A stretch of DNA of 64,000 nucleotides, taken from assembly GCA_964621305.1 (NCBI GenBank), contig CAZUOM010000002.1, positions 73,733 through 137,732 of the forward strand. The letters are read 5' to 3'. The stretch is from an uncultured Gammaproteobacteria bacterium (GTDB lineage: Bacteria > Patescibacteriota > Microgenomatia > UBA10105 > UBA927). Numbering within the stretch: the first letter of the stretch is position 1; the number at the start of each line of letters is the position of its first letter. Below the pieces are notes generated by a model. It was not told the origin of the DNA. It made no database searches and saw only the letters and a list, made by a program, of their open reading frames with translations. Made by a program: the position numbers and the translations under genes. This document shows positions 1-64,000 of this stretch, one piece after another.

Positions 1-997
1 CCTTCTGAATTTTTATGCCCGTATCCGGGAACAGAATAAGAGTTTTGAGACTTTTTCGTTTGGCAAGAAACCTTCCGAGACCGCTGTAGTCCAGCCTCCT
101 GTCAAATCCGCCGGCGATGAGCGTAGCGACGTCATCACCCAGCGCCTCAAGAGCATAGATGGTTGCCTCCGGGATAGTAGCAAGCGAGTCATTGTAAAAC
201 TTAATTCCCTTAAATTCTCCCACAAACTCCAGCCGGTGCGGGAGCGGTTTAAATTGTCCGATCGCCTGTTCTGTTAGTTTGCGACTCACTCCAAAAAATT
301 GGCCAACAGCAGTTGCGGCCGCAATGTTTTTATTGTCGCCATAAAATGCAACCTTGTTTCCCTTGCTGCTATTGGCAATTTTTGCTGACAGTTTGTTTGT
401 GCGGTCGTAAACAACAACGTCTTTTACCGTTTGGAATTTGACGATATTAGCTTTAGCAGCAACATACTGGTCAAAAGAAGAGTAATAATCCAGGTGTTCA
501 GGAAAAACATTGAGGACAACGGCAACATGGGGACTAAACTTAATATCGGCGAGTTGATGGCTAGATAGTTCTATGACGAATACCGTTTTTTGGGTCGCGG
601 CGCCTAGGTGGTCAAGCGCCGGGTTGCCGATGTTGCCGACGAGCCGCACATCGGCAAATTTCTGCTTGAGGATATCGGCAATAAGAGCTGATGTTGTACT
701 TTTTCCCTTGGTGCCAGTGACGCCGACGGTGACTCCCCGACACAGAGAAAAAAAGATGTTTACTGCTGTGGTGACAAATGGAGCGCGAACTTTTTCAGGT
801 GGAATTCCGGGGGTGCGCACGACGGTGTCATACAGCTGGAGATTATCTAAATAATTATCGCCGTCTTTTTTATCAGCGATACTTATAGACAGACTTGAAT
901 AGTTCTTGCGCAAAAACCGTTCCACGCTTTGGTTTTCTCGTCCGTAGCCAAGGAGAATTATTTTGTCCCCCCTAATTTCACTTGAGTAGTTTTTCAT
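1..997 (-). CDS. murD: UDP-N-acetylmuramoylalanine--D-glutamate ligase MurD (C-terminus runs off left window edge)
   Basis: Manual minus-strand translation from ATG (rc of cat 995-997): [25 protein letters not shown]...GVTGTKGKST (Mur-ligase P-loop)...PHRLEFV... Absent from the ORF track because the ORF runs past position 1. Start overlaps the stop of the upstream gene by about 20 nt. Confidence 0.8.
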   Translation of the reverse strand, partial: MKNYSSEIRGDKIILLGYGRENQSVERFLRKNYSSLSISIADKKDGDNYLDNLQLYDTVVRTPGIPPEKVRAPFVTTAVNIFFSLCRGVTVGVTGTKGKSTTSALIADILKQKFADVRLVGNIGNPALDHLGAATQKTVFVIELSSHQLADIKFSPHVAVVLNVFPEHLDYYSSFDQYVAAKANIVKFQTVKDVVVYDRTNKLSAKIANSSKGNKVAFYGDNKNIAAATAVGQFFGVSRKLTEQAIGQFKPLPHRLEFVGEFKGIKFYNDSLATIPEATIYALEALGDDVATLIAGGFDRRLDYSGLGRFLAKRKSLKTLILFPDTGIKIQK

Positions 998-2336
998 ATT
1001 CAGGCGGCAGAAAGTGATTTGTGTTCCAACCAGAAAGGGAATAATTTTCGCCGGCCAACATGGCGACTGCCGCTTGTGCCTCTTCCGGCGCCCCCACGCA
1101 TTCAAATGGCTTCTTGTCCCCTGCTCCGGCCAAATCTAAAAAATGTTGTTGTAGCTCTTTTTTTTCCAAAAAATTGCTGCCGAAAACCGATTTCATTTGA
1201 TAGTTCGAAAGAAATGGGGATAAAATGAGATACACAAAGGCGCACTTGGCGCAGGCTCCGCACCAGTCGCGGCCGCGGAGCTTGTTGCAACTTGCAAAAA
1301 CCGGGTGATATTTTGGCATTTTTGCAAAAATAGAGGCGACTTGGATCTCGGAAAGCGGACGAAGAAAACTGAAGTACTCGGGTTTTCTTAAGGTCTCCCC
1401 CTGCCATGCAGGGAGAGACCTTGTAAAATATTCCCTGAATTTTTTCTCAAACTCATAACTTTTGGAGTACTGGTGGTTGATGATTTTGCCCAGATATTCT
1501 ATGTTTCCCTCTGAAGCACTTGATTCATTTGAGGCAATGACATGTTGAAAACTGTGGAGCTTAGCAACCATTGAGCCGAGGAATGCAAGGTAGGCAGAAA
1601 ACGGCGTATGTCCGTTGAGATATCCTTGATGGTTAAGTTCAAGCAAAGCAGCATCAATTGTTCGCTTAACAATTATCGGATTTTCGTATCCTGCGACCTC
1701 GACAACCCTTATGGCAGCGGGAGTTGGGTTGAGAAGAAGAACGTTTTTTCGAGTCGGCATTTTTTTGAGAAGCTCAATGGTTACCACCGAGTCTTTGCCG
1801 CCACTGGCGAGGATGAGATCACCACGAGAAGCAGGGCTAGTAACACGAGCAGGGCTAGTAACACGAGAAACGCTGGAAATAGTAAGAAAGCCAGAACCGG
1901 TAAAGTCGATCGCGTTTTTGTAGAAAAATTCACCGAGGCCGTTTATGAATAAATCGTGCCACCAATCAATTTGTTCAGGGGTCAAACTCCCCGCTTTGAC
2001 AATCAACTCCGGCGGGCAGGCGGCTTTCCAGTAGCTGATTGCCTCTACCATGCCGAGGTTGAAAACCAACGGGTCGATAAGTGATCGATTGATTTCTCCC
2101 CTAACCGGAATTGTTATTTCCGGAGAAAATCGAATATCTGGTTCGAGAAGAAAATAGAATCGGACAACTAGTTTCTCGTTGGCTTCAGAAATCTCGTAGG
2201 ATTGGTAGACCAACCGAGGATGTTTAGCGCGCAATTTTTCGACATTCATCTTGCGTATTATACCATCGACCTCTATAATAGACGCATGCCGAAGCGAATA
2301 TATCAACCCAAAAAGAAAAAGCGAGCGCAAAAGCAC
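978..2336 (-). CDS. PP-loop (SGGKDS) ATP-pyrophosphatase family protein with C-terminal CxxC; candidate MurL-like UDP-MurNAc-L-Ala-L-Glu epimerase
   Basis: 452-aa [13 protein letters not shown]-loop motif and C-terminal CGACAKC. Lies immediately upstream of murD, is co-oriented with it and overlaps it. Contains an in-frame 18-bp tandem duplication ([13 protein letters not shown]) and a diverged palindromic insertion at 1389-1423. The functional assignment is inference. Confidence 0.55.
1389..1423. repeat. diverged copy of the in-frame palindromic element (AAGGTCTCCCCCTGC catg GCAGGGAGAGACCTT)
   Basis: 15-bp inverted repeat with 1 mismatch and a 4-nt loop, located inside the coding sequence. 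Encodes [11 protein letters not shown] on the minus strand, similar to the peptides encoded by the copies at 14415 and 60308. Confidence 0.6.
1831..1866. repeat. perfect 18-bp tandem duplication (GCAGGGCTAGTAACACGA x2) inside the PP-loop gene
   Basis: Read directly in the sequence. It is in frame and duplicates the hexapeptide (SRVTSP)ARVTSP just upstream of the SGGKDS motif. Confidence 0.9.
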
Positions 2337-2423
2337 GGGTTCCGGCAGCGGATGGCATCCCGAGGAGGCCGAAAAGTGCTGGCGCGCCGCCGCCTCGCGG
2401 GCCGAAGAAGGTTAACTGTATGA
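2286..2423 (+). CDS. rpmH: 50S ribosomal protein L34
   Basis: [45 protein letters not shown], the typical L34 sequence. The stop overlaps the hicB start (ATGA). Confidence 0.9.
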
Positions 2424-2662
2424 AAATTCACCACTATACCGCAGTTTTTCAAAAAGAACCGACCGGAGGATATACTGTCATTGTCCCTTCGCTGCCGGGA
2501 TGTGTGACGTGGGGGAAAACCACGGAAGATGCTATTGCTGCAGGAAAAGAAGCAATCGAATCATATCTGGGGAGCTTGGCAAAAGATAAACAAAATCCTC
2601 CGCCGGACATCAGTTTTGTTTCGACCATTGATGTTCCCCCGTCTGCAGCGGCATATGCCTAA
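2420..2662 (+). CDS. hicB: HicB-family antitoxin (UPF0150)
   Basis: 80 aa, [39 protein letters not shown]..., the HicB/UPF0150 fold signature. Confidence 0.75.
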
Positions 2663-2879
2663 ATTGCCATCGTATAAACCCCGCGACGTAGTAAAGAAGC
2701 TAGAAAAATTAGGATTTATCAAGCATCACCAAGTTGGCAGTCACCTGACCATGCGTCACCCTACAACTTATCAACGAGCAGTTATACCGCTTCACTTGAA
2801 AGATATAGCAAAGGGCACGCTTCTTTCTTTGCTTCGGGAAGCAGGTATTGACCGAGATACCTTTATTGCAACTAAGTAA
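2655..2879 (+). CDS. hicA: HicA-family mRNA interferase toxin
   Basis: Internal ATG at 2655 gives [36 protein letters not shown]..., which resembles HicA/YcfA. Overlaps the hicB stop (ATGCCTAA). Confidence 0.75.
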   Translation: MPKLPSYKPRDVVKKLEKLGFIKHHQVGSHLTMRHPTTYQRAVIPLHLKDIAKGTLLSLLREAGIDRDTFIATK

Positions 2880-2881
2880 TT

Positions 2882-3232
2882 ATGTTATCGCGGCCACATC
2901 GTCTTCCCGCTTCTGAGATAAAGAATATTCTTCGGAGTAAAGAAAGATTCTCCAGCAGAGAGTTCCATATTGTGTTTGCCAAAAACAATCTGACTGTTTC
3001 CCGTTTCGCCGTAGTTGTTTCAAACAAAATTGATAAGCGCGCAACCGTACGAAATCGCACCAAGCGCCTCATCCGTGAGTCGGCGCGGCATCTGCTTCCG
3101 CGTCTCGTAAGAGGCCGGGATGTCGTGATCATTGCAAAAAAAGCGCTTGGGGAGATTGGTCAGTCGCAGGCGCAAAAAATTGTCCAAGAAGCCTTTTCCC
3201 GTGGCAGTCTTTTCAACAATGCAACAATGTAA
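2882..3232 (+). CDS. rnpA: ribonuclease P protein component
   Basis: 116 aa, basic, RHRL...[25 protein letters not shown]. Sits in the conserved rpmH-rnpA-yidD-yidC-jag context. Confidence 0.85.
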
Positions 3233-3234
3233 CA

Positions 3235-3477
3235 ATGAAACAATTTGTTCTTTCATCGATCCGCTTCTACCAGCGCTACCTATCTTTTGATACGGGACTG
3301 CTTAAGTTTTTGTTTCTGACCGATAAAGCCTGCAGGTTTACACCCAGATGCAGTCAGTACACACATGAAGCAATCAGCCGCTATGGTATAATCATGGGAT
3401 TGACCTTGGGAGTGAGACGTATTCTTCGTTGTCATCCCTGGAATAAAGGCGGATACGATCCCGTGCCAAAAGTATGA
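3235..3477 (+). CDS. yidD: membrane protein insertion efficiency factor YidD
   Basis: 80 aa. YQRYLS...[19 protein letters not shown]...[17 protein letters not shown] is a classic YidD sequence. Confidence 0.9.
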
Positions 3478-4292
3478 CTGATCCAAACCTCTGGAACCAA
3501 CTGCTTATCTGGCCGATTGTTAATCTGTTGGTGGCCTTTTATAAATTGTTTGAGCTTTTGCACATTCCCGGCCCGTTGGGATGGGCAATCATACTTATGA
3601 CGATTGCCATTCGGCTTCTCCTTTATCCCCTCATGGAAAAGCAGCTTGCTTCAGCCAAAAAGATGGCGTCGCTCAAGCCCCACATGGATGCACTTTCCGC
3701 AAGACACAAAGACGATAAAAAGGCCCTCCAACAAGCACAACTTGCGCTTTATAAAGAGCACGGGGTAAATCCTGCCGCCGGATGTCTCCCTCTCCTGATT
3801 CAAATGCCGGTTTTGATTGCCCTCTACAACGTGTTTTATCAAATATTAAGCAACGGAAATTTGGAAAAAATGGTGGAAACCATCAATCAAGTTGTCTATC
3901 TGCCGCTATTGAAGCTGACGTCGCTTGACCCGACGTTTTTCGGAGTCAATCTCGGCATCAAACCTGAGCAGTGGCAGACACATGGCGTATGGCTTCTTTC
4001 CGTGCCGGTTATAACCGGCGCCCTCCAGTGGTGGCAATCTAAGTTGATGATCCCTCCTTCGTCGGGACAAGTGCCAAGCACTGCGTTAGCCAGCAATAAA
4101 GAAGAAAAGAAGCCGGAAGATACGGCGATGGAGATGCAAAAGCAGATGGCCATAATCATGCCCCTCATGTTTGGCTACTTCTCGCTTCAGTTTCAGTTGG
4201 GCCTGGCGCTTTACTGGAATATGTTTGGAGCGCTTGGTATTATTCAGCAATTGTCTGTGAACAGACAAAACACGGAATATGGAAGCAATTGA
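3474..4292 (+). CDS. yidC: membrane protein insertase YidC (short form)
   Basis: 272 aa, multi-TM, LYPL...QMPVLIALY, located after yidD. Confidence 0.85.
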
Positions 4293-4734
4293 TCAAGTTA
4301 AACAACTGACCGAAGATTTGCTTAAGCGCTTGGGAGTAAGCGGCACGGTTAGTGTGGACACTGACGAGGCCGGAGCCTACCGCGTTCACATTGAGACAGA
4401 AGAGACGGGTCTTCTTATTGGTTTCCACGGCAGAACGCTTGAGAGTTTTCAGATTATTTTAAGCATTCTCGTTTCCAAAAAACTAGACTCTTGGGTTAAA
4501 ACTTACGTTAATGTTGGCGATTATCGCGAGAAGCGCGAAGAAGCGCTCATGATAATGGCCCAGCGGGCCGCCGAGCGCGCGCTCTCCCTCAACCGTCCGG
4601 TGGAGCTTTCCCGTCTCTCCCCTTCCGAGCGGCGCGTCATTCACCTGACACTTTCAGGCGACGAGCGCATTGAGACAGAATCAGTGGGAGAAGGCAACAG
4701 TCGGACGCTTCTCGTCAAGCCGCGAACGCCATGA
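4279..4734 (+). CDS. jag: Jag/KhpB-like RNA-binding protein (KH/R3H)
   Basis: 151 aa. R3H-like C-terminus (RRVIHLTLSGDERIETESVGEG) and synteny after yidC. Confidence 0.8.
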   Translation: MEAIDQVKQLTEDLLKRLGVSGTVSVDTDEAGAYRVHIETEETGLLIGFHGRTLESFQIILSILVSKKLDSWVKTYVNVGDYREKREEALMIMAQRAAERALSLNRPVELSRLSPSERRVIHLTLSGDERIETESVGEGNSRTLLVKPRTP

Positions 4735-5291
4735 AAATAGGTCTCCTCGGCGGCGTTTTTAATCCTCCGCACGTCGGACATCTCATTATCGCCCAGCAGG
4801 TTTTAGATTTTACAGACATTGAAGAGATTTGGTTTGTCCCCAATTACGGCCAGCTTCCCCCCAAGCCCAACATTGCTTCCTCGGTTGATCGGTTGGCTAT
4901 GACGAAATTTTTGGTGTTGCCGAGGACGCGAATTTCGACGCTTGAAATCGACCATAAACTTGACGGTAACACTATTAATCTTCTCCCTTATTTACCCAAA
5001 GAACATTCATATCAATTTATCATGGGCAGCGACTGGTTATCGTATTTTAGGCAGTGGGGTCAATGGGAAGAGCTTATTGAACAATTGCCCTTTCTTGTGT
5101 TTCCCCGTAGCGGCCACCCCATGGAACCGCTGTATAAAAACATGACACCACTCAAACACGAACTGTTAGTCACCACGAACATTTCCGCGACCAAAATCCG
5201 CGAGCGCATAAGACGAGGGTTGCCCATCGACCAGTTGGTGCCGCGGGAGATTGCCGAATATATAAAGAGGCATGGATTATATTTGACTTGA
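4731..5291 (+). CDS. nadD: nicotinate-nucleotide adenylyltransferase
   Basis: GGVFNPPHVGHL (the (H/T)xGH motif) and overall NadD-like sequence. Confidence 0.85.
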   Translation: MKIGLLGGVFNPPHVGHLIIAQQVLDFTDIEEIWFVPNYGQLPPKPNIASSVDRLAMTKFLVLPRTRISTLEIDHKLDGNTINLLPYLPKEHSYQFIMGSDWLSYFRQWGQWEELIEQLPFLVFPRSGHPMEPLYKNMTPLKHELLVTTNISATKIRERIRRGLPIDQLVPREIAEYIKRHGLYLT

Positions 5292-5316
5292 AACGGCAAT
5301 TTGCTACACTGGCATC

Positions 5317-5649
5317 ATGCATTTGCCCGCTTTTCTTCAGCCTTCTCTTTGGAGTTATGATTTATCAACAATAGATCCAGAGAAAAGCGCTCACTTTATT
5401 ATCTCGCAGGTGTTAAATTACGGCGACGAGCGGCAGCTTAAATGGCTCTTTTCCCATTACGGAAAAGACACTGTACAGGAGGTGTTGCTCCATCCGTCGC
5501 GCGGCATTTGGCACCGGGAAAAATTAAGGAAATGGTTGGGAGTTTTTCGTCTGATGATCGACCCCTTAGTGTTTGAATCGGCGATTGTTGACCTCGCGCC
5601 GCGAATCAAACTCCACGAGGCGTTTTTTGAGCGGAAGGAGACTTCTTAA
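5317..5649 (+). CDS. hypothetical protein; putative partner/antitoxin of the downstream AbiEii-like nucleotidyltransferase
   Basis: 110-aa ORF located 7 nt upstream of the AbiEii-family gene. No motif recognised. Confidence 0.4.
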   Translation: MHLPAFLQPSLWSYDLSTIDPEKSAHFIISQVLNYGDERQLKWLFSHYGKDTVQEVLLHPSRGIWHREKLRKWLGVFRLMIDPLVFESAIVDLAPRIKLHEAFFERKETS

Positions 5650-5655
5650 GCAAGA

Positions 5656-6300
5656 ATGACGTTTCATCCAGACATACTGCACCCGAGACAACAACGCGTG
5701 TTGAGGAAACTGGCTGTTTTTCGCACGTTTGGGTATTACCTCGCGGGTGGGACCGCGCTGGCGTTGCAGCTTGGACACAGAACGTCATTGGATTTTGATT
5801 TTTACAGCAAGGAGAAACTTGAGCGTGAAACGTTCGCGGTTGGCCTCAAGCAATCGTTGTCAACGGTAAAAATATTGCGTCAAACCCATGATGCATTTCA
5901 GGCTGTTACCGAGGGCGTTAACGTGTCCGTGTTTTACTATCCGTATCAACTATTGCATGCGTTGGTTGATTTTCCACCCATTCAGCTTGCTAGCCTTGAG
6001 GATATTGCGGCCATGAAAATCGTGGCCCTCGTGCAAAGGGCTAGACAACGGGATTTTTGGGACGTCTATTATTTGGCAGAGCGCTTGGGAATAGCAAACG
6101 TAATAGCGTCTGCCTACAGGAAATACCCGTGGTATGAAGAGAACAACCAGATCATACTGCGCGCGCTCACCTATTTTGATGATGCGGACACCGATGACGA
6201 GGTCGGGAGAATAACAATTGTTGACAGAAATCTTCGATGGAAAGACGTGAAGGAGAAGATACGGCGTGCGGTGGAAGCATACCGTAAGGAGACAGCGTGA
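5656..6300 (+). CDS. nucleotidyltransferase AbiEii/AbiGii toxin family (DUF1814)
   Basis: YYLAGGTALALQLGHRTSLDFDFYS matches the GGTAL...R.S.D.DF signature of AbiEii. Confidence 0.7.
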   Translation: MTFHPDILHPRQQRVLRKLAVFRTFGYYLAGGTALALQLGHRTSLDFDFYSKEKLERETFAVGLKQSLSTVKILRQTHDAFQAVTEGVNVSVFYYPYQLLHALVDFPPIQLASLEDIAAMKIVALVQRARQRDFWDVYYLAERLGIANVIASAYRKYPWYEENNQIILRALTYFDDADTDDEVGRITIVDRNLRWKDVKEKIRRAVEAYRKETA

Positions 6301-6419
6301 CGGCAGACGAAGATATATACTGAAAAAACTCAGGTTTGCAATTCGTTTTTCCAGTATATACCCATCTAATCAGCTTTTTCGCCCTAACCGGCTGCAAACC
6401 TGAGTAAGATGGGTATAGC

Positions 6420-7184
6420 ATGATGAGCATAAAGCAAACAGCTGGCCGGCTCGTGGAGTTTTTAAAAGTTTCGTTCCAAGACTCTGGATTTACTCGGGCG
6501 GTCATCGCCCTCTCCGGCGGGGTGGACTCAAGTACTAGCTGCGCGCTGACTGCCCAAACAATCGGAAAAGAAAACGTCTATCCCCTTCTTCTTCCCTACG
6601 GGAACCTCAATAAAAAGAGTATGACCGACGCGTGGTTAGTGACAAAAGTCGTCGGAATTCCGAAAAAAAATGTTACAGAAAAAAATATTGCCCCATTGGT
6701 TGACCCGGTTCTTGCAACAGATCCGACGATGGATAACGTTCGTCGCGGCAACATCATGGCCCGCGTGCGGATGATACTCCTTTATGACTGGGCCAAAAAA
6801 CACAATGCGCTCGTAGTTGGGACGGAAAACAAAACCGAGCATCTCTTGGGATACTTTACTCGCTTCGGTGATGAGGCAAGCGACATTGAGCCGCTGCGGA
6901 GCCTTTACAAAACAGAGGTTTATGAACTTGCAAAATTACTGAAACTGCCGAAAGCAATCTTAACCAAGGCGCCAACCGCTGGTTTATGGGAAGGCCAAAC
7001 AGATGAAGGAGAGTTTGGTTTTACTTACAAAGAAGCGGATGAGATTTTGACCCTGTTGGTTGATAAGGGCCTCGCCATTGCCGATGTCATTCTAAAAGGA
7101 TATGATCGAACCACCGTTGAGAAGGTGGCGACCCGCATGAAAGCTAACAACTTTAAGCACAATCTTCCCCTCGTTCCCCTATGA
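6420..7184 (+). CDS. nadE: NH3-dependent NAD+ synthetase
   Basis: ALSGGVDSS PP-loop motif, 254 aa, NadE-like throughout. Confidence 0.85.
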   Translation: MMSIKQTAGRLVEFLKVSFQDSGFTRAVIALSGGVDSSTSCALTAQTIGKENVYPLLLPYGNLNKKSMTDAWLVTKVVGIPKKNVTEKNIAPLVDPVLATDPTMDNVRRGNIMARVRMILLYDWAKKHNALVVGTENKTEHLLGYFTRFGDEASDIEPLRSLYKTEVYELAKLLKLPKAILTKAPTAGLWEGQTDEGEFGFTYKEADEILTLLVDKGLAIADVILKGYDRTTVEKVATRMKANNFKHNLPLVPL

Positions 7185-8431
7185 GGTGGCACCAAATATT
7201 TTTTTTCCTCCTTCTTGTTTTTTTACCTACGCAATTGGGTTACCACTTTTGGCCTGACTGGGCGATGGTGTTGGGAAGGAGAGTCGACTACTTATCTCCT
7301 ACCGTTTTCTTGACGGACCTTCTCATTTTGTTAACAGTTGGCAGCTGGTTTTTTACAGAAATATCAAATATCAAAAATCAAAAATCAAAAATACAAATTA
7401 AAAATCAAAAACTTAAGTTACTTTTCTTAGCTGTTGTGTTTGTATTAATCAATATTTTTGTTTCTGAAGAGAGACCGGTTGCTATTTATAAATGGTTGAA
7501 GGTTGCGGAATTTGTTGCGCTGGGATGGTATGTAGTAAAAACAAAGCCACCTTTATCGTTTATCGCTTATCCCATGTCGCTTGGCCTTTTGTATTCATCT
7601 GTTCTGGCCATTGCACAATTTTTGCTCCAGCATTCTATCGGCGGCCCACTGTGGTGGCTTGGCGAAAGAATCTTCAATCTCGATACACCGGGTATTGCAC
7701 GTTTTGGCTGGTTTGGTCGGGAAATTCTCAGACCCTACGCAATGTTTCCACACCCGAACGTATTGGGAGGCTACCTCGCGGCAATTCTGCCGCTCATAAT
7801 TATCCAATTAACCAATAATCCAATTCTCAAATTATCCAATATAAAAAAGACGTTTTACCTTACAACTTTGGCGTTGGGGATGGTTGCGCTTGGGTTGACG
7901 TTTAGCAGGAGCGCAATTACTGTCGGAATATTTGCCATTGGACTAACGCTGTGGCAAACATTCAGAAAAAAAAGATATTTGGTTTTGTTTTTTGCCTTTG
8001 TATTGCTTATTGCTTATTGCTTATTGATTATTGCTCCCAATGGCGAGTCGTTTGTCGTTCGGCAGCAGCTTAACGATGCGGCGATAAAAATTTGGCAGCA
8101 ATCCCCCATTATTGGTGTTGGACTTGGAAACTTTCTTGTTGAGTTGCCAAAAGCACTAACCTCCCGATCCGTGTATTTTTTGCAGCCGGCGCACAACATT
8201 TACATTTTGGTTTTAGCAGAAACAGGTGTCGTTGGATTAATATTGCTTCTTTATTTACTTTGGAGAGTCTTTCGAAAAAGACCATTTGGCATTTATCATT
8301 TGTCATTTGGCATTTTGTTAATTCTGGGTCTCGTCGACCACTATCTCCTCACACTCCAACAAGGGCAATTACTGTTGACGCTTTTTGTTTCTTTGAATCT
8401 CTTCGGCTCACACAATACAATACGCTCATGA
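7181..8431 (+). CDS. O-antigen ligase-like (Wzy_C/WaaL family) polytopic membrane protein
   Basis: 416 aa, about 10 TM segments, large loop ...GLGNFLVELPKAL...PAHNIYILVLAETG typical of O-antigen ligase. Contains three to four short tandem-repeat tracts. Confidence 0.65.
   Translation: MRWHQIFFFLLLVFLPTQLGYHFWPDWAMVLGRRVDYLSPTVFLTDLLILLTVGSWFFTEISNIKNQKSKIQIKNQKLKLLFLAVVFVLINIFVSEERPVAIYKWLKVAEFVALGWYVVKTKPPLSFIAYPMSLGLLYSSVLAIAQFLLQHSIGGPLWWLGERIFNLDTPGIARFGWFGREILRPYAMFPHPNVLGGYLAAILPLIIIQLTNNPILKLSNIKKTFYLTTLALGMVALGLTFSRSAITVGIFAIGLTLWQTFRKKRYLVLFFAFVLLIAYCLLIIAPNGESFVVRQQLNDAAIKIWQQSPIIGVGLGNFLVELPKALTSRSVYFLQPAHNIYILVLAETGVVGLILLLYLLWRVFRKRPFGIYHLSFGILLILGLVDHYLLTLQQGQLLLTLFVSLNLFGSHNTIRS
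7360..7408. repeat. heptanucleotide tandem repeat tract (AATATCA x2, AAAATCA x2-3, degenerate units) inside the ligase gene
   Basis: Read directly. Encodes SNIKNQKSKIQIKNQK. Confidence 0.85.
7802..7841. repeat. five imperfect octamer units (ATCCAATT/AACCAATA/ATCCAATT/CTCAAATT/ATCCAATA)
   Basis: Read directly. Encodes IQLTNNPILKLSNI. Confidence 0.75.
8001..8035. repeat. five tandem heptamers TATTG(C/A)T
   Basis: Read directly: tattgct tattgct tattgct tattgat tattgct. Encodes LLIAYCLLIIA. Confidence 0.9.
8284..8318. repeat. five tandem heptamers CATTTNN
   Basis: Read directly: catttgg catttat catttgt catttgg cattttg. The tract straddles the 3' part of the ligase gene. Confidence 0.85.
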
Positions 8432-9642
8432 TTTCCGTATTCACAAACACCGCTTGGCAGGTGTTGGGAAAAGCAGCAACCGCAGGAACTACCTTTCTTT
8501 TGACCATCCTTATTGCCAGCGCATTTGGCGTGGAGGGCTACGGAGACTTTACCAAAATTACCACCTACGTTGCGCTCTTTTTTCTGCTCGCTGATTTTGG
8601 CCTCAATGCTGTTTATCTGCAGAAATCGACGGACTGGAGAGCCCTGTTGGGATTGCGGATTGTGGCAAGCACACTCCTCACATTTTTTGCAATCGCAACG
8701 CTTTCGTTTTTGCCGCAAGGCACGATCAACGGCTTCACGGGTCTTGTGCGCCTGGGCATTGTCCTCTACTCCCCCGCCATCATCTTTCAGGCGCTCCTTA
8801 TGACAGCCAACGCATATTTTCAAAAAAATTTACGCTACCGGTTTTCAACCGTTGCTGTAGCTAGTGGATCGATTGTTTCGCTTGTCCTCATTTGGATTGC
8901 CTCCGGTATGTTTACACCTGCAGCCGGAACGCTTGCCAGCGTTGTTGCATTGCTCGTTGGGTCGGTCGTGACTGCGGTGATTGCCCTTGCTTTCATTCAA
9001 CGACTCAAACAAAACACCTCTCCCTTGTTCAGTCGTTTTATGGCGCGTGAACTTCTGGTCGGCGCACTTCCCCTTGGGGCAACATTGATTTTTAACGTCG
9101 TGTATTTTCGGATCGACAGCCTGATTATGACCGTATCCAGAACAACTGCGGAAGTTGGCATTTACGGACTTGCATACAAATTTTTTGAACTGCCTGTTGT
9201 TTTGCCCACATTTTTTATGAACACCGTCTATCCGTTGATGCTGACAAGTCAAAAATTAATTTCCGTGGTGAAGCGGTCAGCAGTTGTCTTGCTTATTGCT
9301 TCTCTTTTATCGCTTGTCACACTCTGGCTGGCTGCCCCCCTCCTTTCTCTTATCAAATCCGATTTTGGGGCAAGCGTGCCGGCGCTTCGCGTGCTTTCGC
9401 TGGGGCTGCCTTTTTTCTTTCTTACAAGCCTTACGATGTGGACGATAATTGCACTAAAAAAACAAACAGCACTGGTTTTTATTTACGGGGTGTCGATGAT
9501 CGGCACGATTCTTGCTGACCTTCTGTTTATCCCCACGTTGGGGATGATCGCGGCGGCGTGGATTACGGTTATTTCAGAGGCGGCAGTTTTGTTAATGTCT
9601 GGATTTTTTCTTGTTCGATATTTAAAAAAAATCCAAATATGA
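8428..9642 (+). CDS. Wzx-like polysaccharide flippase (MOP superfamily)
   Basis: Start at ATG 8428 (ATGA overlap with the ligase stop). 12-TM protein, MISVFTNTAWQVLGKAATAGTTFLLTILIASAFGVEGYGDF, typical Wzx N-terminus. Confidence 0.7.
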   Translation: MISVFTNTAWQVLGKAATAGTTFLLTILIASAFGVEGYGDFTKITTYVALFFLLADFGLNAVYLQKSTDWRALLGLRIVASTLLTFFAIATLSFLPQGTINGFTGLVRLGIVLYSPAIIFQALLMTANAYFQKNLRYRFSTVAVASGSIVSLVLIWIASGMFTPAAGTLASVVALLVGSVVTAVIALAFIQRLKQNTSPLFSRFMARELLVGALPLGATLIFNVVYFRIDSLIMTVSRTTAEVGIYGLAYKFFELPVVLPTFFMNTVYPLMLTSQKLISVVKRSAVVLLIASLLSLVTLWLAAPLLSLIKSDFGASVPALRVLSLGLPFFFLTSLTMWTIIALKKQTALVFIYGVSMIGTILADLLFIPTLGMIAAAWITVISEAAVLLMSGFFLVRYLKKIQI

Positions 9643-10100
9643 AATTTATCGTGCATACTGATGGGGGAGCCAGGGGCAATCCTGGCCCAGCGGCAATAGG
9701 GGTCCTTATTGAAATGACCAATGAAAAGAAAAAAATTGTAGAAATTAGCAAAAAAATAGAGGAGGCGACGAATAATGTGGCGGAATACACCGCAGTGCTA
9801 GAGGCACTGCGGAATATCAAATATCAAATATCAAATATCAAATATGAAGAAAGAAAACAAATGCAGATTGCTTTTTTTCTCGATTCGGTGCTGGTTGTTA
9901 ATCAACTCAACGGAAAATTTAAAGTTAAAGATCCGCAATTGAGAGAGCTACTACTGGCGGTCAGACTCCTTGAACAAGAGGTTGGGGGACTGATTAGATA
10001 TGCAGCGGTTCCTCGTGAGCAAAATCAGTGGGCGGACTTTTTGGTAAATAAGGCCCTGGATGGGGATAAACTCATGTCTCTTTCTTCTTTTGCGAAATAA
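9639..10100 (+). CDS. rnhA: ribonuclease H
   Basis: MKFIVHTDGGARGNPGPAAIGVLI...NNVAEYTAVLEAL matches the RNase H fold motifs. ATGA overlap with the flippase gene. Carries an internal low-complexity insertion made of 5 heptamer repeats. Confidence 0.8.
   Translation: MKFIVHTDGGARGNPGPAAIGVLIEMTNEKKKIVEISKKIEEATNNVAEYTAVLEALRNIKYQISNIKYEERKQMQIAFFLDSVLVVNQLNGKFKVKDPQLRELLLAVRLLEQEVGGLIRYAAVPREQNQWADFLVNKALDGDKLMSLSSFAK
9813..9847. repeat. five tandem heptamers AATATCA (last unit AATATGA) inside rnhA
   Basis: Read directly. Encodes NIKYQISNIKYE. The first two units are identical to the start of the 7360 tract. Confidence 0.9.
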
Positions 10101-10162
10101 AAGGGAATCTTGACGCTGTTGTTTTCGTATCAGCCTTTTGCCATAATGGGCCAAGACTTCTT

Positions 10163-12679
10163 ATGGCTCCTGTAAGCAACCGTATCACTGAGGATGCTTT
10201 CGCTGCATCCACTTTAGCCCGTTTAGACGTGCAGGAAGTGGAGCTCGGAGTACCGATTCGTGAATTTTTAACGACGTCCGGATGTGTCGTTTTCATTAAC
10301 AAAGATCCGCCGACAACCGCAGACTATCACATCATTTATGGTGACGAATCATTTGTGAAACATATACTTTCTGTGCTTGAGACGTATCACAATAAGACCC
10401 TTATTATACTCTCTGGAGAAACCGCGCAAACTGCTGAAAATATTTCTCACAAAAAGATCGGAAAAGTTGCTTTGGTCGGAACACACTTTCTTTCTTCACG
10501 TCAAACAAGAGGCATCTTTGCATTTTTTTTTACAAGTCGGAAATTCGTAGAGATTTTTGAAGAAACACAAAGAGACACAACGAGCAAAGAACTAGAAAAA
10601 GAAAGACCTTCGAAAAATCGCCTCCTACGATCAATTGAGGACGATGATAGGCTCCGTATCGCTGACGTGATATCTCGTACGTATTGGGATCAAAGCCACG
10701 AGCGTTTAGCATTGACTCGACGAAAAGGAAAAAAGAGTGTTCAGTCTACAATCATTAAGATTTTTATGAGGTTAAAGATCAACGCTTTGTACCTTGCCGC
10801 GTTTACTATTGTATTACCGTTTATTTGGTACTTCACGTCGGTTTCTGTTGCTGCATGGTTTCTCTATTATGGATCACATCAGTTAATTAACGGACATGCA
10901 GATGCGGCAGCGGCTTCAGCCGTTGCTGGACATCAATGGACAAATAGAGCGGCATGGACATTGTCATATATTGCTCTTCCATTTCAATTGGTAGGAACTG
11001 GTGGGTGGTTTCGAAATCAAGAACGAGTCGTATCTCTTCTTCGTAATCTAGTTGATGCGGGACAAAGCGCAGCAATTCTGGTTGCCTCAGGGAAAGATAT
11101 GATTGCATCGATACTAGAGCCATTCGGCACATCGACGGCGTATGGTTCTTCGGCTGTTGCCAGCGATAGACTTAAACAAGAGCTTCTCGTTCTTGGCGGT
11201 ACACTTGGTCTTGCACAGGGAGAGCTCGACATCATACTCCGAAACGAAATATTTCCTTTCAATATAAGTGCCATAAAAAAACGTGGAGAAGCGGGGCGAT
11301 ATTCACTTTCGCACCTGCGACTGATTATGGGCGAACTGAAAGGATTTGTTTCTCTTTATCCAGCAGTTGCTGGATTTAAAGATAAGAAAGTCTACCTCGT
11401 TCTTCTTCAAAATAGTATGGAATTGCGTCCAACCGGCGGCTTTATAGGCTCTGTTGCTTCAGTCACGTTTTCAGAGGGAACGCTTTTGGATTTCGTTATA
11501 CAGGATGTCTATGATTTGGATGGACAATTGAAGGGCCATGTAGACCCGCCGGAACAGATTCGGCAGTTATTGCAACAAGAGCGCTGGTACTTGCGGGATT
11601 CTAACTGGGATCCAGACTTTGCGGTTTCCGCTCATCGTGCAGCATGGTTTTATGAGAAGGAAGCCGGGCATCAAGTTGATGGGGTCATCGCCATAAATGT
11701 ACCATTTCTTATAGATATTCTTAAGGCAGTTGGATCCGTCGAGGTCTCAGATTACAACGATCGGGTGACCGCAGAGAATTTTTTTGGTAAATCGCTCTAC
11801 TATACGCAAGCAAATTTTTTCCCTGGTTCCACCCAAAAAAAGGATTTTCTTGGGGCACTGGCGAATGCACTATTGACAAAAGTTACAAGCAACAAAAGCG
11901 TCCAGCCGCCTATTCTGTCTGCAATTGCCAAGGCGCTTAGGTCGGGCAATCTTTTACTATGGTTTACCGATCCTCAAATCCAACAAGTAGTAGAACAGCT
12001 TGGATGGGCAGGGAGAGTTCCAGCCGGTAACCAATGCAAAGGTCAGGAATTGAGCAGCTGCCTTGCTGATCGAGCCATGTTTGTTGAGGCTAATCTTTCT
12101 GTGAATAAAGTCAATTACTTTCTCAAACGAAACATTCGTCACCGGGTGGTTTTGGCAGAAGATGGTTCAGTCACAGAGACCGTGAGCGTACTATACACCA
12201 ATAACTCTCCGTCTGATGACCGAACAGGCGGCGGAACGTATCGCGCCTACGGTAGGCTGATTGTTCCAGCAGACGCTGTCGTTGAATCTGTGACACTGGA
12301 TGGAGTTGCATTGTCCGAGCCAAGCAACAAAGTGAACGCAACATTCGAGCCGCCGTATTTGGTCAACGAAAACACCTACGAGAGCAGTATCTTTGGCGTT
12401 GCGTTGGATGTGCCACGTGGACAACAACGGCAGTTGGTTCTTTCGTATCGCCGCCGAGCCCTCGTGGTATTTGTTGCTAACCGAGGCGTCTACGATTTGT
12501 ATCTGCAGAAGCAGCCGGGACTCATTAATACCGATCTGGTTGTCGATGTTTCCTTCCCCATTTTTTGGCAGCCAGAAACAACAGGTGGCAAGCTTTCGTT
12601 TCTTGCCAATCAAGCCAGGCTCGAGTACAATATGCCTTTATTACAAAACGAGCAATTTAAAATTGTTTTTACAAAATGA
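10163..12679 (+). CDS. large membrane-anchored extracytoplasmic protein (possibly DUF4012 family)
   Basis: 838 aa. One TM near residue 200 (LYLAAFTIVLPFIWYFTSVSVAAWFLYY). LLQNSMELRPTGGFIGS motif. The family assignment is from memory only. Confidence 0.5.
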   Translation: MAPVSNRITEDAFAASTLARLDVQEVELGVPIREFLTTSGCVVFINKDPPTTADYHIIYGDESFVKHILSVLETYHNKTLIILSGETAQTAENISHKKIGKVALVGTHFLSSRQTRGIFAFFFTSRKFVEIFEETQRDTTSKELEKERPSKNRLLRSIEDDDRLRIADVISRTYWDQSHERLALTRRKGKKSVQSTIIKIFMRLKINALYLAAFTIVLPFIWYFTSVSVAAWFLYYGSHQLINGHADAAAASAVAGHQWTNRAAWTLSYIALPFQLVGTGGWFRNQERVVSLLRNLVDAGQSAAILVASGKDMIASILEPFGTSTAYGSSAVASDRLKQELLVLGGTLGLAQGELDIILRNEIFPFNISAIKKRGEAGRYSLSHLRLIMGELKGFVSLYPAVAGFKDKKVYLVLLQNSMELRPTGGFIGSVASVTFSEGTLLDFVIQDVYDLDGQLKGHVDPPEQIRQLLQQERWYLRDSNWDPDFAVSAHRAAWFYEKEAGHQVDGVIAINVPFLIDILKAVGSVEVSDYNDRVTAENFFGKSLYYTQANFFPGSTQKKDFLGALANALLTKVTSNKSVQPPILSAIAKALRSGNLLLWFTDPQIQQVVEQLGWAGRVPAGNQCKGQELSSCLADRAMFVEANLSVNKVNYFLKRNIRHRVVLAEDGSVTETVSVLYTNNSPSDDRTGGGTYRAYGRLIVPADAVVESVTLDGVALSEPSNKVNATFEPPYLVNENTYESSIFGVALDVPRGQQRQLVLSYRRRALVVFVANRGVYDLYLQKQPGLINTDLVVDVSFPIFWQPETTGGKLSFLANQARLEYNMPLLQNEQFKIVFTK

Positions 12680-13389
12680 AAAAGCATTCATTATCCGCTC
12701 AGAAACGAGATTTGGTCGGTCGCAAGGTCAAACAATTAAGAAAGCAAGGAATACTGCCGGCTTCCCTGTATGGCAAAAAAGTCAAAAGCGCTTCGCTTTC
12801 GGTAAAACTTGATGACTTTGAAAAAGTTTACAAAGAAGCAGGGGAGTCGGGACTGGTGGATCTAAAAGTCGATAGCGAGGTTAAACCCGTCCTAATTCAC
12901 AACGTCCAAAAAGATCCGGTAAAAGGATTTCCACTTCATGTTGAGTTTTTCCAGGTAGATCTTAAAGCAAAAGTCCAGACACGGGTGCCGATTGAGCTTG
13001 TGGGTGAATCTGCCGCTGTAGCGCAAAAACAGGGAGTGCTCCTTACTATTCTTGACGAGATCGAAGTTGAGGCTCTGCCGACTGATTTACCGGAAAAAAT
13101 TACGGTCGATGTTTCAGGCTTGGCCGCAGTTGATCAGGAAATAAAAGTTAGTGACCTCAATGTGTCGTCGGGAGTTGCTGTTCTAACTGACGCCGGTCAA
13201 ACTCTTGTGAAAGTTGGAGCGTTGGTTACCAAACAAGCAGAAGCTGAGGTCGCGGCCGAAGAAGCAGCCAAGGCCGCAGCAGCCGCTGAGGCTGCCACTG
13301 AGGCGAAAGCCGAAGTGCCGGCAGCCCAAGAGAAACCGGCCGAGCCAGCAGCCAAAGAAGAAAAAACCCCGGAGGAGAAGAAAGAATAA
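12676..13389 (+). CDS. rplY: 50S ribosomal protein L25/general stress protein Ctc with Ala/Glu/Lys-rich C-terminal tail
   Basis: MKKHSLSAQKRDLVGRKVKQLRKQGILPASLYGK is an L25/Ctc N-terminus. The low-complexity tail is encoded at 13240-13389. Confidence 0.8.
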   Translation: MKKHSLSAQKRDLVGRKVKQLRKQGILPASLYGKKVKSASLSVKLDDFEKVYKEAGESGLVDLKVDSEVKPVLIHNVQKDPVKGFPLHVEFFQVDLKAKVQTRVPIELVGESAAVAQKQGVLLTILDEIEVEALPTDLPEKITVDVSGLAAVDQEIKVSDLNVSSGVAVLTDAGQTLVKVGALVTKQAEAEVAAEEAAKAAAAAEAATEAKAEVPAAQEKPAEPAAKEEKTPEEKKE

Positions 13390-13896
13390 CTATTTTTTTA
13401 TTAGCTCCTCAAATTTTTTTGCAACTTTGTTATTTGAATCTAAAGCAATGGCCTGATTTAGCAGCCTTTTTGTTTCCTCGGTTTTTCCTAATTGGTAGGC
13501 GAGAGAGGCCAAAGTTATATACGCGTCGCGGTAGTCGGGGTGGGCGAGTGCAACAGATTGCCAGAATTGGTAGGCTTGCGCAAGCGTCTCTGAGGCGTTT
13601 TTCCATTGGTTTAGTAAATCCTCGGTGCTGGCTCCAAGGATAGCCTCTTTTTTGGCTGTATTTCGCAGTCCCTCCTGCCAAAGCTCCTGCGCAAGTAGCC
13701 TGTGTCTCGTTGTCGAAAAAGGTTCTTGCAGCGCAGCCTCAAGTTTGCTCCAGTAGCTTGGCGCGCGATAGGTTCGCGCAAAGACATTGACCGCAAACAG
13801 AGCCGTCAGGCCGGCCCACAAAATCGAAGAAATTGACGATGCAATCAAACTTGCGGTAAATTTTCGGCTAAAGCGCGGGAATTCTAGCTTTAACAT
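13390..13896 (-). CDS. tetratricopeptide-repeat protein with N-terminal TM anchor
   Basis: 168 aa, N-terminal hydrophobic helix, TPR-like A/L/Y periodicity (AYQFWQSVALAHPDYRDAYITLASLAYQLGK). Confidence 0.6.
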   Translation of the reverse strand: MLKLEFPRFSRKFTASLIASSISSILWAGLTALFAVNVFARTYRAPSYWSKLEAALQEPFSTTRHRLLAQELWQEGLRNTAKKEAILGASTEDLLNQWKNASETLAQAYQFWQSVALAHPDYRDAYITLASLAYQLGKTEETKRLLNQAIALDSNNKVAKKFEELIKK

Positions 13897-13918
13897 AGGA
13901 TTATGCTATAGTGTAGGC

Positions 13919-14650
13919 ATGAACAGGAAGAAAACGCAACAGGTTATTGAGCTTCTTAAGAAAGAATATCCCAACGCAAAGATAGTCCTCAAGTTTAGTA
14001 ACCCGTGGGAACTTTTGGTAGCGGTGGTTTTATCAGCCCAATGCACAGACGCGGTAGTCAATAGGGTGACAGAGAAGCTTTTTGCCAAATACAAAACCCT
14101 TGATGGCTATCTAAAGGCAGACATAAAAACCTTCGAACAGGAGATAAGATCCACAGGCTTTTACCACAACAAAGCGAAAAATATTTTGGCCGCGGCAAAA
14201 CTCGTCAAGGAAAAATTTGGTGGCGAGGTGCCAAGCACGATGAGCGAGCTTTTGACGCTTCCCGGTGTGGCGAGAAAAACAGCAAACATCATTTTGGGCA
14301 ACGCGTTTAACATTATAGAGGGCATCGCTGTCGATACCCACGTGTCGCGCCTGAGCCAGCGCTTGCGGCTGGTTAATGTAGACACAATCGGCGGGAAGAA
14401 AGTTATTTTTTTCAAAAGGGGTCCCCTTGCAGCTTTGCAAGGGGACCCCTTGAAGAGAGAGATCGTAGATTATAAAAAGGACGCCGACCCGGTCAAAATA
14501 GAACGCGAGCTGATGGCGGTCGTGCCCAAACCAGATTGGTTCAAGCTCACGTATTTGTTGATCGATCACGGCCGGGCAATCTGCAAAGCCCAAAATCCCA
14601 ACTGCAGCGCCTGTGTCCTTAATAAACTTTGTCCGGCGTCACGGCTTTAA
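13919..14650 (+). CDS. nth: endonuclease III (Nth) carrying an in-frame ~36-aa insertion encoded by a palindromic element
   Basis: Start chosen at MNRKK (13919). LSAQCTD, LPGVARKTANIIL, VDTHVSRLSQRL and a C-terminal CKAQNPNCSACVLNKLCP 4Fe-4S loop. The insertion lies between the HhH-GPD core and the FeS loop and contains a 16-bp perfect inverted repeat. Confidence 0.85.
   Translation: MNRKKTQQVIELLKKEYPNAKIVLKFSNPWELLVAVVLSAQCTDAVVNRVTEKLFAKYKTLDGYLKADIKTFEQEIRSTGFYHNKAKNILAAAKLVKEKFGGEVPSTMSELLTLPGVARKTANIILGNAFNIIEGIAVDTHVSRLSQRLRLVNVDTIGGKKVIFFKRGPLAALQGDPLKREIVDYKKDADPVKIERELMAVVPKPDWFKLTYLLIDHGRAICKAQNPNCSACVLNKLCPASRL
14415..14454. repeat. palindromic in-frame element AAGGGGTCCCCTTGCA-gctt-TGCAAGGGGACCCCTT
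   Basis: Perfect 16-bp inverted repeat with a 4-nt loop inside the nth coding sequence. A near-identical copy lies in trpS at 60308-60350. Confidence 0.9.
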
Positions 14651-14653
14651 TCT

Positions 14654-14926
14654 ATGAAGATCGTTTATACTAAACACGCAGCAAAGAAGTTTAAAGATCT
14701 TAAGCGTCTGGGCTTATTTGTTTCTCGCTTACTTGTTAAGAGTATAATCGAGCATCCCCTTCACCTGGACGAAATGACGGGCTTTCCCAAAAAAATTGCC
14801 AATGGAGTACTCGATCAAACCCATGTTCTTCGCGTTGTGTACAGGCAGGAAGGTGATATAATTATGGTGATTACATTTTACCAACAAAGAAAGGCAGGTA
14901 CACGTCATGAGAATTCGTTACGATAA
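14654..14926 (+). CDS. DUF4258-like toxin-type small protein
   Basis: 90 aa, immediately followed by and overlapping a DUF2283-type gene. The family assignment is from memory. Confidence 0.45.
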   Translation: MKIVYTKHAAKKFKDLKRLGLFVSRLLVKSIIEHPLHLDEMTGFPKKIANGVLDQTHVLRVVYRQEGDIIMVITFYQQRKAGTRHENSLR

Positions 14927-15122
14927 AGAAGATGATGCGCTGATGATCTGGTTTTCGCGGGAAGCCGTGGATTTTGCCGAGCAAAAAAAGGACGTCATTG
15001 CGCACTTTTCCAAAAAGAATAAGTTGGCACTTCTGGAGATTTTAGAAGCATCGAAGTTTCTTAAAGAAGCCTCCGATGTCTTTCCTCCAAATATCAAGCA
15101 GCGTGTTTTTGCAGGCGCATAA
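14907..15122 (+). CDS. DUF2283-family small protein (putative antitoxin partner)
   Basis: MRIRYDKEDDALMIWF matches the M.I.YD.E.DALYI signature of DUF2283. Confidence 0.55.
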   Translation: MRIRYDKEDDALMIWFSREAVDFAEQKKDVIAHFSKKNKLALLEILEASKFLKEASDVFPPNIKQRVFAGA

Positions 15123-15152
15123 TATTTTAGTAGCAGATAAAGACGACTAGGT

Positions 15153-15977
15153 ATGAAAGTCGCTCTAGACATCGGCGGAACAAATTTACGCGCTGGTCTT
15201 TTTTCGGATGATCAGAGGCTGGTTGCAAAACACGTGGAGTCAACCCCCGAGAATTATCGAGATGGCCTACAACGCATCTGTTCTTTAACTAACGAGTTTC
15301 ATACAAAAGGGAACATCGAGGGGGTTGCGGTGGCTATTGCAGGCGTGCTTGATCGGCAGAAGGGGAAAATGTTAGTCAATCCAAATCTTATGGGCTGGAA
15401 CAATGTCTCCATTGGTCCAGACATCGCCAAGAAGACTGGCGTGAGAGTCGTTTTGGAAAACGATGCAGTTGCAGCAGGACTAGGGGAGGCAAACTTTGGC
15501 GCAGGGAAAGGCAAGCGGATCGTAGCGTTTCTCACCATAAGTACCGGGATCGGCGGGGCACGGATTGTCGACGGGAAGACCGATGAAAACACCTGGGGTT
15601 TTGAACCTGGGCATCAAGTCATCAGTGTTGAAGAGATAACAGCAGTTGATGGACGAGTACATGGATGGTTTGAGCGATACGCTTCCGGTTCAGCATTCGA
15701 GGCTCGCTATGGGGTGTCACCGAAGCTCTGCACCGATGGGTCCACATGGAAAGACTTTGCCAAATATTTGTCAGCCGGCATTGTCAACATTATGGTTTTG
15801 TGGTCACCGGACATTGTTGTTCTTGGAGGAGGCGTGAGTAGGAGCGCGGAAAAATTCTTTCCAGCACTTCGGGAATATCTGGATCAGGCAGTTATTTTCC
15901 CCCAAAAACCGCCGGTCGTTGCCGGAACGCTTGGCGATGAAGCTGGGTTATATGGAGGGTTAGTATTACTATCCTAG
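15153..15977 (+). CDS. ROK-family sugar kinase (glucokinase-like)
   Basis: MKVALDIGGTNLRAGLF... and ENDAVAAGLGE are ROK motifs. Confidence 0.8.
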   Translation: MKVALDIGGTNLRAGLFSDDQRLVAKHVESTPENYRDGLQRICSLTNEFHTKGNIEGVAVAIAGVLDRQKGKMLVNPNLMGWNNVSIGPDIAKKTGVRVVLENDAVAAGLGEANFGAGKGKRIVAFLTISTGIGGARIVDGKTDENTWGFEPGHQVISVEEITAVDGRVHGWFERYASGSAFEARYGVSPKLCTDGSTWKDFAKYLSAGIVNIMVLWSPDIVVLGGGVSRSAEKFFPALREYLDQAVIFPQKPPVVAGTLGDEAGLYGGLVLLS

Positions 15978-15982
15978 ACGTA

Positions 15983-16122
15983 TGACTTGGAAAGTTAGAT
16001 CGTTTCAAACATCACGAGGGGATTGTCCTGTTGAGGAATTTTTTAAGAAAAAACAGAGAAAACTCCCCCAAAGGAGCTGAAAGTCGCCATTGACAGGCTG
16101 AAGGAGATGATATAGCATATAT
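15983..16122 (+). pseudogene. degraded HigB/Gp49-like toxin gene (internal deletion plus frameshift)
   Basis: MTWKVRSFQTSRGDCPVEEFFKKKQ then a frameshift at an A-run into ...KTPPKELKVAIDRLKEMI*. Aligns to the N- and C-termini of the intact paralog at 58599-58952 with about 60 aa missing. Confidence 0.65.
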
Positions 16123-16127
16123 GCTAT

Positions 16128-16418
16128 ATGACAAGACGTCACGCTGACTTTGAAGTTTTTCTGAAAAAATCTTTAAAAGATCCAAAACTTAAAGCAGAAT
16201 TTGATAAACTTCAGCCGGAATTTGCCGCAATTGAAGCAATGCTTCGGGCACGGGTAGAAAAAGGATTGCGCCAACAAGACCTTGCCCGAAGAATGAAAAC
16301 CAAGCAGTCAGTGATTTCTCGGGTAGAGGCAGGCAAAACCAGCCCGACCGTCTCATTTCTCCAGCGGCTTGCACAGGCGCTTGATAGCAGGCTTGAAATC
16401 CGATTCATTCCTCAGTAA
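16128..16418 (+). CDS. HTH XRE-family antitoxin (HigA-like)
   Basis: 96 aa, LRQQDLARRMKTKQSVISRVEAGKTSPTVSFLQRLAQAL. Paralogous to 58990-59274 and 18599-18886. Confidence 0.75.
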   Translation: MTRRHADFEVFLKKSLKDPKLKAEFDKLQPEFAAIEAMLRARVEKGLRQQDLARRMKTKQSVISRVEAGKTSPTVSFLQRLAQALDSRLEIRFIPQ

Positions 16419-16421
16419 CCC

Positions 16422-17135
16422 ATGAAGCTTTCGCTTCAAACAATCCGTCGAGAGACTGCCGACGCCTCGACGTTTATTTTTACGCCGGATGTCGTCTTCC
16501 AGTATTTAGCCGGTCAGCACGTGAGCATGATGCTGCCAGTTGAAAATCCTGATGAGCGCGGAAAAGTACGCACGTTTACTTTGAGTTCCTCGCCGACAGA
16601 GGAAGGGATAGTTAGTATTACCACCAAGGACGGACCAAGTGCATTTAAGCAAACTCTTTTTGCATTGCCAATTAGGACGACTATTGAAGCGCGCGGGCCA
16701 ACTGGATCAATGGTTCTTGATGAGGCCGATCAACGTCAAAAAATTTTGCTTGCCGGCGGCATTGGAATTGCTCCGTTTAGATCGATGATCAAATACGCTG
16801 CGGACAAAACATTGAGCATGCCGATCGTTCTTCTCTACTCCAACAAAACTCCGGAAGAGATTGTTTTTTGCGCTGAACTCGACGAACTGCAAAAACAGCT
16901 TTCGAATTTGACAATTGTTCACACCATTACGCAACCAGAAGCTAGTCAGGAGATTTGGGAAGGAAGAAGTGGAAGAATTGATGAATCTCTCATCGGCGAG
17001 CATGTCAGTGACATTAACCAGTCTATTTTTATGACTGCCGGCCCAACAGCCATGGTGGAGGCGATGATTGCCATACTTGCCTCGATGGGAGTCCCGCCGG
17101 AAAATGTGAAGTTTGAAAAGTTTTCGGGTTATTAG
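16422..17135 (+). CDS. ferredoxin-NADP reductase-like FAD/NAD(P)-binding oxidoreductase
   Basis: RTFTLSSSP (RxYS-like FAD motif) and LLAGGIGIAPFRSMI (NAD-binding). Confidence 0.65.
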   Translation: MKLSLQTIRRETADASTFIFTPDVVFQYLAGQHVSMMLPVENPDERGKVRTFTLSSSPTEEGIVSITTKDGPSAFKQTLFALPIRTTIEARGPTGSMVLDEADQRQKILLAGGIGIAPFRSMIKYAADKTLSMPIVLLYSNKTPEEIVFCAELDELQKQLSNLTIVHTITQPEASQEIWEGRSGRIDESLIGEHVSDINQSIFMTAGPTAMVEAMIAILASMGVPPENVKFEKFSGY

Positions 17136-17181
17136 AGCTACAATTTGACAACTATAAAGTATCACGTTATACTTTATTGCT

Positions 17182-18171
17182 ATGAATACACTGCTTGACG
17201 CCATTGATCAAAAGAAGCGGATCCTCGACGCGCGGCGCCCTTTCCCGGTTGATCTCGTGAAAAACTTAGACCAGTGGTTTACCGTCGAGTTGACCTATAA
17301 CTCTAATGCCATCGAAGGCAATACGCTTTCTCGGGCAGAAACCGCCTTGGTTGTAGAAAAGGGGATCGTCGTAGAAGGCAAGACGCTCGTTGAGCATCTG
17401 GAGGCCGTCAACCATGCTGCTGCGTTTTCCTGGGTGAGGGAGCGGGCGGTGAAACGCACAAGGGTGTCTCTGCAGGATGTTTTGGAACTGCATCGGTTGA
17501 TACTCTCAAAAATCGACGATAGCAATGCCGGCCGTTACCGCACTGTATCGGTGCGTATTGCCGGCTCTCGGGTAGTGCTTCCCAATCCTGCCAAAATTTC
17601 CACGCTCATGGGTGATTTTTCCCTGTGGCTGGGCAAGGCAGCCGGCCACCCGGCCACCGTTGCAAGCCAAGCTCACCTCAAGCTCGTTACCATCCATCCG
17701 TTTGTCGACGGCAACGGGAGAACGGCGCGTCTCCTCATGAATCTTCTTCTTCTGGCGTCCGGCTATCCGCCGGCCATTATTAGAACCCAAGACCGGAGGC
17801 GCTACATTACCAGCATTGAAGCGGCCCAACTGGGGGGTGAGGTCGCCGAGTATTATTCCCTCATGTATGAGTCGGTTGATCGGTCGCTCTCCACCTATCT
17901 GGAAGCTTTAGATGAAAAAAGCGACAGGATAAAACTTGAAAGCAAGCCGTTTTTGACCATCGGGCAAGTAGCTAAGCTCACTGGCGAAACCGTTCCCACA
18001 ATCCGATTTTGGACCACGCAAGGGCTTCTCAGCGCTACCGGCCGCTCTGCCGGCGGTTATCAGCTCTACGGGCGCGATGTCGTTGGTCTGGCACAAAAAA
18101 TTCGCACGCTGCAGAGATCAAAACGTTTATTGCTGTCTGAAATTAAGAGCGAGCTTGCCAGAAGTATGTAA
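17182..18171 (+). CDS. Fic-family protein with C-terminal MerR-like HTH
   Basis: HPFVDGNGRTARLLMNLLL is the Fic motif. C-terminal LTIGQVAKLTGETVPTIRFWTTQGLL is a MerR-type HTH. Confidence 0.8.
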   Translation: MNTLLDAIDQKKRILDARRPFPVDLVKNLDQWFTVELTYNSNAIEGNTLSRAETALVVEKGIVVEGKTLVEHLEAVNHAAAFSWVRERAVKRTRVSLQDVLELHRLILSKIDDSNAGRYRTVSVRIAGSRVVLPNPAKISTLMGDFSLWLGKAAGHPATVASQAHLKLVTIHPFVDGNGRTARLLMNLLLLASGYPPAIIRTQDRRRYITSIEAAQLGGEVAEYYSLMYESVDRSLSTYLEALDEKSDRIKLESKPFLTIGQVAKLTGETVPTIRFWTTQGLLSATGRSAGGYQLYGRDVVGLAQKIRTLQRSKRLLLSEIKSELARSM

Positions 18172-18389
18172 AGTTTGAAAATCAACCGCGCAACTAGGAC
18201 GAATTTATTTTTTTCTTCGGAGACTTGCCTTCTCCTGCTACCTCCCAGAATTTCCAAAACAGTTGGCGCTGGGTATTGGCATAGACTGCGTTGACGATCT
18301 CAATGCCCACCGGCTCGTTTTCGATCCAGTTGGCAATGGCGTACGTAAAGAAACGATGTGTTGTATTATAGAAGCAGATCTAATCGACT

Positions 18390-18539
18390 ATGAACATTTT
18401 TGCTGGTGACCCAGTGTCCGGCGACATTGACGCGCTGATGGATGAGACCAGAAGCCATGCGCGAGCGCAAGGCATTTCTTATTTGAAGATACAACTTTCG
18501 GCGCACAATACCGATGCCTTGAACTTTTACAGAAAGTAA
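18390..18539 (+). pseudogene. C-terminal fragment of a GNAT acetyltransferase
   Basis: 49-aa ORF ...AHNTDALNFYRK*. Only the last motif of the GNAT fold is present. Confidence 0.4.
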
Positions 18540-18598
18540 GGCTTTAAACCCTCACAACTGATTGCGTTTCAGAAAGTCGGATAGGGTCATGAGTGTGA

Positions 18599-18886
18599 TT
18601 ATTTTAACGAAAAGCGAATATCCAGCGTGGCATTGAGGGCTTTTGCGAAGCGTTTTAAGAGGGAAACTGTAGGTGTCGATGCCATCGACTCAATTCTGGA
18701 CACCACAGGCTGCTTTGTGTCCATTTTTTTGGCTAGCTGCGCCTGGGTCATCTTGCGGGCCAGTCGAGCTCCAATCAGAGCGCGTGTGAGCTGATAGTCA
18801 GGTTCAATCCGTTCGGCCTCACGCCGAAATGCCGGATCTTTCATCCGCTTTTTTTCGGATCGCCGCCAGTTTGTATATTTTTTCAT
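18599..18886 (-). CDS. HTH XRE-family antitoxin (HigA-like)
   Basis: Start taken at MKKYTNWRRSEKKRMKDPAFRREAE (AGGAG 8 nt upstream). LTRALIGARLARKMTQAQLAKKMDTKQPVVSRIE. The longer N-terminal extension in the ORF track is rejected. Confidence 0.75.
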   Translation of the reverse strand: MKKYTNWRRSEKKRMKDPAFRREAERIEPDYQLTRALIGARLARKMTQAQLAKKMDTKQPVVSRIESMASTPTVSLLKRFAKALNATLDIRFSLK

Positions 18887-18972
18887 ATGCGTTTCTCCTT
18901 TAGCATATTTGCTCGATGCACTGCCGTGTCTATGTCTTGTTTTGGCGTTTTTTGGAACTGTTTTCCTTTCAT
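18883..18972 (-). pseudogene. 5'-truncated HigB/Gp49-like toxin remnant (last ~28 aa only)
   Basis: MKGKQFQKTPKQDIDTAVHRANMLKEKRI* aligns to the C-terminus (KKTQKTPTKEIATALARLRDYEQKER) of the intact paralog. Its stop overlaps the antitoxin start (ATGA). Confidence 0.55.
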
Positions 18973-19077
18973 AATTTATAACAAAAAAGTTATAAAATGT
19001 CAAGAGTTTCTTCTCCTTTAGCATCACGAGCGTATTACTTGTTGCAGCCAGTAAGGTCAATGTGCTATGCTCCAAAA

Positions 19078-19722
19078 ATGGCAAAGAAAAAGACCGCGGA
19101 AGAGACTTTGTCTCCGGCACAAACTCCCCCGGGATCGCCTTTGAAAGAACTGTTTCATAGTCCCAGGCGCTTGTACCTTATCGTTGCGCTCTTGGCCGTT
19201 TCTGCTTTCGTTATTGCCAATAAAAGCTGGCTAGTTGCCGGCGTCGTCAATGGCAAGCCCATCTGGAGCTGGGAACTTAACAAGGTTATGTCTGATCGCT
19301 TCGGCAAGCAGACGCTTGAGGGGATAATTTCCGAGCGGCTCATTGGCGATGAAGCTGCCAAACTGGGCGTCGAGGTAACCAAAGAAGACATTGATAAAAA
19401 ACAGGGAGAGATTCTCAAAACGCTCGGTGGCAACCTGGGCGTTGACGAGCTTTTGAAATATCAGGGAATTTCTCGCAGCGACTTTGACAACCAGATCCGA
19501 TTGCAACTGACGGTGCAAAAAATTTTAGGCAAGGACGTAGTGATTACCGAGGACGACGTCACACGATTTATTGCTACCAATAGCGCAACGCTCACGGCTA
19601 CAGAGCCGGCAGCGCTTCGCGCCGAAGCTCGCCAGGCGATTTTGGATGCCAAGGTAGGCGAGAAGCTCCAAGGCTGGTTCCTCGAGCTCAAAAACAAAGC
19701 CAAGATCCTACGATTCCTCTGA
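19078..19722 (+). CDS. SurA N-terminal-domain-like secreted chaperone (no PPIase domain)
   Basis: Start at MAKKKTAEE. Signal/TM helix LYLIVALLAVSAFVIA and SurA-N-like helical region. Confidence 0.5.
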   Translation: MAKKKTAEETLSPAQTPPGSPLKELFHSPRRLYLIVALLAVSAFVIANKSWLVAGVVNGKPIWSWELNKVMSDRFGKQTLEGIISERLIGDEAAKLGVEVTKEDIDKKQGEILKTLGGNLGVDELLKYQGISRSDFDNQIRLQLTVQKILGKDVVITEDDVTRFIATNSATLTATEPAALRAEARQAILDAKVGEKLQGWFLELKNKAKILRFL

Positions 19723-19911
19723 ATCACTTTTTCAAATGAGTCCTATTGCATGAACTACGTTAATAAGGTCGGCAACCGCTTTTCCTCGGGCGGAAATTGC
19801 GAGGGTTTGATATAACGGCTTAACGGCTGTAATCCGTCAGATGCGGGAGGAGCGGTTTGGTAGAATAGATTTTCTATTGACAAAGTGTACGTTTGGCAGT
19901 AATATTTAAGC

Positions 19912-20196
19912 ATGAACACGATGACGGTTTCAGCAACACACGCTAGAAACAATTTTTTTGAGCTGCTTGATCTGGTCGTAAGCGGCAGGACCATCGTGGT
20001 AAAAAAGGATACAAAGGAAGTAGCAGAAATCGTCCCGCGCAAACAAGTTTTAGACTGGCAGGGACTACTTAGGGCATCGAAAGCAAGCCAAGGCATACTC
20101 AGAAACTTCAAGCTGAGCGACAGTCCATTGAGAAAACCGCAAGCCTGGAAGCGTCTTGGGACGTGGGATAGGGGGATGCGGAAGCAAAACACATGA
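19912..20196 (+). CDS. Phd/YefM-family antitoxin
   Basis: MNTMTVSATHARNNFFELLDLVVSGRTIVVKKDTKEVAEIVP is a Phd N-terminus. Confidence 0.75.
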   Translation: MNTMTVSATHARNNFFELLDLVVSGRTIVVKKDTKEVAEIVPRKQVLDWQGLLRASKASQGILRNFKLSDSPLRKPQAWKRLGTWDRGMRKQNT

Positions 20197-20570
20197 AGGT
20201 CGTTGTTGACACGAGTATTCTTGTAGATCATCTGCGAGGAGGGGATCAATGGGTGGATTTCATTCAAAAAGCAGAACGCACGGCCTCTTTGTGTCTTCCA
20301 ACAATTGTCATCTATGAGCTTTGTGCAGGGAAAAGCGCGGAGACATTAATGGTACAGGAAAAAATTTATGAGCTTACCAGGAGGCTCCAAAAAGTTGATC
20401 TGACAGAAGAGATAGCCAGGGAAGCCGGAAGGCTCTATCGCAGCGTCACATCGAATCTGGAAGCGCCGGATTATATTATTGCAGCAAGTGCTCTTACCCT
20501 TGGGGCTTCCGTCCTGACGCTCAACCGCAAACACTTCCGCCAGGTCCCCGGCTTAGTAATCGCCTCATGA
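20193..20570 (+). CDS. vapC: PIN-domain toxin (VapC)
   Basis: MKVVVDTSILVDHL... with acidic PIN residues. ATGA overlap with the phd gene. Confidence 0.8.
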   Translation: MKVVVDTSILVDHLRGGDQWVDFIQKAERTASLCLPTIVIYELCAGKSAETLMVQEKIYELTRRLQKVDLTEEIAREAGRLYRSVTSNLEAPDYIIAASALTLGASVLTLNRKHFRQVPGLVIAS

Positions 20571-21652
20571 AAACGTGGCAAAAACTTAAACAAGACCCAA
20601 AACTCTGGGAGCGGTATTTTGTGAGGGAGAAGGTAATAAAGGCTATCCGCAGGTTTTTTTTTGACCGGGGGTTTCACGAAGTGGAAACGCCCTACCTGAC
20701 AGGGAGCCTGCCTCCCGAATCATACCTTGATGTTTTTGAGACCATTCTCCTTGACCGGCATCGCCGGCCGAAACAAGCGTTTTTACCCACATCTCCGGAG
20801 CCGTTTCTCAAAAAACTCCTCGTTGCCGGCATTGGGAATTGCTTTGCTCTTCCCAAAAGCTTTCGCAACACCGAAGACATGAGCCGGACGCACAATCCGG
20901 AGTTTACGATCCTCGAGTGGTATCGGGTTAACAGTGATTACACCGATATCATGGCCGACTGCGAGGAGCTTCTTGTTTTTATAAATGCCTATTTACAAAG
21001 GAGTAGCTCAGGTCACGGCTCCGTGAAATTAACCGACCTTTTCTACCAAAAAAAACGAGTTGATCTCTCCGGCCCGTGGGAGCGGCTCTCTATGGTTGAG
21101 GCATTCCACCGGTACGCAAAGATAGATCTTACCCGCGCTTTAACCCGCCACACTCTGGCCCCGATTGCCAAGAAGAAAGGATATACTGTGGACGAAGCCT
21201 ATGGATGGGAGGAGCTATTTGACCAGATATTTCTCAATGAGGTTGTGCCGCACCTGGGGCGGGGGAGGCCGACCATCGTCTATGATTATCCGCTCGCACT
21301 TGCCGCGCTTTCGCAGAAGAAAAAATCCGATCCACGGTTTGCAGAACGGTTCGAGTTTTACATTGAAGGGCTTGAGCTTGGAGACGCATACACAGAGCTC
21401 ACTGACTGGAAAGAGCAGCTAGAGCGGTTTCGACTGGAAGAGAGGGAGCGTAAACGTCTGGGAAAGGTGGAGCACCCCATAGACATGGACTTTATTGAAG
21501 CGCTCAAGGTAGGATTGCCTCCCTCCAGCGGGATTGCGGTAGGTGTGGATCGCCTCGTGATGCTATTTGCGGATACAAACGACATTGCTAACACGCTGTT
21601 TTTCCCAGGGAAAGAATTATTTCTTAACCGCCCTGGCAAGCTCTCCAAGTAA
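20567..21652 (+). CDS. epmA: EF-P lysine aminoacylase EpmA/PoxA-like (class II LysRS catalytic-domain paralog)
   Basis: Class II motifs FHEVETPYLT, FRNTEDMSRTHNPEFTILEWY and GIAVGVDRLVMLF. No anticodon-binding domain is present. Confidence 0.7.
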   Translation: MKTWQKLKQDPKLWERYFVREKVIKAIRRFFFDRGFHEVETPYLTGSLPPESYLDVFETILLDRHRRPKQAFLPTSPEPFLKKLLVAGIGNCFALPKSFRNTEDMSRTHNPEFTILEWYRVNSDYTDIMADCEELLVFINAYLQRSSSGHGSVKLTDLFYQKKRVDLSGPWERLSMVEAFHRYAKIDLTRALTRHTLAPIAKKKGYTVDEAYGWEELFDQIFLNEVVPHLGRGRPTIVYDYPLALAALSQKKKSDPRFAERFEFYIEGLELGDAYTELTDWKEQLERFRLEERERKRLGKVEHPIDMDFIEALKVGLPPSSGIAVGVDRLVMLFADTNDIANTLFFPGKELFLNRPGKLSK

Positions 21653-22072
21653 TTCTTTTGGATTAACAATACGCAAAGGCGCAACGTTTTTTCGGACCTC
21701 TGCTCGCAGAAGGTGTTTTTTGTCGAGCGTGACCAGATATGTACACTGTGCTCCTTGTGCGCCCACCAACAGGTGCGCATCCGTCGATTCGACGATGCCT
21801 GAGACCTTTTCTATTTCCGCCTGGGTTACCCGTTCCCGAACCATCAGACCGGAGTTTTTGATAAACCAGGAGATTTCTTCGGGAGTTTGTTGGATTTTTT
21901 CCGCGTGATCGGCCACTTCATCAATAACCGTTTGTGAAGTAATGGCGACAATGGCTTTATTTTTTGTCAGCATGAGGAGTTTGGCGGATCCCCCGGTTGG
22001 CGAAAGGATGGCCGCGATTATGACGGACGCATCAAAGAATACGGTCGTCTTTGAGGAATGTTTTGATTTCAT
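21617..22072 (-). CDS. PIN-domain protein (toxin)
   Basis: ...VFFDASVIIAAIL... is PIN-like. Overlaps the upstream AbrB-type gene. Confidence 0.65.
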   Translation of the reverse strand: MKSKHSSKTTVFFDASVIIAAILSPTGGSAKLLMLTKNKAIVAITSQTVIDEVADHAEKIQQTPEEISWFIKNSGLMVRERVTQAEIEKVSGIVESTDAHLLVGAQGAQCTYLVTLDKKHLLRAEVRKNVAPLRIVNPKELLGELARAVKK

Positions 22073-22274
22073 CGTCGGTGTAGATCCTGTAGGGGGCAGG
22101 TGGTGATTTGGGAAACGTAAGCACGACGTTTTTGCCCCGCTTACTTGCTTTTATCACGTCGCCCTCGGCAATTCCGAGATCTATCCGCCATTTTTTCGGG
22201 ATGGTAATCATGCCTTTTCCGAGAATTTTGAGCCACTCGTCTTGGGCTATGTTTGAAGTCAGTTGTAGTGCCAT
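22032..22274 (-). CDS. AbrB/MazE/SpoVT-type antitoxin
   Basis: 80 aa, ITIPKKWRIDLGIAEGDVI looped-hinge helix motif. Confidence 0.7.
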   Translation of the reverse strand: MALQLTSNIAQDEWLKILGKGMITIPKKWRIDLGIAEGDVIKASKRGKNVVLTFPKSPPAPYRIYTDDEIKTFLKDDRIL

Positions 22275-22388
22275 AGGTTTAACTTTCTACATTGTAAACT
22301 TTCTAACTTTGGCTGTCAAGAGCCTAGTTTGTTTGGCAATAGTCCCTATTGCAGTATAATAAACATGTCTCCAAGGGGGGGGATTTTT

Positions 22389-22952
22389 ATGTCAACGATC
22401 ACTACCGCACAATTTAAAAAAGGGATATTTATTGAGTTTAAAGGTGAGCCGCACCAGATTGTGGACATGCAGTTTGTCAATCCTGGCAAAGGGAGTGCAT
22501 TTGTGCGGACGAGCCTCAAGTCCCTCAAAACCGGCAAAGTCCAAGACTTTACCTATAAATCCGGTGAATCTGCGGCGGAAGTGCCCATCCAAACCCACGA
22601 AATGCAGTATCTCTATAAAGAGGGGAACCGCTATGTATTCATGGACAATTTTACCTATGATCAAGTATCAGTTGCCGAAGCAATTCTTGAGGATTATCTG
22701 GACTATTTAAAACCCAACGAGGCGTACCAGGTACTCCTGCATGGGGAAACACCCATGGGCATTCGGTTTCCGAAGAAAGTACGCTTGAAGGTAACCCACG
22801 CAGAGGAGGGGGCACGCGGCAACACAGTCTCCGGAGCTGGGAAGGTCGTGGAAGTCGAAACCGGAAAAAAAGTGACAGTGCCGCTGTTTATCAAAGAGGG
22901 CGATACTATTGCCATTGATACCGAAACCGGTGCCTACCTCGAGCGGGCGTAG
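22389..22952 (+). CDS. efp: elongation factor P
   Basis: MSTITTAQFKKGIFIEFKGEPHQIV..VNPGKGSAFVRT with the conserved modifiable Lys in the PGKG loop. Confidence 0.9.
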   Translation: MSTITTAQFKKGIFIEFKGEPHQIVDMQFVNPGKGSAFVRTSLKSLKTGKVQDFTYKSGESAAEVPIQTHEMQYLYKEGNRYVFMDNFTYDQVSVAEAILEDYLDYLKPNEAYQVLLHGETPMGIRFPKKVRLKVTHAEEGARGNTVSGAGKVVEVETGKKVTVPLFIKEGDTIAIDTETGAYLERA

Positions 22953-22955
22953 CTC

Positions 22956-22992
22956 TTGACAACATATACACCATCTGTTATGGTGTATATGT
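22956..22992. promoter_or_regulatory. TTGACA -35 box followed by a 13-bp inverted repeat (ACATATACACCAT ctgtt ATGGTGTATATGT); candidate autoregulatory operator of the RHH-PIN module
   Basis: Read directly. Lies immediately upstream of the RHH gene start at 22997. Confidence 0.55.
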
Positions 22993-22996
22993 ATAT

Positions 22997-23254
22997 ATGC
23001 AGCGATACCAAATATACCTTGATCCACACACCGTAACTATTTTGGATGATGCTTAATCTATAAGCAACGCTTCTCGTTCTCAACTCATCCGTATGGCAGC
23101 CGAAGCGGTGAGCGAAAATTTTGCAAAAATTCTAGCCGTGGTCAAGCCTGCAAATGATCGGTACACCCACCTTAATAATCTCGCTGGATTCATCAAGCCC
23201 AAAACTAAACAACCGACCAACTATGCCACGAAACGTGACCGTGACTATCTCTGA
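22997..23254 (+). pseudogene. RHH (CopG-family) antitoxin gene with in-frame TAA nonsense codon at 23054-23056
   Basis: MQRYQIYLDPHTVTILDDA*SISNASRSQLIRMAAEAV... is continuous and RHH-like across the stop. The downstream PIN gene is intact. Confidence 0.6.
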
Positions 23255-23259
23255 GGCGA

Positions 23260-23688
23260 ATGAAAGTTTTTATTGATACCAGCGCCTTCATTGCCCACTT
23301 TGTTGCAAGCGAACAACACCACCGCATCGTAGAAGAACGATTCCGGCAGAATTTCAGAGAGCGTGCTATATTCCTCACATCCGACTACGTTCTGTCTGAA
23401 CTCTTTACGCGCGTTGTCTACGATTTTGGACGAAATGCACCGGAGAAAACAATCAAGGAAATACGAGCAGCTCTATCCAAAGGTGAAATTCAAATACTTA
23501 CCATTGACGCCGCAACGTTTTCCCGATCCATGGATGTTATGATAAAGTTTTCCGATCACCCGATCTCACTCACAGACGCATCCATTGTCGTACTATACAA
23601 AAATCTGGCACTTGATGAAATGTTTACTCTTGATTCGGACTTCAAAAAACTCAAACTGACGGTTTCTTTTCCCCGTCTATCAACATAA
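23260..23688 (+). CDS. PIN-domain toxin (VapC-like)
   Basis: MKVFIDTSAFIAHF...LTSDYVLSEL... Confidence 0.75.
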   Translation: MKVFIDTSAFIAHFVASEQHHRIVEERFRQNFRERAIFLTSDYVLSELFTRVVYDFGRNAPEKTIKEIRAALSKGEIQILTIDAATFSRSMDVMIKFSDHPISLTDASIVVLYKNLALDEMFTLDSDFKKLKLTVSFPRLST

Positions 23689-23832
23689 GACAGTGCGTAA
23701 CCAGCTTGGTCGCCATCGACACCGAGACTGGACAGTGCTTGGAGCGGGCGTAAACATGGAAAAATATATCATTTTGAGGACTTAAATTCCCAATTACTTG
23801 ATATTTTTTAGGACATATGATATGCTGGGGGC

Positions 23833-24963
23833 ATGTTGTACCGGCACTATCAGGACATTGAGAAACTCCTGGAGGCCAACAAAGCGCTCATTCTGCTTGG
23901 TCCACGACGCGTAGGGAAGACGACTATTCTTACAGAGTTTCTCAAAAACACATCACTCAAGTATCGTTTAGACAATGGAGACAATCTTGCCACTCGGGAC
24001 ATTTTGGGATCTCAACGCTTTGATCGAATTTTTCGATATGCCGAAGGATATGAGCTCATTGCCATAGACGAGGCCCAGCGTATTTCCAATGTGGGAATGG
24101 GTATCAAAATCTTAGTTGATCAAATTCCTGGTATTCGGGTCATTGCGACCGGTTCAGCAAGTTTTGATTTGTCGCATCAGGTGGGCGAACCGTTAGTCGG
24201 GAGAAAACGGACACTTACCATATATCCTCTGGCTCAACAGGAATTATTACATGGTGCAAGCCCTCATGATTTGGAGCAGCAAAAAGAAGATTATCTAGTT
24301 TTTGGGAGCTACCCTGAGGTATTGACTGCAAAAACCGAAGGAGAGAAGCGTGATATTCTTACTGATATTGCCCAGTCTTATCTACTCAAAGACATACTGG
24401 AATTAGACCGGGTCCGCGGATCCGCAACACTTGTTCGGCTTGTTCAACTTTTAGCGCTGCAAGTTGGGAGCGAGGTTTCTCGCTTGGAACTTGCAAGCAA
24501 TCTTGAAATTGATGTCAAAACTGTGACGCGCTATTTAGATTTATTAGAGAAGGCGTTTGTAATTTTCGAGGTTAGAGCGTATCACCGGAATCTTCGGAAA
24601 GAGCTCATGAAGAAAAGTAAGTATTTTTTTTATGATACAGGGATCAGGAACGCAGTCATTTCAAACTTTAACCGCATGTTTGTTCGTGATGACGTAGGGA
24701 GGCTATGGGAAAATTTTTGCATTGTGGAGCGGCGGAAAAAGCAAGAGTATTCCCGCCTGTACGCCAACAATTACTTTTGGCGGACGTGGGATCAAAAAGA
24801 GATAGACTGGGTGGAGATGCGGGAAGGGAAACTGTTTGGCTATGAGATAACGTGGGGGACGCAGAAAAAAATGAGGTCGAAGAACGCATGGCTTGCCGCG
24901 TATCCGAATGAAGCGGAATTTGAACTTATTAACCAGGAGAACTATCTTTCGTTTATCACATAA
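23833..24963 (+). CDS. AAA-family ATPase with DUF4143-type C-terminal domain
   Basis: ALILLGPRRVGKTT Walker A, AIDEAQ Walker B, about 376 aa. Confidence 0.7.
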   Translation: MLYRHYQDIEKLLEANKALILLGPRRVGKTTILTEFLKNTSLKYRLDNGDNLATRDILGSQRFDRIFRYAEGYELIAIDEAQRISNVGMGIKILVDQIPGIRVIATGSASFDLSHQVGEPLVGRKRTLTIYPLAQQELLHGASPHDLEQQKEDYLVFGSYPEVLTAKTEGEKRDILTDIAQSYLLKDILELDRVRGSATLVRLVQLLALQVGSEVSRLELASNLEIDVKTVTRYLDLLEKAFVIFEVRAYHRNLRKELMKKSKYFFYDTGIRNAVISNFNRMFVRDDVGRLWENFCIVERRKKQEYSRLYANNYFWRTWDQKEIDWVEMREGKLFGYEITWGTQKKMRSKNAWLAAYPNEAEFELINQENYLSFIT

Positions 24964-25061
24964 TATCAGAAGATATTATCGCAATTCTTCTTCTACATTA
25001 CCCGTTAGGCTTATAAACTGATGCTTTTCACTTATCGCTTTTCAATTTATACTAAGTCTAT

Positions 25062-26546
25062 ATGCCCGAAGAATTTTTTGGTGATATCAGCGATCAAAAG
25101 ATGCCGCCGACGTACAGATTTTTCAATGGTACACAATGGGTACAAAGCGCAAGCGGAAAAACCACCGAAGTAAAATCTCCTATTGATAACTCCGCTCTCG
25201 GCAGCCTTCAAGTTGTTTCAACTGCAGAAATTGACGCTGTGATGGGAAAGGCCGTTGCGGCTCAAAAGACCTGGGAAGTAACACCTCTTAATCGGCGCGT
25301 CAAAATAATGCATTTGGCGGCTGATTGGATTCGACATTTTGAGGACTATCTAACTAACCTCCTTGTCTGGGAAATCGGCAAAACCAGCGAAGAGGCAAAG
25401 AGTGAAATCAAGCGGACAGCTGACCTGACTGATTATTTCGCCGATGAAGCACAATCCATCCGAGGAGAGGGGTTGGATAGTGACAACTTTCCGGGCTACG
25501 ATAAAGGACGAATTGCCATTGTGGAGCGCGTAGCCCACGGGGTGGTAGTGGCTATCGCTCCTTTTAACTATCCGGTTAACCTTGCCGCAAGCAAGATTGC
25601 CCCCGCTTTACTCATGGGAAATAGTGTTGTTTTTAAGCCACCCACACAGGGCGGCATAAGTGGCGTTCACTTGGCGCAGATTTTCAGGAAAGCCGGAGTG
25701 CCGGATGGAGTTTTATCCTGTATTACCGGAGGTGGCGCGGATATCGGCAATTATCTGGTCGGACACAAAAGGGCAGACATGATTGCATTTACCGGCTCCT
25801 CAGACACGGGGGTTGCGATAGCAAAAGTAGCCGGAATGAAGCCGCTGCTTTTTGAATGCGGAGGCAATAACCCGGCAGTGGTTTTGCCTGATGCGGACGC
25901 CAACCTTGCAGCACGGGAAATTGTCAAAGGGGCATTTTCTTACGCAGGGCAACGGTGCACGGGGATAAAATACGTTTTAGGAACCCGAGAAATACTAGAA
26001 ACACTAGAAACTCTGGTGGTAAAAGCGCTCGGCGAACTCGTGCATAAGGGCGATCCAAGAAGTCCGGAAACGAAAATGGTAGGACCGGTGATTTCGGAAG
26101 CTGCAGCCATCCACATTGAGGAATTGATTAATGCATCAGTGAAGGCCGGGAGCAAGATTTTGGTTGGAGGTAAACGCAACAAGGCTTATATCGAGCCAAC
26201 GATTCTAGTTAATGTCAATCCAATAATGCCAACGGTTACCAATGAAGTCTTTGGCCCGGTCGTTTCGTTTGTTACCCTAGCTGATTACGGAGAAGCAGCC
26301 AAAATCATCAATGACTCACGGTTCGGCTTGCAAGCGTCTGTGTTTACCAAGGACGTAGGCACTGGGTTAACCTTTGCCAAGCAACTTAATGTGGGAACTG
26401 TTCAAATTAACGGTTCTCCACAAAGGGGCCCGGACCATTTTCCTTTTCTCGGCGTCAAACAGTCCGGCGTCGGGGTCCAGGGAGTACGCTATTCCCTCGA
26501 GGCCATGTCCCGCTTGCGGCCGATTGTGATCAATAAACCCGCTTGA
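25062..26546 (+). CDS. aldehyde dehydrogenase family, GapN-like (non-phosphorylating G3P dehydrogenase)
   Basis: FNYPVNLAASKIAPALLMGNSVVFKPP, FTGSSDTGVAI, FECGGNNP and GQRCTG (catalytic Cys). Confidence 0.75.
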   Translation: MPEEFFGDISDQKMPPTYRFFNGTQWVQSASGKTTEVKSPIDNSALGSLQVVSTAEIDAVMGKAVAAQKTWEVTPLNRRVKIMHLAADWIRHFEDYLTNLLVWEIGKTSEEAKSEIKRTADLTDYFADEAQSIRGEGLDSDNFPGYDKGRIAIVERVAHGVVVAIAPFNYPVNLAASKIAPALLMGNSVVFKPPTQGGISGVHLAQIFRKAGVPDGVLSCITGGGADIGNYLVGHKRADMIAFTGSSDTGVAIAKVAGMKPLLFECGGNNPAVVLPDADANLAAREIVKGAFSYAGQRCTGIKYVLGTREILETLETLVVKALGELVHKGDPRSPETKMVGPVISEAAAIHIEELINASVKAGSKILVGGKRNKAYIEPTILVNVNPIMPTVTNEVFGPVVSFVTLADYGEAAKIINDSRFGLQASVFTKDVGTGLTFAKQLNVGTVQINGSPQRGPDHFPFLGVKQSGVGVQGVRYSLEAMSRLRPIVINKPA

Positions 26547-26571
26547 CATGTGCATAATTATTTTGTAATAT
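26543..26571 (+). promoter_or_regulatory. sigma70-like promoter (TTGACA-17-TAATAT) upstream of the RHH-PIN module
   Basis: Read directly. Confidence 0.45.
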
Positions 26572-26574
26572 GTA

Positions 26575-26832
26575 ATGCGTATGACACAACTTGTAGTCCG
26601 CATCAGCGATGATCAACAAAGACAATTAATGCTTCTTGCACATCGAGAGCAGAAGCGTATTTCTGACGTGGTTCGCGATGCGCTGGAGGAGCATTTCCGG
26701 TCCAAAATGAAGACAGGGAAAAACGAACTCCTGGCGCTTGCTGAGATTGGCAAACGGTATAAAGGGAAGAAGTATCCGGCGGATCTCTCTACCAACTACA
26801 AGCGCTATCTGTATGGGGACAAGCGGATATGA
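26575..26832 (+). CDS. RHH (CopG-family) antitoxin
   Basis: ...MTQLVVRISDDQQRQLMLLAHREQKRISDVVRDALEEHF. Confidence 0.7.
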   Translation: MRMTQLVVRISDDQQRQLMLLAHREQKRISDVVRDALEEHFRSKMKTGKNELLALAEIGKRYKGKKYPADLSTNYKRYLYGDKRI

Positions 26833-27218
26833 TTTTTGTCGACGCTTCATTTTACGTGAGTCTCCTCAAGCCTTCTGACAGAAACCACGATAATGCAGTA
26901 GCGCTCGCCAGAGAGCACGGCATGGCCCCGAAAATTACATCGCAAGCAGTGTTGGGAGAGCTGGCAACAGTAGGATCGCAGCGATTCAGCAAGGAAGCGA
27001 CGATTGTATTTATTGAAGACATACTTCGCGGCAGCACGACGACGATTCTTTTTGACACACACGAGTTTGTGACCCGAGCGTTGGAGATTTTCAAGAAAGT
27101 CAAAAACAAGAATATAAGCTGGGTGGACTGCTATTCGCGAGCAATCATCGAAGCATACAAGATTGAAACGGTTTTGACGTTTGATAAGGACTTCCAAAAA
27201 ATGGCCCGTGCGAAGTAA
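26829..27218 (+). CDS. PIN-domain toxin
   Basis: MIFVDASFYVSLL.... Paralog of 29759-30148. Confidence 0.75.
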   Translation: MIFVDASFYVSLLKPSDRNHDNAVALAREHGMAPKITSQAVLGELATVGSQRFSKEATIVFIEDILRGSTTTILFDTHEFVTRALEIFKKVKNKNISWVDCYSRAIIEAYKIETVLTFDKDFQKMARAK

Positions 27219-27339
27219 ATTTCCCTGTTTTAACAACTCCATATCGTTATCCCTAAGCGCATCGTATGTGCAGCAGACCGTATCGCTCAAGAGGCATATG
27301 CCGTACAGGCAGAGAGAAGGAGCTAGTCGGGTTAAAGGG

Positions 27340-28857
27340 TTACTCCCATTCCATTGTCGCTGGGGGTTTAGTCGTAATGTCGTAGACGACGCGAGAAACT
27401 CTTGGGACCTCATTGACTATTCTTGATGACATAGCTGCGAGTACTTCGTACGGAAGATGCGACCACTGGCTGGTCATGATGTCCACAGATTCATACGCCC
27501 GGATGGCGACCACCTCGCCGAATACGCGGCCGTCGCCCTTGACTGCTGTGGAGTACGCGCCGGTCATGACGGCAAAGCACTGAAAAACGCTATCGTAAAG
27601 TTTTGCGGCTTTGACTTCTTCAACAACAATCCGATCCGCAATTTTTACCTGCGCGAGCCGAGCCTCGGTTACTTCGCCGCGGATCCTGACTGCGTAGCCC
27701 GGACCGGGAAAAGGATGTTCGGCGATGATGTCTTCCGGAAGCCCAGCGAGGCGGCCCAACTCACGCACTTCGTCTTTGTAGTAGTTGCGCAACGGCTCAA
27801 GAAGGGTAAGCTTTAAACTTTTTGGCAAGCCCCCAACATTGTGATGCGACTTGATATGGGAGGCGTGTTTGGTGCCTCTAGACTCAATCACATCAGAATA
27901 AATCGTCCCTTGGCCCAAAAAAGCGGCGTCTTTATATTTATTTGCCTCTTTTTGAAAAATGTCGATATAAAGTTTACCAATGGTTTTTCTTTTCGCTTCG
28001 GGATCTGTAACTCCCTTAAGCGCTGTTAAGAATCGTTTTTTTGCGTCAACAATAGTTAGTTTAGCCTTAATTAATTTATTAAAAATATACCGCACGCGTG
28101 CATCTGTTTCCGGACGCATGAGGCCACTATCAACGTAGATGGGAATAAGATTTTTGCCAATAGCTTTTCCAATTAAAAATGCGGCGACTGTTGAGTCGAC
28201 ACCTCCAGATACTGCACAGATAGCTTTTTTATTTCCAACTGACTCTTTAATACCCTGGATTATTTTTTGTAGACTAAGCGAAAGAGGGGTAAGTGTTTCA
28301 CCACAGACATCGCACGCAAAATTTTGAAGCATGGTAAGGCCCTGCTCTGTATGGTGTGCCTCCGGGTGAAATTGAACGCCAAACAACTGCCTGGTTAGGT
28401 CTACAACAGCGGCATTGATGACGCTTCTAGTTGAACCAGCGACCTCAAACCTCTTAGGCAGTCGGACGACCGTGTCTCCATGAGACATAAAAACAGAGCA
28501 GGATCGTTTCGGTAAAGAAAAAACGCCATCCTTTTTCTTAAACTGCACTTGTTGGGGGCCATATTCTTTCTGAGTGTTGCGAACTTCACCGCCCAAAAGT
28601 TTTGCCATCAGTTGCCAGCCGTAGCAGATAGCCAAAATGGGGATACCGGCATCAAATATTTCCGGATCAATTGTGGGCACTCCCTTGTCATAGACGCTCG
28701 CCGGCCCGCCGGAGAGGATTAACCCCTTCGGTTTCAGTAAAGAAATTTGTTCAAGCACATCCTCCGGATTTATAATGTTGACCGCAACACCTATGTCCCG
28801 TATCCGCCGGGCAATAAGATGCGCCATCTGTGAACCGAAGTCAACGATGAGAATCAT
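27340..28857 (-). CDS. guaA: GMP synthase (glutamine-hydrolysing)
   Basis: N-terminal GATase (MILIVDFGSQMAHLIARRIRDIGV) and SGGVDSTV PP-loop. Confidence 0.9.
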   Translation of the reverse strand: MILIVDFGSQMAHLIARRIRDIGVAVNIINPEDVLEQISLLKPKGLILSGGPASVYDKGVPTIDPEIFDAGIPILAICYGWQLMAKLLGGEVRNTQKEYGPQQVQFKKKDGVFSLPKRSCSVFMSHGDTVVRLPKRFEVAGSTRSVINAAVVDLTRQLFGVQFHPEAHHTEQGLTMLQNFACDVCGETLTPLSLSLQKIIQGIKESVGNKKAICAVSGGVDSTVAAFLIGKAIGKNLIPIYVDSGLMRPETDARVRYIFNKLIKAKLTIVDAKKRFLTALKGVTDPEAKRKTIGKLYIDIFQKEANKYKDAAFLGQGTIYSDVIESRGTKHASHIKSHHNVGGLPKSLKLTLLEPLRNYYKDEVRELGRLAGLPEDIIAEHPFPGPGYAVRIRGEVTEARLAQVKIADRIVVEEVKAAKLYDSVFQCFAVMTGAYSTAVKGDGRVFGEVVAIRAYESVDIMTSQWSHLPYEVLAAMSSRIVNEVPRVSRVVYDITTKPPATMEWE

Positions 28858-29093
28858 GGTGTTTGTCGAGAAAACCAGTAGATGGTTTTCTGGTCACGTG
28901 TGTTCACTACAAAGGCCGATGGCGTTTCAAAAGCTTGGTGGTAGACCTGCGGAGGCTCTGCATCTCGTTTTAGTGTCCACTCTTCAATGTGGAGCGACCC
29001 TTCACCTTTCTCCGCTGAAACCGTTACTGTTTCACCTGGACCGATGGCGACGGTGACCACTGTACTATCGATATAGATGTTCTTTTCTTCCAT
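28854..29093 (-). CDS. hypothetical small protein co-transcribed upstream of guaA
   Basis: 79-aa ORF overlapping the guaA start. No motif recognised. Confidence 0.35.
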   Translation of the reverse strand: MEEKNIYIDSTVVTVAIGPGETVTVSAEKGEGSLHIEEWTLKRDAEPPQVYHQAFETPSAFVVNTRDQKTIYWFSRQTP

Positions 29094-29129
29094 AGTTCAG
29101 ACGCAGCGCTAATACTGCAGCTTATATAG

Positions 29130-29711
29130 TCATTTAAGATAGTATTTTTTGACGAATTGTAGTTCTTGATCCGTATAGCCGAGCGTGTGTAAAAATCGCC
29201 GTGCTTCGGCGCTTGGTTTTTCTTCCTTTTTTAATTGTTTGCTAATAAGAATGGTCATTTCGGTGGGTTCATAAGGGAAAAGGATCCAACGGCTGGTTTG
29301 TTTGACGAAAAAGTCTGGTCGGTACACCGAGTGCGGCTTGTAAAAGAGCGTGGCGCTGGTTACAGTTGCCGGTCGGAAGCGGGAGAGATAGCGAAGAGCG
29401 CGTTTAAGGGTTTTGCCTGAGTCGGCGACGTCGTCGACGATCAGGACCTGCTTCCCACCAACTGGAGCGGTGAGTTTTCCGGTGATCTTCAACTCCCCCT
29501 GCGTTTGAATATCCGTGTAGCTTTGGATGGTGATGGTGGAGATGGGGATTTGGAGGAGATCGCTCATGAGGTGGCCAAGCGTCAAGCCGCCGCGGGCAAT
29601 GGCGACGATTTCATCTGGTTTATTCTTTTGCGCGAGGATTTTTTCCGCGAGGGATTGCGAGAGAGAGTGATATTCGTTCCACGAAACCGGTAGGTATTTT
29701 ATATCCGGCAT
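29130..29711 (-). CDS. hpt: hypoxanthine/xanthine-guanine phosphoribosyltransferase
   Basis: VLIVDDVADSGKTL is the PRT motif. Confidence 0.75.
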   Translation of the reverse strand: MPDIKYLPVSWNEYHSLSQSLAEKILAQKNKPDEIVAIARGGLTLGHLMSDLLQIPISTITIQSYTDIQTQGELKITGKLTAPVGGKQVLIVDDVADSGKTLKRALRYLSRFRPATVTSATLFYKPHSVYRPDFFVKQTSRWILFPYEPTEMTILISKQLKKEEKPSAEARRFLHTLGYTDQELQFVKKYYLK

Positions 29712-29758
29712 AAGCTATTATGCATCTGAAGACGTTTCGTTGTCAATCTGTTTGTGCA

Positions 29759-30148
29759 TTAGGGGAGGGGGCGGAGGCCGAAGAATTTGAAGTGGCGGTC
29801 AAAGGTGAGGATTTTTTTGGTTTTCAATTCTTTGCAGATTGCCACGGTGATGCAGTCAATAAGGGAGACATCTTTTTGGACTTTTGGATTGAGGAAAAGT
29901 GCGAGACCGGCCTGAAAACGTTCATGAGAGACTGGAAGGATGGTGTAATCGGCTAAAATTTTTTGGCATGCATCGATGCTCGCGATTTTTCCCATCCGTT
30001 GGCTCACGACGGTGAGCGTTTCTTTTATAACGTCTTCGGACGTGACGAGTTCGTTTTCGTCGGTGGGATAAAGACGCATGGCCCGAGAGAAGTTTCGGTC
30101 CGTGGTAAAGAAAAATGATACAAAAAAACTCGCGTCAACGAATATCAT
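29759..30148 (-). CDS. PIN-domain toxin
   Basis: MIFVDASFFVSFF.... Paralog of 26829-27218. Confidence 0.75.
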   Translation of the reverse strand: MIFVDASFFVSFFFTTDRNFSRAMRLYPTDENELVTSEDVIKETLTVVSQRMGKIASIDACQKILADYTILPVSHERFQAGLALFLNPKVQKDVSLIDCITVAICKELKTKKILTFDRHFKFFGLRPLP

Positions 30149-30426
30149 TGGTTTGCGTGCTTCTTCGGCGTTCCGTATACGTAGTGGTCAAGTTCAATAG
30201 AGACATCCGTGGGTGTTCCCGGCGGGGTAGGGTGTTTTTTATGAAATGCATCAAGCCACTTCAGAAAGTCCTGGCGGCGCTGTTTAGGCGTCAGCTTGGG
30301 TTCCACGTAGTGTTTGATAGACCTGCGTATGACGTCAGAGACAGAGGTGCCTTCTCGTTTGGCTTGCTCCTGGGCGAGTCGGTAAGTGGCCGGATCGATA
30401 TAGAGTTGCGTGCGTTTCATTAGCAT
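30145..30426 (-). CDS. RHH (CopG-family) antitoxin
   Basis: MLMKRTQLYIDPATYRLAQEQAKREGTSVSDVIRRSIKHYV. Confidence 0.7.
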   Translation of the reverse strand: MLMKRTQLYIDPATYRLAQEQAKREGTSVSDVIRRSIKHYVEPKLTPKQRRQDFLKWLDAFHKKHPTPPGTPTDVSIELDHYVYGTPKKHANQ

Positions 30427-30465
30427 ACATCATTAACATACATCATCAAATACTGTATGTCAAGT

Positions 30466-30493
30466 GCTTGACGGGTATCAAAGGGAGAATATA
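30466..30493 (+). promoter_or_regulatory. sigma70-like promoter TTGACG-16-TATAAT followed by AGGAG and ATG
   Basis: Read directly: ttgacgggtatcaaagggagaatataataggagcATG. Confidence 0.55.
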
Positions 30494-30501
30494 ATAGGAG
30501 C

Positions 30502-31101
30502 ATGCAAGCCCTGAAGTATGCCTCTGTCGCCATCTCCGGCAGGCCCGGGGCGGGTAGATCAACGCTTCTAAAAAATCTCCGGCAATACCTTGAGCCTCTC
30601 GGTTGGGAATTTTTTTCCGGTGGCGACTGGTCGCGGCAGTTTTCCATAGCCGCCGGCAAGCAGGATCCCAATGACCCCAAACATCATGTTGCCACTGACT
30701 ATGGAGACGAGATTGATCATCAAATTGATGCAGCGATGCGGCAGAAAGTTTCTGACCCAAATGTCCACATGGCAATTGAGTCCTGGATTGCAGGCTGGAA
30801 TGCACGAGAGATACAGCATGTTCTGCGTGTTCTTTTGATGTGCGATGACGCACTGCGTATAGACCGAATTGTCAACCGAGATGGAGTTGCTGTGGAAGAA
30901 GCAAAAAAACACTTGCGGGAGCGGGAGGAAACAAACCTTGGAAAATGGAAGCGTATGTACGGAGTCGACGACTTTTGGGACCCAAAACACTATGATCTGA
31001 TAATAAACACTTACTCACATAGCCCCAAAGAAACTCTTGATCTTGTCCTTCAGGCCCTCGGCTACTTTTCCGCAAACGGACAGCAAAAAGAGACAATATG
31101 A
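30502..31101 (+). CDS. cytidylate-kinase-like AAA-family nucleotide kinase
   Basis: ISGRPGAGRSTL is a P-loop. About 199 aa, resembling archaeal-type CMP kinase. Confidence 0.55.
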   Translation: MQALKYASVAISGRPGAGRSTLLKNLRQYLEPLGWEFFSGGDWSRQFSIAAGKQDPNDPKHHVATDYGDEIDHQIDAAMRQKVSDPNVHMAIESWIAGWNAREIQHVLRVLLMCDDALRIDRIVNRDGVAVEEAKKHLREREETNLGKWKRMYGVDDFWDPKHYDLIINTYSHSPKETLDLVLQALGYFSANGQQKETI

Positions 31102-31155
31102 CTCCGAAGACATAAATTTGACAATTTGTACATATTGTACTAATATAGATTTTGT

Positions 31156-31437
31156 ATGACGATTACTGTCTCCATCAGCCAGTTTCGACAAAACATGTCA
31201 AAGTACCTTCTCGGGAGGCAGGAAGGTGACATCATTAGGCTTAAAGACGACAAGCGGGGAGTGTATATTGCTGACGTTATTCCTAGAAAAACGTTTGATC
31301 CTGTGGCTTTTGAGAGAGCACTGCAGGAGTCGGCAGGAGTATTCACTGCAAAGAACCATCCTGAATGGCGTACCAAAAGAGATGTGATCAGGTGGGTGCG
31401 AAAAGAACGGAAAGCCGCGGATCGCTGGTTTAATTGA
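31156..31437 (+). CDS. Phd/YefM-like antitoxin
   Basis: MTITVSISQFRQNMSKYLLGRQEGDIIRLKDDKRGVYIA. Confidence 0.6.
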   Translation: MTITVSISQFRQNMSKYLLGRQEGDIIRLKDDKRGVYIADVIPRKTFDPVAFERALQESAGVFTAKNHPEWRTKRDVIRWVRKERKAADRWFN

Positions 31438-31441
31438 GGGT

Positions 31442-31822
31442 ATGTTTCTTATAGACACGGACATTCTTATATGGGTGCTGCGAGGAAACAAAGAGCATGT
31501 TGAGCTGCTCCGGCATCTCAAGGAGCAAAAACCACTTTCCATATCAGCTATAACGGTCGCGGAAGTATACAAAAACACTTTTGCCGTAGAACTTCATCGT
31601 ACAGAGAAGATGTTAAACGAATTATATTTATGGGATGTAAACCGGCCCATTGCCAGACAGGCAGGGTTATATTGGCAGCAATTTGCCAAGCAGTTTAAAA
31701 ATCTTCATATCCTCGATTGTATTATAGCCGCGACGGCTCGAGAGCACAATCTTGAGCTCATAACACTCAACACGAGGCATTTCCCCATGGCAGATATCAT
31801 TGTGGGGAAGTTTCACGCCTAA
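31442..31822 (+). CDS. vapC: PIN-domain toxin (VapC)
   Basis: MFLIDTDILIWVLRGN... Confidence 0.8.
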   Translation: MFLIDTDILIWVLRGNKEHVELLRHLKEQKPLSISAITVAEVYKNTFAVELHRTEKMLNELYLWDVNRPIARQAGLYWQQFAKQFKNLHILDCIIAATAREHNLELITLNTRHFPMADIIVGKFHA

Positions 31823-32360
31823 ATGTATGATTCCGACGGAAGAACAGATAAAGGCGCTATGGATAAAGTACCGGCTGCCGGTGGGGAAACGAAAACATAT
31901 GGAGGTTGTGGCGCGGGTCGCTGGATTTATTGCAGACAAATTAGACCAATTAGGCAAATTTGACAAATTAGATAAACCACTATTAATTGCTGGCGCACTT
32001 CTTCACGACATTGACAAAAAAGTTCCACGGTCCCCGGGTGAGCAGCATCCGGATACTGCGGTGAGAATTCTTAAAGAAGAGGGAATGGATGAGGTGGCGC
32101 TGTTGGTCGAGAAACACCCGCTTCATGTCATACTTGATCCGGCCGTCGCGTCCACGACACTAGTTGAAAAAATACTTTTTCTTGCAGACAAGATGGTTAA
32201 ATTTGATTACATTGGCGTCGACGAACGATTTAGACTTTGGAACGAGGAACACTTAGCTCCCGATGCGCAAAAAATCCTTGACACCGCGTACCCAAAAGTG
32301 AAAGCACTTGAACAGGAAATTTTCTCACTTTGCAAAATTGGTCTTCGTGATATAAAATAA
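31800..32360 (+). CDS. HD-domain phosphohydrolase
   Basis: LLHDIDK is the HD motif. Confidence 0.7.
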   Translation: MWGSFTPKCMIPTEEQIKALWIKYRLPVGKRKHMEVVARVAGFIADKLDQLGKFDKLDKPLLIAGALLHDIDKKVPRSPGEQHPDTAVRILKEEGMDEVALLVEKHPLHVILDPAVASTTLVEKILFLADKMVKFDYIGVDERFRLWNEEHLAPDAQKILDTAYPKVKALEQEIFSLCKIGLRDIK

Positions 32361-32369
32361 AAAACGCTT

Positions 32370-32909
32370 ATGAACATAAAACCATTTTTGGCTGTTTCTT
32401 CTCTAGTTATAACTCTTTTATCTACGCCATTTTTAATAGCAGCAAAAACTCCAGTGTCAGTCGTTGTACAAAAGTCAGAATATGTCCTTCCATACCCCGG
32501 AATTTTGCCAGATCATCCGCTATATTTTCTAAAACAGGCGCGAGACAAAATTTTAGATTTTCTCATTGTTGACCCGCTGCGAAAAGCAGAATTTTATATC
32601 CTCCAGGCAGACAAGCGGCTCGGCATGGGGATGATGCTTTTGGATAAAGGCATTGGTGCGCTTGCTGAAACGACGATGTCCAAGGGCGAAAACTATATGG
32701 AGCAGGCGATTTCATCACTTGTTAACCTGAAAGCAAGCGGAAAAGAAACCCCTGGTTATCTAGTTGATCGCCTTGAGCGCTCAGTAGATAAACACATTGA
32801 AGTTATTGCCGCCCGATCATCAAATGAAAGCGGTCCAGTTAAAGACGCACTGACTGGGCTTTTGGAAAGAGTAAAAAAATTGCGGACACAAGCGGCGAAA
32901 GTAAAATAA
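32370..32909 (+). CDS. secreted DUF5667-like protein
   Basis: Signal peptide, then LPYPGILPDHPLYFLK. The family assignment is from memory. Confidence 0.5.
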   Translation: MNIKPFLAVSSLVITLLSTPFLIAAKTPVSVVVQKSEYVLPYPGILPDHPLYFLKQARDKILDFLIVDPLRKAEFYILQADKRLGMGMMLLDKGIGALAETTMSKGENYMEQAISSLVNLKASGKETPGYLVDRLERSVDKHIEVIAARSSNESGPVKDALTGLLERVKKLRTQAAKVK

Positions 32910-33030
32910 TCGAACACAGATTTTTTTCTTTGTTTTTTTGACATTAGTTTTTTGCCGTACTTTTTCCTCACAAAAAGTCTCCTGAAGCTAAAAAATCCTG
33001 TTGATTTTTTTTGATATAGAAATTGCCAGT

Positions 33031-33060
33031 TGACGAGGTTTTATTTGCCTTATATAGTGG
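33031..33060 (+). promoter_or_regulatory. candidate promoter of nrdR (TTGACG ... TTATATAG)
   Basis: Read directly. Confidence 0.35.
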
Positions 33061-33106
33061 CTAATTGTTTACCCATGCCACACATATAGCGTTTGAGTTT
33101 TCATTC

Positions 33107-33553
33107 ATGAAATGTCCGTATTGCAACAATCATGACAGTGATGTAATAGAAACGCGAGACAGTGAAGACTTAACGGTTACACGAAGAAGAAGGGTTTGTC
33201 CCAAGTGTGCGAAGAGGTTTACGACCTACGAGAGAGTTGAAACAGTACCGCTAACAGTCATAAAAAAAGACGAGCGGCGAGAAACATTTGACAGGGAAAA
33301 ACTGCGACGCGGCATTTGGCGGGCAAGCGGTAAAACAAAGATAAAAGCCGACGACGTTGACCGAATTGTTGATGAAGTCGAACGTGAACTAATCGCCGGC
33401 GAGACGACCGAAGTATCTAGCAAAAAAATAGGAGAGCTGGTTGCCAGGCGACTTAAGAGACTCGATAAGGTGGCATACATCCGATTTGCTAGTGTATTTA
33501 GAAGATTTGTAGATGTTGAAGATTTTGAGAAAGAAGTAAAAAAATTGCTTTGA
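33107..33553 (+). CDS. nrdR: transcriptional repressor NrdR
   Basis: MKCPYCNNHDSDVIETRDSEDLTVTRRRRVCPKCAKRFTTYE carries the Zn ribbon and ATP-cone. Confidence 0.9.
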   Translation: MKCPYCNNHDSDVIETRDSEDLTVTRRRRVCPKCAKRFTTYERVETVPLTVIKKDERRETFDREKLRRGIWRASGKTKIKADDVDRIVDEVERELIAGETTEVSSKKIGELVARRLKRLDKVAYIRFASVFRRFVDVEDFEKEVKKLL

Positions 33554-33600
33554 GCACAATGCCAATCAACTAATGATATGCCAATACAACGAATAAAATA

Positions 33601-33660
33601 ACGAATGCAACAAATTTGTAGATTGGTTATGCATTCGTAGCATTGGTACAGATTTGTAGA
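33601..33660. promoter_or_regulatory. candidate NrdR operator: perfect palindrome ACAAATTTGT plus second box ACAGATTTGT within 13-bp direct repeats ATTTGTAGATTGG, 38 bp apart
   Basis: Read directly in the nrdR-nrdJ intergenic region. Box 1 is flanked by the inverted repeat ACGAATGCA/TGCATTCGT. Confidence 0.45.
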
Positions 33661-33673
33661 TTGGATTATAAAT

Positions 33674-36079
33674 ATGCAACTTACCGGTATTCGTCAACAA
33701 GTATTTCTTGACCGATACGCCAAGAAGGATGAGGCGGGTAAGCCCATTGAGCAAACGCCTGAGGAAATGTGGCGAAGGGTTGCTCATGCCATTGCCCAGG
33801 TGGAGTCAAAAGCCAAGCGTGATGAGTGGGAAGAAAAATTTTACAACGCGATGCAGGACTTCGTTTTGGTTCCAGGCGGACGGATTCTTTCCGGGGCAGG
33901 AACCGGATACAAGGTGACGTTTTATAATTGCTTCGTAATTCCCAGCCCGCAGGATTCCCGTTCCGGCATCCTCAAAACGCTTGCCCAGATGGTGGAGATT
34001 ATGTCCCGCGGTGGGGGGGTAGGGATCAACCTCTCCAGTCTCCGTGGCAGGGGGACTCGGGTGAAGAAGGTCAACGGGTTTTCCTCCGGCCCCTGCAACT
34101 GGGCGGAGCTTTTTTCCGTAGCAACAAAGGACATCATCCAACAGGGTGGCAGTCGTAGGGGCGCCCTCATGCTTATGCTCTGGGACTGGCATCCGGATAT
34201 TGAAGAATTTATTACGGTCAAGCAGGACCTTTCTCGCATCAACGGCGCAAACCTATCCGTTTGCGTGTCTGACGCATTCATGGAGGCGGTCAAAAACGAT
34301 AGGGACTGGGAGTTGGTTTTCCCGGACATTGATGATCCGGAGTATGACGAAGAGTGGGATGGGTATTTGCCCAACTGGATAGCGCTTGGCAAAAAAGTTA
34401 TCGTCCACAAAACTGTCAAAGCACGTACTATTTGGGACATGATTGCTCAGGCGGCATGGAGAAGTGCCGAGCCAGGTGTCGTCTTTATGGAACGGTACAA
34501 CAAGTGGTCTAACAATTATTACTGGGAATATATCAACTGTGTTAATCCTTGCGGTGAAGAGGGGCTTCCGAACTACGGGGTCTGCAATCTTACCTCCATT
34601 AATCTTTCAGCGCTCGTAAATGATCAGGGGGAGATGAATTATGAAAAACTTGCTGAAATTGCAAAAATCGGCGTCCGGTTTCAGGATGATGTCGTTGACG
34701 GAGACTTCTATGTATTTCCGGAAATTAAAAAGCGCCAGGTCGAAGGGGAGCGCCGGATCGGTCTTGGAACCGTGGGATTAGGGGATGCGCTTATCAAAAT
34801 GAAACTCCGTTACGGCTCCAAAGAAAGCCTGCCGGTGATTGACAGAATTTACCGGACGGTTCGCGACGCAGCCTATGCGACATCTGTTGATTTGGCTCGC
34901 GAAAAAGGCCCTTTTCCGGCAATTGACAAGAAAAAACACCTGGAGGGGTATTTTGTGAAACAGTTGCCGGAGGAAATACGCGAGAAAATGAAGAAGTGGG
35001 GAGTGCGCAACTCTGTCATTCTCCAACAGGCACCAACAGGCACAACGTCTCTTCTTTCCGGGGTTTCCAGCGGGATTGAGCCTGTGTATGAGTTCGAGAT
35101 GATCCGACACGACCGGCTAGGCGAGCACATCCTTCGGCACCCACTTTATGAAGCGTGGCATGAGGAGTTTAAAAAAATTCATGGTCGGGAGCCTGCAAGA
35201 GAAAGCCGGCCGGCACATTTTGTTTCCGCAAACGACTTATCACCTGAAGACCATGTTTCCGTACAGGCAACCATTCAGAAATACGTGGATGCTTCAATCA
35301 GTAAAACCGTGAATGCCCCCAACAGTCATACGGTTGAGGATGTGAAAAAACTTTACACTCTGGCTTACGAGCTTGGGTGCAAAGGCATTACCTACATGCG
35401 CGAAGGGAGCCGCCCGGGAGTCCTTTCCCGGCCGGATGAAAAAAACGGAGTTTCGCCGAATGGACAGGTGGCGGTAAAAGTTGAAGGCCACTACGTGCCG
35501 GAAGTCAAACCTCGTCCAGTGGTCGTGCACGGTTCCACCTACCAGGTAGAAACGCCCGTAGGTCAAGCGTACGTGACGATCAATACCAATGGCGGCAACC
35601 AGCCGGTGGAGTTATTTGTTAATGTGGGCAAAGCAGGAAGTGACGTGACGGCGATGGCGGAGGCGCTGGGACGCTTAGCATCCCTCATGCTTAGGATTGC
35701 TTCGCCAATAACTCCCATGGACAGGGTGCATAAAATCGCCTCAGAATTGATTGGCATCGGCGGCGCCCGTTCCCTGGGGTTTGGTGAAAATCGGGTGCGG
35801 AGCTTGCCGGATGCAGTTGCCAAAGTGATAGACCGGCACTTTGGGTTTTTTAAAAAACAGGAGATTGGGACAACTCTACCAACAAATGGACAGAAAAACG
35901 GACGCGTGCAGCCCGTTGTTGAGCCGGCGGAAAAACCGTTTGATCCGCGGCCCCAACAGATGGTGGTTACCGAAAAACGGGTAGTGACGGTGGACTTGTG
36001 CCCCAACTGCGGGGAAGGAAGTTTGGTTTTTGAGGAATCCTGCAAAAAATGTTACTCGTGTGGATACTCCGAGTGCTAA
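33674..36079 (+). CDS. nrdJ: class II (adenosylcobalamin-dependent) ribonucleotide reductase
   Basis: 801 aa. GVCNLTSINLS active-site region and C-terminal CPNCGEGSLVFEESCKKCYSCGYSEC Zn ribbon. Context: NrdR and a PduO-type adenosyltransferase. Confidence 0.8.
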   Translation: MQLTGIRQQVFLDRYAKKDEAGKPIEQTPEEMWRRVAHAIAQVESKAKRDEWEEKFYNAMQDFVLVPGGRILSGAGTGYKVTFYNCFVIPSPQDSRSGILKTLAQMVEIMSRGGGVGINLSSLRGRGTRVKKVNGFSSGPCNWAELFSVATKDIIQQGGSRRGALMLMLWDWHPDIEEFITVKQDLSRINGANLSVCVSDAFMEAVKNDRDWELVFPDIDDPEYDEEWDGYLPNWIALGKKVIVHKTVKARTIWDMIAQAAWRSAEPGVVFMERYNKWSNNYYWEYINCVNPCGEEGLPNYGVCNLTSINLSALVNDQGEMNYEKLAEIAKIGVRFQDDVVDGDFYVFPEIKKRQVEGERRIGLGTVGLGDALIKMKLRYGSKESLPVIDRIYRTVRDAAYATSVDLAREKGPFPAIDKKKHLEGYFVKQLPEEIREKMKKWGVRNSVILQQAPTGTTSLLSGVSSGIEPVYEFEMIRHDRLGEHILRHPLYEAWHEEFKKIHGREPARESRPAHFVSANDLSPEDHVSVQATIQKYVDASISKTVNAPNSHTVEDVKKLYTLAYELGCKGITYMREGSRPGVLSRPDEKNGVSPNGQVAVKVEGHYVPEVKPRPVVVHGSTYQVETPVGQAYVTINTNGGNQPVELFVNVGKAGSDVTAMAEALGRLASLMLRIASPITPMDRVHKIASELIGIGGARSLGFGENRVRSLPDAVAKVIDRHFGFFKKQEIGTTLPTNGQKNGRVQPVVEPAEKPFDPRPQQMVVTEKRVVTVDLCPNCGEGSLVFEESCKKCYSCGYSEC

Positions 36080-36092
36080 AGACAGTTACAAG

Positions 36093-36136
36093 TTCATAAA
36101 GTTATAAAGTTTGTAAAGAGATTGCTTTATGAACTT
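36093..36136. terminator. 11-bp inverted repeat AGTTCATAAAG ... CTTTATGAACT (23-nt loop) in an AT-rich repeat region after nrdJ
   Basis: Read directly. Surrounded by TTATAAAGTTT/TTATAAACTTT repeats. No clear T-run, so its role as a terminator is uncertain. Confidence 0.3.
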
Positions 36137-36169
36137 TATAAACTTTCTACTTTATAACTCTTATCTTTT

Positions 36170-36709
36170 ATGTCGATCTACACCCGTACCGGTGACGACG
36201 GAACGACCGCGCTTTTTGGCGGAAAGAGGGTCTTAAAATGCGAAGATCTCGTGGATGCCTATGGTTCTTTAGATGAGCTCAATTCGTGGGTTGGATTCAT
36301 CGCCTCGCAGAGTAAAGAACAGAGCGAGAAAAAATTTCTTCAAACAATACAATCAGACCTTTTTACCATTGGGAGTACGCTGGCCGGATGGAAGGGGGAT
36401 ATAACACAACTGGGCAAACGCGTTATAGAAATGGAACAATGGATCGACCGGATGGAAAAAGTCCTGCCAGAACTTACGAACTTTATTCTTCCCGGCGGGT
36501 CAACCAACGGAGCACGAGTTCATTTGGCGCGAAGCGTTTGCCGGCGGGTTGAACGAAAAATTGTTGCGTTGAAGAAAAAACAAGAGGTTGATCTATCTAT
36601 TATTGAATATCTTAACCGTTTTTCGGACTTGCTATTTACTCTGGCGCGAATTATAAATAAGGACGCAAACGTACCAGAAATAATTTGGAATAGTAGAAAA
36701 AAAGCTTGA
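36170..36709 (+). CDS. PduO-type ATP:cob(I)alamin adenosyltransferase
   Basis: MSIYTRTGDDGTTALFGGKRVLKCEDLVDAYGSLDELNSWVG is the PduO-family N-terminus. Confidence 0.85.
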   Translation: MSIYTRTGDDGTTALFGGKRVLKCEDLVDAYGSLDELNSWVGFIASQSKEQSEKKFLQTIQSDLFTIGSTLAGWKGDITQLGKRVIEMEQWIDRMEKVLPELTNFILPGGSTNGARVHLARSVCRRVERKIVALKKKQEVDLSIIEYLNRFSDLLFTLARIINKDANVPEIIWNSRKKA

Positions 36710-36877
36710 TTGGGGGAATCGTGGTGCAATCCCACGGCTGTGCCGCAACTGTATAGCCAGACTACCCAATCACGCGTCATCCCAGCATCACCAGAATGTG
36801 CTGGGTAAACCTTCGAGCAAAGGGCAGTTTTTATACGCGCCTTCTCGCTCGAGGAGGTTTTTTGATGGGAAATAGAT

Positions 36878-38728
36878 ATGGGTAAATTTAATAAGGAAGT
36901 TTTTAGGATATCCTACGAGGTTTTGAAAAAAAAAGTTGTTGCGGCAAACCCCGACTTTTCCGAGCACGACATTAACATCGAAACGGCTCAGCGGTTCCGC
37001 CCGCGGTTTTTCCTTGACATGGCAACTGTTCGCCACGAAGATCGGGGGACAAAAAAATACGCCGTTGGCGACATAGAGCTTTTATCTACCGGAGACATTT
37101 ACTATAGGCAATATGGCGTAACCTTAGAAGAACTTAATGAAAATACTCGATTATATAATCCAAACGCTTACTTAGTAACTGACCATCAAGCCTCACGGCT
37201 GGCGGCACAAAGGTTACACGCAGGAGCTTCAATCGTAGCTTTTGCTTCCGCTAGGAAAGGCAGCGATAACCGGGATATTCAGGTTCTCACAATTGATCCG
37301 GTAACAAAAAAAGGAATATCCATAACCATAAACGCCGCCTCAGACGGAGGGCTTCATACGTTTTCAGAAATGCAGAGAGTGATTCAAAACTTATTTCCAG
37401 AGCTCACTCAAGTTCAACCTCAAGAGAATGTAAGCATTTTTACTGATAGACCAACTTCTGTTGAAAGAGCTCGCCAGATTGTTTCAAGAGTCAATTTTAG
37501 CCAGCAGCTGCGGACAGGAAAAGTAGTTAGGGAAAACAATCATGATATGCAGAAAAGGACTAATGATTTTAGAGCGTTTAGGTCACAAGACGACAAAAAG
37601 TTAACAGTCGTGAAAACAGAGACAAAAATAGCAAATGACCGACGCCGAGCGATACGTGACATTTTTGTCTATCGTCAAAAAGGCTGGATAGAGTTACAAC
37701 CGAATCAATCGATAAACCGAGGTTATGAAAAAATAAAACATATTATTATTGATGCAAACCAAAGGCGTTACACCGACATGAAAAAAACGGCTCTTACGCT
37801 TTGGTTTGCAGGTAAAACTCAGGTTGCCATTGGTGCTGTTCCACTGTTGGTTGCCTCTTTGGCAAAAGAAATACCCCAGCCGCTGCGAGCGGTTGAAAAA
37901 AGCATTGCGCGGCATCAAAAGAAAGAGGCAAAAAGGCTCTATAAAGAAAAAAAGAAGATTAGGGAACGACAAAAAAGGCATGCTCAAGAGAGCATTGAGA
38001 GAGGTAGAAAGATGGATATTGAAGATAAACTGAGAAGGCGCGAACCGAAACAAAAAAGAAAAAAGTCACAAAAAGAACGCACCGTTTTTTCTAAAGAAAC
38101 GCAGCGAAAAAAGAAAAAAGATAAGCCATTTCAATTCAAGGAGCAACGGGAGAAGAAACAAACGAAATATGTAGAAAGGTCAAAGATGAAAAAGGGAAAA
38201 GAAAGGTTTGTTAAAAAAGAAAAAAGGCTTACCAAGAATACGGAAAAAATGAAGAGGGGCGTTGTTAAGATGTGCACAGAAAAGGCATTAATACGAGCCC
38301 TTACTTTATGGGCAAAAAAATTGAAACAGAAGCGAGAAGAAGGCGAGAGCAGGGCAATTAGAACGGTATCAAAAAAAATAGAGGAATTGTTACGGTCACC
38401 AACTCTTTCCAAAAAAGCTGGGAAAGAACAAATCCCCACTGTAGGTTTTTCTTTTGCCTGGATTTTATGGCTTTTATTTGAACCATCGAGAAGAAGGCGG
38501 CTACGCCCAAAAGTAGGTAGGGCTGACAACTTAGGAAAGACAGAAATTATTCCAGAGGGGATAATAACTCAAGAGCAGAGACAGTGGCTGCTTTTGTGTA
38601 TCATTTGGTATTTGACTATGATACAGGAGACGGGATTAGGAAACAAAAAAAATTACAAACATGCTGGACATCATTTGCCCAAGCCTTTTGCCCAAACAGG
38701 CGTAATTTTTGCGTATCAATCGTGGTAG
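36878..38728 (+). CDS. hypothetical 616-aa protein with ~350-aa N-terminal domain and a long K/R/E-rich low-complexity segment
   Basis: No recognised motif. First gene of a three-gene cluster ending in a VirD4/TraG-like ATPase. Confidence 0.6.
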   Translation: MGKFNKEVFRISYEVLKKKVVAANPDFSEHDINIETAQRFRPRFFLDMATVRHEDRGTKKYAVGDIELLSTGDIYYRQYGVTLEELNENTRLYNPNAYLVTDHQASRLAAQRLHAGASIVAFASARKGSDNRDIQVLTIDPVTKKGISITINAASDGGLHTFSEMQRVIQNLFPELTQVQPQENVSIFTDRPTSVERARQIVSRVNFSQQLRTGKVVRENNHDMQKRTNDFRAFRSQDDKKLTVVKTETKIANDRRRAIRDIFVYRQKGWIELQPNQSINRGYEKIKHIIIDANQRRYTDMKKTALTLWFAGKTQVAIGAVPLLVASLAKEIPQPLRAVEKSIARHQKKEAKRLYKEKKKIRERQKRHAQESIERGRKMDIEDKLRRREPKQKRKKSQKERTVFSKETQRKKKKDKPFQFKEQREKKQTKYVERSKMKKGKERFVKKEKRLTKNTEKMKRGVVKMCTEKALIRALTLWAKKLKQKREEGESRAIRTVSKKIEELLRSPTLSKKAGKEQIPTVGFSFAWILWLLFEPSRRRRLRPKVGRADNLGKTEIIPEGIITQEQRQWLLLCIIWYLTMIQETGLGNKKNYKHAGHHLPKPFAQTGVIFAYQSW

Positions 38729-38737
38729 AATGATCGT

Positions 38738-39178
38738 ATGTATACGTCTGCCCGATCTTCTTCGGACGATCAAACAGTAAGCTTGCCACAACAGTCGGTT
38801 TCTGGGGGTGGAGTGGCAATTGGTAAAGAGGTTGAGGTGGTAGGAGTTAGTAGGGTAGAAGCGGCTGCCATCAAAGAGATCGGACGAGAGATTGAGTTGC
38901 CGCCAAATGTCACAAACGCCGGTGTTCAAGTGCGCCCAACAACAGTGCAGATTCCCAAGCCAGTTGCCCAGATGGGAGTAAAACCAGCTGGCCAAACAGT
39001 TATGCCGCCTGCTGTTTCGGTTTCCTTACCGCTTTCCGATGAGCAGATTGCTAAGGGGATGCACCAGGGCATCACAAGTTCCTGGCGCTGGCTTGCCGAG
39101 TGGTGCCGCCGACGGCTCAAACAGGCCCACATTGTGCTCAAAACTTTTCATGGGAAGATTGCGCGGGTGAAATCATGA
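38738..39178 (+). CDS. hypothetical 146-aa protein
   Basis: ORF with ATGA coupling to the downstream ATPase gene. Confidence 0.5.
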   Translation: MYTSARSSSDDQTVSLPQQSVSGGGVAIGKEVEVVGVSRVEAAAIKEIGREIELPPNVTNAGVQVRPTTVQIPKPVAQMGVKPAGQTVMPPAVSVSLPLSDEQIAKGMHQGITSSWRWLAEWCRRRLKQAHIVLKTFHGKIARVKS

Positions 39179-41523
39179 ACGACCAATTTTTAGATCTTAT
39201 CTATAGACTTGAGGTTTTTGGTATAAGCCTACTGCTTATGATCCTCTTCATTGTTGGGTTTATTGTCTTGGGCTATATGTTATTTCTTGCTTGGAAATAT
39301 CGTAATCGAGAACAACACAGCTTGGACACTGTGCTCTTGCAGGTGGCAGTTCCCAGAGACAATGAGATAAAAATTGACGCGGCAGAGCAGATGTTTGCTA
39401 GCCTCCATAGTCTGTATCACGATGATAAATTGGCATTTCTTAAACCTCAAGAACATCTTTCTTTTGAGATTGTTGCAAAGCGGGAGGACGTCCGTTTTTA
39501 TGTGGCCATTCCCAAAAAACATAAAGATTTAGTTGAAAAACAGATCCATGGGTCTTATCCTGGAGCCGACGTCCGTGAGGTCGAAGAATACAATATCTTT
39601 TCAGAAAATGGTAAGGTAGCCTTTGCGGCTCTCCGGCTAAAAAACGCAAATTTTTGCCCAATTCGTATCTACAAAGATTTGCCGGTTGATCCATTATCCA
39701 CAATCACGTCAGTGCTTGCTAAAATGGGGGAGGGGGAGGGAGCAGCCATTCAAGTTCTGGTTCAACCAACCGGCGGAAAATGGAGAAGACAAGGTAGAGG
39801 ATATATTGCTCACGTTAAAAAAATCGAAGCAAACCCAGAAAAAGCGAGCTTTAAAGTTGACCAAAAAACGCTAGAAGCAATCGAACACAAAATTAGCAAA
39901 TCCGGTTACCACGTGGTCGTGCGGCTTGTAGTTTCTTCAACGAGCGAAGAGGGAGCCAAGCATCATCTGGAAAATCTCATTACTGCATTCGGACAGTTTG
40001 TCAGCGACCAGAACCATTTTTTCAAAGTCAAATTTCCCATTAAAAAACTGTTCATGGTGGATTTTGTTTACCGCTACTTTCCATATATTAACCCGCCAAT
40101 TTTTTCCCAATACAGCGTTCTTAACAGCGATGAGTTGGCAACCATTTATCATTTCCCCAACAAGTCTATTGAAACACCCCACATATTTTGGCTTAATGCG
40201 AAACGCGCTCCAGCTCCCATGCAAATTCCCCAGTCGGGATTGTTTTTAGGCATTTCTCGTTACCGGGGGGTTGACCGGTCGATTTATATAAGCGATGAAG
40301 ATCGAAGGCGCCACATGTATGTGATTGGGAAAACCGGGACTGGCAAATCGCAATTACTTGAGGAGATGATCATGCAGGACATTAAAAATGGAAAAGGCCT
40401 GGCGGTTGTAGATCCTCATGGAGATCTTATTGACGGGATTATGTCGAGGATGCCGCCGGATCGGGCAGAGGACATTATTTATTTTGACCCGGCCGATGAA
40501 GAACGGCCTATGGGACTCAACATGTTGGAAGCAAAAACCGAGCAGCAGAAACATTTCGTAGCAACAGCTATTGTAGGCCTCATGTATAAACTTTATGATC
40601 CGCAAAAGACCGGCATAATTGGTCCCCGATTTGAACACGCTATCCGAAATGCGATGCTTACGGTTATGTGCGAGCCGGGCAACACGTTTGTGGAAATCGT
40701 ACGGGTTTTGACTGACAGTGCATTCGTCCAAGAGTTATTGCCCAAAGTGCAGGATCCGATTATCCGTCGATATTGGACCGATCAAATAGCGCAAACGGCA
40801 GACTTTCATAAATCCGAGGTCCTTGACTACATCGTATCCAAGTTCGGTCGGTTCGTTACCAACAAGCTTATGCGCAACATCATCGGTCAGTCTGTTTCCA
40901 GCTTTGATATGCGAAAAGTAATGGATGAGGGAAAAATTCTTTTAGTGAATCTATCGAAAGGAAAAATGGGAGAGGAAAATAGTAATTTTTTGGGGCTTAT
41001 TCTCGTACCTCGCATCTTGATTTCCGCTATGAGCAGACAAGAGATCCCCGAGGATCAACGGCGGGATTTTTACCTCTATGTTGATGAGTTCCAAAATTTT
41101 GCGACTCCTGACTTTGCTCAGATACTCTCCGAAGCTCGTAAATACCGGCTCAATTTGGTTGTTGCCAATCAATTTATTGGGCAAATGGAGGAGGAGGTCA
41201 AAAATGCCATTTTTGGTAACGTAGGGACCGTGACAGCCTTTCGCGTTGGGGTAACGGATGCTAATTATCTTCAGCACGAGTATCAACCGACGTTTAATGA
41301 GACCGACCTCATCAATATTGAAAAATATAATGCCTATATTAAGACAACTGTCCATAACGAACCAGTGAAACCATTTAGTATAGATTTGACTAAGGACATG
41401 AAAAAGGTCACTGCCGAGCGAAATTCACAAATCGGCAAAGCGATTGTGGAACTATCCCGCCTCAAATACGGTCGGAGCAAAGAGTTGGTGGAAGCAGAAA
41501 TTGCGCAACGGGCACGCCTCTGA
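39176..41523 (+). CDS. VirD4/TraG/TraD-like type IV coupling-protein-family ATPase with two N-terminal TM helices
   Basis: Start MNDQFLD at 39176. TM region FGISLLLMILFIVGFIVLGYMLFLAW. Walker A VIGKTGTGKSQLL, Walker B LYVDEFQNF, and a TraG-D_C-like ARKYRLNLVVANQ segment. Confidence 0.7.
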
Positions 41524-41572
41524 TTTATGTTCCCCCTTTACATTCTTCAGAAATATTATATTGTTGATACTT

Positions 41573-42601
41573 ATGCGCATTGCTTTTACGTTTAATGTCA
41601 GACATGTTGCTGCCGCCCTTGAAGGGCAGGCGCAGGACGAGGCCGAATTTGATGAGCCTGCTACAATTGCGGCAATTCACAATGCTATCGTATCCAATGG
41701 ATACGAATGTGTAGACGTAGAAGCAAACGAAGAAGCTTATCTCAAATTAAAAAAGTTAAAAGGGAGTATAGACTTGGTTTTCAACATTGCCGAGGGGCTC
41801 CGCGGCGAGATCCGCGAGGCACAGATTCCGGCAATACTTGAGATCCTCGGGATCCCTTATACTCACTCCGGAGCTCTAACCCAAGCGATTAACCTTGATA
41901 AATCCCTCACCAAAAAAATTTGGCAGTACCACGGGGTGCCAACGCCTAGGTTTGTTGAGATAGGGCCAAAAGATAAACCATACGTTGAGGGTCTGCGTTT
42001 TCCGGTTATAGTCAAACCCAACAGTGAAGGATCCAGCAAGGGAATCTTTAACGATAGTCTTGTCGAAGTTGCGCAGAATTTACCAGCTAAAATTCACCAG
42101 ACCCGCAAGGCTTTTGGCAACGGCGTGCTTGTCGAAGAGTTTATGCCGGGGCGGGAATTTACTATTACAGTAATGGGCAACCCGGGGACAGGGAAGGGGG
42201 TTTATATGCTTCCGACTGTCGAACAGAATTACGACGTGGTGCCGGCAAAATATAAAAAATTTGCCTCCTACGAGGTAAAATGGCTTTTTGAGGATAAGTT
42301 GCCGGACGTGCGGGCAGCCTACATTTGTCCGGCCAAGCTTGATGCGAAGTTGGAAAAGCTTATTGCCGAGCATTGCATAAAAGCATTCACTGTTCTTAAT
42401 TGCCGTGACATTGCGCGCATAGACATTCGGCTAGATCTTTCCGGCAATCCTCACCTGCTTGAGCTTAACACGCTTCCTGGCATGATGCCGGACCCCAATG
42501 TTGTTTCCTATTTCCCCGTTGCGGCCCGAGCAGCCGGTTGGGATTTTAACCGGATGATTGGGCAAATCATTATTCACGCGAAAGAACGCCTTGGAATGTG
42601 A
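41573..42601 (+). CDS. ddl: D-alanine--D-alanine ligase family ATP-grasp enzyme
   Basis: Start MRIAFTF at 41573. ...FPVIVKPNSEGSSKGI... and LNTLPGM are ATP-grasp motifs. Confidence 0.75.
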   Translation: MRIAFTFNVRHVAAALEGQAQDEAEFDEPATIAAIHNAIVSNGYECVDVEANEEAYLKLKKLKGSIDLVFNIAEGLRGEIREAQIPAILEILGIPYTHSGALTQAINLDKSLTKKIWQYHGVPTPRFVEIGPKDKPYVEGLRFPVIVKPNSEGSSKGIFNDSLVEVAQNLPAKIHQTRKAFGNGVLVEEFMPGREFTITVMGNPGTGKGVYMLPTVEQNYDVVPAKYKKFASYEVKWLFEDKLPDVRAAYICPAKLDAKLEKLIAEHCIKAFTVLNCRDIARIDIRLDLSGNPHLLELNTLPGMMPDPNVVSYFPVAARAAGWDFNRMIGQIIIHAKERLGM

Positions 42602-42652
42602 TTTTGGTATAATACCGTGAGATTTACCAGAAGATTTCGCAATAGTTGTTTT

Positions 42653-42725
42653 GGGCCGGTAGCTCAGTGGTAGTAGCACTACTCTTATAAAGTAGGGGTC
42701 GATGGTTCGATCCCATCCCGGCCCA
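42653..42725 (+). tRNA. tRNA-Ile (anticodon UAU)
   Basis: Cloverleaf folded by eye: acceptor GGGCCGG/CCGGCCC, anticodon stem CTACT/AGTAG, loop cTTATaa, T-arm GATGG-TTCGATC-CCATC, discriminator A. No CCA is encoded. Confidence 0.7.
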
Positions 42726-42763
42726 CATAAGCAAAGAGAACACATCATACATCTAAAGAGCAT

Positions 42764-44578
42764 ATGCCAACCGAAAGAGCAGAAGCCAATTTGTTGCCTG
42801 ACTTAACGCCGAATCAGGTACAAGCAAAAAAGCAAATCCTCAATTTATTGAAATCGTTTTCTCCTACAAAGAAAGCGCTTGTGGTCGTTGAGGGGTTTTC
42901 TGGTGTCGGTAAATCGTTTGTTCTCCAACATCTTGAGGCGGAAGCTATGGAAAAAAAATTTATAACGCCTGGTGAGCGAAGGGACATTCAAAGTCTTTTA
43001 GGACAGATAATCTCTGATGCTAGCTGCGCAGGAGCAGTTATAAGTGTTGGTCCAGGTGAAACTAGACTTGGCAAAGAAAATATAGATTTTCTAGCTAGTC
43101 AAGCAGGGCTTAAGACGATTTCTGTCATTTTGCCAGGAATGGACAGAAAAGAAACGGAGGAATATCTTAAAAAAAATTTTTTAACAGTAGCCGAAGCACC
43201 GCTATCAAAAGATCAGTTAGCACGTTATTCTTTAGGGATTCCGTTGTTGGCGAGACGTTTGGTTGAGGGGGCGGTGAACGATCAACAAGCAATAGAATTA
43301 GTTGCCGAATATCTCTACGAAGTCACGCCAAAAGCGCTGTTAGACCCTGAAGTCGGAGTTTTAGAAAATTTTAGACAAGGGTTTTTTCGTCAACCTTTTC
43401 CTCAAGAGATAATTACTCGGCTTACAACAATTATCGTGGAAAAACGGAAACAGTTTTTGACAGAAGGAATACGATCGTATTTGGCAAAAACGAGAGACCG
43501 ATGGAATAAATTAAAAGAAGAGGGAATTGATGAAATTCCTGCCACTCCGCTAACAGAAGAAACCACTCAGATGTATATTCTTTCGGCCATAAATCGGCCC
43601 GAAGCAGCACTTTTCGGAATGATGCGGCACATAGAAATATTGGCGCCCGGCCTAAGCCAAGAAACATTCGAAAAAATACAACACAGTTTGGGGTTTGAGG
43701 TCGGTCGCTATGGTAAGCCAGAGAAGATTCCGAGAGGAAAGATATTTACTATAGAGGACGATAGATTGATTATTGCCGCATTTACCACCGATGGTACAGT
43801 ATACCTTCACGAAGGAAGGAGGGCGCATCAAGAGAACGGAGTTCACGTTGTCACTAACAGCGCAAAAAAAATCGTAGATCGAGCAAGAGCTGCAACATTA
43901 ATCCCAACAGAAACTCCACTTGGTAATGCAATCTATATGGAATATTTTGATCACGGCAATCTTCCAAACGACGCCATCAAAGCCGGCCTCATGGTAGAGA
44001 CGCTTTTGCAACACGTAGGCGTACCCTACTACGCGGTAAATACGTACGCGGGCAAAGAGTACGCGTATGTTCCGGAAGAAAATCGTTATTATATGCCACT
44101 AACTGAACAGACTCTATCTATCCGGGATATCCTTAATAACAAGGGTTTATCTGGTGTTGAAGAAGAGCTTAAAAGCCGAGGTGCTGACGAAGGCGTCATA
44201 CGAGAACACCTAGCTAAAGATCCACGAACGCGGCGGTTGCTTTTCGGAATTCCTAAAAACGTGTCGCTTTCATCCCTTCGGTCTATTTTGGAACAAAAAA
44301 TCAAGTTAGAGACAAATCCTGAGAGGCTGAAGGGGTTTGAATATTTGCAAGAAGATATTAAATTTAGCAGTAGTAGTTCATGGTCACTCTTAAGCGCTAG
44401 AGCAAAACTTGAAGTTTATGAGTTTGAGGCGATCGAAAAATTGAGAAAGATACTGTTTAGCGAGAATTTAGAGGAAAGAGCGAAAGTTGAAAACGGGTTA
44501 GATATGGCCACGGATTATGCCGTTATTCAAAAATTAAAAACTGAGATCACTGCGAAAATAATGAAGACAAGAAAGTAA
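42764..44578 (+). CDS. hypothetical 604-aa protein with N-terminal P-loop NTPase-like domain
   Basis: VVVEGFSGVGKSFVL is Walker A-like. The rest is unrecognised. Confidence 0.55.
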   Translation: MPTERAEANLLPDLTPNQVQAKKQILNLLKSFSPTKKALVVVEGFSGVGKSFVLQHLEAEAMEKKFITPGERRDIQSLLGQIISDASCAGAVISVGPGETRLGKENIDFLASQAGLKTISVILPGMDRKETEEYLKKNFLTVAEAPLSKDQLARYSLGIPLLARRLVEGAVNDQQAIELVAEYLYEVTPKALLDPEVGVLENFRQGFFRQPFPQEIITRLTTIIVEKRKQFLTEGIRSYLAKTRDRWNKLKEEGIDEIPATPLTEETTQMYILSAINRPEAALFGMMRHIEILAPGLSQETFEKIQHSLGFEVGRYGKPEKIPRGKIFTIEDDRLIIAAFTTDGTVYLHEGRRAHQENGVHVVTNSAKKIVDRARAATLIPTETPLGNAIYMEYFDHGNLPNDAIKAGLMVETLLQHVGVPYYAVNTYAGKEYAYVPEENRYYMPLTEQTLSIRDILNNKGLSGVEEELKSRGADEGVIREHLAKDPRTRRLLFGIPKNVSLSSLRSILEQKIKLETNPERLKGFEYLQEDIKFSSSSSWSLLSARAKLEVYEFEAIEKLRKILFSENLEERAKVENGLDMATDYAVIQKLKTEITAKIMKTRK

Positions 44579-44580
44579 TT

Positions 44581-44652
44581 ACAATTCTTCTAGTTTTACT
44601 CTCTCCGCTGGCTGGTCCTTGACAAATTCTGAATTTCTGATATTCTGAAAAT
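44581..44652 (-). pseudogene. duplicated 3'-end remnant of the tyrosine recombinase gene
   Basis: Minus-strand translation FQNIRNSEFVKDQPAERVKLEEL* matches the C-terminus of the intact recombinase (LEFIKGQPAERVKLEEL*). There are synonymous differences. Confidence 0.6.
44598..44632. repeat. left copy of ~35-bp imperfect direct repeat AGTTTTACTCTCTC(C/T)GCTGGCTGG(T/C)CCTTGA
   Basis: Matches 45362-45396 with 3 mismatches. Together they flank the AbrB-PIN cassette. Confidence 0.85.
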
Positions 44653-44913
44653 ATGATCTATACTGCGGTGATTAGACAGCGGGGACAACTCACGGTTCCC
44701 GACCGGATACGGGACATCCTGTCTTGGCTTCGGACCGGATCGGTAGTTGGCATTGAAGTGACTGGTGACGAATTACGCCTTACCCCTCATACGAAGACCA
44801 TGAAACCTATTGACTGGGACGCCTTTTTTTCCAAAATTCACTTAGCACGGTCATTTCGGGGGAAACGGGGAAACCTTTCTGCTGCGGTGGCAGAAGATAG
44901 AGAGAATCATTAG
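44653..44913 (+). CDS. AbrB/MazE-type antitoxin
   Basis: MIYTAVIRQRGQLTVPDRIRDILSWLRTGSVVGIEV is the SpoVT/AbrB motif. Confidence 0.7.
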   Translation: MIYTAVIRQRGQLTVPDRIRDILSWLRTGSVVGIEVTGDELRLTPHTKTMKPIDWDAFFSKIHLARSFRGKRGNLSAAVAEDRENH

Positions 44914-44914
44914 C

Positions 44915-45343
44915 ATGGTCAAACCGACAAAATTAGTCGTCGACTCTTCAGTATTGGTGAAGTGGGTAAATAGCCAGGATGAACAATATCTTGCACAAGC
45001 CGACGCCATAGCCCGCGACTGCAGAAGGGGAAAAGTCCTCTTGCTAGCCCCGGAATTAGCAAAGTACGAAGTAGCTAATGCACTGTGGAAAAAGGGGCTG
45101 CCGGCGCCGCAAGCCCAAGCATCTCTGGGAACGATTTACGTCTCCCCAGTAGAGTTTGTGAAGCAGGATGAGCAACAGGCGATGCGAGCAATGGAGATAG
45201 CCATCGCCACCCCGATGACCTTTTACGACGCCTCATCTTTAAGCCTTGCGGAATCTGTTGGAGCCACACTCGTTACAGATAATCCAAAACATCAGAAGAA
45301 GGTAAAAGGAGTAAAAGTAGTTTCGCTCAAAGACTATCAGTAA
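44915..45343 (+). CDS. PIN-domain toxin
   Basis: LVVDSSVLVKWVNSQDE... Confidence 0.75.
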   Translation: MVKPTKLVVDSSVLVKWVNSQDEQYLAQADAIARDCRRGKVLLLAPELAKYEVANALWKKGLPAPQAQASLGTIYVSPVEFVKQDEQQAMRAMEIAIATPMTFYDASSLSLAESVGATLVTDNPKHQKKVKGVKVVSLKDYQ

Positions 45344-45348
45344 TTTCT

Positions 45349-46215
45349 CTAGAGCTCCTCGAGTTTTACTCTCTCTGCTGGCTGGCCCTTGATGAACTCG
45401 AGGTATTTTTCCGTCGTCGAGAGGCGCTTGTGGCCGACGAGTTTACTTAGGGTGGTGATTGGCGTTCCCGCCATCAGGTGGTGGGCGATGAATGTGTGAC
45501 GGAGGTCGTTAACCTTGGCATCCTCAATGCCTGCCACTTTGAAATATCGGTCTATAGCGGTCCGGATATTACGGATAAGAAGAGGCTTGCCGGTTTTGGT
45601 AATAAAGAGTGCTTTACTCTTGATATTATCGCCGCGTATTATGACATAACGAGCGATTGCGTCCTTGGCTGCTTTGTTTAGCGGGATGCTTCGTTCCGCA
45701 TGCCCCTCTTGCGCGGCGATGTGGAGCTGGTTGTCTTTGATATCTTCAGTTGCCAAGTTAGCTAGTTCGCCGATACGTATACCGGTTTGCAAAAACAGCT
45801 CGACGATGGCATAAGTACGAATGTCTCCGCGGCAGGCATCACGAAGCGCCCGGTATTCCAGTTTGGACAAAATGCGGGGCGGCTTGATCTCATACTTGGG
45901 ATGCTCAATTTCTCTAGCCGGATCTACAGCGATAGCACCGCCTGACTTGAGGAACCGGAAAAAAGTTTTGATCGAGTTGATTTTGCGAGAAATGGACTTG
46001 GCCTTGTAATTGTCGCTTCCTAGTTTTTTGATGAATGCCTCTAATTCGTCCAGTGATACATCTAGTACAGCTTTTACCCCCATATTCTCGAGGAATGAGA
46101 CTAACTGTTCAATATCTTTGTGATATGCTACGATTGTGGCTTTGGCACGGCGGCGGCTACCGAGGTAGTCGGTAAATTGGGCATGTGCGGCTCGAAGGTC
46201 GGGTGTAGTAGCCAT
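45349..46215 (-). CDS. tyrosine site-specific recombinase (XerC/XerD-like)
   Basis: 288 aa. N-terminal core-binding domain and catalytic region with R...HxxR...Y (DLRHTFIAHHLMAGTPITTLSKLVGHKRLSTTEKYLEF). Confidence 0.85.
   Translation of the reverse strand: MATTPDLRAAHAQFTDYLGSRRRAKATIVAYHKDIEQLVSFLENMGVKAVLDVSLDELEAFIKKLGSDNYKAKSISRKINSIKTFFRFLKSGGAIAVDPAREIEHPKYEIKPPRILSKLEYRALRDACRGDIRTYAIVELFLQTGIRIGELANLATEDIKDNQLHIAAQEGHAERSIPLNKAAKDAIARYVIIRGDNIKSKALFITKTGKPLLIRNIRTAIDRYFKVAGIEDAKVNDLRHTFIAHHLMAGTPITTLSKLVGHKRLSTTEKYLEFIKGQPAERVKLEEL
45362..45396. repeat. right copy of the direct repeat, lying in the 3' coding end of the recombinase gene
   Basis: See 44598-44632. Confidence 0.85.
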
Positions 46216-46264
46216 AGAATGTACCCTATAATATCATACACCAAGACACTACGCAAGCACCACA

Positions 46265-46636
46265 ATGTTATACGTTTACAGAAAAACCCATTTAGTTCAT
46301 ATCCTCATAGTTGGGGTGAGTTTGCTTGTGGCTGTTACACTTTCTCGATCGGTATACAACCTTTGGAAGAAACATAACGTTGTCGGCAAGCGCGCAGAAA
46401 TACTTGCGATGGAACAAAGAGAGAACGAACGATTACAACAAGAGCTAATTGACGTACAAAAGCCAGAATTTATAGAAAAAGAAGTTCGTGAGAAGTTGGG
46501 CATGGCACGGGATGGGGAGGTAGTCGTCATACTACCGAAAGTACAGCCACCAGCTGACAAATTAGGCCTTAGAGATGGCAAAAAACAAACAAAAGAGACT
46601 TTTTATTGGTTACAATGGTGGGAAATTTTCTTTTAG
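46265..46636 (+). CDS. FtsB/DivIC-like septum formation initiator
   Basis: N-terminal TM then coiled coil (ENERLQQELIDVQKPEFIEKEVREKLGM). Confidence 0.6.
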   Translation: MLYVYRKTHLVHILIVGVSLLVAVTLSRSVYNLWKKHNVVGKRAEILAMEQRENERLQQELIDVQKPEFIEKEVREKLGMARDGEVVVILPKVQPPADKLGLRDGKKQTKETFYWLQWWEIFF

Positions 46637-48345
46637 CATATATGGTCAATCTCTTGTTTATTTTTTTATGGTTTTTTATGGCTCTGCCTGTGTACGCTCA
46701 AACATGCGACCCCGTGTGTACCAATGCAGACGAGTGTAAAGAGAAAATTGCCAAGTGCCAGGAAGCGTGGAACATGATGGAGTCAGCTAAAAAGCCTCAC
46801 GTTGATACATTGAAAAAAGTGGAAGCGGACATTGTCTCATTTCAGGAGCGCATTAAGGCGTTAGAAGTGGACATTGCCCGGAAGGCAGCTGCAATTGTTG
46901 TAAGAGAAAAAGAGCTTATTGGTTATCTGGTCGTTACCACGCGACGAGTACGACAGTTTTATATTCGAAGCTTTGCTGCAAATCCTTTAACTCTCTTTTT
47001 TTCATCAACATCAGCTGGATCGTTTCTTCGGACACTGGGCTACCAACAGACAGTTATTAATGAAGACAAGAAGGTAATAACCCAGACAGCTGTTTCTGTC
47101 CATGATTTGGAGGAACGCAAGCAGAGGTTAGAAAAAGAACGAGGCGCGCTTGCGTACATTAAAGCAGAAACAGATCGACGAGCAGAGTCTGTGAGAAAAC
47201 TCGTAGGGGAAGCAACAGCATATCAGTTAAAAGTATCCGGCATTATCGTAAGGCTCACCACCCAACAACAGGCGATACTCACTGCCCGATCGGGAACATT
47301 CACAACGAGCGTTGGAGATGTTCCTTTGGCGGACGACCCAAACTCAAGTCCTGAGTATGATCCGGGCTTTCGTCCTGCTTATGCGGGTTTTTCGTTTGGT
47401 GCCTATACGCACAAAAAAGGCATGAGCCAGTATGGAGCCAAAGGGAGAGCCGATTCTGGACAAAACTATCGGGACATATTACGAGCATATTATGGCAGAG
47501 AACCGTCGGAGAAGGATACAGGAGGATCAATTAGCGTTGCTGGGTTTGGCAGCATGGATTTTGAAACGAATTATCTTCTGGGTATAGCCGAGATGCCGTC
47601 GAATTTTCCTAAAGAGGCGCTGAAGGCTCAAGCAGTTGCCGCCAGAACATATGCTTGGCGGTACAAAAATTCGGGACAAACGATTTGCACGACGCAATCG
47701 TGTCAGGTGTTTTCTAAATCAAAAGCAGAGAACCCACCGGGCGAGTGGCGCTCAGCTGTTGAAGAAACACGGGGGCAGGTGTTGGATGAGGTTGTCGGTT
47801 ACTACTCATCCACAACTGGTGGCTATATCAACACTATTGGTTGGGATACCACATGTGGAAACGGCGGTTGTTGGACCGGCGGAGCGTATGAAAAAATAGC
47901 CGGATCGCCGTGGTTTTACAAAGGTTGGTATACGGCCGATTACTACAATTCGTCTGGTAAATGTGGTCGGTCGCACCCGTGGCTCACAGTCGAAGAATTT
48001 GCCGATATTATAAATTCATGGATTGTTCGTAAAAACGGGTCAGTTGATGATGCGAGCCATATTTTGCCAACTACGATAAACAGTTGTCCGATAGCTGGAA
48101 CAAGTGGCAATCCTTACTCTATGGAGGAGATGCGTACGAAAGCCTCTAGCATGGGAGGAGCAGTGACGTCTATTGCCAGTGTTTCAGTTTCCTACAACAG
48201 CGGTGGTTATACGGAAAACGTCATACTGCAAACCAATCGCGGTGGCTTGACGATACCCGGAGGCGAATTTAAAGAATCATTTAACTTACGAGCCCCAGGA
48301 TACATTTCCATCAGAAGCGCGTTATTTAATATAGAAAAAAAGTAG
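46606..48345 (+). CDS. secreted SpoIID/LytB-domain protein with N-terminal coiled coil
   Basis: Signal peptide. ...EALKAQAVAARTYAWRYKN...CTTQSCQVF...YYSSTTGGY is the SpoIID/LytB signature. Confidence 0.75.
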   Translation: MVTMVGNFLLAYMVNLLFIFLWFFMALPVYAQTCDPVCTNADECKEKIAKCQEAWNMMESAKKPHVDTLKKVEADIVSFQERIKALEVDIARKAAAIVVREKELIGYLVVTTRRVRQFYIRSFAANPLTLFFSSTSAGSFLRTLGYQQTVINEDKKVITQTAVSVHDLEERKQRLEKERGALAYIKAETDRRAESVRKLVGEATAYQLKVSGIIVRLTTQQQAILTARSGTFTTSVGDVPLADDPNSSPEYDPGFRPAYAGFSFGAYTHKKGMSQYGAKGRADSGQNYRDILRAYYGREPSEKDTGGSISVAGFGSMDFETNYLLGIAEMPSNFPKEALKAQAVAARTYAWRYKNSGQTICTTQSCQVFSKSKAENPPGEWRSAVEETRGQVLDEVVGYYSSTTGGYINTIGWDTTCGNGGCWTGGAYEKIAGSPWFYKGWYTADYYNSSGKCGRSHPWLTVEEFADIINSWIVRKNGSVDDASHILPTTINSCPIAGTSGNPYSMEEMRTKASSMGGAVTSIASVSVSYNSGGYTENVILQTNRGGLTIPGGEFKESFNLRAPGYISIRSALFNIEKK

Positions 48346-48358
48346 TATACTAGCCCAA

Positions 48359-48943
48359 ATGACTACGCATTTTGCCGGTGGCAAGCACATGGGACCGCTA
48401 GCTGCCTTTGCAATTAATCCGAAAGGACTGCGGTTCGAGACCCAGCAAGAAGATGAGACGGTGCTGTTGTTTTTACGGCAGCACTTGGTGGTTAATGTAC
48501 CCTGGATTTTTTTGACTATTTTTTTGCTGGTTGCCCCTTTTGTTTTATTTCCGACGGTCGTAGGGTCTATTGCTCCGATCATAATTCCGGCAAATTATAG
48601 CACCGTGAGCATTCTTGTTTGGTATTTAGTGACATTTGGATTTGCTTTTAGTAGCTTTTTGAAGTGGTTTTTTAATATTTACATCGTTACCAACGAGCGG
48701 ATTGTAGATATAGATTTTCTTCATCTTCTCTATAAACAGTTTTCTGAGGCAAGACTTGTCAACATACAAGACATCACCTATAAAACCGGTGGCATTATAG
48801 AAACGATGTTTAATTTTGGTACCGTGCTCGTTCAGACTGCCGGGACGGCTCCTAATTTTGAGTTTGGCGCAGTTCCCAATCCAGACCAGATTGTCAAAAT
48901 CATCTCTGAAGCCGCCGAGGAGGCAAAAAAACGAGGTGTATGA
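48359..48943 (+). CDS. bacterial PH-domain (YdbS/YdbT-like) membrane protein
   Basis: Two TM helices followed by a bPH_2-like domain (TNERIVDIDF). Confidence 0.55.
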   Translation: MTTHFAGGKHMGPLAAFAINPKGLRFETQQEDETVLLFLRQHLVVNVPWIFLTIFLLVAPFVLFPTVVGSIAPIIIPANYSTVSILVWYLVTFGFAFSSFLKWFFNIYIVTNERIVDIDFLHLLYKQFSEARLVNIQDITYKTGGIIETMFNFGTVLVQTAGTAPNFEFGAVPNPDQIVKIISEAAEEAKKRGV

Positions 48944-49161
48944 TCATCAGTCAACTACCAACGGTTGCGCTTTTTGGGTTTAAAATCCTCCTCCTTGTTG
49001 GTCTTGGGGTTTACACGATTTTTGCCATGGTCATGATGCAGCAGACGCGGCTCATGACCAACGTGTTTAACGATTCTTTTGAAACAGTGCTTAAGATCAT
49101 TTCACTTTTCCATTTGGTTGCCGCAATTGCTCTCCTTCTTCTGGCAACGGTTATCTTATAA
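48940..49161 (+). CDS. small membrane protein
   Basis: 73 aa, two hydrophobic helices, ATGA-coupled to the upstream gene. Confidence 0.4.
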   Translation: MIISQLPTVALFGFKILLLVGLGVYTIFAMVMMQQTRLMTNVFNDSFETVLKIISLFHLVAAIALLLLATVIL

Positions 49162-49176
49162 CGATTATAATGATTC

Positions 49177-50973
49177 TTGATGAGAATCAAACCAACGGTT
49201 GATCCTGTGGTTGGACCAACTGATGATACACACTGGGGACAGGTTCTTATTCTCCCAAATGCCTATGGTGTTATTGAGGTTTTTGATCTCGATGGAGCTG
49301 CGCGCGATATCGGACTTCGTCTCTTGAGTACTCTTTCCGATCAGCTGGCTGAGCCAGTCGTAAGCCTTATAGACGTTGAAACGTGTGTTCAGCGGGTGGT
49401 CGATCCCAAACTGACAAGCCTCATCGTTCTTGTGCCTGTAGGAGTGGTGGCGTATCTAGTCTGTAAAGATAGCGGCGCCGTATATTTGAAGCGCGATGGA
49501 AGGATCGCAAGATTGTTAGCTAATACAGGATCAGTTTCCGGAAAGCTTGTTGTTGGAGATACATTACTTGTTATGACAAAGCGATTTGTAGAAACCATAG
49601 GGGAAGCAGAGATCGCATTAATATTTGATCACGAAGACCCAAAGACCATCTCTGAGAAACTGACAGTACAACTATCAAGATCAGAAAGCGCGGCTGGTGC
49701 TGCTGGTTTGGTTTTCGGTGTTAGGAGTCTCATGCCCATGGAGGGCGAAGAGAGCGTATCAATGGTACCAAAAAAAGCGCTAGCGGGACGCGTCGGGCGC
49801 ATGATCCACAAGACAATGCCAAAAGCAACTCACTTTTGGCATACTGTGCGTGATCGAGCGCGAAGGAAAAACAGTGCGATTTTAGCCATTGCAATTTTTT
49901 CTTTCATACTCTTTATTGGGAGTGTACTATTGGGTGTGAAAAAACAGCTGAGGTTAAGGGTCGACACGCAGATCGTTGGAGCAATGATTGAAGCTCAGCA
50001 TGCATTCAATGAAGGGGTGGCACTTTTAGATCTTAACTCCGTAAAGGGCAGAGAGCGACTGAGTCAAGCAAAGAGGATTCTGGATCCCTTGGCTGCCACG
50101 GTTTCTGCAAAAACAAAAACCGGCAGGCACATCGTGGCGCTTTCGAAGGAAGTTGATAGTCGGCTGAGTCTGGCCATGCAGGTTCATCGTGGAGAGCCTC
50201 AGTTATTTTATGATACTGGGCTTCTTAAAAAGGGTGCCGTCGCATCCTCGGTTGCCCTTGTATCAGAGCGCATGGCGTTGCTGGATGCCAGCGGAAAAAC
50301 TGTGTTTTTTCTTAACTTGGTATCAAAAAACGGTCAAATCGTCGCTGGCGGTGAACAGTTTTCCGGTTCCCGTTTCGTCGCCATGCAAGGAGACAAGGTT
50401 TATGTGCTCGTTGCCGATGGCATTCATATGATCCGTACAGAAGACAAAAAGACCGAGCCGCTCATTGTCAAAAGAGACAGCGAGTGGGGCAGCATTGCTG
50501 ACCTTGTCGCTTATGGAGGCAATCTCTATCTTCTCGACCTTGCCCGCGGCCGGATCTGGAAATATGTGTCAACCGGAGCAGGTTTCAGCGAGCGCCGCGA
50601 ATACTTAAATCCCGATACTCTTCCAGATTTTACTTGGGCGACTACCATGGTTATTGACGGATCGGTGTGGCTGGGAACCAACGAGGGCAAAATCCTACGA
50701 TTTACCCAGGGACAGGAACAGACGTTTTTGCCCAAAGGGGTTGCGCCGCCCCTTGGCAGAGATCTTGCCGTCTATACAAGCGACGAGGCATCGCGTGTCT
50801 ACATTTTAGACCGAGAGAATAAGCGGGTGGTTATGCTTGAAAAAGACGGCACGTATCTGTCTCAATACGTTTGGGAAGGCGCTATCAAACCAACACAATT
50901 TGTTGTTTCTGAAATCCTCAAAACTATTTTTCTCCTTTACGATGGTAAAGTTTACAACCTGGAGCTCAAATGA
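49177..50973 (+). CDS. hypothetical 598-aa membrane protein (central TM; C-terminal repeat-rich, possibly beta-propeller-like extracytoplasmic domain)
   Basis: Long ORF, TM helix SAILAIAIFSFILFIGSVLLGV, repeated G..YLLD/GS.WLGT motifs. Confidence 0.55.
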   Translation: MMRIKPTVDPVVGPTDDTHWGQVLILPNAYGVIEVFDLDGAARDIGLRLLSTLSDQLAEPVVSLIDVETCVQRVVDPKLTSLIVLVPVGVVAYLVCKDSGAVYLKRDGRIARLLANTGSVSGKLVVGDTLLVMTKRFVETIGEAEIALIFDHEDPKTISEKLTVQLSRSESAAGAAGLVFGVRSLMPMEGEESVSMVPKKALAGRVGRMIHKTMPKATHFWHTVRDRARRKNSAILAIAIFSFILFIGSVLLGVKKQLRLRVDTQIVGAMIEAQHAFNEGVALLDLNSVKGRERLSQAKRILDPLAATVSAKTKTGRHIVALSKEVDSRLSLAMQVHRGEPQLFYDTGLLKKGAVASSVALVSERMALLDASGKTVFFLNLVSKNGQIVAGGEQFSGSRFVAMQGDKVYVLVADGIHMIRTEDKKTEPLIVKRDSEWGSIADLVAYGGNLYLLDLARGRIWKYVSTGAGFSERREYLNPDTLPDFTWATTMVIDGSVWLGTNEGKILRFTQGQEQTFLPKGVAPPLGRDLAVYTSDEASRVYILDRENKRVVMLEKDGTYLSQYVWEGAIKPTQFVVSEILKTIFLLYDGKVYNLELK

Positions 50974-51413
50974 CCATCATTAACCGCCGCGCCACACATG
51001 ACTACACTATTCTTGACCGCTTCGAGGCGGGGATCCATCTCGTGGGCGCTGAAGTAAAATCTCTTAAAGGCGGCCATGCGTCACTTGACGGTGCGTTTGT
51101 CCGGCTGATTGGTTCTGAAGCATACCTGGTCAACGCTCAAATTTTTCCATACATTTACGCGCGTCCTGAGGGCTACGACCCAAAGCGCACCAGAAAACTT
51201 CTCCTTCATAAAAAAGAAATCATGAGCTTGAGAGGAAAAATTGAAGGAGCAAATTTGACTCTCGTCCCCCTTTCTTGGTATACTAGAGGGCCCTTAGTCA
51301 AGCTCGAAGTTGGCCTAGCCCGCGGCAAGAAGCAGTTCGAAAAACGCGAAGCAAAGCGTCATGCCGACATTAAGCGAGAGCTGGAGCAGGATTATCGGGG
51401 GAAAGTAAAGTAA
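50970..51413 (+). CDS. smpB: SsrA-binding protein SmpB
   Basis: INRRATHDYTILDRFEAGIHLVGAEVKSLK is a classic SmpB sequence. Confidence 0.9.
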   Translation: MTIINRRATHDYTILDRFEAGIHLVGAEVKSLKGGHASLDGAFVRLIGSEAYLVNAQIFPYIYARPEGYDPKRTRKLLLHKKEIMSLRGKIEGANLTLVPLSWYTRGPLVKLEVGLARGKKQFEKREAKRHADIKRELEQDYRGKVK

Positions 51414-51418
51414 ATTTT

Positions 51419-51811
51419 GGGGATGAGTGATTCGACGGGGAGAGCACGTTAAAAACTGCAAGCCGGCGATGACAAAAGAGCCGTAAAAATTTGTCAAATC
51501 TAACTGCTAATATTATTAGCGAGGAAGACGAGCAAGCGCTTCTTGCGTTAGCTCTCTCCCGACGTCAAGCACGATTGGCTTTTGCCTATCAAGCGTAAAC
51601 GTCCATCTCTAAAGTTGTTTTCTCGGTGACTCTCTTGAGGTGTAAAAACAGCCGAGGCGTCAGGAGTCAATTGACCGATTGATTCCGGAGTAAAAGGTCA
51701 AACCATTGTACGGTTTTTGTCCGTTTTTATCGTATAATGTATCAAACGGACTACGCTTGTAGATGTTTAGATGTGCTCCTTCGGACCCGGGTTCATTACC
51801 CGGCATCTCCA
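51419..51811 (+). ncRNA. ssrA: tmRNA (ssrA)
   Basis: 5' GGGGATGAGTGATTCGACGGGG (canonical GGGG.UG...GAUUCGACGGGG). 3' tRNA-like end GGACCCGGGTTCATTACCCGGCATCTCC-A with acceptor pairing GGGGATG/CATCTCC including the G3-U70 Ala identity pair. About 393 nt, immediately downstream of smpB. GCT resume codon at nt 88. Confidence 0.85.
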
Positions 51812-51813
51812 CA

Positions 51814-52437
51814 GTGGGAATTTTAGATTTTATTTTTCCGAAGCGCTGCCTGGGGTGCGGGAGGACCGGAAAATATTTTTGTGACAGGTGCAGAAGAGAG
51901 ATCAGAACAATTGAAACGCGCGAGAGGGCAACAGGCAGCCTCGACGGCTTGACAAGCTTTTTTCGTTACGACAGTCTTGTCAGACAAGCAATAAAAGCGC
52001 TCAAATATAGCTTCGTCTCCGACCTTGCTCACGAATTTATTTCTCTTATCCCACAATCATCGTTTTTTCGTCTCCCTAAGTACTCTGTTCTCGTGCCGAT
52101 TCCATTGCATTCGGCACGGTTGCGGCATCGCGGTTTTAACCAAGCAGAACTTTTAGGAAATTTGATTGCACAAAAGCTATCTATTCCGATGCGAACTGAC
52201 ATATTGGTCCGTACGCAAAAAACCACTCCCCAAGTAGAAATGAAGGATAGAGAAAAAAGGCTAAAAAATATGCATAATGTTTTTTCGGTTAGCTCTTCAA
52301 CAATTCAACAATTTAACAATGCAACAATTTTTCTTTTCGACGATGTCTTCACCACCGGTGCCACCATGCGCTCAGCAGCAACCGCGCTTAAGCGGAACGG
52401 GGTAGGATTTGTTTTGGGTATCACGATGGCACGGTGA
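51814..52437 (+). CDS. comF: ComF-family phosphoribosyltransferase (competence protein ComFC)
   Basis: GTG start taken so the gene does not overlap tmRNA. ...ILDFIFPKRCLGCG...CDRC is the Zn-finger N-terminus. PRT motif IFLFDDVFTTGATM. Confidence 0.7.
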   Translation: MGILDFIFPKRCLGCGRTGKYFCDRCRREIRTIETRERATGSLDGLTSFFRYDSLVRQAIKALKYSFVSDLAHEFISLIPQSSFFRLPKYSVLVPIPLHSARLRHRGFNQAELLGNLIAQKLSIPMRTDILVRTQKTTPQVEMKDREKRLKNMHNVFSVSSSTIQQFNNATIFLFDDVFTTGATMRSAATALKRNGVGFVLGITMAR

Positions 52438-52452
52438 TATAATAGAGGGAAA

Positions 52453-52539
52453 GGAGGGTTGGCTGAGCGGTCCAAAGCGAAAGGTTGCTAACCTTTTGAG
52501 CCGAATAAGCTCGCACAGGTTCAAATCCTGTACCCTCCG
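52453..52539 (+). tRNA. tRNA-Ser (anticodon GCU)
   Basis: Type II cloverleaf: acceptor GGAGGGT/ACCCTCC, anticodon stem AAAGG/CCTTT, loop ttGCTaa, long variable arm, T-arm ACAGG-TTCAAAT-CCTGT. No CCA is encoded. Confidence 0.8.
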
Positions 52540-52617
52540 CAGAACAATTTTCTACAAAAATTTTCTGCGTAAACGCCCTTTTGGGTTTACCCGGAAAATT
52601 TTTCTGAAATTTGTTCC

Positions 52618-52704
52618 GGGAGAGTTGGCCGAGCGGTTCATGGCGCTGGTCTTGAAAACCAGTGAGCGAAAGCTTTCGCAGGTTCGAATCCTGCACTCTC
52701 CGCC
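52618..52704 (+). tRNA. tRNA-Ser (anticodon UGA), CCA encoded
   Basis: Acceptor GGAGAGT/ACTCTCC, anticodon stem CTGGT/ACCAG, loop ctTGAaa, long variable arm, T-arm GCAGG-TTCGAAT-CCTGC, discriminator G plus CCA. Confidence 0.8.
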
Positions 52705-53499
52705 ATGGCTAAAATTGCCCCTTTCATTGCTAGGCTGCGAGATTTAACTAATCCCCCAAAACAAATGTATTATCAGGGTAAGTGGAACGAATCACTGTTT
52801 AATAAGTGCGCGGCGATCGTCGGCACCAGGCGAATGACCCAGTATGGCAGGATGGTGATAGAGAAACTCGTACCTCGCCTGGTTGCGGACGGATATACTA
52901 TTGTCTCTGGTTTTATGTACGGCGTAGACCAGGCAGCCCACCGCGAGTGCATTACCTGCGGCGGCAGAACAATAGCGGTGTTGGGGTGGGGAATTAACTG
53001 GAACGGGATTGACGACGATGATACGAAACTACTGGCTGAAGTTGAAAAAAACGGATTAGTGATTTCCGAATGGGAAGAGCAAAAGCCAGCCCTCTGGACG
53101 TTTCCTCAGCGAAACCGTATTGTTGCAGCTATCGCACAAGATGTATTCGTGATTGAGGCGGCGGTCAAAAGCGGTGCACTAATCACCGCCCATATTGCGC
53201 AAAAACTCAAAAGAACCATTTGGGCTGTCCCCGGACCAGTCACCTCCAGCCTATCGGAGGGGACCAATAGGTTAATCGTTGAAGGCATCGCCCGCATGTG
53301 GCTGCCGAACATAGACTCTCGTGCGCCGTCTGCGCCATCAACAAACCCCATCATAGAGCTTTTGGAAAGGCAGGCGCTGGATGCCTCAGCAATTGCCAGA
53401 TTGCTCCATCAGCCGGTTGATGTCGTCGGGGCACAATTGTCTCTGTTGGTCCTTTCCGGTGAGATTATCTACGAAGAGGGGACATATTATGTTAATTAA
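52705..53499 (+). CDS. dprA: DNA-processing protein DprA (Smf)
   Basis: ...AAIVGTRRMTQYGR...VSGFMYGVDQAAHREC... is the DprA Rossmann-fold signature. Confidence 0.75.
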   Translation: MAKIAPFIARLRDLTNPPKQMYYQGKWNESLFNKCAAIVGTRRMTQYGRMVIEKLVPRLVADGYTIVSGFMYGVDQAAHRECITCGGRTIAVLGWGINWNGIDDDDTKLLAEVEKNGLVISEWEEQKPALWTFPQRNRIVAAIAQDVFVIEAAVKSGALITAHIAQKLKRTIWAVPGPVTSSLSEGTNRLIVEGIARMWLPNIDSRAPSAPSTNPIIELLERQALDASAIARLLHQPVDVVGAQLSLLVLSGEIIYEEGTYYVN

Positions 53500-55018
53500 C
53501 ATTGCTTCGGTGGCAAACATAGGACTTGAGACTATTGGGGTGGAGGTGGAAGTTGATGTTGCTACTCAGGGTTTTCCCGGTTTTACCATCGTGGGTTTGG
53601 CGGGAAAGGCTGTAGAGGAGGCGCGTGAGCGGGTAAAAACAGCAATTGTCAACTCAGGCATGGAATTTCCGGGGAAAAAAATAACGGTTAATTTGGCCCC
53701 TGCTGATCTGCCTAAGGATGGAGGAGCCTACGACCTGCCGATAGCAATGGGCATTTTGATAGCGTCGGGACAGGTGGATTTCGGAGTCTGTAAACCTTCC
53801 GATGCCGTATTTTACGGAGAGCTGGGACTAGACGGAGGATTACGTACCACAAAAGGCGTTTTACTTGTGGGTTTATACGCCAAGAGGCAAAAGATGAGAG
53901 AGCTTTTCGTCCCCATGGCATCGGCAGGAGAAGCAGCGGTCGTTTCCGGTATCCGCGTTTATCCTTTACGGAATTTACGAGAGTGTGCCGATCACCTTTC
54001 GGGCACAAAACTTCTCAATCCGGCCAAACCACAAAAGCAGTTGTACAGCCCAAATGACGACATTGTTGAATTTGACCTGTCGGAAATATCCGGTCAAGAA
54101 CAGGCCAAGCGGGCCATGCTCATTGCCGCTGCAGGCGGGCACAATCTTCTCATGTCTGGTCCTCCGGGAGCCGGCAAGACGATGCTTGCGCGGGCCATGC
54201 CCGGCATATTGCCGCCGCTTGATTTTTCCGAGTCCCTCGAGGTGACTAGAATCTATTCTGTTGCCGGTCTTTTGCCGTCTGGAACATCTCTCGTAAGAGC
54301 GCGGCCGTTTCGGAGTCCTCATCACGGCATATCGGCTGCCGGAGTCATTGGCGGAGGGAGTAATCCGTTGCCCGGAGAGGTGAGTCTAGCGCATTTGGGT
54401 GTGCTGTTTTTGGACGAGATGCCGGAGTTTCCGCGATCGGTTCTGGAGTCCTTACGTCAACCCATGGAAGACGGCGTAGTATCCATTGTTCGAGTGGGAG
54501 CCCGCGTGACCTATCCGGCCAGTTTCACTCTCCTTGCGGCGGTCAACCCGTGTCCGTGCGGATATCTGGGGCATCCGACGCGTGCATGCAAGTGCTCGGA
54601 AAAGCAAGTGCGCAAGTATAGGTCTCGTCTTTCCGGCCCGATTTTGGACAGAATTGATCTGCATGTTCTCGTACCGTCCGTTGAAACGGGAAAACTGTCT
54701 GGTTTGGTGGCAGATGGGATGAATTCATCGGCCATGCGGGCCATGGTTTTAGACGCCCGAGCTAGGCAAACGAAGCGGTTTGCCGCCGATGGCATCTATA
54801 CCAACTCGCAGATGAAAAATAAACATGTCAAGATGTATTGCCACCTGGATGGAGAAACCCAGAAGCTTTTAAAGCTTGCTCTAGAGGCATATGATATGTC
54901 TGCACGGTCATATTTCCGTTTGATAAAAATTGCCCGAACAATTGCAGATTTGGCCAACAGTAGTGCGATTTCCGTCTCGCACATGGCAGAAGCATTGCAG
55001 TATCGGTCTGGACTGTAA
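53489..55018 (+). CDS. comM: Mg-chelatase-like AAA+ ATPase ComM/YifB
   Basis: Start MLINIASVAN at 53489. Lon-like N-terminal domain, MSGPPGAGKTMLA Walker A, LFLDEMPEF Walker B. Confidence 0.8.
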   Translation: MLINIASVANIGLETIGVEVEVDVATQGFPGFTIVGLAGKAVEEARERVKTAIVNSGMEFPGKKITVNLAPADLPKDGGAYDLPIAMGILIASGQVDFGVCKPSDAVFYGELGLDGGLRTTKGVLLVGLYAKRQKMRELFVPMASAGEAAVVSGIRVYPLRNLRECADHLSGTKLLNPAKPQKQLYSPNDDIVEFDLSEISGQEQAKRAMLIAAAGGHNLLMSGPPGAGKTMLARAMPGILPPLDFSESLEVTRIYSVAGLLPSGTSLVRARPFRSPHHGISAAGVIGGGSNPLPGEVSLAHLGVLFLDEMPEFPRSVLESLRQPMEDGVVSIVRVGARVTYPASFTLLAAVNPCPCGYLGHPTRACKCSEKQVRKYRSRLSGPILDRIDLHVLVPSVETGKLSGLVADGMNSSAMRAMVLDARARQTKRFAADGIYTNSQMKNKHVKMYCHLDGETQKLLKLALEAYDMSARSYFRLIKIARTIADLANSSAISVSHMAEALQYRSGL

Positions 55019-55021
55019 TAC

Positions 55022-55378
55022 ATGAAGGCGCTCAATAAAGATACTGGCCGGCTCGGAGAGCAGCTTGCCGAGCACCTGCTGGCAGAGAAGGGGTATCGGA
55101 TTGTAAAGAGAAATTTTTTCACACGTTTCGGTGAGATCGACATAATCTGTCTGGACAAAGACACGACGGTGTTTGTTGAAGTAAAGACCAAACGAGGCGT
55201 AGATTTTGGGACGCCGGAGGAAATGTTTACGAAAGGAAAGGCAGGACAAGTAAAGCGGATGGCCTCGGTGTACTTACAGGGGAAAGAAGTTAACTGCAGG
55301 ATTGACATGGTCGCCATTGTGTTGGGAGATGATAACCAGCCGCAGCGTATGACCCACTATATTAATGTTGTATTGTGA
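55022..55378 (+). CDS. yraN: YraN-family (UPF0102) endonuclease
   Basis: LGEQLAEHLLAEKGYRIVKRNF..GEIDIIC...VFVEVKTKR is a classic YraN sequence. Confidence 0.8.
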   Translation: MKALNKDTGRLGEQLAEHLLAEKGYRIVKRNFFTRFGEIDIICLDKDTTVFVEVKTKRGVDFGTPEEMFTKGKAGQVKRMASVYLQGKEVNCRIDMVAIVLGDDNQPQRMTHYINVVL

Positions 55379-55423
55379 CCAAATATGCTTGCACTGAGGA
55401 TCTGCCAGCCGGCGGAGGCCAAG

Positions 55424-55495
55424 TGCCAGCGGCAGGGATTGAACCTGCTACCCTCGCCTTATGAAGACGGTGCTCTACCAATGAGCTACGCTGGC
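55424..55495 (-). tRNA. tRNA with CAU anticodon (Met or Ile2-lysidine type)
   Basis: Reverse complement GCCAGCG-TA-GCTC-ATTGGTA-GAGC...ttCATaa...GCAGG-TTCAATC-CCTGC-CGCTGGC-A. The anticodon stem is only 4 bp with a U-G pair. Confidence 0.65.
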
Positions 55496-55923
55496 TCAGC
55501 CTCATTGTATGAAACTTGAGCTAGAAAGGCAATTCTGGTATAGTAGTGATGTTCATTTACCGCGGGGTAGTGTACAGTTGCACAGAAGGCTTAAGTATGG
55601 GCTCATCGGTAAGAAATTACTGTATGATAATTCGGCTATATCGGTGAAACCCGGATATTATGACTTTGTCACCGTCCGGGCAATACCGAGGAAAGATCCC
55701 GAGTAGAATCGAGGGAAATCCGTAGAGACTATACGCCGAACCCTTCGTCGCTTCGCTCCTCAGGGCAAGTCCTGTCGAGCGAAATTGACAAGGTGATGAT
55801 ATAGTCCGACACTCTCAGTAATGGGAGCCCGTGAAGCAGAACAAGTACGCTTCAGGGTAAAAAACACGTGCATAATCTTCTAGGCTGGGTGCGACTCCCA
55901 GCCCCGCAACCCAGGCTATTAAA

Positions 55924-55954
55924 CAAAAAACCACTCATTATGAGTGGTTTTTTG
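55924..55954. terminator. bidirectional intrinsic terminator hairpin AAAAAACCACTCAT-ta-ATGAGTGGTTTTTT
   Basis: Read directly: perfect 13-14-bp stem flanked by an A-run and a T-run. Confidence 0.75.
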
Positions 55955-56090
55955 TTCCAGCCTGGTGGGGTCGGTCCCGCCGATGGCGAAGCCATAATGG
56001 CGGGATAATGACCCCAACTCTTTTTCTTCCAGCCTCATCGGGTCGGTGTGCGCAAAGCGCACATAATGACCCGAACAGGATTACAATAAC
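55954..56090. repeat. two tandem hairpin repeat units sharing TTCCAGCCT..GGGTCGGT..ATAATGACCC flanks with different internal stems
   Basis: Unit 1 GGGGTCGGTCCCGCC...GGCGGGATAATGACCCC. Unit 2 CGGGTCGGTGTGCGCaaaGCGCACATAATGACCCG. Confidence 0.6.
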
Positions 56091-56093
56091 CTA

Positions 56094-56363
56094 ATGTATT
56101 ACGTTTACGTTCTTCAATCACAAAAGAAATCTAAATGGCTATATAAAGGTTCAACTTCGGATCTCAAAAGACGCCTTGCCGAACATAACGCAGGTAAAAA
56201 TTTTTCTACCGCTCCATATATTCCATTTACGCTTATTTATTACGAGGCTTATCTTCTAAAATCTGATGCAGAAGCAAGAGAGCAATATTTAAAAACATCA
56301 ATGGGAATGAGGGTTTTGAAGAAACAATTATCAAATCTGTTGAAAATTGGAGAGAAAGCATGA
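56094..56363 (+). CDS. GIY-YIG nuclease-family protein
   Basis: YYVYVLQS...LYKGSTSDLKRRLAEHN is the GIY-YIG motif. Confidence 0.75.
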   Translation: MYYVYVLQSQKKSKWLYKGSTSDLKRRLAEHNAGKNFSTAPYIPFTLIYYEAYLLKSDAEAREQYLKTSMGMRVLKKQLSNLLKIGEKA

Positions 56364-56378
56364 TACATTACTCGCCAT

Positions 56379-56696
56379 ATGCTGAAATTTGAAGATTTCG
56401 CAAAATTAGAAATAAAAATGGGTACTGTTCTTGAAGCAGAACGAGTAGCTGGTACAGATAAATTGTTAAAAATTGTAGTAGACATGGGTAATGAAAAGCG
56501 CCAGGTAATTGGGGGATTTGGAAATAAATACACACCAGAAAGCCTAATAGGAAAACAAGTGCCCATTGTTTTAAACATTGAGCCAGCAGTTATAAGAGGC
56601 GTTGAAAGTAATGGTATTTTTATGGCTATTGACGCAAATGAACCAATGCTTCTTTTACCCGAAAATTCAGTTCCCAACGGAAGTAAAGTAAAATAG
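56379..56696 (+). CDS. stand-alone tRNA-binding (EMAP/CsaA/Trbp111-like) domain protein
   Basis: FAKLEIKMGTVLEAERVAGTDKLLKIVVDMGNEKRQVIGG is an OB-fold tRNA-binding domain, as found at the C-terminus of MetRS. Confidence 0.7.
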   Translation: MLKFEDFAKLEIKMGTVLEAERVAGTDKLLKIVVDMGNEKRQVIGGFGNKYTPESLIGKQVPIVLNIEPAVIRGVESNGIFMAIDANEPMLLLPENSVPNGSKVK

Positions 56697-56767
56697 CTTA
56701 TTCCAATTGAAAATAATACGTTCTAATTTCCTGTAATCCCCGCAACAAAATACAGGCGGACGCCCAT

Positions 56768-56793
56768 ATGGCGTCCGTTTTTACCCCAGCACC
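56768..56793 (+). terminator. intrinsic terminator GGACGCC-cata-TGGCGTCC followed by GTTTTTA
   Basis: Read directly. Lies downstream of the tRNA-binding protein gene. Confidence 0.6.
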
Positions 56794-56971
56794 AGAATGC
56801 CCCGAGCGTAAGCTTGGGGGACTAGTGGTTTCAAAAGGCATTCGGTGCGGGGTTTCGCGCTCCGAATGAACCAGCCGATGCCCCGACCGTAAGGAGTGGG
56901 AGCGCTTCACTTATAAAAACCACGGGACTCTTTTGTATCGCATAGCATTGTTTGTGCGATATACTGGATTT

Positions 56972-57465
56972 ATGGCCAAAAAGAAAGCAGTGCGCTGGAG
57001 GCGGAAAAAATTGCTCGCGCTCGGGATCCCCGCAGTTTTTGATACCAGGTTTATTAATGGCAATGGTGTTGGGGTGGAATCCGAAAGAATTGACGAGGAC
57101 AAAAGATTATTACGCCAATAAAACATTGTTTCCCAAATCCGGTGAGGCAGTTGAATTCTATGATGGCGACACGTTCCGGCTAAAAAGTGGCGTGGAAGTG
57201 CGGCTTATTGGCGTCGATGCGCCCAACAAGGGAGAGGCTAATTGGCAGGCGTCGCGGATAGCGCTAGAAGATATGATCAGAAATAAACTAGTGTATTTGG
57301 AATATGACCGGTATTCAGTCTCGCCCTGGGCTTATGGAAAACCCCGACGGGTGTAATAAGGGGAAGTTGGTTAATGAAGAGTTGGTCCGGGCTGGCTTGG
57401 TAGCTGCGGAGCGGTATAAAGACCGAGGGGCGCTCAAATACGAACAAAGAATATCGAGGTTATAA
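56972..57465 (+). pseudogene. staphylococcal-nuclease (SNase/thermonuclease)-like gene broken by two homopolymer frameshifts
   Basis: Frame A MAKKKAVRWRRKKLLALGIPAVF. Frame B ...LIPGLLMAMVLGW...VEFYDGDTFRLKSGVEVRLIGVDAPNKGE (SNase motif)...AYGKPRRV*. Frame C KGKLVNEELVRAGLVAAERYKD... The shifts fall at a T5 run and an A4/C4 run. Confidence 0.55.
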
Positions 57466-57482
57466 GGCAAAGAGGGGCAGGA

Positions 57483-57866
57483 CTAACGTTTGTGGGAGTG
57501 GGATTTGAGCCAAGAGGCAATGGTGTCGAGAGAAAAATTCTTTACATCGACGGATACCATAAACGGGACAACCTCTTTTTTTGATCCACGCAGGGTATAT
57601 CCATTGAGGAAAAGAAACCGTTTGGTTGAGTAATATGCGGTCCGCTTATTCCCATCATCAAAGGGATGATTTTTTACTAACGAGTGGAGAAGTGCAGCCG
57701 CTTTTTGCCAAATCGTCGGGTACAACTCTTGACCGCCGAAGGTAACTTTTGGTCGTTCAACTGCAGAGTGGAGAAGTGTAAAGTCGTGAATATCACCTCT
57801 GCCGCCACCTACCGCAATCATACGCTGATGGATTGCGTATACATCCTCAAGCGTCAAGTACTTCAT
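57483..57866 (-). CDS. doc: Doc (death-on-curing) Fic-family toxin
   Basis: HPFDDGNKRTAY is the Doc variant of the Fic motif. 127 aa. Confidence 0.8.
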   Translation of the reverse strand: MKYLTLEDVYAIHQRMIAVGGGRGDIHDFTLLHSAVERPKVTFGGQELYPTIWQKAAALLHSLVKNHPFDDGNKRTAYYSTKRFLFLNGYTLRGSKKEVVPFMVSVDVKNFSLDTIASWLKSHSHKR

Positions 57867-58108
57867 ACCGCAGCCAGCGCTTTAATAATGTCGGCGTCTT
57901 CTTTGACCACTTGATCTAGCCACGCTTTAAACTCCGGTGTCAGCGTGGGGCTGGCGTCTACTTTGTCTTTCCGCACATAGACAGCAGGAATATCAGCATT
58001 TGCTTCTACAAGGACTTTATCGCCAGCCTTGAATTTTGCTTTTTGCGTAAATGCTTTTGGTAGCGTGATGGCAAGCGAATTGCCTACCTGAAAAACAGTT
58101 TGTAACAT
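57863..58108 (-). CDS. AbrB/MazE/Phd-type antitoxin of Doc
   Basis: MLQTVFQVGNSLAITLPKAF is the looped-hinge-helix motif. Overlaps the doc start. Confidence 0.7.
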   Translation of the reverse strand: MLQTVFQVGNSLAITLPKAFTQKAKFKAGDKVLVEANADIPAVYVRKDKVDASPTLTPEFKAWLDQVVKEDADIIKALAAV

Positions 58109-58598
58109 GCTATATCCTCCTTGTTATAACGAATTATAACATGACGTATTTGACAAAGTCAAGATTTACGATATACTCCTTTTCACAATTGAATAAAAGC
58201 GTTGAGGAGGCGTGGATGGAGCCTCTGAGCTGACGCTAATCACGTACGGAGGTGAAACCGTAAAAAGTCTGTCAACGGGTGTCGTACTAATGGAGCTCGT
58301 CAAGAATGAGGTTATCCTCAACTGACGTCCCGCTTACGCGGGATTATTTGTGGGTAACAAAGCAAGGTGGCAACGCCATAGCAGGCCCTTGCAAGCCGTC
58401 TACGTTTATCGTGGATGATTTGCAAGGGCTTTTAGGTGGTAGTTGCAAATCCGCCAGCCGACGGAGAAGCTTACTGCCACCTATGGTGAGTAGCGAAGCG
58501 ACGTACCATTTATTGGGTGAGTAGTTTAGTTGGAAAAATGTCTGTTTCACCTTCGATTCTCGCAAAGAGTCTGTTACAGAGATATTATGGAGGAATAC

Positions 58599-58952
58599 AT
58601 GAATGAAACGTGGCGTGTGACGTATTATGTTACTGCCGGCGGAAACATTCCCGTGAGGGATTTTTTAAATGCGGCGGCGCCAACGCTAAAAGTCAAAGCC
58701 TTGCGACTCTTTTTGCATTTGAGCGAATATGGATTGCAAGGAGTTATTCCGCACCTGAAGAAACTAACCGGCACGCCGTTGTGGGAGCTACGGATTATGG
58801 GCGGGGAGAGCGTGAGAATTCTGTTTGTGACGCAGGTGGGAAAGAAAATTATTTTGTTGCATGGGTTTTATAAGAAGACGCAAAAGACGCCAACTAAGGA
58901 GATTGCCACGGCTCTGGCTCGACTGCGGGACTACGAACAAAAAGAACGATAG
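58599..58952 (+). CDS. higB: HigB/Gp49-like (DUF891) RelE-superfamily toxin, intact
   Basis: MNETWRVTYYVTAGGNIPVRDFL...LWELRIMGGESVRILFVTQVGKKIILLHGFYKKTQKTPTKEIATALARLRDY. Confidence 0.75.
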   Translation: MNETWRVTYYVTAGGNIPVRDFLNAAAPTLKVKALRLFLHLSEYGLQGVIPHLKKLTGTPLWELRIMGGESVRILFVTQVGKKIILLHGFYKKTQKTPTKEIATALARLRDYEQKER

Positions 58953-58989
58953 TTGACAGAATATATCTTTTGAGATATATTCTTCTCAT

Positions 58990-59274
58990 ATGGCACGGAG
59001 AGTATATACACTAGAAGATCATTTGAGAGAATCCTTAAAAGACCCTGAGTTTCGCAAGGCATGGGAAGCCAGTGAAGTAGAGTACCAACTGTCCCGGCAG
59101 ATTATCGCCCAGCGTTTGCGAAGAAAAATGACGCAGGGGCAGCTTGCACAAAAAGCGCAGACGACACAAGCAGTTATTTCTCGCATAGAGCGAATGACTG
59201 AAAACGTGTCAGTAGAGCTCCTCAAGAGGATTGCTGGAGCATTTGGATCACGATTAAAAGTCGGATTTGAATAA
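58990..59274 (+). CDS. higA: HTH XRE-family antitoxin (HigA-like)
   Basis: LSRQIIAQRLRRKMTQGQLAQKAQTTQAVISRIE. Confidence 0.75.
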   Translation: MARRVYTLEDHLRESLKDPEFRKAWEASEVEYQLSRQIIAQRLRRKMTQGQLAQKAQTTQAVISRIERMTENVSVELLKRIAGAFGSRLKVGFE

Positions 59275-59284
59275 AGGAAACCTT

Positions 59285-60733
59285 ATGAAACGATTTATTT
59301 CTGGTATTACGCCGAGCGGGGATGGGAGTTTACATATTGGCAATTATTTGGGTGCCGTGCGGCAGTTTATTGATCTTGCTCGATCAAATGAGACGTATCT
59401 CATGGTTGCAGACCTTCACGGCTTGACGACGATCCAGGATAAACAGCAGTTGATTCATAACATCGAAACATTGGTCCTCAATGAATTGGCACTCCTGCGC
59501 GGGTTTATGACAGCGAAAGAATTTAGCAAAATTGTCTTTTTTCGCCAATCTGATGTACTCATGCACGCCGAGTGCCAGTCGATTCTCAACAACGTCACCC
59601 CTCTGGGGTTACTTAAGCGCGCGCACGCGTACAAAGATAAGCTTGGTAAGGATACAGTGAAGGACGACATCAACGTTGGCCTCTTTTCCTATCCGATGCT
59701 CATGGCTGCAGACATACTCCTCTACCAGCCGGATCTAGTGCCGGTTGGTAAAGATCAAAAGCAACACATAGAAATAACGCGTGATATCGCCGATCGGTTC
59801 AACAAAATTTTTCGAGCAAAAGTCTTTAAACTTCCTGAGCCGTATATTCCAGAGGAAGTTGCTGTGGTATTGGGGACAGACGGGAAGCGCAAGATGAGTA
59901 AATCCCTCGGAAACATTATTGCTATGTTTGAGCCGGAAGAGGTCATCAAAAAACAGGTGATGGAAACCTACACGGATCCGGCCCGAGCTCACGCCACCGA
60001 TCCAGGGCACGTAGAAGGGAATATGGTGTTTGCATATCTGGATTTTTTCGGAGAACCGCGTAGCGTTGCGAAACTAAAAGAAAAATACCGTCGCGGAACC
60101 GTCGCGGACGTAGAGGTGAAAGAGTATTTGTTTAAAACTTTAATTGAGTATTTTGCTCCAGCCCGCAAAGCATATGAGCAGTTAAAGGCTAATCCAGTAA
60201 TGGTCAAAAAAATTCTTGCCGACGGAGCCCAAAAGGCCAGTGCGGTTGCCAGTCAAACCATGATGGCGGTGCGAGAGGCGATAGGGTTGACGAACAAGTA
60301 CTCAATAAGGGGTCCCCTTGCGGGGCCATCTTTGCAAGGGGACCCCTTGCAAAAAACGATTAGTATCGATGAATTTGCGCGGGTGGAGGAACGGGTGGGG
60401 AAGGTAATCGAGGCGACGAATGTCGAAGGGAGCGAGAAGCTCATTCGATTGGTGGTTGATTTTGGCCCCGCCTTCGCTGAAGCTACGGCGGGCGAGGGAA
60501 AGCGGATTATTTTCACCGGCGTGCGGGGATTTGGTTATACGCCGGAAGATTTTCTCAACAAACAATTTTTGTTTGTCACCAATCTTGCGCCGAGAAAGAT
60601 GCCCTCCTACGTTGAAACTCCGGCGGGTAAAATGGGGGAAGAATCACAAGGCATGATTTTAGCCGTAGACGGACCTGGTAAACCAATCTTTGTTTCCGCC
60701 GAAGAAATGCCATTGGGAGCAAAAGTCAGATAA
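59285..60733 (+). CDS. trpS: tryptophan--tRNA ligase fused to a C-terminal EMAP/Trbp111-like tRNA-binding domain, with in-frame palindromic insertion in the linker
   Basis: Start MKRFISGITPSG..HIGNYLGAV (HIGH-type) and KMSKS. C-terminal ~110 aa VGKVIEATNVEGSEKLIRLVVDFG... is the OB tRNA-binding domain. Confidence 0.85.
   Translation: MKRFISGITPSGDGSLHIGNYLGAVRQFIDLARSNETYLMVADLHGLTTIQDKQQLIHNIETLVLNELALLRGFMTAKEFSKIVFFRQSDVLMHAECQSILNNVTPLGLLKRAHAYKDKLGKDTVKDDINVGLFSYPMLMAADILLYQPDLVPVGKDQKQHIEITRDIADRFNKIFRAKVFKLPEPYIPEEVAVVLGTDGKRKMSKSLGNIIAMFEPEEVIKKQVMETYTDPARAHATDPGHVEGNMVFAYLDFFGEPRSVAKLKEKYRRGTVADVEVKEYLFKTLIEYFAPARKAYEQLKANPVMVKKILADGAQKASAVASQTMMAVREAIGLTNKYSIRGPLAGPSLQGDPLQKTISIDEFARVEERVGKVIEATNVEGSEKLIRLVVDFGPAFAEATAGEGKRIIFTGVRGFGYTPEDFLNKQFLFVTNLAPRKMPSYVETPAGKMGEESQGMILAVDGPGKPIFVSAEEMPLGAKVR
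60308..60350. repeat. palindromic in-frame element AAGGGGTCCCCTTGC-ggggccatcttt-GCAAGGGGACCCCTT inside trpS
   Basis: Arms identical to the nth copy. Encodes IRGPLAGPSLQGDPLQ. Confidence 0.9.
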
Positions 60734-60740
60734 TGAAATC

Positions 60741-61550
60741 ATGGAAGGCGCTCGCGGCCATTTAGCATCAGGAGAAATACTCGGAAATAACGCGTCTTTA
60801 ATACCAGTTTACTCAATGGAATATCTTCATGGTTCTTTAGCGGTCAATAAACGGAATCATGAATTAAGAACTCAACTACAACAGATGCGTAAAATCGCCT
60901 CGACGATGGGTGAAAGTCTTGCTGCATTATTGGGAGGAGAAACCAAGCTGCATAATCCAATCTACCCATACGAGGTAGACTACAATTCTGTTTTAGATGA
61001 ATTTCGCAAAAGAAATGTTGCTTCCGTGACCCGGTTACCTAGAGGAAAAACAATGGCATTTACAATCCAAACCGGATGGGATTATATAGACTTAATAGGA
61101 GCATATCCTAATGCAAGGTGGAAATTTTACATTTCTTGCATACAAGATACGGACGTCCGCCGCGCTTTGGGAAAAAAATTCGTTCGGATGCTCATTGGTG
61201 ATGTATTCAAATCGCATCTAACATTACAGATAAAAAGCATGGATCATACCTACGACAGCCTCGATCTTTATACATGGCACCCAAAAGAACTTTCACAAAT
61301 TCTAATAAAATTATATACCAGCCATAAGGATATGTTTATTGATGCACCCCGTGTATTTCAACGAATAATAGATCCATCGGTGCCAGTAAACCAGATCGGG
61401 TTAGTACAAGAGCCCGCGGGAGGAAAGGGCGGTTCTCATTCAAATAGAATGGGACGACTAGGAAAAGCACTAGATGAAGGACGTTCTTTTGAGGAGGCTT
61501 GCAAGTTTGCGAGAGTCAAGCAGTTGGCGCCGTGGGAAGTAGAGATCTGA
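60741..61550 (+). CDS. hypothetical 269-aa protein
   Basis: ORF immediately after trpS. No recognised motif. Confidence 0.5.
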   Translation: MEGARGHLASGEILGNNASLIPVYSMEYLHGSLAVNKRNHELRTQLQQMRKIASTMGESLAALLGGETKLHNPIYPYEVDYNSVLDEFRKRNVASVTRLPRGKTMAFTIQTGWDYIDLIGAYPNARWKFYISCIQDTDVRRALGKKFVRMLIGDVFKSHLTLQIKSMDHTYDSLDLYTWHPKELSQILIKLYTSHKDMFIDAPRVFQRIIDPSVPVNQIGLVQEPAGGKGGSHSNRMGRLGKALDEGRSFEEACKFARVKQLAPWEVEI

Positions 61551-61636
61551 CTACCCGTTTCCGCTGAAGGTATACCGTTGGGGGCAAAGATGCGGTGATT
61601 CTTGACATGTTTCGTTACGTTTAGTACAATGTCGTC

Positions 61637-61891
61637 ATGTTAAGTACAAAAGTATATACCCCGGAACAGGTGGCTGAAATGCTGCAATTGTCCAAAAATA
61701 CGGTGTACGGGCTCATAAACCGAGGTGAAATTGTAGCTAAAAAAATCGGCAAGGTGTACCGGATTCCCGCGCGGTCGATTTCATTCATGTTTACCGGACT
61801 CGACTGGGACCTCTACGAAGCGCAAAAAGAGGATGAAGCGCGCCTTGCGGAAACAGAATCAGCCATTGCGACCGTTCGATCTACCCATTGA
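61637..61891 (+). CDS. excisionase-family HTH DNA-binding protein (putative antitoxin)
   Basis: YTPEQVAEMLQLSKNTVYGLINRGEIVAKKIGKVYRI is an Xis/MerR-like HTH. ATGA-coupled to the PIN gene. Confidence 0.65.
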   Translation: MLSTKVYTPEQVAEMLQLSKNTVYGLINRGEIVAKKIGKVYRIPARSISFMFTGLDWDLYEAQKEDEARLAETESAIATVRSTH

Positions 61892-62319
61892 TCATGCCTG
61901 TCCGCGTTTTTGTCGATTCTGACGTCATCATCTCTTCCATCATTTCCCAAAAAGGCGCAGCATATCTTCTTATGCGTGACAGCAGAATAACCCGTTTTGT
62001 GTCCGACGTCTTGATTGCTGAAGTGACGCGCGTGGCGAGTATTTTAAATTTATCACAGACAGAGTTACGGCGGATGGTACATAAACAATGCACAAAAGTT
62101 GTTCTTGGCGCAAAGAAAGAGACTCTGTTAAAGCGTGTGGATGCCTATTGTCGCGACGACAATGACAGGCACATCGTGGCAGGCGCGAAAGCCGCAAAAG
62201 CGCGGTTTCTGGTCACGTACAACATAAAGCACTTTAATGTGGAGAACATACGGGAAGAATTAGGAATCATCGTTTTGCCGCCGGCATTTCTCCTCCAGTA
62301 CATGCGGAGTCTCAATTAA
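61888..62319 (+). CDS. PIN-domain toxin
   Basis: VRVFVDSDVIISSI... Confidence 0.7.
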   Translation: MIMPVRVFVDSDVIISSIISQKGAAYLLMRDSRITRFVSDVLIAEVTRVASILNLSQTELRRMVHKQCTKVVLGAKKETLLKRVDAYCRDDNDRHIVAGAKAAKARFLVTYNIKHFNVENIREELGIIVLPPAFLLQYMRSLN

Positions 62320-62552
62320 AAGACCCAATAGAGCTTACCATGCCCGGGCCGTTGATTATCCGGTGGCGGTTGCGAAAAAAAAGACTTTGCCAAAGGGTAA
62401 GATTTTGAAAAAGTGGCAAAAGAGTTGGTGATATGACGAGATTGCAATTGTCCAAAAAATTAGAACCCCTTCTCCGGACGATCGTTTCCGGCGAATAAAA
62501 GCTCTCTAGATCTTCCAAAAAGAAATCAGCCTCTACAAGCCAACGAAGTGAG

Positions 62553-63401
62553 TTATAAAAGAAGAACGACTCCTATTAAGCTGAGCACTGCCCCCCCTAC
62601 TTTCCTTACTAGATTTTTTCTTTCTCCCAGAAGAAAAATTGCAAGTAAAACGGTGAGGACGGCCGAGGTTTGGCTGAGTGGCGCTATTTGAGCTGCATTT
62701 CTTCCAACCTGATAAGCAAGAAAAATGGTTATTGCAGACAGTGAATAGAGAATTGAAAGAACAGTCATTTTTAAGCCCGCTGATTTTGTAAAAAAATGCC
62801 GCATCGACAGCGTAGAAGAAGGATAAATGAGCCAAACAAACAATGCGGGCACCAAGAATGCGATAACAAGGTAGGAAGGAACGTCACTAGATCGTATGAT
62901 AAATGCATCGTTAGTAAAGGCAAGTCCATAACAACTTGCTGCTCCAAGAGCGAAGAGTGCACTTTTTGATAGTTGCAACCCCCTTTTTGTCCATGAGACT
63001 AATATGACGCTTGAAACGATAAGCAAGGCACCAAGAGATTGCTTAACCGAAAAGGATTCATCCAGAAAAGCCATCGCAGCTAAAATGGTCCAAATCATGC
63101 GTGTAGTAAAAATGATTGTAAATTGAGAGGCCTCTCCCGTTTGTAAAGACTTAAAAACAAACACGTTTCCTGCTCCATATAAAATCATCATGAAAATAAA
63201 ATTGAGTGGGAGATTTTGGACGGGCGGCATATAAAAGCCGCGGAATGCTGTATATAAGAAGATAACTACCCCAACAAATATTTGGAAAAGTATGGAAAAT
63301 GCGACCGGATCAACCTTGTTATCTTTAAGAAGCTTTTTTTGGATAAGAATAGAAAATGAATAAGTGATAACACTTATAACGATCAAAAATTGCCAAGTCA
63401 T
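62553..63401 (-). CDS. EamA/DMT-family transporter
   Basis: 282 aa, 10 TM helices, two EamA-like halves. Confidence 0.75.
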   Translation of the reverse strand: MTWQFLIVISVITYSFSILIQKKLLKDNKVDPVAFSILFQIFVGVVIFLYTAFRGFYMPPVQNLPLNFIFMMILYGAGNVFVFKSLQTGEASQFTIIFTTRMIWTILAAMAFLDESFSVKQSLGALLIVSSVILVSWTKRGLQLSKSALFALGAASCYGLAFTNDAFIIRSSDVPSYLVIAFLVPALFVWLIYPSSTLSMRHFFTKSAGLKMTVLSILYSLSAITIFLAYQVGRNAAQIAPLSQTSAVLTVLLAIFLLGERKNLVRKVGGAVLSLIGVVLLL

Positions 63402-63463
63402 TAGGTCATTTTAACATTCCATTCGTGGCAATAATAGCCCACTTCATGATATACTTGAGACTT

Positions 63464-64000
63464 ATGCCGAAGCAAAACGGTAAAAATCAGTTGATGAAGA
63501 AAAACGGTAATGGCAAGCGCAATGGGAACGGATTTCCGCGGGGGATGAAAATCTTTGAGCTCAAGCTCAACCTCAATCCGAAAAACATCTTTATTGGCCT
63601 CTTTGTTGCGTTTCTTCTTTTTTCGATGCTAGGGAGCTTGGGACGGGAGGCGAGCCTGTACCCGGAAAAACCATTGTCAACGGTTATTACAGATGTCAAA
63701 GAGGGTAAAGTAGAAAAAATTGAAATTGAGGAGAGTAAACTCACCGTAGTCTATAAAGGAGGAGAGAAAGTTACCAGCCACAAAGAGCCCCAGGAGTCCC
63801 TCATTAAAACCTTTGAGAGCGCTGGGGTGGACCCCAAAAACGTAGAGATAAAAGTCAAGGATCTGTCTATGGGTCAGATTTGGTTGGGGCTAATCAGTAA
63901 CGTACTGCCGCTTCTTCTTACTGTTTTGTTTTTTCTTATGATTTTTCGCCAGGCACGGGGAGCCCAAGACAGCATTTTTTCCTTTGGTCAATCGCGTGCG
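63464..64000 (+). CDS. ftsH: ATP-dependent zinc metalloprotease FtsH (N-terminal part; continues beyond window)
   Basis: N-terminal TM, periplasmic domain, second TM then ...FGQSRA, as at the start of the FtsH AAA module. Absent from the ORF track because it runs off the window. Confidence 0.6.
   Translation, partial: MPKQNGKNQLMKKNGNGKRNGNGFPRGMKIFELKLNLNPKNIFIGLFVAFLLFSMLGSLGREASLYPEKPLSTVITDVKEGKVEKIEIEESKLTVVYKGGEKVTSHKEPQESLIKTFESAGVDPKNVEIKVKDLSMGQIWLGLISNVLPLLLTVLFFLMIFRQARGAQDSIFSFGQSRA

Follow-up and report, generated by a model that had tools for sequence, protein, structure and literature searches.

A high local density of toxin-antitoxin loci among core genes near the replication origin of a Gottesmanbacteria-like Microgenomates bacterium

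A 64-kb stretch of bacterial DNA (hereafter the window) carries 15 toxin-antitoxin (TA) loci, equivalent to ~234 per Mb and 14.7% of its DNA. This is about ten times the TA density of relatives and of organisms famous for many such modules. All of the modules belong to known families, and the novelty is quantitative and organisational. The explanation we favor, and consider probable, is that this is an origin-proximal CPR chromosome into which TA loci were repeatedly acquired, singly, in the spacers between genes, where they persist and erode.

The window is origin-proximal chromosome of a Gottesmanbacteria-like Microgenomates (CPR/Patescibacteria) groundwater bacterium. It lies beside dnaA, with dnaA-dnaN just upstream, cumulative GC skew climbs monotonically across it, and it contains rpmH, rnpA, yidC, guaA, efp, nrdJ, trpS, tmRNA and tRNAs. 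Its guaA reaches no more than 72% identity with those of Gottesmanbacteria MAGs, and complete relatives have genomes of ~1 Mb. Since the sequence is identical across three independent assemblies, it is not an assembly artefact.

We searched the window with Pfam and NCBIfam, counting Pfam matches only above the gathering score (Table 1). The original prediction had listed about 15 modules in 64 kb; all 15 were found, with coordinates exact or off by a few bases, and HMM searches bore out the family assignment of nearly every component. Twelve loci are apparently intact (seven VapBC-type PIN modules, hicBA, higBA, mazE-doc, DUF6922-AbiEii and a RelE-fold toxin with DUF2283) and three are decayed. 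Twelve toxin-family proteins score above curated Pfam cut-offs and a thirteenth toxin is supported at the fold level, while the toxin and antitoxin functions of the 15 loci are predicted from family membership. The eight PIN toxins that had been counted are all supported by Pfam and keep their catalytic acidic residues, with D6, E42, D93 and T109 present in every one (D6/E42/D93 in PIN 20193-20570 included). Pairwise identity among them does not exceed 40%, and they are therefore not recent duplicates. Coding potential was positive for every TA ORF (codon log-likelihood gene caller), and partner genes either overlap, by 4 bp or 8-41 bp, or have gaps of 1-37 bp between them.

Table 1. Predicted TA loci of the window, with E values from Pfam except where TIGR00305 is named.
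Locus	Position	Strand	Components	Remarks
hicBA	2420-2879	+	HicB antitoxin 2420-2662 (HicB_lk_antitox, E=2.4e-10); HicA toxin 2655-2879 (HicA_toxin, E=6e-17)	
DUF6922-AbiEii	5317-6300	+	DUF6922 small protein 5317-5649 (E=1.5e-15); AbiEii nucleotidyltransferase toxin 5656-6300 (E=7.6e-16)	between nadD and nadE
RelE/ParE-fold + DUF2283	14654-15122	+	putative toxin 14654-14926; putative antitoxin 14907-15122 (DUF2283, E=2e-10)	
decayed higB + HigA-like HTH	15982-16418	+	higB remnant 15982-16115; intact HTH 16128-16418 (HTH_3, E=1.3e-13)	decayed
HigA-like HTH + residual higB C-terminus	18599-18990	-	HTH 18599-18835 (HTH_3, E=2.1e-12); remnant ~18892-18963 with stop codons, upstream of HTH	decayed
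phd/yefM-vapC	19912-20570	+	antitoxin 19912-20196 (PhdYeFM, E=4.9e-7); PIN 20193-20570 (E=4.1e-16)	4-bp overlap; PIN overlaps downstream class II tRNA synthetase gene by 4 bp
abrB/mazE-PIN_3	21617-22274	-	antitoxin 22032-22274 (MazE_antitoxin, E=1.7e-7); PIN_3 toxin 21617-22072 (E=2.1e-9)	divergent from efp
RHH(nonsense)-PIN	22997-23688	+	RHH gene 22997-23254, TAA stop at codon 20; intact PIN 23260-23688 (E=2.3e-12)	decayed
RHH-like/PIN	26575-27218	+	antitoxin 26575-26832; PIN 26829-27218 (E=1.8e-14)	4-bp overlap; aldDH/guaA spacer
PIN-RHH	29759-30426	-	RHH antitoxin 30145-30426 (RHH_1, E=3.2e-6); PIN 29759-30148 (E=1.3e-13)	4-bp overlap; PRT/cmk spacer
phd/yefM-type/PIN	31156-31822	+	antitoxin 31156-31437; PIN 31442-31822 (E=1e-16)	cmk/HD-gene spacer
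AbrB-like/PIN	44653-45343	+	antitoxin 44653-44913; PIN 44915-45343 (E=4.9e-11)	with flanking repeats, 44586-45399
mazE-doc	57483-58108	-	MazE/AbrB-type antitoxin 57863-58108 (MazE_antitoxin, E=6.2e-8); Doc (Fic-family) toxin 57483-57866 (E=4.2e-19)	4-bp overlap
higBA	58599-59274	+	Gp49/HigB toxin 58599-58952 (E=2.4e-20); HigA HTH 58990-59274 (HTH_3, E=1.7e-10)	directly upstream of trpS; NCBI assembly gene calls concur
HTH_17-PIN_3	61637-62319	+	Xis/MerR-like antitoxin 61637-61891 (HTH_17, E=1.8e-13); PIN_3 61888-62319 (E=2.2e-10)	4-bp overlap; PIN_3 also matches TIGR00305 PIN-family toxin (E=7e-8)

HMM support from their own sequence was not significant for four partner proteins, those starting at 14654, 26575, 31156 and 44653. 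The protein at 26575 is weakly RHH-like (NCBIfam ORF56, E=6e-4; tblastn to the RHH gene at 30145, E=0.007) and that at 44653 weakly AbrB/MazE-like (E=0.02-0.03). The 31156 antitoxin has 134 homologues; among those listed, just over half carry PF02604 (Phd/YefM), and the named ones are Gottesmanbacteria. For ORF 14654-14926, no profile search gave an HMM match, and its predicted assignment to DUF4258 was not supported; its DUF2283 partner was recovered. An AlphaFold model of this ORF (pLDDT 75) matches only RelE/ParE-type toxins, namely YafQ, YoeB, RelE, BrnT and ParE (Foldseek probability ~1, TM ~0.5-0.55). The modelled fold thus keeps a putative toxin role standing, and we describe the protein as a RelE/ParE-fold putative toxin. 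Smaller corrections apply elsewhere: the hicBA family call stood with the hicA start refined to 2655, and in the proposed mazE/phd-doc module Doc was upheld, with a partner of MazE/AbrB and not Phd type.

Two of the decayed loci are orphan higA genes beside higB remnants, and the third is a PIN gene whose RHH antitoxin gene carries a nonsense codon, all as originally read from the sequence. With intact HigB as a tblastn query, the first remnant keeps residues 4-22 and 90-111 adjacent on the DNA (E=0.1 and 0.005), reflecting an internal deletion of approximately residues 23-89 plus a frameshift. The second retains residues 92-115 only, a weak match (E=0.25) whose assignment is backed by position. 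The interrupted RHH gene resembles the RHH gene at 30145 and leaves a residual ORF of 53 aa (23093-23254), and its TAA stop recurs in an independent assembly, SRR6943130. This pattern would fit a cycle of gain and erosion, in which inactivation usually strikes the toxin before the antitoxin and leaves the latter as an orphan.

The prediction that modules are interleaved with core genes and form no single island was strongly supported, as the order of the backbone is conserved in ~25-30 relatives. Each cassette occupies its own spacer in this backbone, often translationally coupled to the partner gene or to an essential neighbor, and the cassettes vary from genome to genome. For example, hicBA is wedged between rpmH, which ends at 2423, and rnpA, which starts at 2882; these genes are 4-9 bp apart in relatives without hicBA. 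Three PIN modules surround guaA; in three relatives the corresponding sites span 0-90 bp and are empty. The aldDH/guaA spacer is 0-3 bp in the comparison loci L005, L010 and L026, and in many relatives the PRT/cmk spacer is gene-free and no longer than ~90 bp. One spacer can also hold different TA families in different genomes (L004, L013, L016, L029 and L009).

Two modules are of the same age as the core genes around them, having orthologs in the same position at identities like those of core genes. L006 carries the abrB-PIN_3 module (both genes 73% identical), and L013 carries the phd-PIN pair in the same spacer (60% and 51% identical), with a homologous pair in a comparable spacer of L170. 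At the AbrB-like/PIN cassette, a 44-nt direct repeat (44586-44629 and 45356-45399) brackets the two genes and scores 25 against a null maximum of 11. The repeat duplicates the 3′ terminus of the xer recombinase gene; the C-terminus of Xer is EFIKGQPAERVKLEEL, and copy A encodes EFVKDQPAERVKLEEL, each followed by a stop. This duplication is the insertion scar of the cassette. It was the sole scar, with no flanking repeats detected at the other cassettes among the 15 loci and no attC-like repeats found around them. For three of the toxins, viral contigs yielded no close relatives, and thus no vector was identified. Because TA loci match the window in GC content (0.466 against 0.463 for the rest) and a single scar was found, the case for horizontal acquisition draws mainly on presence and absence among relatives, a pattern that differential loss could also yield.

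Relatives average ~20 TA modules per Mb around guaA and ~40 per Mb around yidC; at their rate, 64 kb would hold ~1.4 modules as opposed to the 15 observed (Poisson P ~4e-11). Under one procedure, a codon-score gene caller followed by Pfam, the eight PIN-family genes of the window compare with 12 PIN-model and 3 PIN_3-model matches, possibly overlapping, in 42 guaA-centred loci (720 kb), of which only seven hold any PIN, and with one in the 114 kb of seven yidC-centred loci. Over the 21.5-kb interval around guaA, seven modules are present in the window, whereas no window-family TA match was found in L005 and L026 (complete Gottesmanbacteria chromosomes) or L010 (a 286-kb Gottesmanbacteria contig). 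Taken as a local 64-kb value, the density is therefore unusual for a reduced genome against both relatives' average and published counts, as had been proposed. These figures speak against the idea that ~100-250 modules per Mb is ordinary for Gottesmanbacteria and the window typical, which we regard as conceivable but doubtful. In its favor, L166 (GCA_964354025.1) has five modules interspersed among pth, rsmB, trxB and ruvABC within 20 kb, L013 has four PINs in 20.7 kb, L004, L016 and L029 have two each, and loci chosen via a Phd homologue carry ~6 further modules in 62 kb; the Phd family is the one with 134 homologues described above, whose named members are Gottesmanbacteria. Given that at least two related genomes (L166 and L013) reach similar local density, it looks like a lineage trait and not a one-off. 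We found no TA loci in the 10 kb past the window end or the 4.3 kb before its start, so density is not uniform along the chromosome.

Could the modules instead be domesticated regulators, neither selfish nor defensive, that tune translation-related operons or episymbiont dormancy? Their embedding in rpmH-hicBA-rnpA, phd-PIN-tRNA synthetase and higBA-trpS, with 4-bp overlaps or 2-10 bp gaps to essential neighbors, is consistent with this, as are the two modules of core-like divergence and the indistinguishable GC content. However, relatives lack modules at the same sites, the same spacer hosts different families, three loci are decaying, and tight spacing is expected for any insertion in so compact a genome, making domestication unlikely. 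We give far less weight to an integrated mobile element (prophage, plasmid or defence island) or a mis-binned or chimeric contig, even though a tyrosine recombinase gene (45349-46215) adjoins the cassette with the duplicated target, a GIY-YIG gene is nearby, and PADLOC returned AbiEii, PDC-S01 and SoFic-like candidates. That reading is largely refuted by synteny, since ~30 related chromosomes share the core gene order of the region; the core genes from dnaA/dnaN to trpS are present, there is no compositional break, three assemblies are identical, and only one cassette has flanking repeats. Least credible of all is that the modules are chance small ORFs or over-read generic DNA-binding proteins. 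HTH_3, HTH_17 and RHH are indeed generic folds and four partners lack a significant match of their own, but every generic DNA-binding protein occupies the canonical position beside a toxin or toxin remnant and all ORFs have positive coding scores. For the toxins this reading is refuted by the Pfam cut-offs that 12 pass and the fold support for the thirteenth.

Returning to repeated single acquisition, family biology suggests how the modules may persist. In such systems the antitoxin binds and neutralises the toxin and represses the operon, and loss of the labile antitoxin lets the toxin halt translation. The toxins of these families comprise RNases (PIN, HicA, HigB and RelE-fold), a kinase (Doc) and a nucleotidyltransferase (AbiEii). 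The antitoxins here would likewise neutralise their toxins and repress their operons, and their loss would lead to translation arrest. We hypothesize that modules accumulated through repeated independent acquisition and persist because they are addictive, because a compact genome with essential neighbors would allow their removal only by precise deletion, and because they probably give abortive-infection-type protection to a lineage generally without CRISPR.

A close parallel in local density is the chromosomal superintegron of Vibrio cholerae, with ~17-18 TA loci in ~126 kb that are thought to stabilise the cassette array. Both regions hold small, diverse type II TA cassettes at very high density, and the idea that addiction guards DNA from deletion fits both. 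Unlike the superintegron, the window has no integron, its sole flanking repeats are a duplicated gene end, and its cassettes lie between essential housekeeping genes and not between dispensable cassettes.

Genome-wide TA expansions are known from Mycobacterium tuberculosis (4.4 Mb) and Nitrosomonas europaea (2.8 Mb). They comprise 79 loci in the former (PMC5517426) and 45-57 in the latter, Sulfolobus tokodaii being another TA-rich free-living prokaryote, whereas in the RASTA survey genomes below ~1 Mb yielded no canonical TA loci (PMC2374986). As in the M. tuberculosis VapBC expansion and other TA-rich free-living prokaryotes, PIN/VapC toxins dominate the window and pair with RHH, AbrB or Phd antitoxins; as in M. 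tuberculosis and N. europaea, paralogues are highly diverged and loci scattered, with no single island. The differences are density, ~18-20 loci per Mb genome-wide against ~234 per Mb over 64 kb, and the host, here a ~1-Mb, probably episymbiotic CPR bacterium. Neither a VapBC/TA expansion this large in CPR nor the presence of TA cassettes within core operons was described in the literature searched.

CPR lineages lacking CRISPR are reported to carry restriction-modification and Abi/TA genes, and CPR are also reported to have many defence systems per Mb, Microgenomatia exceeding the average (Burstein et al. 2016, PMC4742961; aquifer defensome 2025, PMC12259885). In the window, the AbiEii-family protein has 12 AbiEii matches in PADLOC, with no AbiEi match for its DUF6922 partner. 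A single-gene Fic-MerR fusion at 17182-18171 (+; Pfam Fic E=7.5e-22, MerR_1 E=5.3e-11; PADLOC PDC-S04, SoFic) is a SoFic/PDC-S04-like defence candidate of the same functional theme, not a two-gene TA module, and an AAA_14-DUF4143 ATPase (Pfam domains) at 23833-24963 (+) matches the candidate defence gene PDC-S01 in PADLOC (E=7.5e-139). The AbiEii, SoFic-like and PDC-S01 matches of the window are a point in common with these CPR defence repertoires, for which those studies give statistics at the phylum level.

All eight of the PIN toxins that the original prediction had placed in the window scored above Pfam curated cut-offs when the 30 ORFs that it named were translated and scanned, six of them with the PIN model and two with PIN_3. 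The catalytic residues D6, E42 and D93, together with T109, are unchanged in all eight aligned sequences. No two of the toxins exceed 40% identity, and on that ground we rejected recent duplication as their source. Directly upstream of every PIN gene is an ORF of 80 to 94 aa; in four pairs it shares 4 bp with the toxin gene and in one pair 41 bp, and in the others the two are 1 to 5 bp apart. Four of these eight partners, a PhdYeFM, a MazE/AbrB, an RHH_1 and an HTH_17 protein, score above Pfam cut-offs, one is assigned through its homologues, two are weakly assigned and one is interrupted by a TAA codon. The partner assigned through homologues, upstream of the PIN at 31442, has no Pfam match of its own. 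It has 134 homologues, with PF02604 (Phd/YefM) on just over half of those listed, and the homologues that bear a name are from Candidatus Gottesmanbacteria. For the unassigned partners NCBIfam contributed weak RHH and AbrB hints only, and PDB sequence searches with four of them returned nothing informative. The eight pairs have the domain, acidic residues and upstream antitoxin gene of VapBC systems, and we refer to the toxins as putative. Two RHH-PIN modules (26575 and 29759) belong to one subfamily and are inverted on both sides of the minus-strand guaA-PRT block; their PINs are 40% identical and both start with MIFVDASF. The orientation of this block is unchanged in relatives that lack the two modules.

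Features of the window in order of position, with strand in brackets
Feature	Position	Support or description
hicBA within rpmH-rnpA	2286-3232	HicA_toxin E=6e-17; HicB_lk_antitox E=2.4e-10
AT-rich tandem repeats	7360-7406; 9813-9859	units AATATCAAAT / AAAATCAAAA
RelE-fold toxin candidate	14654-14926	AlphaFold model, pLDDT 75
higB remnant 1	15985-16106	tblastn with intact HigB
HigA downstream of remnant 1	16128-16418	
Fic-MerR fusion	17182-18171	PADLOC PDC-S04/SoFic-like
HigA beside remnant 2	18599-18835 (-)	
PIN toxin	20193-20570	Pfam PIN > gathering score
PIN_3 toxin	21617-22072 (-)	Pfam PIN_3 > gathering score
Interrupted RHH gene	22997-23254	MQRYQIYLDPHTVTILDDA-TAA-SISNASRSQLIR...
Residual 53-aa ORF	23093-23254	
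PIN toxin	23260-23688	Pfam PIN > gathering score
AAA_14-DUF4143 ATPase	23833-24963	PADLOC PDC-S01 E=7.5e-139
RHH-PIN module	26575-27218 (+)	
RHH-like partner (weak)	26575-26832	NCBIfam ORF56 E=6e-4; tblastn vs RHH at 30145 E=0.007
PIN toxin	26829-27218	Pfam PIN > gathering score
PIN-RHH module	29759-30426 (-)	
PIN toxin	29759-30148 (-)	Pfam PIN > gathering score
Phd-like partner	31156-31437	PF02604 on homologues
PIN toxin	31442-31822	Pfam PIN > gathering score
Cobalamin adenosyltransferase gene	36170-36709	
AdoCbl-II riboswitch	36704-36775 (+)	40.4 bits (gathering score 36.5)
616-aa gene	36878-38728	
tRNA-Ile, anticodon UAU	42653-42726 (+)	ARAGORN
Direct repeats, 44 nt	44586-44629; 45356-45399	84% identity
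AbrB-PIN cassette	44653-45343	
AbrB/MazE-like partner (weak)	44653-44913	E=0.02-0.03
PIN toxin	44915-45343	Pfam PIN > gathering score
Xer-type recombinase gene	45349-46215 (-)	
smpB	50970-51413	
tmRNA	51419-51814	108.6 bits
Apparent split tRNA gene	55561-55908 (+)	ARAGORN after in silico removal of ~270 nt
Group I intron	55582-55828	Rfam 62 bits (gathering score 50)
GIY-YIG endonuclease gene	56094-56363	free-standing
PIN_3 toxin	61888-62319	Pfam PIN_3 > gathering score

Nearly all of the predicted family assignments were upheld by HMM searches, with minor exceptions. The predicted hicBA is a pair of adjacent genes overlapping by 8 bp, with the start of hicA corrected to 2655 from the NCBI gene call. 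The higBA module has the toxin first (Gp49, E=2.4e-20) and, 37 bp on, its HTH_3 antitoxin (E=1.7e-10); in all, three Xre-type HTH (HigA-like) proteins score above cut-off, the other two being HigA paralogues (33 to 51% identity) that adjoin higB remnants. Doc is a 127-aa Fic/DOC protein (E=4.2e-19) whose upstream partner overlaps it by 4 bp and is a MazE/AbrB-type antitoxin (E=6.2e-8) and not Phd, the other type named in the prediction. The AbiEii nucleotidyltransferase matches Pfam (E=7.6e-16) and 12 PADLOC AbiEii models. The AbiEi antitoxin is absent upstream, where a 110-aa DUF6922 protein has no AbiEi match in Pfam, NCBIfam or PADLOC; the locus is therefore classed as a toxin of the AbiEii family whose partner is non-canonical. 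Another exception is the DUF4258/DUF2283 pair. Its DUF2283 member matches over the full length of the Pfam model (E=2e-10), whereas the protein named DUF4258, at 14654, has no Pfam or NCBIfam match even at E up to 10 and only five homologues, all without Pfam annotation. A model built from these five has, among PDB structures, matches almost exclusively to toxins of the RelE/ParE superfamily (Foldseek: YafQ, YoeB, RelE, BrnT, ParE and HigB; probability ~1, TM 0.5-0.55), which points to a candidate RelE-fold toxin paired with the DUF2283 protein. Interspersed among the modules are two single-gene defence candidates, the Fic-MerR fusion and the AAA_14-DUF4143 ATPase; a second copy of the ATPase gene lies at 5889-7025 of L083, the DNA running beyond the window end. 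No further TA family appeared among the top 25 Pfam families for 117 window ORFs of 60 to 174 aa, taken from outside the ORFs of at least 230 aa. Nine of ten proteins checked by cluster look-up are singletons at 90% identity.

By our tally 12 of the 15 loci are apparently intact and three are eroding, as the original prediction had read the higB remnants and the nonsense RHH gene. In the first remnant, HigB residues 4-22 and 90-111 are contiguous on the DNA, and the toxin core, residues 23-89, is deleted. The second is a C-terminal trace (residues 92-115) at the expected position upstream of its HigA, with a weak match (E=0.25). The TAA that interrupts the RHH gene is shared with the independently assembled run SRR6943130 (0 mismatches over 6.4 kb), and the PIN downstream is intact. 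The residual ORF would keep the C-terminal part of the RHH antitoxin, which, by analogy with such antitoxins, is probably the toxin-binding part.

The window is the origin-proximal part of one chromosomal replichore, and not a plasmid or prophage, since dnaA-dnaN lies just upstream (in L084, the DNA just before the window, which begins ~240 bp downstream of dnaA) and cumulative GC skew rises monotonically across it. It matches, with zero mismatches, contigs of the NCBI MAG GCA_005239695.1 and two Logan assemblies. The metagenomes of the source groundwater are runs SRR6261452 and SRR6943130. That MAG, from the same population, breaks at ~10,157 and ~33,668; the 184-kb source contig is continuous through both points, and relatives share synteny across the nrdR|nrdJ junction at 33.6 kb. 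Identity of the guaA protein to its counterparts in Candidatus Gottesmanbacteria MAGs (Microgenomates, CPR) does not exceed 72%, and relatives assembled as complete chromosomes or near-complete contigs measure 0.995, 1.09 and 1.17 Mb.

As predicted, the modules sit between core genes and do not form one island: the backbone order aldDH-guaA-PRT-cmk-HD-DUF5667-nrdR-nrdJ-cobalamin adenosyltransferase is kept in ~25 related loci, and the cassettes occupy single spacers within it. In the window, RHH-PIN occupies aldDH|guaA, PIN-RHH occupies PRT|cmk and phd-PIN occupies cmk|HD. Both complete Gottesmanbacteria chromosomes (L005, L026), like the 286-kb Gottesmanbacteria contig L010, have empty aldDH|guaA and PRT|cmk spacers of 0-90 bp; guaA|PRT is also empty in L005 and L010, and in all three cmk|HD holds a ~400-aa gene instead of phd-PIN. 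Other families occur in the same spacers, with AbrB-PIN in four relatives (L004, L013, L016, L029) and a different PIN beside efp in a fifth (L009). Around yidC, the rpmH-rnpA gap is 4-9 bp and uninterrupted in four relatives; in the window hicBA fills it, with hicB overlapping the end of rpmH by 4 bp and hicA ending 2 bp short of rnpA. This gene pair is otherwise adjacent almost universally. The DUF6922-AbiEii pair after nadD was found in none of the relatives compared around yidC. Beside efp, both genes of abrB-PIN_3 are 73% identical to those of a module that another relative (L006) has at this site; the efp and aldDH genes that flank it are conserved to the same degree. In the spacer that holds phd-PIN, L013 carries a pair with 60% and 51% identity to it, and L170, a further relative, has a homologous pair in a comparable spacer. 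These two modules, abrB-PIN_3 and phd-PIN, are old.

A trace of entry was found at one cassette. The AbrB-PIN module at 44653 lies between 44-nt direct repeats (alignment score 25 against a shuffle maximum of 11) that correspond to the last 15 codons and stop of the adjacent Xer-type recombinase gene; the upstream copy encodes EFVKDQPAERVKLEEL-stop, duplicating the recombinase C-terminus EFIKGQPAERVKLEEL-stop. The pair looks like an insertion scar of the single-crossover type. A circular DNA carrying the cassette and the 3′ end of xer would, by a Campbell-type crossover, yield this arrangement. In a search of all 15 cassettes, flanking repeats were significant here only; the cassettes at 22997 and 31156 gave 11-bp matches, no better than noise. 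A defence island or integrated mobile element is very unlikely, given this restriction of repeats to one cassette, the core gene order kept in relatives and the uniform GC content (0.466 in TA loci vs 0.463 in the rest of the window), and an integron-like array was rejected for the absence of repeated attC-like elements. Viral contigs scanned with the PIN at 44915, HigB and AbiEii gave no close relatives and thus no phage vector, in a scan whose single-protein sensitivity is low.

Several RNA features and repeats lie among these genes. The group I intron is inside an apparent split tRNA gene whose 5′ acceptor (GCGGGG) starts near 55562 and whose T-arm and 3′ acceptor finish near 55908, and the anticodon varies with the splice sites chosen. 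The GIY-YIG gene is ~190 bp downstream, past two hairpin-rich repeats. The riboswitch lies between the cobalamin adenosyltransferase and 616-aa genes, just downstream of nrdR and the B12-dependent ribonucleotide reductase gene nrdJ, and smpB is followed directly by tmRNA. A tRNA-Ile with anticodon UAU is uncommon in bacteria, where AUA is usually read by a modified CAU tRNA. The AT-rich repeats, 2.4 kb apart, are inside and just downstream of the Wzy_C and polysaccharide-synthase genes.

The 15 loci cover 9.4 kb (14.7%) of the window and account for 28 of its ~80 genes, about a third, a local density of ~234 loci per Mb in this 64-kb origin-proximal stretch. Since a search seeded with window HMMs is blind to families missing from the window, the comparison with relatives was redone with a codon log-likelihood gene caller, which recovers nearly all TA genes of the window, and the small genes that it called were searched with Pfam. 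The guaA-centred set of 42 loci (720 kb, 742 genes) yielded 12 PIN, 3 PIN_3 (possibly overlapping), 5 MazE, 2 Phd, 2 PrlF, 1 Fic and 1 HTH_3 match, or roughly 13-16 modules (~20/Mb). Seven yidC-centred loci (114 kb) gave ~4-5 modules (~40/Mb), comprising two HEPN, DUF433+DUF5615, HTH_17+PIN_3 and DUF6922. At the relatives' rate ~1.4 modules would be expected in 64 kb vs the 15 observed (Poisson P ~4e-11), and within 10 kb on either side of guaA the window has seven vs a mean of 0.4 (P ~2e-7), bearing out the claim of unusual density. The density is not unique among related genomes: another related MAG (L166) has five modules (four PIN and a BrnT/CopG) in 20 kb among pth, rsmB, trxB and ruvABC, L013 has four PINs in 20.7 kb, and four loci picked through a Phd homologue hold ~6 additional modules in 62 kb. 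No TA loci were found in the 10 kb downstream or the 4.3 kb upstream of the window. Genome-wide, M. tuberculosis has 79 TA loci (PMC5517426) and Nitrosomonas europaea 45-57, and in the RASTA survey no genome below ~1 Mb was reported to have canonical TA loci (PMC2374986); the view that reduced genomes are TA-free is still stated in a recent paper (PMC12455944). A literature search of limited reach found no description of VapBC or TA expansion in CPR.

Together these results confirm the observation and support the interpretation first placed on it. The best-supported reading is that a Gottesmanbacteria-like CPR lineage has repeatedly acquired diverse known TA cassettes, with PIN modules dominant. 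We propose that cassettes settle into the few spacers between essential genes, where some endure on the time scale of the core genes and others decay. If they act as their families do, the antitoxins would neutralise the toxins and repress the operon, and the toxins, as RNases, a kinase or a nucleotidyltransferase, would stop translation. Three explanations for the abundance are compatible with the data. Selfish persistence would follow because, in a compact genome, only precise deletion removes a cassette without damage to its essential neighbour. The AbiEii, SoFic-like and PDC-S01 matches, like published work (PMC4742961, PMC12259885), would fit a role in abortive-infection defence in CRISPR-poor CPR. 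The third explanation is co-option of the modules as regulators of the operons that hold them. A more far-reaching version, which we consider unlikely, is that the lineage gives at least roughly a tenth of its ~1 Mb genome to TA, the highest density reported for any cellular genome, and that cassettes inside conserved operons such as rpmH-rnpA serve a CRISPR-less episymbiont as its main means of dormancy or of antiviral defence (abortive infection). In that case the rule that TA systems are shed from very small, host-dependent genomes would no longer stand.

The usual description has TA systems plentiful in large free-living genomes and missing from small, host-dependent genomes. Here, an ultra-small CPR member has ~15% of a 64-kb origin-proximal region in TA loci, between and even inside essential operons, and the pattern, if genome-wide, would change the view of 'streamlined' genomes and of defence in CRISPR-less episymbionts. 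The empty and occupied syntenic sites in relatives offer a natural system in which to follow the entry, persistence and erosion of addictive cassettes in a genome that has hardly any DNA to spare. Every module is of a known family or fold, and so none represents a new kind of system; the window stands out by its TA density and by the position of modules within core operons of a genome of ~1 Mb.

Follow-up and report, generated by a model that had tools for sequence, protein, structure and literature searches.

In-frame hairpin repeats in unrelated genes of a Gottesmanbacteria-type genome resemble Rickettsia palindromic elements in behaviour but not in membership

The window analysed here, by which we mean the whole 64-kb stretch of DNA, has a coding density of ~90% and carries three short hairpins, each lying within a long ORF whose reading frame is kept. 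The first (14416–14451, + strand) is found in nth (13919–14650, +), which encodes an endonuclease III of 243 residues with Pfam HhH-GPD, HHH and EndIII_4Fe-2S matches. It reads AAGGGGTCCCCTTGCA-gctt-TGCAAGGGGACCCCTT, with arms at 14416–14431 and 14436–14451 and a loop at 14432–14435, and is, as the first-pass annotation had described, a perfect 16-bp inverted repeat around a 4-nt loop, coding for Nth residues R167–L178 (RGPLAALQGDPL) within the peptide KRGPLAALQGDPL. The second (60307–60348, +) is found in trpS (59285–60733, +; Pfam, TIGR00233), here fused to a C-terminal tRNA-binding domain, and has perfect 15-bp arms (60307–60321 and 60334–60348) around a 12-nt loop (60322–60333), coding for residues 342–355 (RGPLAGPSLQGDPL) within the peptide IRGPLAGPSLQGDPL. 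The third, diverged copy (1390–1422, − strand) is a 15-bp repeat with arms at 1390–1404 and 1408–1422 and a loop at 1405–1407, in which the single mismatch, C/A on the + strand, becomes a G-U pair in the mRNA sense, and it codes for an 11-residue peptide on the minus strand. Its host gene (978–2249, −; start codon uncertain) had been called a PP-loop gene and does encode an SGGKDS motif, but its product is a homologue of the UDP-MurNAc-L-Ala-L-Glu epimerase MurL (NCBIfam NF041275, E = 4e-73, under the curated cut-off); the in-frame copy stands, the name of the gene does not.

The arms of the nth and trpS copies are identical at 15 of 15 positions in each arm, in agreement with the earlier claim, and the ORF translations bear out that the window holds three in-frame copies in three different genes. 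The MurL-like copy matches the other two at 11 of 15 arm positions, including AAG...C.TGC / GCA.G...CTT, which is invariant throughout the family and its six host genes. In general the element measures 33–42 bp and is formed of two complementary arms of 15–17 nt, with the form AAG-N8-C-N-TGC, and a loop of 3–14 nt, and in the commonest arm variant, AAGGGGWCCCCTT, each arm is itself a palindrome. The GC content of the arms is 62–73% compared with 46% for the window, and all six reading frames through them are free of stop codons. The predicted insert peptides have 10–15 residues and are rich in G, P, L, R and Q, one example of a peptide spanning a hairpin being GPLAALQGDPLK.

We compared the window with 20 dinucleotide shuffles, which gave no GC-rich perfect hairpin of at least 15 bp against two observed, and when hairpins of at least 13 pairs with at most two mismatches were counted, exactly the three copies were recovered from the window compared with 0–1 from the shuffles. 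A covariance model of the family scored the three copies at 37–57 bits (43 bits for the MurL-like copy) with the next match in the window at 13 bits, and recovered all family copies, including those outside the window, within the same 37–57-bit range. Folding z-scores of the hairpins were −5.4 to −8.1. Furthermore, the part of the window with the trpS copy, although not the parts with the nth and MurL-like copies, is matched at 100% identity in two other assemblies, one from NCBI over 14.7 kb (L092) and one from Logan over 5.0 kb (L093), and orthologous copies are present in independent projects. The hairpins in the window are thus confirmed as real and not a product of chance or of assembly. 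For chance similarity or a chimera we found no supporting point in any of these checks, and with empty shuffles, identical assemblies and independent orthologues all standing against it we consider its probability negligible.

In Nth the palindrome had been placed inside a 36-residue insert, and residues 153–188 (14375–14482, +) do lie opposite just 3 residues when the protein is aligned with the solved EndoIII structure, PDB 1P59. Most of this segment is, however, a clade-wide extension, of which the hairpin supplies a core of only ~10–12 residues. The extension, VNVDTIGGKKVIFF ... EIVDYKKDADP (VDLxKIGGKK...DYKKDADP), is conserved in the 120 Gottesmanbacteria orthologues that we aligned, and its centre is hypervariable; P0001 is 100% identical to the window Nth. 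Nth from other phyla reads RLGLTKNxDP without the extension; these proteins, at 42–55% identity and among the metagenome-scan matches listed, served as controls and were not used as relatives. AF2 pLDDT values are 57–64 for residues 161–190 compared with >90 in the core. The insert is absent in 44 of the 120 orthologues, and where we read an empty site as DNA (L100) the allele is AAA GGT GGT compared with AAA AGG GGT in the filled gene, the empty allele resembling the start of the left arm, while TTCAA / TTGAA flanks lengthen the nth stem. Among occupied sites, the hairpin in L095 differs from that of the window by one compensated pair and the hairpin in L085 by five pairs, all of them compensated, so that the 15-bp stem is still perfect. 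Arms are also gained or lost among closely related sequences, as between P0004 (KRPGLGGHQRPGLEQV) and P0025 (KRPGLEQV), and likewise between P0061 and P0090.

The trpS hairpin sits in an interdomain linker. Pfam places tRNA-synt_1b at TrpRS residues 3–290 and tRNA_bind at 370–477, TIGR00233 ends at residue 335, and a metG_C_term-like domain begins at 353. Across orthologues the linker has a median length of 16 residues and is of the R[GR]PL[AE] type in 8 of 120, most TrpRS proteins have no insert, and the empty linkers, judged by peptide alignment, do not resemble an arm. Two further trpS hairpins were informative, one (L102) having a G:C centre pair in place of T:A and a loop that resembles the window loop in reverse complement (p ~0.014), and the other (L094) having a G/A mismatch at the centre pair, which is a half-step, quasi-palindrome intermediate. 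For the MurL-like protein, the closest orthologues (P0241 and P0242) are without the 11–12 residues, and in P0243 their place is taken by another palindrome-like peptide, IRPGLLASKGRAL.

Further copies were found beyond the window. In the same genome a fourth copy lies in frame in a GT4 glycosyltransferase gene ~5 kb beyond the window end (L092:19642–19681), and is near-identical to the nth and trpS copies, with one compensated pair and one mismatch; the sole GT4 orthologue compared is missing nine residues at the insert site. This gives a density of four copies in 70.7 kb of the host genome. Identical arms are also present in frame in recJ of a Patescibacteria genome (L001), where the insert forms residues 317–328 between DHH and DHHA1, and in a membrane-protein gene of a third genome (L002). 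In the ~120 kb flanking related loci we detected no more copies outside the genes selected, a scan of viral contigs returned 0 matches, and in the DNA examined there was no intergenic copy, all copies seen being within coding genes of Gottesmanbacteria-type genomes. Two matches from a genome scan in Actinomycetota (L003 and L004) proved to be different, longer stems in high-GC DNA and were set aside as unrelated.

Taken over six independent gene sites, all 12 hairpin sequences are a multiple of three in length and stop-free and leave the ORF open, in hosts as unrelated as a DNA glycosylase, a tRNA synthetase, an exonuclease, a cell-wall epimerase, a glycosyltransferase and a membrane protein. 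In some orthologues the exact codon position of an insert is taken by a related or a different hairpin. A patchy presence, for which the first-pass annotation had proposed a test, was borne out in Nth, TrpRS, MurL and GT4 alike, and wherever DNA was obtained the orthologous site was either empty or had a hairpin, with no case of the peptide without palindromic DNA. With further copies present outside the window as well, neither of the two outcomes that the first-pass annotation had named as refutations was seen.

We compared the stems of 11 copies and found double, compensatory changes at 8 of 15 stem pairs, with 98.8% of cells paired (two of 165 unpaired). None of 500 shuffles reached this level, and in slid controls 39–68% were paired. 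The idea that the arms are two separate dimer-binding sites had arisen because each arm is a palindrome, and it was ruled out by L095 and L085, whose arms are not self-palindromic and yet pair perfectly with each other. Tandem direct duplication of one unit was likewise ruled out, as the two arms are complementary and not identical at their central bases. Judged from these alignments, it is the inverted relation between the arms that is preserved.

Selection could instead act on the peptide (RGPL...QGDPL), with the DNA palindrome as a by-product, and the recurrence of the peptide halves in Nth, TrpRS, RecJ and the membrane protein would fit with this. We nonetheless regard such a protein-level motif as highly improbable, for the halves occur in different frames and arrangements (RGPL..QGDPL, QGVPL..QGDPL and RGPL..RGPL), peptides at one site differ widely between orthologues whereas the DNA pairs in every copy sequenced, and the compensated changes replace the residues encoded at either side (P to A along with G to R; D to A where T:A becomes G:C) in a region that is predicted to be disordered or is modelled at low confidence. 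Our claims on the hairpins rest on DNA only, and back-translation of peptides into self-complementary DNA was abandoned, since shuffled proteins give equally long potential stems and the test is without power because Leu, Arg and Ser have six codons each.

A site for a site-specific recombinase, similar to lox or FRT and scattered in the chromosome, would also consist of 13–16-bp inverted arms around a short asymmetric spacer. The perfect arms of 15–16 bp with spacers of 4–12 bp are compatible with this, and an XerD-like tyrosine recombinase is encoded in the window at 45349–46215. However, recombinase core sites need a fixed spacer, while the spacers here span 3–14 nt, and with copies lying 46 kb apart any recombination between them would cause the inversion or loss of essential genes. 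The arms also covary instead of conserving a binding motif, unlike a protein-binding half-site. Xer-type recombinases are moreover common housekeeping genes, and we think it very doubtful that the hairpins are sites of this kind.

Copies with identical arms have unrelated loops (GCTT, GGGGCCATCTTT, GTAT and CGAGCCT), and simple copy-paste of the whole element therefore does not fit. The flanks of the copies show no target-site duplications, common flanking sequence or direct repeats, no GTAG or CGTC tag is present at the ends or in the flanks of the 10 copies inspected, and no Rfam family matches the hairpins. The ORF translations of the window, Pfam and NCBIfam searches of ~15 of its ORFs and the Pfam matches of syntenic loci revealed no transposase, RAYT or IS200-like gene. 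A purely local origin would need no movement between loci, as template switching in indel-tolerant loops would copy the adjacent complementary strand, and template switching is documented to give rise to perfect stems and to compensatory changes in a single step (PMC8794818, PMC5453318). The nth alleles fit this in that part of the left arm may pre-exist in the empty site and the flanks extend the stem, and so do the apparent loop inversion in the L102 trpS copy and the occurrence of many different hairpins at one site. Against it, 15-nt arms are identical in nth, trpS, recJ and the membrane-protein gene while the empty sites share no similarity, and the invariant bases spanning six host genes would be left unexplained. 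We consider an origin that is local throughout to be improbable, although less so than a recombinase site.

The same variants of the arm recur at nth and trpS in other genomes, L095 and L097 both having C:G at stem position 5, and L102 and L087 a G or C at the centre, which would not be expected if the arms drifted independently. In addition, 28–29 of 30 arm positions are matched between orthologues in which synonymous sites have reached saturation (third-position identity 0.44–0.50), an estimate that is biased because these orthologues were picked by peptide similarity. Arm conservation beyond the neutral expectation hints at selection, as far as such a comparison can be read. This brings in the possibility that the hairpin is a structured element maintained by the host or by a replicator, with a sequence-specific partner, in which both pairing and sequence are selected and the copies within a genome co-evolve. 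It could take the form of an RNA hairpin, or of an extruded or single-stranded DNA hairpin, bound by a trans-acting RAYT-like HUH enzyme, nuclease or recombinase, or it could act in cis through ribosome pausing at domain boundaries or mRNA processing. The matched arms, their identity in four genes of three genomes, the compensatory changes with so few unpaired cells, the shared variants, the G-U pair that is the lone mismatch of the MurL-like copy and the placement of inserts at domain boundaries all argue for it. However, the element is dispensable, being absent from so many Nth, TrpRS, MurL and GT4 orthologues, several unrelated hairpins occupy the same site in different lineages, and copies within one genome differ (by a pair and a mismatch in GT4, and at 4 of 15 positions in the MurL-like gene). 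The range of loop lengths is awkward for a binding site of fixed geometry, no partner gene was found in the loci read, and the conservation estimate carries the bias noted above. We hold a structured element of this type to be unlikely, while taking it more seriously than any other alternative. A further reading, hinted at by the same arm matches, identical arms and shared variants, is that the hairpins are not passive debris but perpetuate themselves, or have been recruited by the host, within coding sequence. The copies would then be a REPIN-like population of replicators, or else a cis-acting structure that has a sequence-specific partner, and arm sequence and pairing would be under selection and co-evolve between loci of one genome. 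This reading is likewise unlikely, and slightly the less probable of the two.

The reading that we favour, and to which we give somewhat better than an even chance, is a low-copy, RPE/REPIN-like hairpin repeat that is selfish or near neutral, is found in permissive loops only, is inherited vertically and keeps its self-complementarity. Its mobility is inferred from the identical arms at unrelated loci. Only inserts that are a multiple of three in length and fall in structurally permissive places would leave the host gene intact, and the surviving sites would then be interdomain linkers and, in Nth, the tip of a surface extension, where the insert would be read through as 10–15 extra residues. 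A copy, once placed, would pass vertically for long periods, its arms drifting in sequence and staying complementary through compensatory changes, with the loop unconstrained, and arms and loops would at times be gained or lost to leave single 'RPGL/RGPL' units. New copies may arise rarely, when the arm sequence is copied to a new site, for which the candidate routes are an HUH/RAYT-like enzyme that recognises hairpins and ectopic template switching in the course of replication or repair. Complementarity might be kept because the folded form is under selection, or through intrastrand template switching, that is, by quasi-palindrome correction. Several observations count against this reading, namely the absence of a transposase gene from the ORFs scanned and of duplications and common flanks around the copies, the unrelated loops of copies with identical arms, the low copy number, the strong conservation of the arms and the arm variants shared between nth and trpS.

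The first-pass annotation had likened the hairpins to Rickettsia palindromic elements (RPEs), and we found the comparison to be supported for behaviour but not for membership. RPEs (Ogata et al. 2000, 2002) are described as ~150 bp long and as divided among ten families, each of which encodes a conserved peptide, with 44 copies in R. conorii (PMC10969869). As with RPEs, a palindromic repeat occurs at several loci of the genome (three in the window and one beyond it), in frame in unrelated conserved genes whose ORFs stay open, with the insert apparently translated, at places that may be compatible with the fold (linkers in TrpRS and RecJ, and the segment of low pLDDT in Nth), and is missing in a patchy manner from the orthologues of relatives. 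The densities are similar, at about one per 18–21 kb here compared with about one per 29 kb in R. conorii by our own arithmetic, the R. conorii genome being ~1.27 Mb. Unlike RPEs, these are near-perfect hairpins of 33–42 bp with no conserved peptide, the peptide varying with frame and lineage, different hairpins recur at the same codon position in different lineages, and the arms evolve in a compensatory manner. The host is Candidatus Gottesmanbacteria, of the CPR, and not an alphaproteobacterium. We set the two apart by size, peptide and host.

REP and REPIN sequences offer a second parallel, as they too are GC-rich palindromes of 20–40 bp, in which an inverted doublet and its spacer form one long hairpin (PMC3116915, PMC3337134, PMC3733652), and they share long vertical persistence at orthologous positions with structure kept as the sequence drifts. 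However, REPs are extragenic by definition and every copy here is intragenic and in frame, the GTAG/CGTC end tag of REPs (PMC3733652) is absent, the copy number seems low (four in 70.7 kb, where REPs have tens to hundreds per genome), and no RAYT was seen among the window ORFs scanned, within the ~71 kb of this genome covered, or among the Pfam matches of syntenic loci. The mobile GC clusters of yeast mitochondria also form hairpins (PMC4478555). They share with our elements a length of 30–50 nt, GC-richness relative to the genome and a position inside coding genes that are not destroyed, and differ in being organellar and eukaryotic. In-frame copies of these clusters are reportedly present in var1. 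The 'byp' elements of Magnusiomyces, said to have been reported by Lang et al. in 2014, are of arbitrary length and are skipped by the ribosome, whereas the hairpins here are triplet-length and stop-free in 12 of 12 cases, which makes read-through simpler than bypass.

Hairpins generated by template switching share the perfect stems, the compensatory changes, a possible loop inversion and the quasi-palindrome intermediate in L094, but template switching is a mutational mechanism and not an element family, and alone it leaves the arms shared across genes and genomes unexplained. Intragenic MITEs, such as ERIC, QMITE1 and those of Anabaena, are non-autonomous and can form in-frame fusions with host ORFs (PMC10969869), and are in this respect similar small repeats. 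They differ in that their terminal inverted repeats flank an internal region and they have target-site duplications and usually a parent IS, whereas our element consists entirely of the inverted repeat, shows no duplications and has no IS seen in the window. Searches of the literature returned no relevant account of comparable elements in the CPR, in Patescibacteria or in Gottesmanbacteria.

Palindromes that code for protein have been regarded as peculiar to Rickettsia, and a much smaller, hairpin-perfect counterpart is now described in a free-standing CPR lineage; this suggests that genome compaction leads more generally to selfish DNA in the permissive loops of proteins. Should the replicator or cis-element reading hold, the hairpins would form the first hairpin-replicator system to be both obligatorily intragenic and translated. 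The insert sites form a natural map of insertion tolerance in the Nth, TrpRS, RecJ, MurL and GT4 enzymes, and the hairpins offer an explanation for some of the lineage-specific insertions in these Gottesmanbacteria proteins. They likewise make a clean system for studying compensatory stem evolution within an ORF, as any change to the stem there changes an amino acid too. There is also a consequence for annotation, as the inserts split HMM matches and could pass for assembly errors: TIGR01083 scores above its cut-off on Nth, yet the match comes in two stretches that are split by the extra segment.

The nearest Nth and TrpRS proteins bear the name Candidatus Gottesmanbacteria (Patescibacteria/CPR), and the window has a GC content of 46% and is ~90% coding. 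Re-reading the window confirmed the palindromes of the first-pass annotation. The gene nth (endonuclease III, 13919-14650) holds AAGGGGTCCCCTTGCA-gctt-TGCAAGGGGACCCCTT at 14416-14451, while trpS (59285-60733), encoding a tryptophan-tRNA ligase with a fused C-terminal tRNA-binding domain, holds the same 15-nt arms as nth (60307-60321 and 60334-60348), separated by a loop of 12 nt. The third copy lies in a minus-strand gene (978-2249) for a MurL-like epimerase homologue that has an SGGKDS motif; it is an inverted repeat of 15 bp, one pair of which is mismatched, at 1390-1422. As had also been described, the frame stays open, with 3/3 hairpins inside long uninterrupted ORFs.

These three hairpins are far beyond chance. 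The window contains two GC-rich perfect hairpins of at least 15 bp compared with none in dinucleotide shuffles, and when up to two mismatches are allowed it yields just the nth, trpS and MurL-like copies, with 0-1 in shuffles. Matches to the arm pattern with at most three mismatches number nine against 1.6 expected, and a family covariance model scores the three copies at 37-57 bits and all other window matches at ≤13 bits. The predicted folding energies lie between -29 and -38 kcal/mol for RNA and between -15 and -21 kcal/mol for DNA (z-scores -5.4 to -8.1). Assembly support came from a second NCBI assembly (L092, GCA_005239695.1; 14.7 kb) and a Logan assembly (L093, SRR6943130; 5.0 kb), both 100% identical to the window over stretches that span the trpS hairpin and leave out the nth and MurL copies.

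The first-pass annotation had made further copies a test of the family, and these were found. L092, of which positions 1-14716 equal window 49285-64000, runs 6.7 kb beyond the window and carries a fourth copy ~4.9 kb past its end (L092:19642-19681), AAGGGGTGGCCTTGCA-aagagagc-TGCAAGGGCACCCCTT with loop AAGAGAGC, in frame in a GT4 glycosyltransferase (peptide MQGVALQRELQGHPLRK); 15/16 stem pairs are intact, and compared with nth it carries one compensated change. When one genome per species was scanned, the exact arms turned up twice more, both times in frame and in a low-GC genome: recJ of a different Patescibacteria MAG (L001, MQGVPLHTQGDPLP) and a membrane-protein gene of a third MAG (L002, ARGPLAGSARGPL). 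Viral contigs yielded no copy, and ~120 kb of DNA flanking related loci held no copy other than in the gene used for selection, so the family appears to be low-copy.

We then compared the host proteins with their orthologues. The ~36-aa Nth segment that had been called an insertion is indeed extra relative to the solved EndoIII (1P59) at residues 153-188, with Nth of other phyla reading RLGLTKNxDP at this point, but its bulk (VDLxKIGGKK...DYKKDADP) is conserved in 120/120 Gottesmanbacteria-type orthologues and only its centre is hypervariable, at 0 to ~40 residues. No insert is present in 44 of the 120 (e.g. FKKGTKIIVDY), and the remainder carry R-x-x-L-type peptides in recognisable groups, which by regular-expression classes devised for this analysis are RxxLA..Q...L (16, including the window Nth), RPGL..RPGL (19), ASRPGLE (10), PPLK.RGGE (4), single RPGL units (13) and other (14). 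The TrpRS linker has a median of 16 aa (YSFFEYxKPxxGxT), with inserts of R[GR]PL[AE] type in 8/120 and different palindrome-like peptides in several more. The two closest MurL orthologues are missing the 11-12 insert residues, whereas MurL P0243 has another palindrome-like peptide there, and a GT4 orthologue (L102/L103) lacks nine residues at the fourth-copy site. As a separate observation, two MurL proteins (P0269, P0281) and one TrpRS (P0233) have longer in-frame inserts at the same sites, e.g. SRAGGNPVLNLAKTGSPIGVGDD, SREGGNPSSLKDWTPDQVRGD and SRGGGNQVLNKIGSPIRPGMTTD, which judged from the proteins alone look like a translated second, larger palindromic repeat family.

Within the proteins, the TrpRS insert (342-355) falls between the catalytic model (end 335) and the tRNA-binding domain (start 353-370), and the RecJ insert (317-328) between DHH (75-208) and DHHA1 (334-423). 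The Nth insert (R167-L178) forms the centre of the clade-specific extension, and in an AlphaFold2 model with mean pLDDT 83 and a core >90, residues 161-190 score 57-64. Closely related Nth pairs differ by exactly one arm plus loop (KRPGLGGHQRPGLEQV versus KRPGLEQV; TRPGLPGLRPGLKDSKELL versus TRPGLKDSKELL), for which replication slippage would be the obvious route, since the near-palindromic arms are also near-direct repeats. Distance trees built for Nth and for TrpRS show insert types clustering locally, with insert-free sequences interspersed, which fits old insertions with many losses and possibly re-insertions, the trees being too weak to choose among these.

DNA was read for seven further insert-bearing Nth/TrpRS orthologues and one empty nth site (L100). 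At the nth site, the window copy and the orthologous inserts all come directly after shared TTC/TTT A[AC]A codons. Compared with the window copy, L095 (AAGGCGTCCCCTTGCA / 4 nt / TGCAAGGGGACGCCTT) has one G:C to C:G swap and L085 (AAGAGATGGTCTTGC / 6 nt / GCAAGACCATCTCTT) five changed pairs, all compensated, and both stems are perfect; L091 has AAGGCCAGGCCTT / 8 nt / AAGGCCTGGCCTT, the L089 hairpin, built around CCTCCCCTTA / TAAGGGGAGG, is longer and imperfect, and L087 has a single unit, AAGGGGCCCCCTGCAA. At the trpS site, the window's T:A stem pair is replaced by G:C in L102, whose stem is perfect, and by a G/A mismatch in L094, while L097 has the C:G variant of the L095 nth copy plus one bulge. 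Across 11 aligned copies 98.8% of cells pair, a value partly circular as copies were picked as hairpins or via peptide similarity, which does not apply to compensated differences between orthologous copies; two-sided changes occur at 8/15 stem pairs. None of 500 shuffles attained any of these values, and sliding the partner column left 39-68% paired.

The commonest arm variant, AAGGGGWCCCCTT, is a palindrome in its own right. The L095 and L085 arms are no longer self-palindromic and still pair perfectly with each other, and the canonical and L102 doublets have complementary bases at the arm centres (T/A and G/C, respectively), where L094 has its G/A mismatch. Complementary centres rule out simple direct duplication of one unit, and together with the loss of arm symmetry while pairing is kept they also rule out two independent dimer-binding sites. 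These data show that the persisting property is the inverted, hairpin-forming relation between arms. The loops are free of constraint, reading GCTT, GGGGCCATCTTT, GTAT and CGAGCCT in four identical-arm copies, and the L102 trpS loop is similar to the reverse-complemented window trpS loop (p about 0.014). Across the six host genes, the positions AAG...C.TGC and GCA.G...CTT do not vary.

Window genes share 66-72% nucleotide identity with their orthologues, and third-position identity at same-amino-acid codons is just 0.44-0.50, so synonymous sites are saturated. Arm positions identical to the window nevertheless number 28-29/30 in L094, L102 and L095, which suggests constraint on DNA or RNA, although the excess is biased upwards as these orthologues were chosen for window-like peptides; L085 reaches only 20/30. 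Identical arms in apparently old copies are an awkward fit. In other genomes, nth and trpS share arm variants, namely C:G at stem position 5 (nth L095, trpS L097) and a centre that is G or C (trpS L102, nth L087). Both observations could reflect copies evolving in concert inside a genome, which would point to a sequence-specific partner; however, the four copies of the window's genome differ among themselves, which speaks against a strict form.

The simplest account would be a low-copy hairpin-repeat family with RPE-like behaviour, whose copies may land, or survive, only where the protein accommodates 10-15 additional residues. The inserts are most likely read through, given that no frame of the repeats contains a stop codon and that 12/12 hairpin sequences keep the triplet frame. 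Copies would then be inherited vertically, the hairpin perhaps being kept by selection on the folded form or by template-switch correction of quasi-palindromes; published work documents template switching that generates or restores a perfect stem in one event (PMC8794818, PMC5453318). The differing loops speak against a whole element having been copied and pasted. In the window ORFs and related loci that were read or scanned, a transposase, RAYT or IS200-like gene was not apparent, and the copies had neither target-site duplications nor a REP tag (GTAG or CGTC).

The likeness to Rickettsia palindromic elements originally proposed holds for behaviour, where RPEs, in frame in unrelated genes, ~150 bp and numbering 44 in R. 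conorii (PMC10969869), are the closest match, but their size and peptide features differ from those seen here. In architecture the closest are REP/REPIN doublets (PMC3337134, PMC3116915, PMC3733652) and mitochondrial GC clusters (PMC4478555), although the extragenic location and end tag of REPs are lacking, as are the target-site duplications of MITEs and the features of bypass elements. Membership in RPE, REP, MITE or bypass elements therefore fails for each, and full-text literature searches turned up no account of elements like these from CPR, Patescibacteria or Gottesmanbacteria.

Elsewhere in the window, an imperfect inverted repeat at 58385-58429 (GCCCTTGCAAGCCGTCTACG / CGTGGATGATTTGCAAGGGC, then TTTT) in an ORF-poor stretch (58110-58530) has CCCTTGCAA in common with the hairpin element but reaches only 13 bits under the family model; it probably represents a terminator or a piece of a non-coding RNA. 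Odd-length perfect palindromes with a half-length of at least 6 are ~2-fold enriched (35 versus 15 in shuffles), including TTTTGGGACCCAAAA (30973-30987), AAAAGGCCCTTTT (34903-34915) and TTTCCCAGGGAAA (21601-21613), whereas even-length ones are not (18 versus 16). A group I catalytic intron (55582-55828, plus strand; Rfam 62 bits) is followed by a GIY-YIG ORF (56094-56363; Pfam match on L092), with a tRNA at 55424-55495 on the opposite strand. An AdoCbl-II (cobalamin) riboswitch (36704-36775, plus strand) lies upstream of a 616-aa ORF (36878-38728) that has no Pfam match and sits just downstream of an 801-aa ORF (33674-36079). The window also encodes a TraG/VirD4-like coupling-protein homologue (39100-41523, plus strand), a XerD-like tyrosine recombinase (45349-46215, minus strand) and several dispersed toxin-antitoxin pairs (PIN, Fic, MazE-like).

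What the first reader, a model, noticed from the sequence alone, without database searches (positions are those of the whole stretch)
15983..16418. HigB-like toxin reduced to a frameshifted N/C-terminal mini-gene beside an intact HigA antitoxin
MTWKVRSFQTSRGDCPVEEFFKKKQ then a frameshift at an A-run into KTPPKELKVAIDRLKEMI*. This corresponds to the first ~25 and last ~22 residues of the intact paralog at 58599-58952 (MNETWRVTYYV...KKTQKTPTKEIATALARLRDY), with about 60 aa deleted. The downstream XRE antitoxin is intact. This looks like toxin decay that leaves an orphan antitoxin.
Basis: seen in the sequence. Interest (0 to 1): 0.5.

Follow-up and report, generated by a model that had tools for sequence, protein, structure and literature searches.

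The report
Decayed HigB-like toxin, surviving antitoxin
A small toxin gene of a toxin-antitoxin pair has been wrecked by an internal deletion plus a one-base frameshift, while its partner antitoxin gene is intact; this is an ordinary kind of gene decay, and the stretch of dead toxin gene that survives appears to carry the antitoxin's own promoter and operator.

Summary
Window 15982-16115 is a 134-nt wreck of a 109-codon Gp49/HigB-like toxin gene (Pfam PF05973). It keeps codons 1-20 and 86-109, lacks 195 nt (65 codons), and has lost one A in an A-run (16048-16053). The frame now stops at 16080. The XRE antitoxin (16128-16418) is intact.

Orthologous loci confirm this. Two carry intact 109-aa toxins (L003, L005). 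L004 lost the toxin independently, through an ATG>ACG change at the start codon. Two further assemblies are identical to the window, so this is not a sequencing error.

Among 112 related Microgenomates loci, 20 have a degraded or missing toxin beside an intact antitoxin. All 20 keep the last ~45 nt of the toxin gene. That stretch reads TTGACA-17 nt-TAGCAT plus an almost invariant 18-bp palindrome ending on the antitoxin's ATG. I read it as an antitoxin-specific, probably leaderless, autoregulated promoter. Supporting evidence comes from synonymous-codon bias and from covariation between antitoxin residue 62 and the palindrome.

The window also holds a second decayed module (18599-18972, minus strand) and one intact pair (58599-59274).

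Orphan antitoxins from degraded toxin-antitoxin modules are well documented, so interest is low to moderate. The promoter architecture is the only new element, and it is inferred, not demonstrated.

The parts
15982..16041 (+). Toxin remnant, 5' piece: codons 1-20 (MTWKVRSFQTSRGDCPVEEF) of a 109-codon Gp49/HigB-like toxin.
   Evidence: tblastn with the L003 toxin: residues 1-24 at 71% identity, E 9e-8. Two-piece alignment.
16042..16115 (+). Toxin remnant, 3' piece: codons 86-109 plus the TAG stop (FKKK(T)EKTPPKELKVAIDRLKEMI*). It is out of frame with the 5' piece.
   Evidence: tblastn with the L003 toxin: residues 86-109 at 67% identity, E 9e-6. Pfam Gp49 profile positions 69-90. Translation.
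16048..16053 (+). A6 run where the frame is lost. L005 has A7 here (AAGAAAAAAACAG).
   Evidence: DNA alignment and length count, 134 vs 330 nt = 195 + 1.
15982..16080 (+). The open frame as it now stands: 32 codons then TGA. Probably a meaningless peptide.
   Evidence: ORF list and translation.
16090..16118 (+). Promoter-like site TTGACA-17 nt-TAGCAT. The -35 box lies in toxin codons I-D-R, and the -10 box begins with the toxin's TAG stop.
   Evidence: Promoter scan, 10 of 12 matches. At this fixed offset TTGACA is present in 84 of 92 intact and 19 of 20 decayed loci. Asp codon GAC 84: GAT 0, against 111:260 elsewhere.
16111..16128 (+). Perfect 18-bp palindrome TATAGCATATATGCTATA (20 bp if extended to 16110-16129). 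It is the proposed antitoxin operator; its last base is the A of the antitoxin ATG.
   Evidence: Repeat finder. Single occurrence in the window. At least 90% identity at every position across 112 loci. Covaries with antitoxin residue 62.
16128..16418 (+). Intact XRE/HTH_3 antitoxin (HigA-like), 96 aa.
   Evidence: Pfam HTH_3, 51 bits. 259 homologues found. dN/dS 0.06 against L003.

Best explanation
This is a dead copy of a reverse-order (toxin first) type II toxin-antitoxin module of the Gp49/HigB-XRE kind, in a Microgenomates (Patescibacteria) genome.

Shown:
- The toxin gene lost codons 21-85 (195 nt) and one A from an A-run. Only a 32-codon nonsense frame remains, so no RelE-fold nuclease can be made.
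- The antitoxin gene is whole.

Inferred:
- The antitoxin does not depend on the toxin gene's upstream signals. It has its own sigma-70-type promoter, with a -35 box (TTGACA) written into the toxin's last codons and a -10 box (TAGCAT) that starts at the toxin's stop codon.
- An 18-bp palindrome covers the -10 box and the transcription start, and it ends on the antitoxin's ATG. The transcript is therefore leaderless or nearly so.
- The antitoxin dimer binds this palindrome and represses its own synthesis.
- This autonomy is why deletions can remove the toxin while the antitoxin stays expressed, and why the 3' end of the toxin gene always survives.

Timing and role:
- The decay in this lineage looks recent relative to the split from the nearest relative.
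- What the antitoxin does now (relic autorepressor, or immunity against incoming toxins) is open.
For: Toxin decay:
- establish the lesions.
- Intact orthologues exist in L003 and L005, and L005 is syntenic.
- The deletion removes 15 of the 29 invariant toxin residues.
- The window sequence is reproduced exactly in two other assemblies.

Promoter:
- The scan finds TTGACA-17-TAGCAT at 16090-16118. The intact paralog has an analogous TTGACA-17-TATATT with an 11-nt-arm inverted repeat directly before its antitoxin ATG.
- Across 112 unique loci, the -35 box and the palindrome are the best-conserved positions in the region (at least 90% identity), better than the flanking coding sequence.
- At the -35 position the Asp codon is GAC in 84 loci and GAT in none, against 111:260 elsewhere. 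The preceding codon is CTT, ATT or GTT, so the amino acid varies while TT stays fixed. The Arg codon is always AGR and never CGN.
- In the 20 loci with a decayed or absent toxin, 19 keep TTGACA. In the toxin-less loci the surviving toxin sequence starts just upstream of the -35 box, by inspection of the listed sequences.
- The palindrome ends 1 nt into the ATG in 70 of 112 loci and 3 nt in 14. Where it lies further upstream, a GGAGG leader follows it.

Operator:
- All 5 loci with V62A in the recognition helix (TKQSAISR) have the symmetric G5A/C14T palindrome. All 106 other loci have V62. The variant loci are not each other's closest relatives.

Selection:
- Antitoxin dN/dS is 0.06 against L003.
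- The retained toxin parts give dN/dS 0.10, which suggests recent loss.
- The toxin-less pair L088/L093 shares the same sequence upstream of the promoter and gives dN/dS 0.09.

Precedent: antitoxin-only promoters inside the toxin ORF are known for mqsRA (PMC6918082).
Against: - There is no transcript data. The promoter, the start site and the leaderless reading are consensus-based inferences, and promoter rules for Patescibacteria have not been established experimentally.
- Conservation of TTGACA overlaps conserved residues (L/I-D-R). The codon and contingency tests ignore phylogenetic non-independence.
- The covariation rests on 5 loci (about 4 lineages), and one locus (L058) has the variant palindrome with V62.
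- In the close relative L004, the antitoxin shows 5 nonsynonymous changes to 1 synonymous change, and its -10 box is damaged. Antitoxins can therefore simply follow the toxin into decay.
- The 5' piece of the toxin has no known reason to be retained.
Confidence: 0.85

Rival explanations
1. Neutral relic. The whole module is dying, and the antitoxin is intact only because too little time has passed. It has no remaining function.
For: - The retained toxin codons still show dN/dS 0.10 against L003, so the loss is recent.
- L004 shows the next stage: toxin start lost, 5 nonsynonymous to 1 synonymous changes in the antitoxin including the near-invariant P73 and F32, and a -10 box reading TAGCAC.
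- The three assemblies are identical, so there is no information on selection since the deletion.
Against: - The toxin-less pair L088/L093 has diverged (dS 0.21) with dN/dS 0.09, so antitoxins without a detectable toxin can be kept by selection in this family.
- The window's antitoxin keeps all invariant residues and a perfect promoter and operator.
- 19 of the 20 decayed loci keep the promoter.
Confidence: 0.35
2. Retained immunity (anti-addiction). The orphan antitoxin is kept to neutralise homologous toxins, either arriving on mobile elements or encoded elsewhere in the genome.
For: - The N-terminal half is conserved in the window's antitoxin. In solved HigBA complexes this part binds the toxin (own knowledge).
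- Purifying selection acts on one toxin-less pair.
- The operator is conserved across the family, which would allow cross-regulation.
- The anti-addiction role of orphan antitoxins is a standing proposal (PMC7354431).
Against: - No relatives of the toxin were found in IMG/VR viral contigs.
- The only intact toxin in the window is about 37% identical to the orthologous toxin, and its antitoxin is 33% identical with a different operator.
- Nothing was tested functionally.
Confidence: 0.2
3. Artefact or recoding. The toxin is really intact, and the lesions are assembly or homopolymer errors. Alternatively, a ribosomal -1 slip on the A-run makes a functional 44-aa mini-protein.
For: - The frame change sits in a homopolymer (A6).
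- The repaired frame is open to the original stop codon.
Against: - Three assemblies from different runs agree base for base.
- A missing 195-nt block cannot be a homopolymer error.
- Even the repaired 44-aa product lacks residues 21-85, which include 15 of the 29 invariant positions. It scores below the Pfam cut-off.
Confidence: 0.03

Closest known systems
Gp49-domain HigB / Tad-Ata type II toxin-antitoxin modules (Pfam PF05973 toxin plus XRE-HTH antitoxin). The nearest solved toxin is 6af3_A, annotated as a HigB toxin.
   Same: - Toxin gene first, antitoxin second.
- The orthologous toxin scores 73.8 bits on PF05973 and E 1.9e-7 against 6af3_A.
- The antitoxin is an HTH_3 protein.
- Reverse gene order is the rule for Gp49-domain toxins (PMC5906591).
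   Different: - Here the toxin is a 134-nt wreck.
- The toxin matches no NCBIfam model.
- The subfamily is confined, in what was fetched, to Microgenomates/Patescibacteria metagenome-assembled genomes.
Orphan antitoxins left by degraded type II modules (surveys in Klebsiella, Mycobacterium and Acinetobacter).
   Same: An intact antitoxin lies beside recognisable toxin debris. Published surveys attribute most orphan antitoxins to degraded canonical systems (PMC7354431).
   Different: The lesions can be reconstructed exactly from orthologues, and the retained toxin 3' end has a proposed function as a promoter.
mqsRA of E. coli: antitoxin-specific promoters inside the toxin ORF.
   Same: A reverse-order module in which promoters within the toxin coding sequence uncouple antitoxin transcription from toxin transcription (PMC6918082).
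   Different: - The mqsA promoters are reported as constitutive and not regulated by MqsA.
- Here the predicted promoter is overlapped by a palindrome that covaries with the antitoxin's recognition helix, and the transcript would be leaderless.
- The proteins are unrelated.

Membership tests
Gp49/HigB-like toxin (PF05973, RelE/ParE superfamily) | Match to the family profile above the curated cut-off. | tested here: not met
   - The repaired 44-aa remnant scores 18.4 bits against a cut-off of 23.9, and only profile positions 69-90 match.
- The orthologous intact toxins do pass: L003 at 73.8 bits and the paralog at 58599 at 72.8 bits.
- The remnant therefore derives from a member but is not itself a complete member.
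Gp49/HigB-like toxin (PF05973, RelE/ParE superfamily) | Full-length open frame with the conserved core residues. | tested here: not met
   Residues 21-85 are absent, including 15 of the 29 invariant columns (K31...H84). The frame is broken at 16048-16053.
Gp49/HigB-like toxin (PF05973, RelE/ParE superfamily) | Relative with a solved HigB structure. | tested here: met
   The L003 orthologue against 6af3_A (HigB toxin) gives E 1.9e-7 over residues 5-102. Hits to HigB1 chains (7nbu_Y, 7awk_A) are weak, at E 0.07-0.09.
Gp49/HigB-like toxin (PF05973, RelE/ParE superfamily) | mRNA-cleaving toxicity that is neutralised by the partner antitoxin. | not testable with these tools
   Needs expression assays.
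Reverse-order HigBA/Tad-Ata module | Toxin gene directly upstream of an XRE-HTH antitoxin gene. | tested here: met
   The remnant's stop is at 16113-16115 and the antitoxin ATG at 16128. The 12-nt gap is the same as in most intact relatives. HTH_3 scores 51 bits.
Orphan antitoxin | No intact cognate toxin adjacent, and an intact, conserved antitoxin ORF. | tested here: met
   - tblastn finds only the two toxin fragments at this locus.
- The downstream gene is an FNR-like oxidoreductase.
- The antitoxin keeps all invariant columns.
Orphan antitoxin | Expressed and functional without the toxin. | tested here: inconclusive
   - A promoter and operator are predicted and conserved, but no transcript or binding data exist.
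- Family evidence points both ways: L088/L093 are under purifying selection, while L004 is decaying.

The most novel reading that the evidence does not exclude
In the Gp49/HigB-XRE modules of Microgenomates, the antitoxin is made from a leaderless transcript. Its autoregulated promoter is built into the toxin's last eight codons and stop codon, and its operator is an almost invariant 18-bp palindrome read by residue 62 of the recognition helix.

This design makes the antitoxin autonomous. It explains why about one locus in six has shed the toxin while always keeping those ~45 nt. It also leaves orphan antitoxins, such as the two in this window, as selected immunity or regulatory genes that share one operator code across paralogs.
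Probability: 0.3. Interest if true: 0.45.

Novelty: new member of a known kind. Interest (0 to 1): 0.28.

Why it matters
By itself it matters little. Degraded toxins beside surviving antitoxins are common, and this instance mainly helps correct annotation: a pseudogene plus an orphan HigA-like regulator.

Two points give it some value.

First, the lesions can be reconstructed exactly from orthologues. The same genome window shows three stages of the same module type: one intact, one with N- and C-terminal debris, and one with C-terminal debris only.

Second, the family comparison yields a testable promoter and operator model, including a protein-DNA covariation. It concerns a phylum (Patescibacteria) for which, to my knowledge, almost no promoters or repressor sites have been defined.

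If the model is confirmed, it would provide a ready-made regulated promoter/repressor pair for these uncultivated bacteria. It would also give a mechanistic reason why reverse-order modules lose toxins without losing antitoxins.

Tried and rejected
- MAFFT placed the deletion gap wrongly in the 4-sequence DNA alignment. I replaced it with an explicit two-piece alignment.
- A single 196-nt deletion was considered against a 195-nt deletion plus a 1-nt slip. The single event needs at least 3 extra substitutions at the junction, so two events are more parsimonious by hand comparison. This cannot be proven without a closer intact relative. No clear microhomology is visible at the junction (TTT|TTT).
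- My first codon test selected loci by the presence of TTGACA and was circular. I redid it at a fixed offset without that condition.
The genome-contig scan did not return the source genome.
- The exact palindrome in viral contigs gave 10 hits, none next to a toxin or antitoxin homologue. A toxin-profile scan of viral contigs found no relatives.
- NCBIfam has no model for the orthologous toxin.
- The RNA-hairpin reading of the palindrome is weak. An 8-bp stem forms, but the region folds no better than shuffles (z = -1.36), and in a leaderless transcript it would not be transcribed whole.
- The second remnant (18883-18972) could not be aligned to the paralog by BLASTP. It needed a closer relative, L167, to be recognised.
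- Literature searches found no paper on HigBA-type modules in the Candidate Phyla Radiation.

Full report
**1. The observation**

- An ATG at 15982 opens MTWKVRSFQTSRGDCPVEEFFKKKQRKLPQRS*, with the stop at 16078-16080.
- A second frame from 16050 reads EKTEKTPPKELKVAIDRLKEMI*, with the stop at 16113-16115.
- The two frames meet in the run AAAAAA at 16048-16053.

With one A added, the 44-aa product aligns to both ends of the window's intact paralog (58599-58952). BLASTP gives E 7e-7 and 3e-6. It also touches the last 22 positions of Pfam Gp49 (PF05973), below the cut-off. The paralog itself is a clear Gp49 protein (72.8 bits).

The gene at 16128-16418 is an intact 96-aa HTH_3/XRE protein. It is 33% identical to the paralog's antitoxin.

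**2. Orthologues show exactly what was lost**

A search with the antitoxin found 259 relatives. The named hits are all Microgenomates/Patescibacteria. The loci of the closest relatives are informative.
- L003 (antitoxin 91% identical) and L005 (80%) each carry an intact 109-aa Gp49 toxin 12 nt upstream of the antitoxin. L005 also has the same FNR-like gene downstream.
- Against these toxins, the window keeps codons 1-20 and 86-109. The gene is 134 nt instead of 330 nt, so 195 nt (65 codons) plus 1 nt are missing.
- L005 reads AAGAAAAAAACAG where the window reads AAGAAAAAACAG. The simplest history is an in-frame 195-nt deletion followed or preceded by the loss of one A. A single 196-nt deletion cannot be excluded.
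- The deleted part holds 15 of the 29 invariant residues of the toxin alignment.
- The orthologous toxin matches PDB chain 6af3_A, annotated as a HigB toxin, at E 1.9e-7. 'HigB-like' is therefore fair in the broad sense; the precise family is Gp49-domain HigB/Tad (PMC5906591).

**3. Not an artefact**

Two Logan assemblies from other sequencing runs are 100% identical to the window over 2394 and 1674 nt, including the remnant. A missing 195-nt block is not a homopolymer error in any case.

**4. Decay of the toxin with survival of the antitoxin is recurrent**

- L004 (antitoxin 86% identical, syntenic through the L25 gene) has a full-length open toxin frame whose start codon is ACG. There is no alternative start, and it carries F86S at an invariant position.
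- I fetched 160 further loci. Of 112 unique loci of the main family with enough upstream sequence, 92 have an intact toxin, 11 a truncated, internally deleted or frameshifted one, 2 a lost start codon, and 7 no recognisable toxin.
- L014 and L109 resemble the window, with N-terminal debris plus the extreme 3' end.
- The window contains a second case on the minus strand. A 29-codon ORF (18883-18972, MKGKQFQKTPKQDIDTAVHRANMLKEKRI) sits directly before an intact 95-aa antitoxin (ATG at 18886).
  - This ORF matches the end of the Pfam profile only weakly (E 0.069).
  - It matches the C-terminus of the toxin in relative L167 (...IKKSQKTPRQDVELAQKRALKAKKDLL*), and L167 has the same ATGA stop/start overlap.
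- So two of the three Gp49/XRE modules in this window have lost their toxin.

**5. What the surviving 3' piece is**

A consensus scan finds TTGACA-17 nt-TAGCAT at 16090-18. A perfect palindrome (TATAGCATATATGCTATA, 16111-16128) ends on the A of the antitoxin ATG. The intact paralog has an analogous TTGACA-17-TATATT with an 11-nt-arm inverted repeat immediately before its antitoxin ATG.

Five observations from the family support a promoter.
- Across the 112 loci, the -35 hexamer and the 18-bp palindrome are at least 90% identical at every position. The neighbouring coding positions are much less conserved, and the proteins are only 50-70% identical.
- The constraint is on nucleotides, not amino acids. 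At the fixed offset the Asp codon is GAC in 84 loci and GAT in none (elsewhere 111:260). The codon before it is CTT, ATT or GTT, so it codes L, I or V but always ends in TT. The Arg codon is always AGA or AGG.
- Among the 20 loci with decayed or absent toxins, 19 keep TTGACA and 16 keep TAGCAT. In the toxin-less loci, by inspection of the listed sequences, the surviving toxin sequence begins just upstream of the -35 box.
- The palindrome ends 1 nt into the ATG in 70 loci and 3 nt in 14. Where it lies further upstream, a leader with GGAGG follows. This fits a transcription start at the right edge of the palindrome and a leaderless message in most loci.
- All five loci whose recognition helix reads TKQSAISR or TKQTAISR (V62A) have the symmetric variant with G5A/T and C14T. 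All 106 others have V62. The variant loci are each closer to a non-variant antitoxin than to one another.

I read this as an antitoxin-specific, self-repressed promoter. It is an inference: there are no transcript or binding data, and the statistics ignore shared ancestry. Antitoxin-only promoters inside the toxin ORF have been shown experimentally for mqsRA (PMC6918082).

**6. Timing and fate**

- The antitoxin's dN/dS against L003 is 0.06, at dS of about 1.1.
- The retained toxin codons give 0.10. Most of their divergence therefore accrued under constraint, and the inactivation is recent relative to that split (few sites, and part of them is under promoter constraint).
- The family shows both fates. 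L088 and L093, in which no toxin was detected in the short upstream stretch available (154 and 96 nt), share the same sequence upstream of the promoter and have diverged with dN/dS 0.09. L004's antitoxin has 5 nonsynonymous changes to 1 synonymous change and a damaged -10 box.
- For the window's copy, the three assemblies are identical, so nothing can be said about selection since the deletion.

**7. Could the orphan serve other toxins?**

- The only intact Gp49 toxin in the window is about 37% identical to the orthologous toxin. Its antitoxin is 33% identical and has a different palindrome.
- No relatives of the toxin were found in IMG/VR viral contigs.
- The immunity idea, a standing proposal for orphan antitoxins (PMC7354431), is therefore neither supported nor excluded.

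**8. Context**

In L003, L004 and L005, endonuclease III lies directly in front of the toxin. In the window, three genes (14654-15977: a 90-aa ORF, DUF2283 and a ROK kinase) sit between them and end 4 nt before the toxin ATG. L005 appears to be the outgroup on antitoxin identity (80% against 91% and 86%), so this block looks like an insertion in the window's lineage. Whether it contributed to silencing the toxin is unknown.

**9. Verdict**

The phenomenon is a known kind (PMC7354431), so interest is low to moderate. The added element worth following up is the conserved promoter and operator embedded in the toxin's 3' end.

Noticed in passing
window 18599-19003 (minus strand): A second decayed Gp49/XRE module. 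A 29-codon ORF (18883-18972) is the C-terminal end of a toxin, and it overlaps by ATGA the start (18886) of an intact 95-aa antitoxin. Upstream lies a near-consensus promoter-like site, TTGACA-17-TATAAA (19003-18975), whose spacer holds the inverted repeat TTTATAAC/GTTATAAA.
   Followed up: partly
window 14654-15977: Three genes lie between endonuclease III (13787-14650) and the toxin remnant: a 90-aa ORF with no Pfam hit that overlaps a DUF2283 gene, then a ROK-family kinase. Relatives L003, L004 and L005 have endonuclease III directly before the toxin, so this block looks inserted, and it ends 4 nt from the toxin ATG.
   Followed up: partly
window 58953-58990: The intact paralog pair has its own promoter-like site, TTGACA-17-TATATT (11 of 12 matches), with an 11-nt-arm perfect inverted repeat (58958-58983). 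It lies between the toxin stop and the antitoxin ATG (58990), which again predicts a near-leaderless antitoxin message.
   Followed up: partly
window 17182-18171 and 57483-58108: Other toxin-antitoxin-like genes lie nearby: a Fic domain fused to a MerR HTH (329 aa), and a Doc/Fic protein (57483-57866, minus strand) with a MazE/AbrB-type partner (57863-58108, minus strand). The window is rich in such modules.
   Followed up: no
L008-L165, about 20 nt before the toxin ATG (examples: L114, L140, L054): In many relatives the toxin ATG is preceded at about 6-9 nt by TGCTAnnAT. This looks like an extended -10 element and resembles the right half of the operator (ATGCTAT). The toxin message may also be leaderless and may carry a half-site. 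The window, L003 and L005 lack this element.
   Followed up: no
L003 560-958; L004 3340-3650: The endonuclease III genes upstream of the toxin in these two close relatives are truncated or degraded (132 aa in L003 against 287 aa in the window). No gene is called in L004, where the sequence shows internal deletions.
   Followed up: no
L001 and L002 (window 16817): Both independent Logan contigs end at the same window coordinate (16817), inside the FNR-like gene. This may mark a strain-variable point or an assembly break.
   Followed up: no
L166 1633-1814: A relative (67% identical) of the window's third antitoxin has no toxin gene called in the 180 nt upstream. This may be a further orphan.
   Followed up: no
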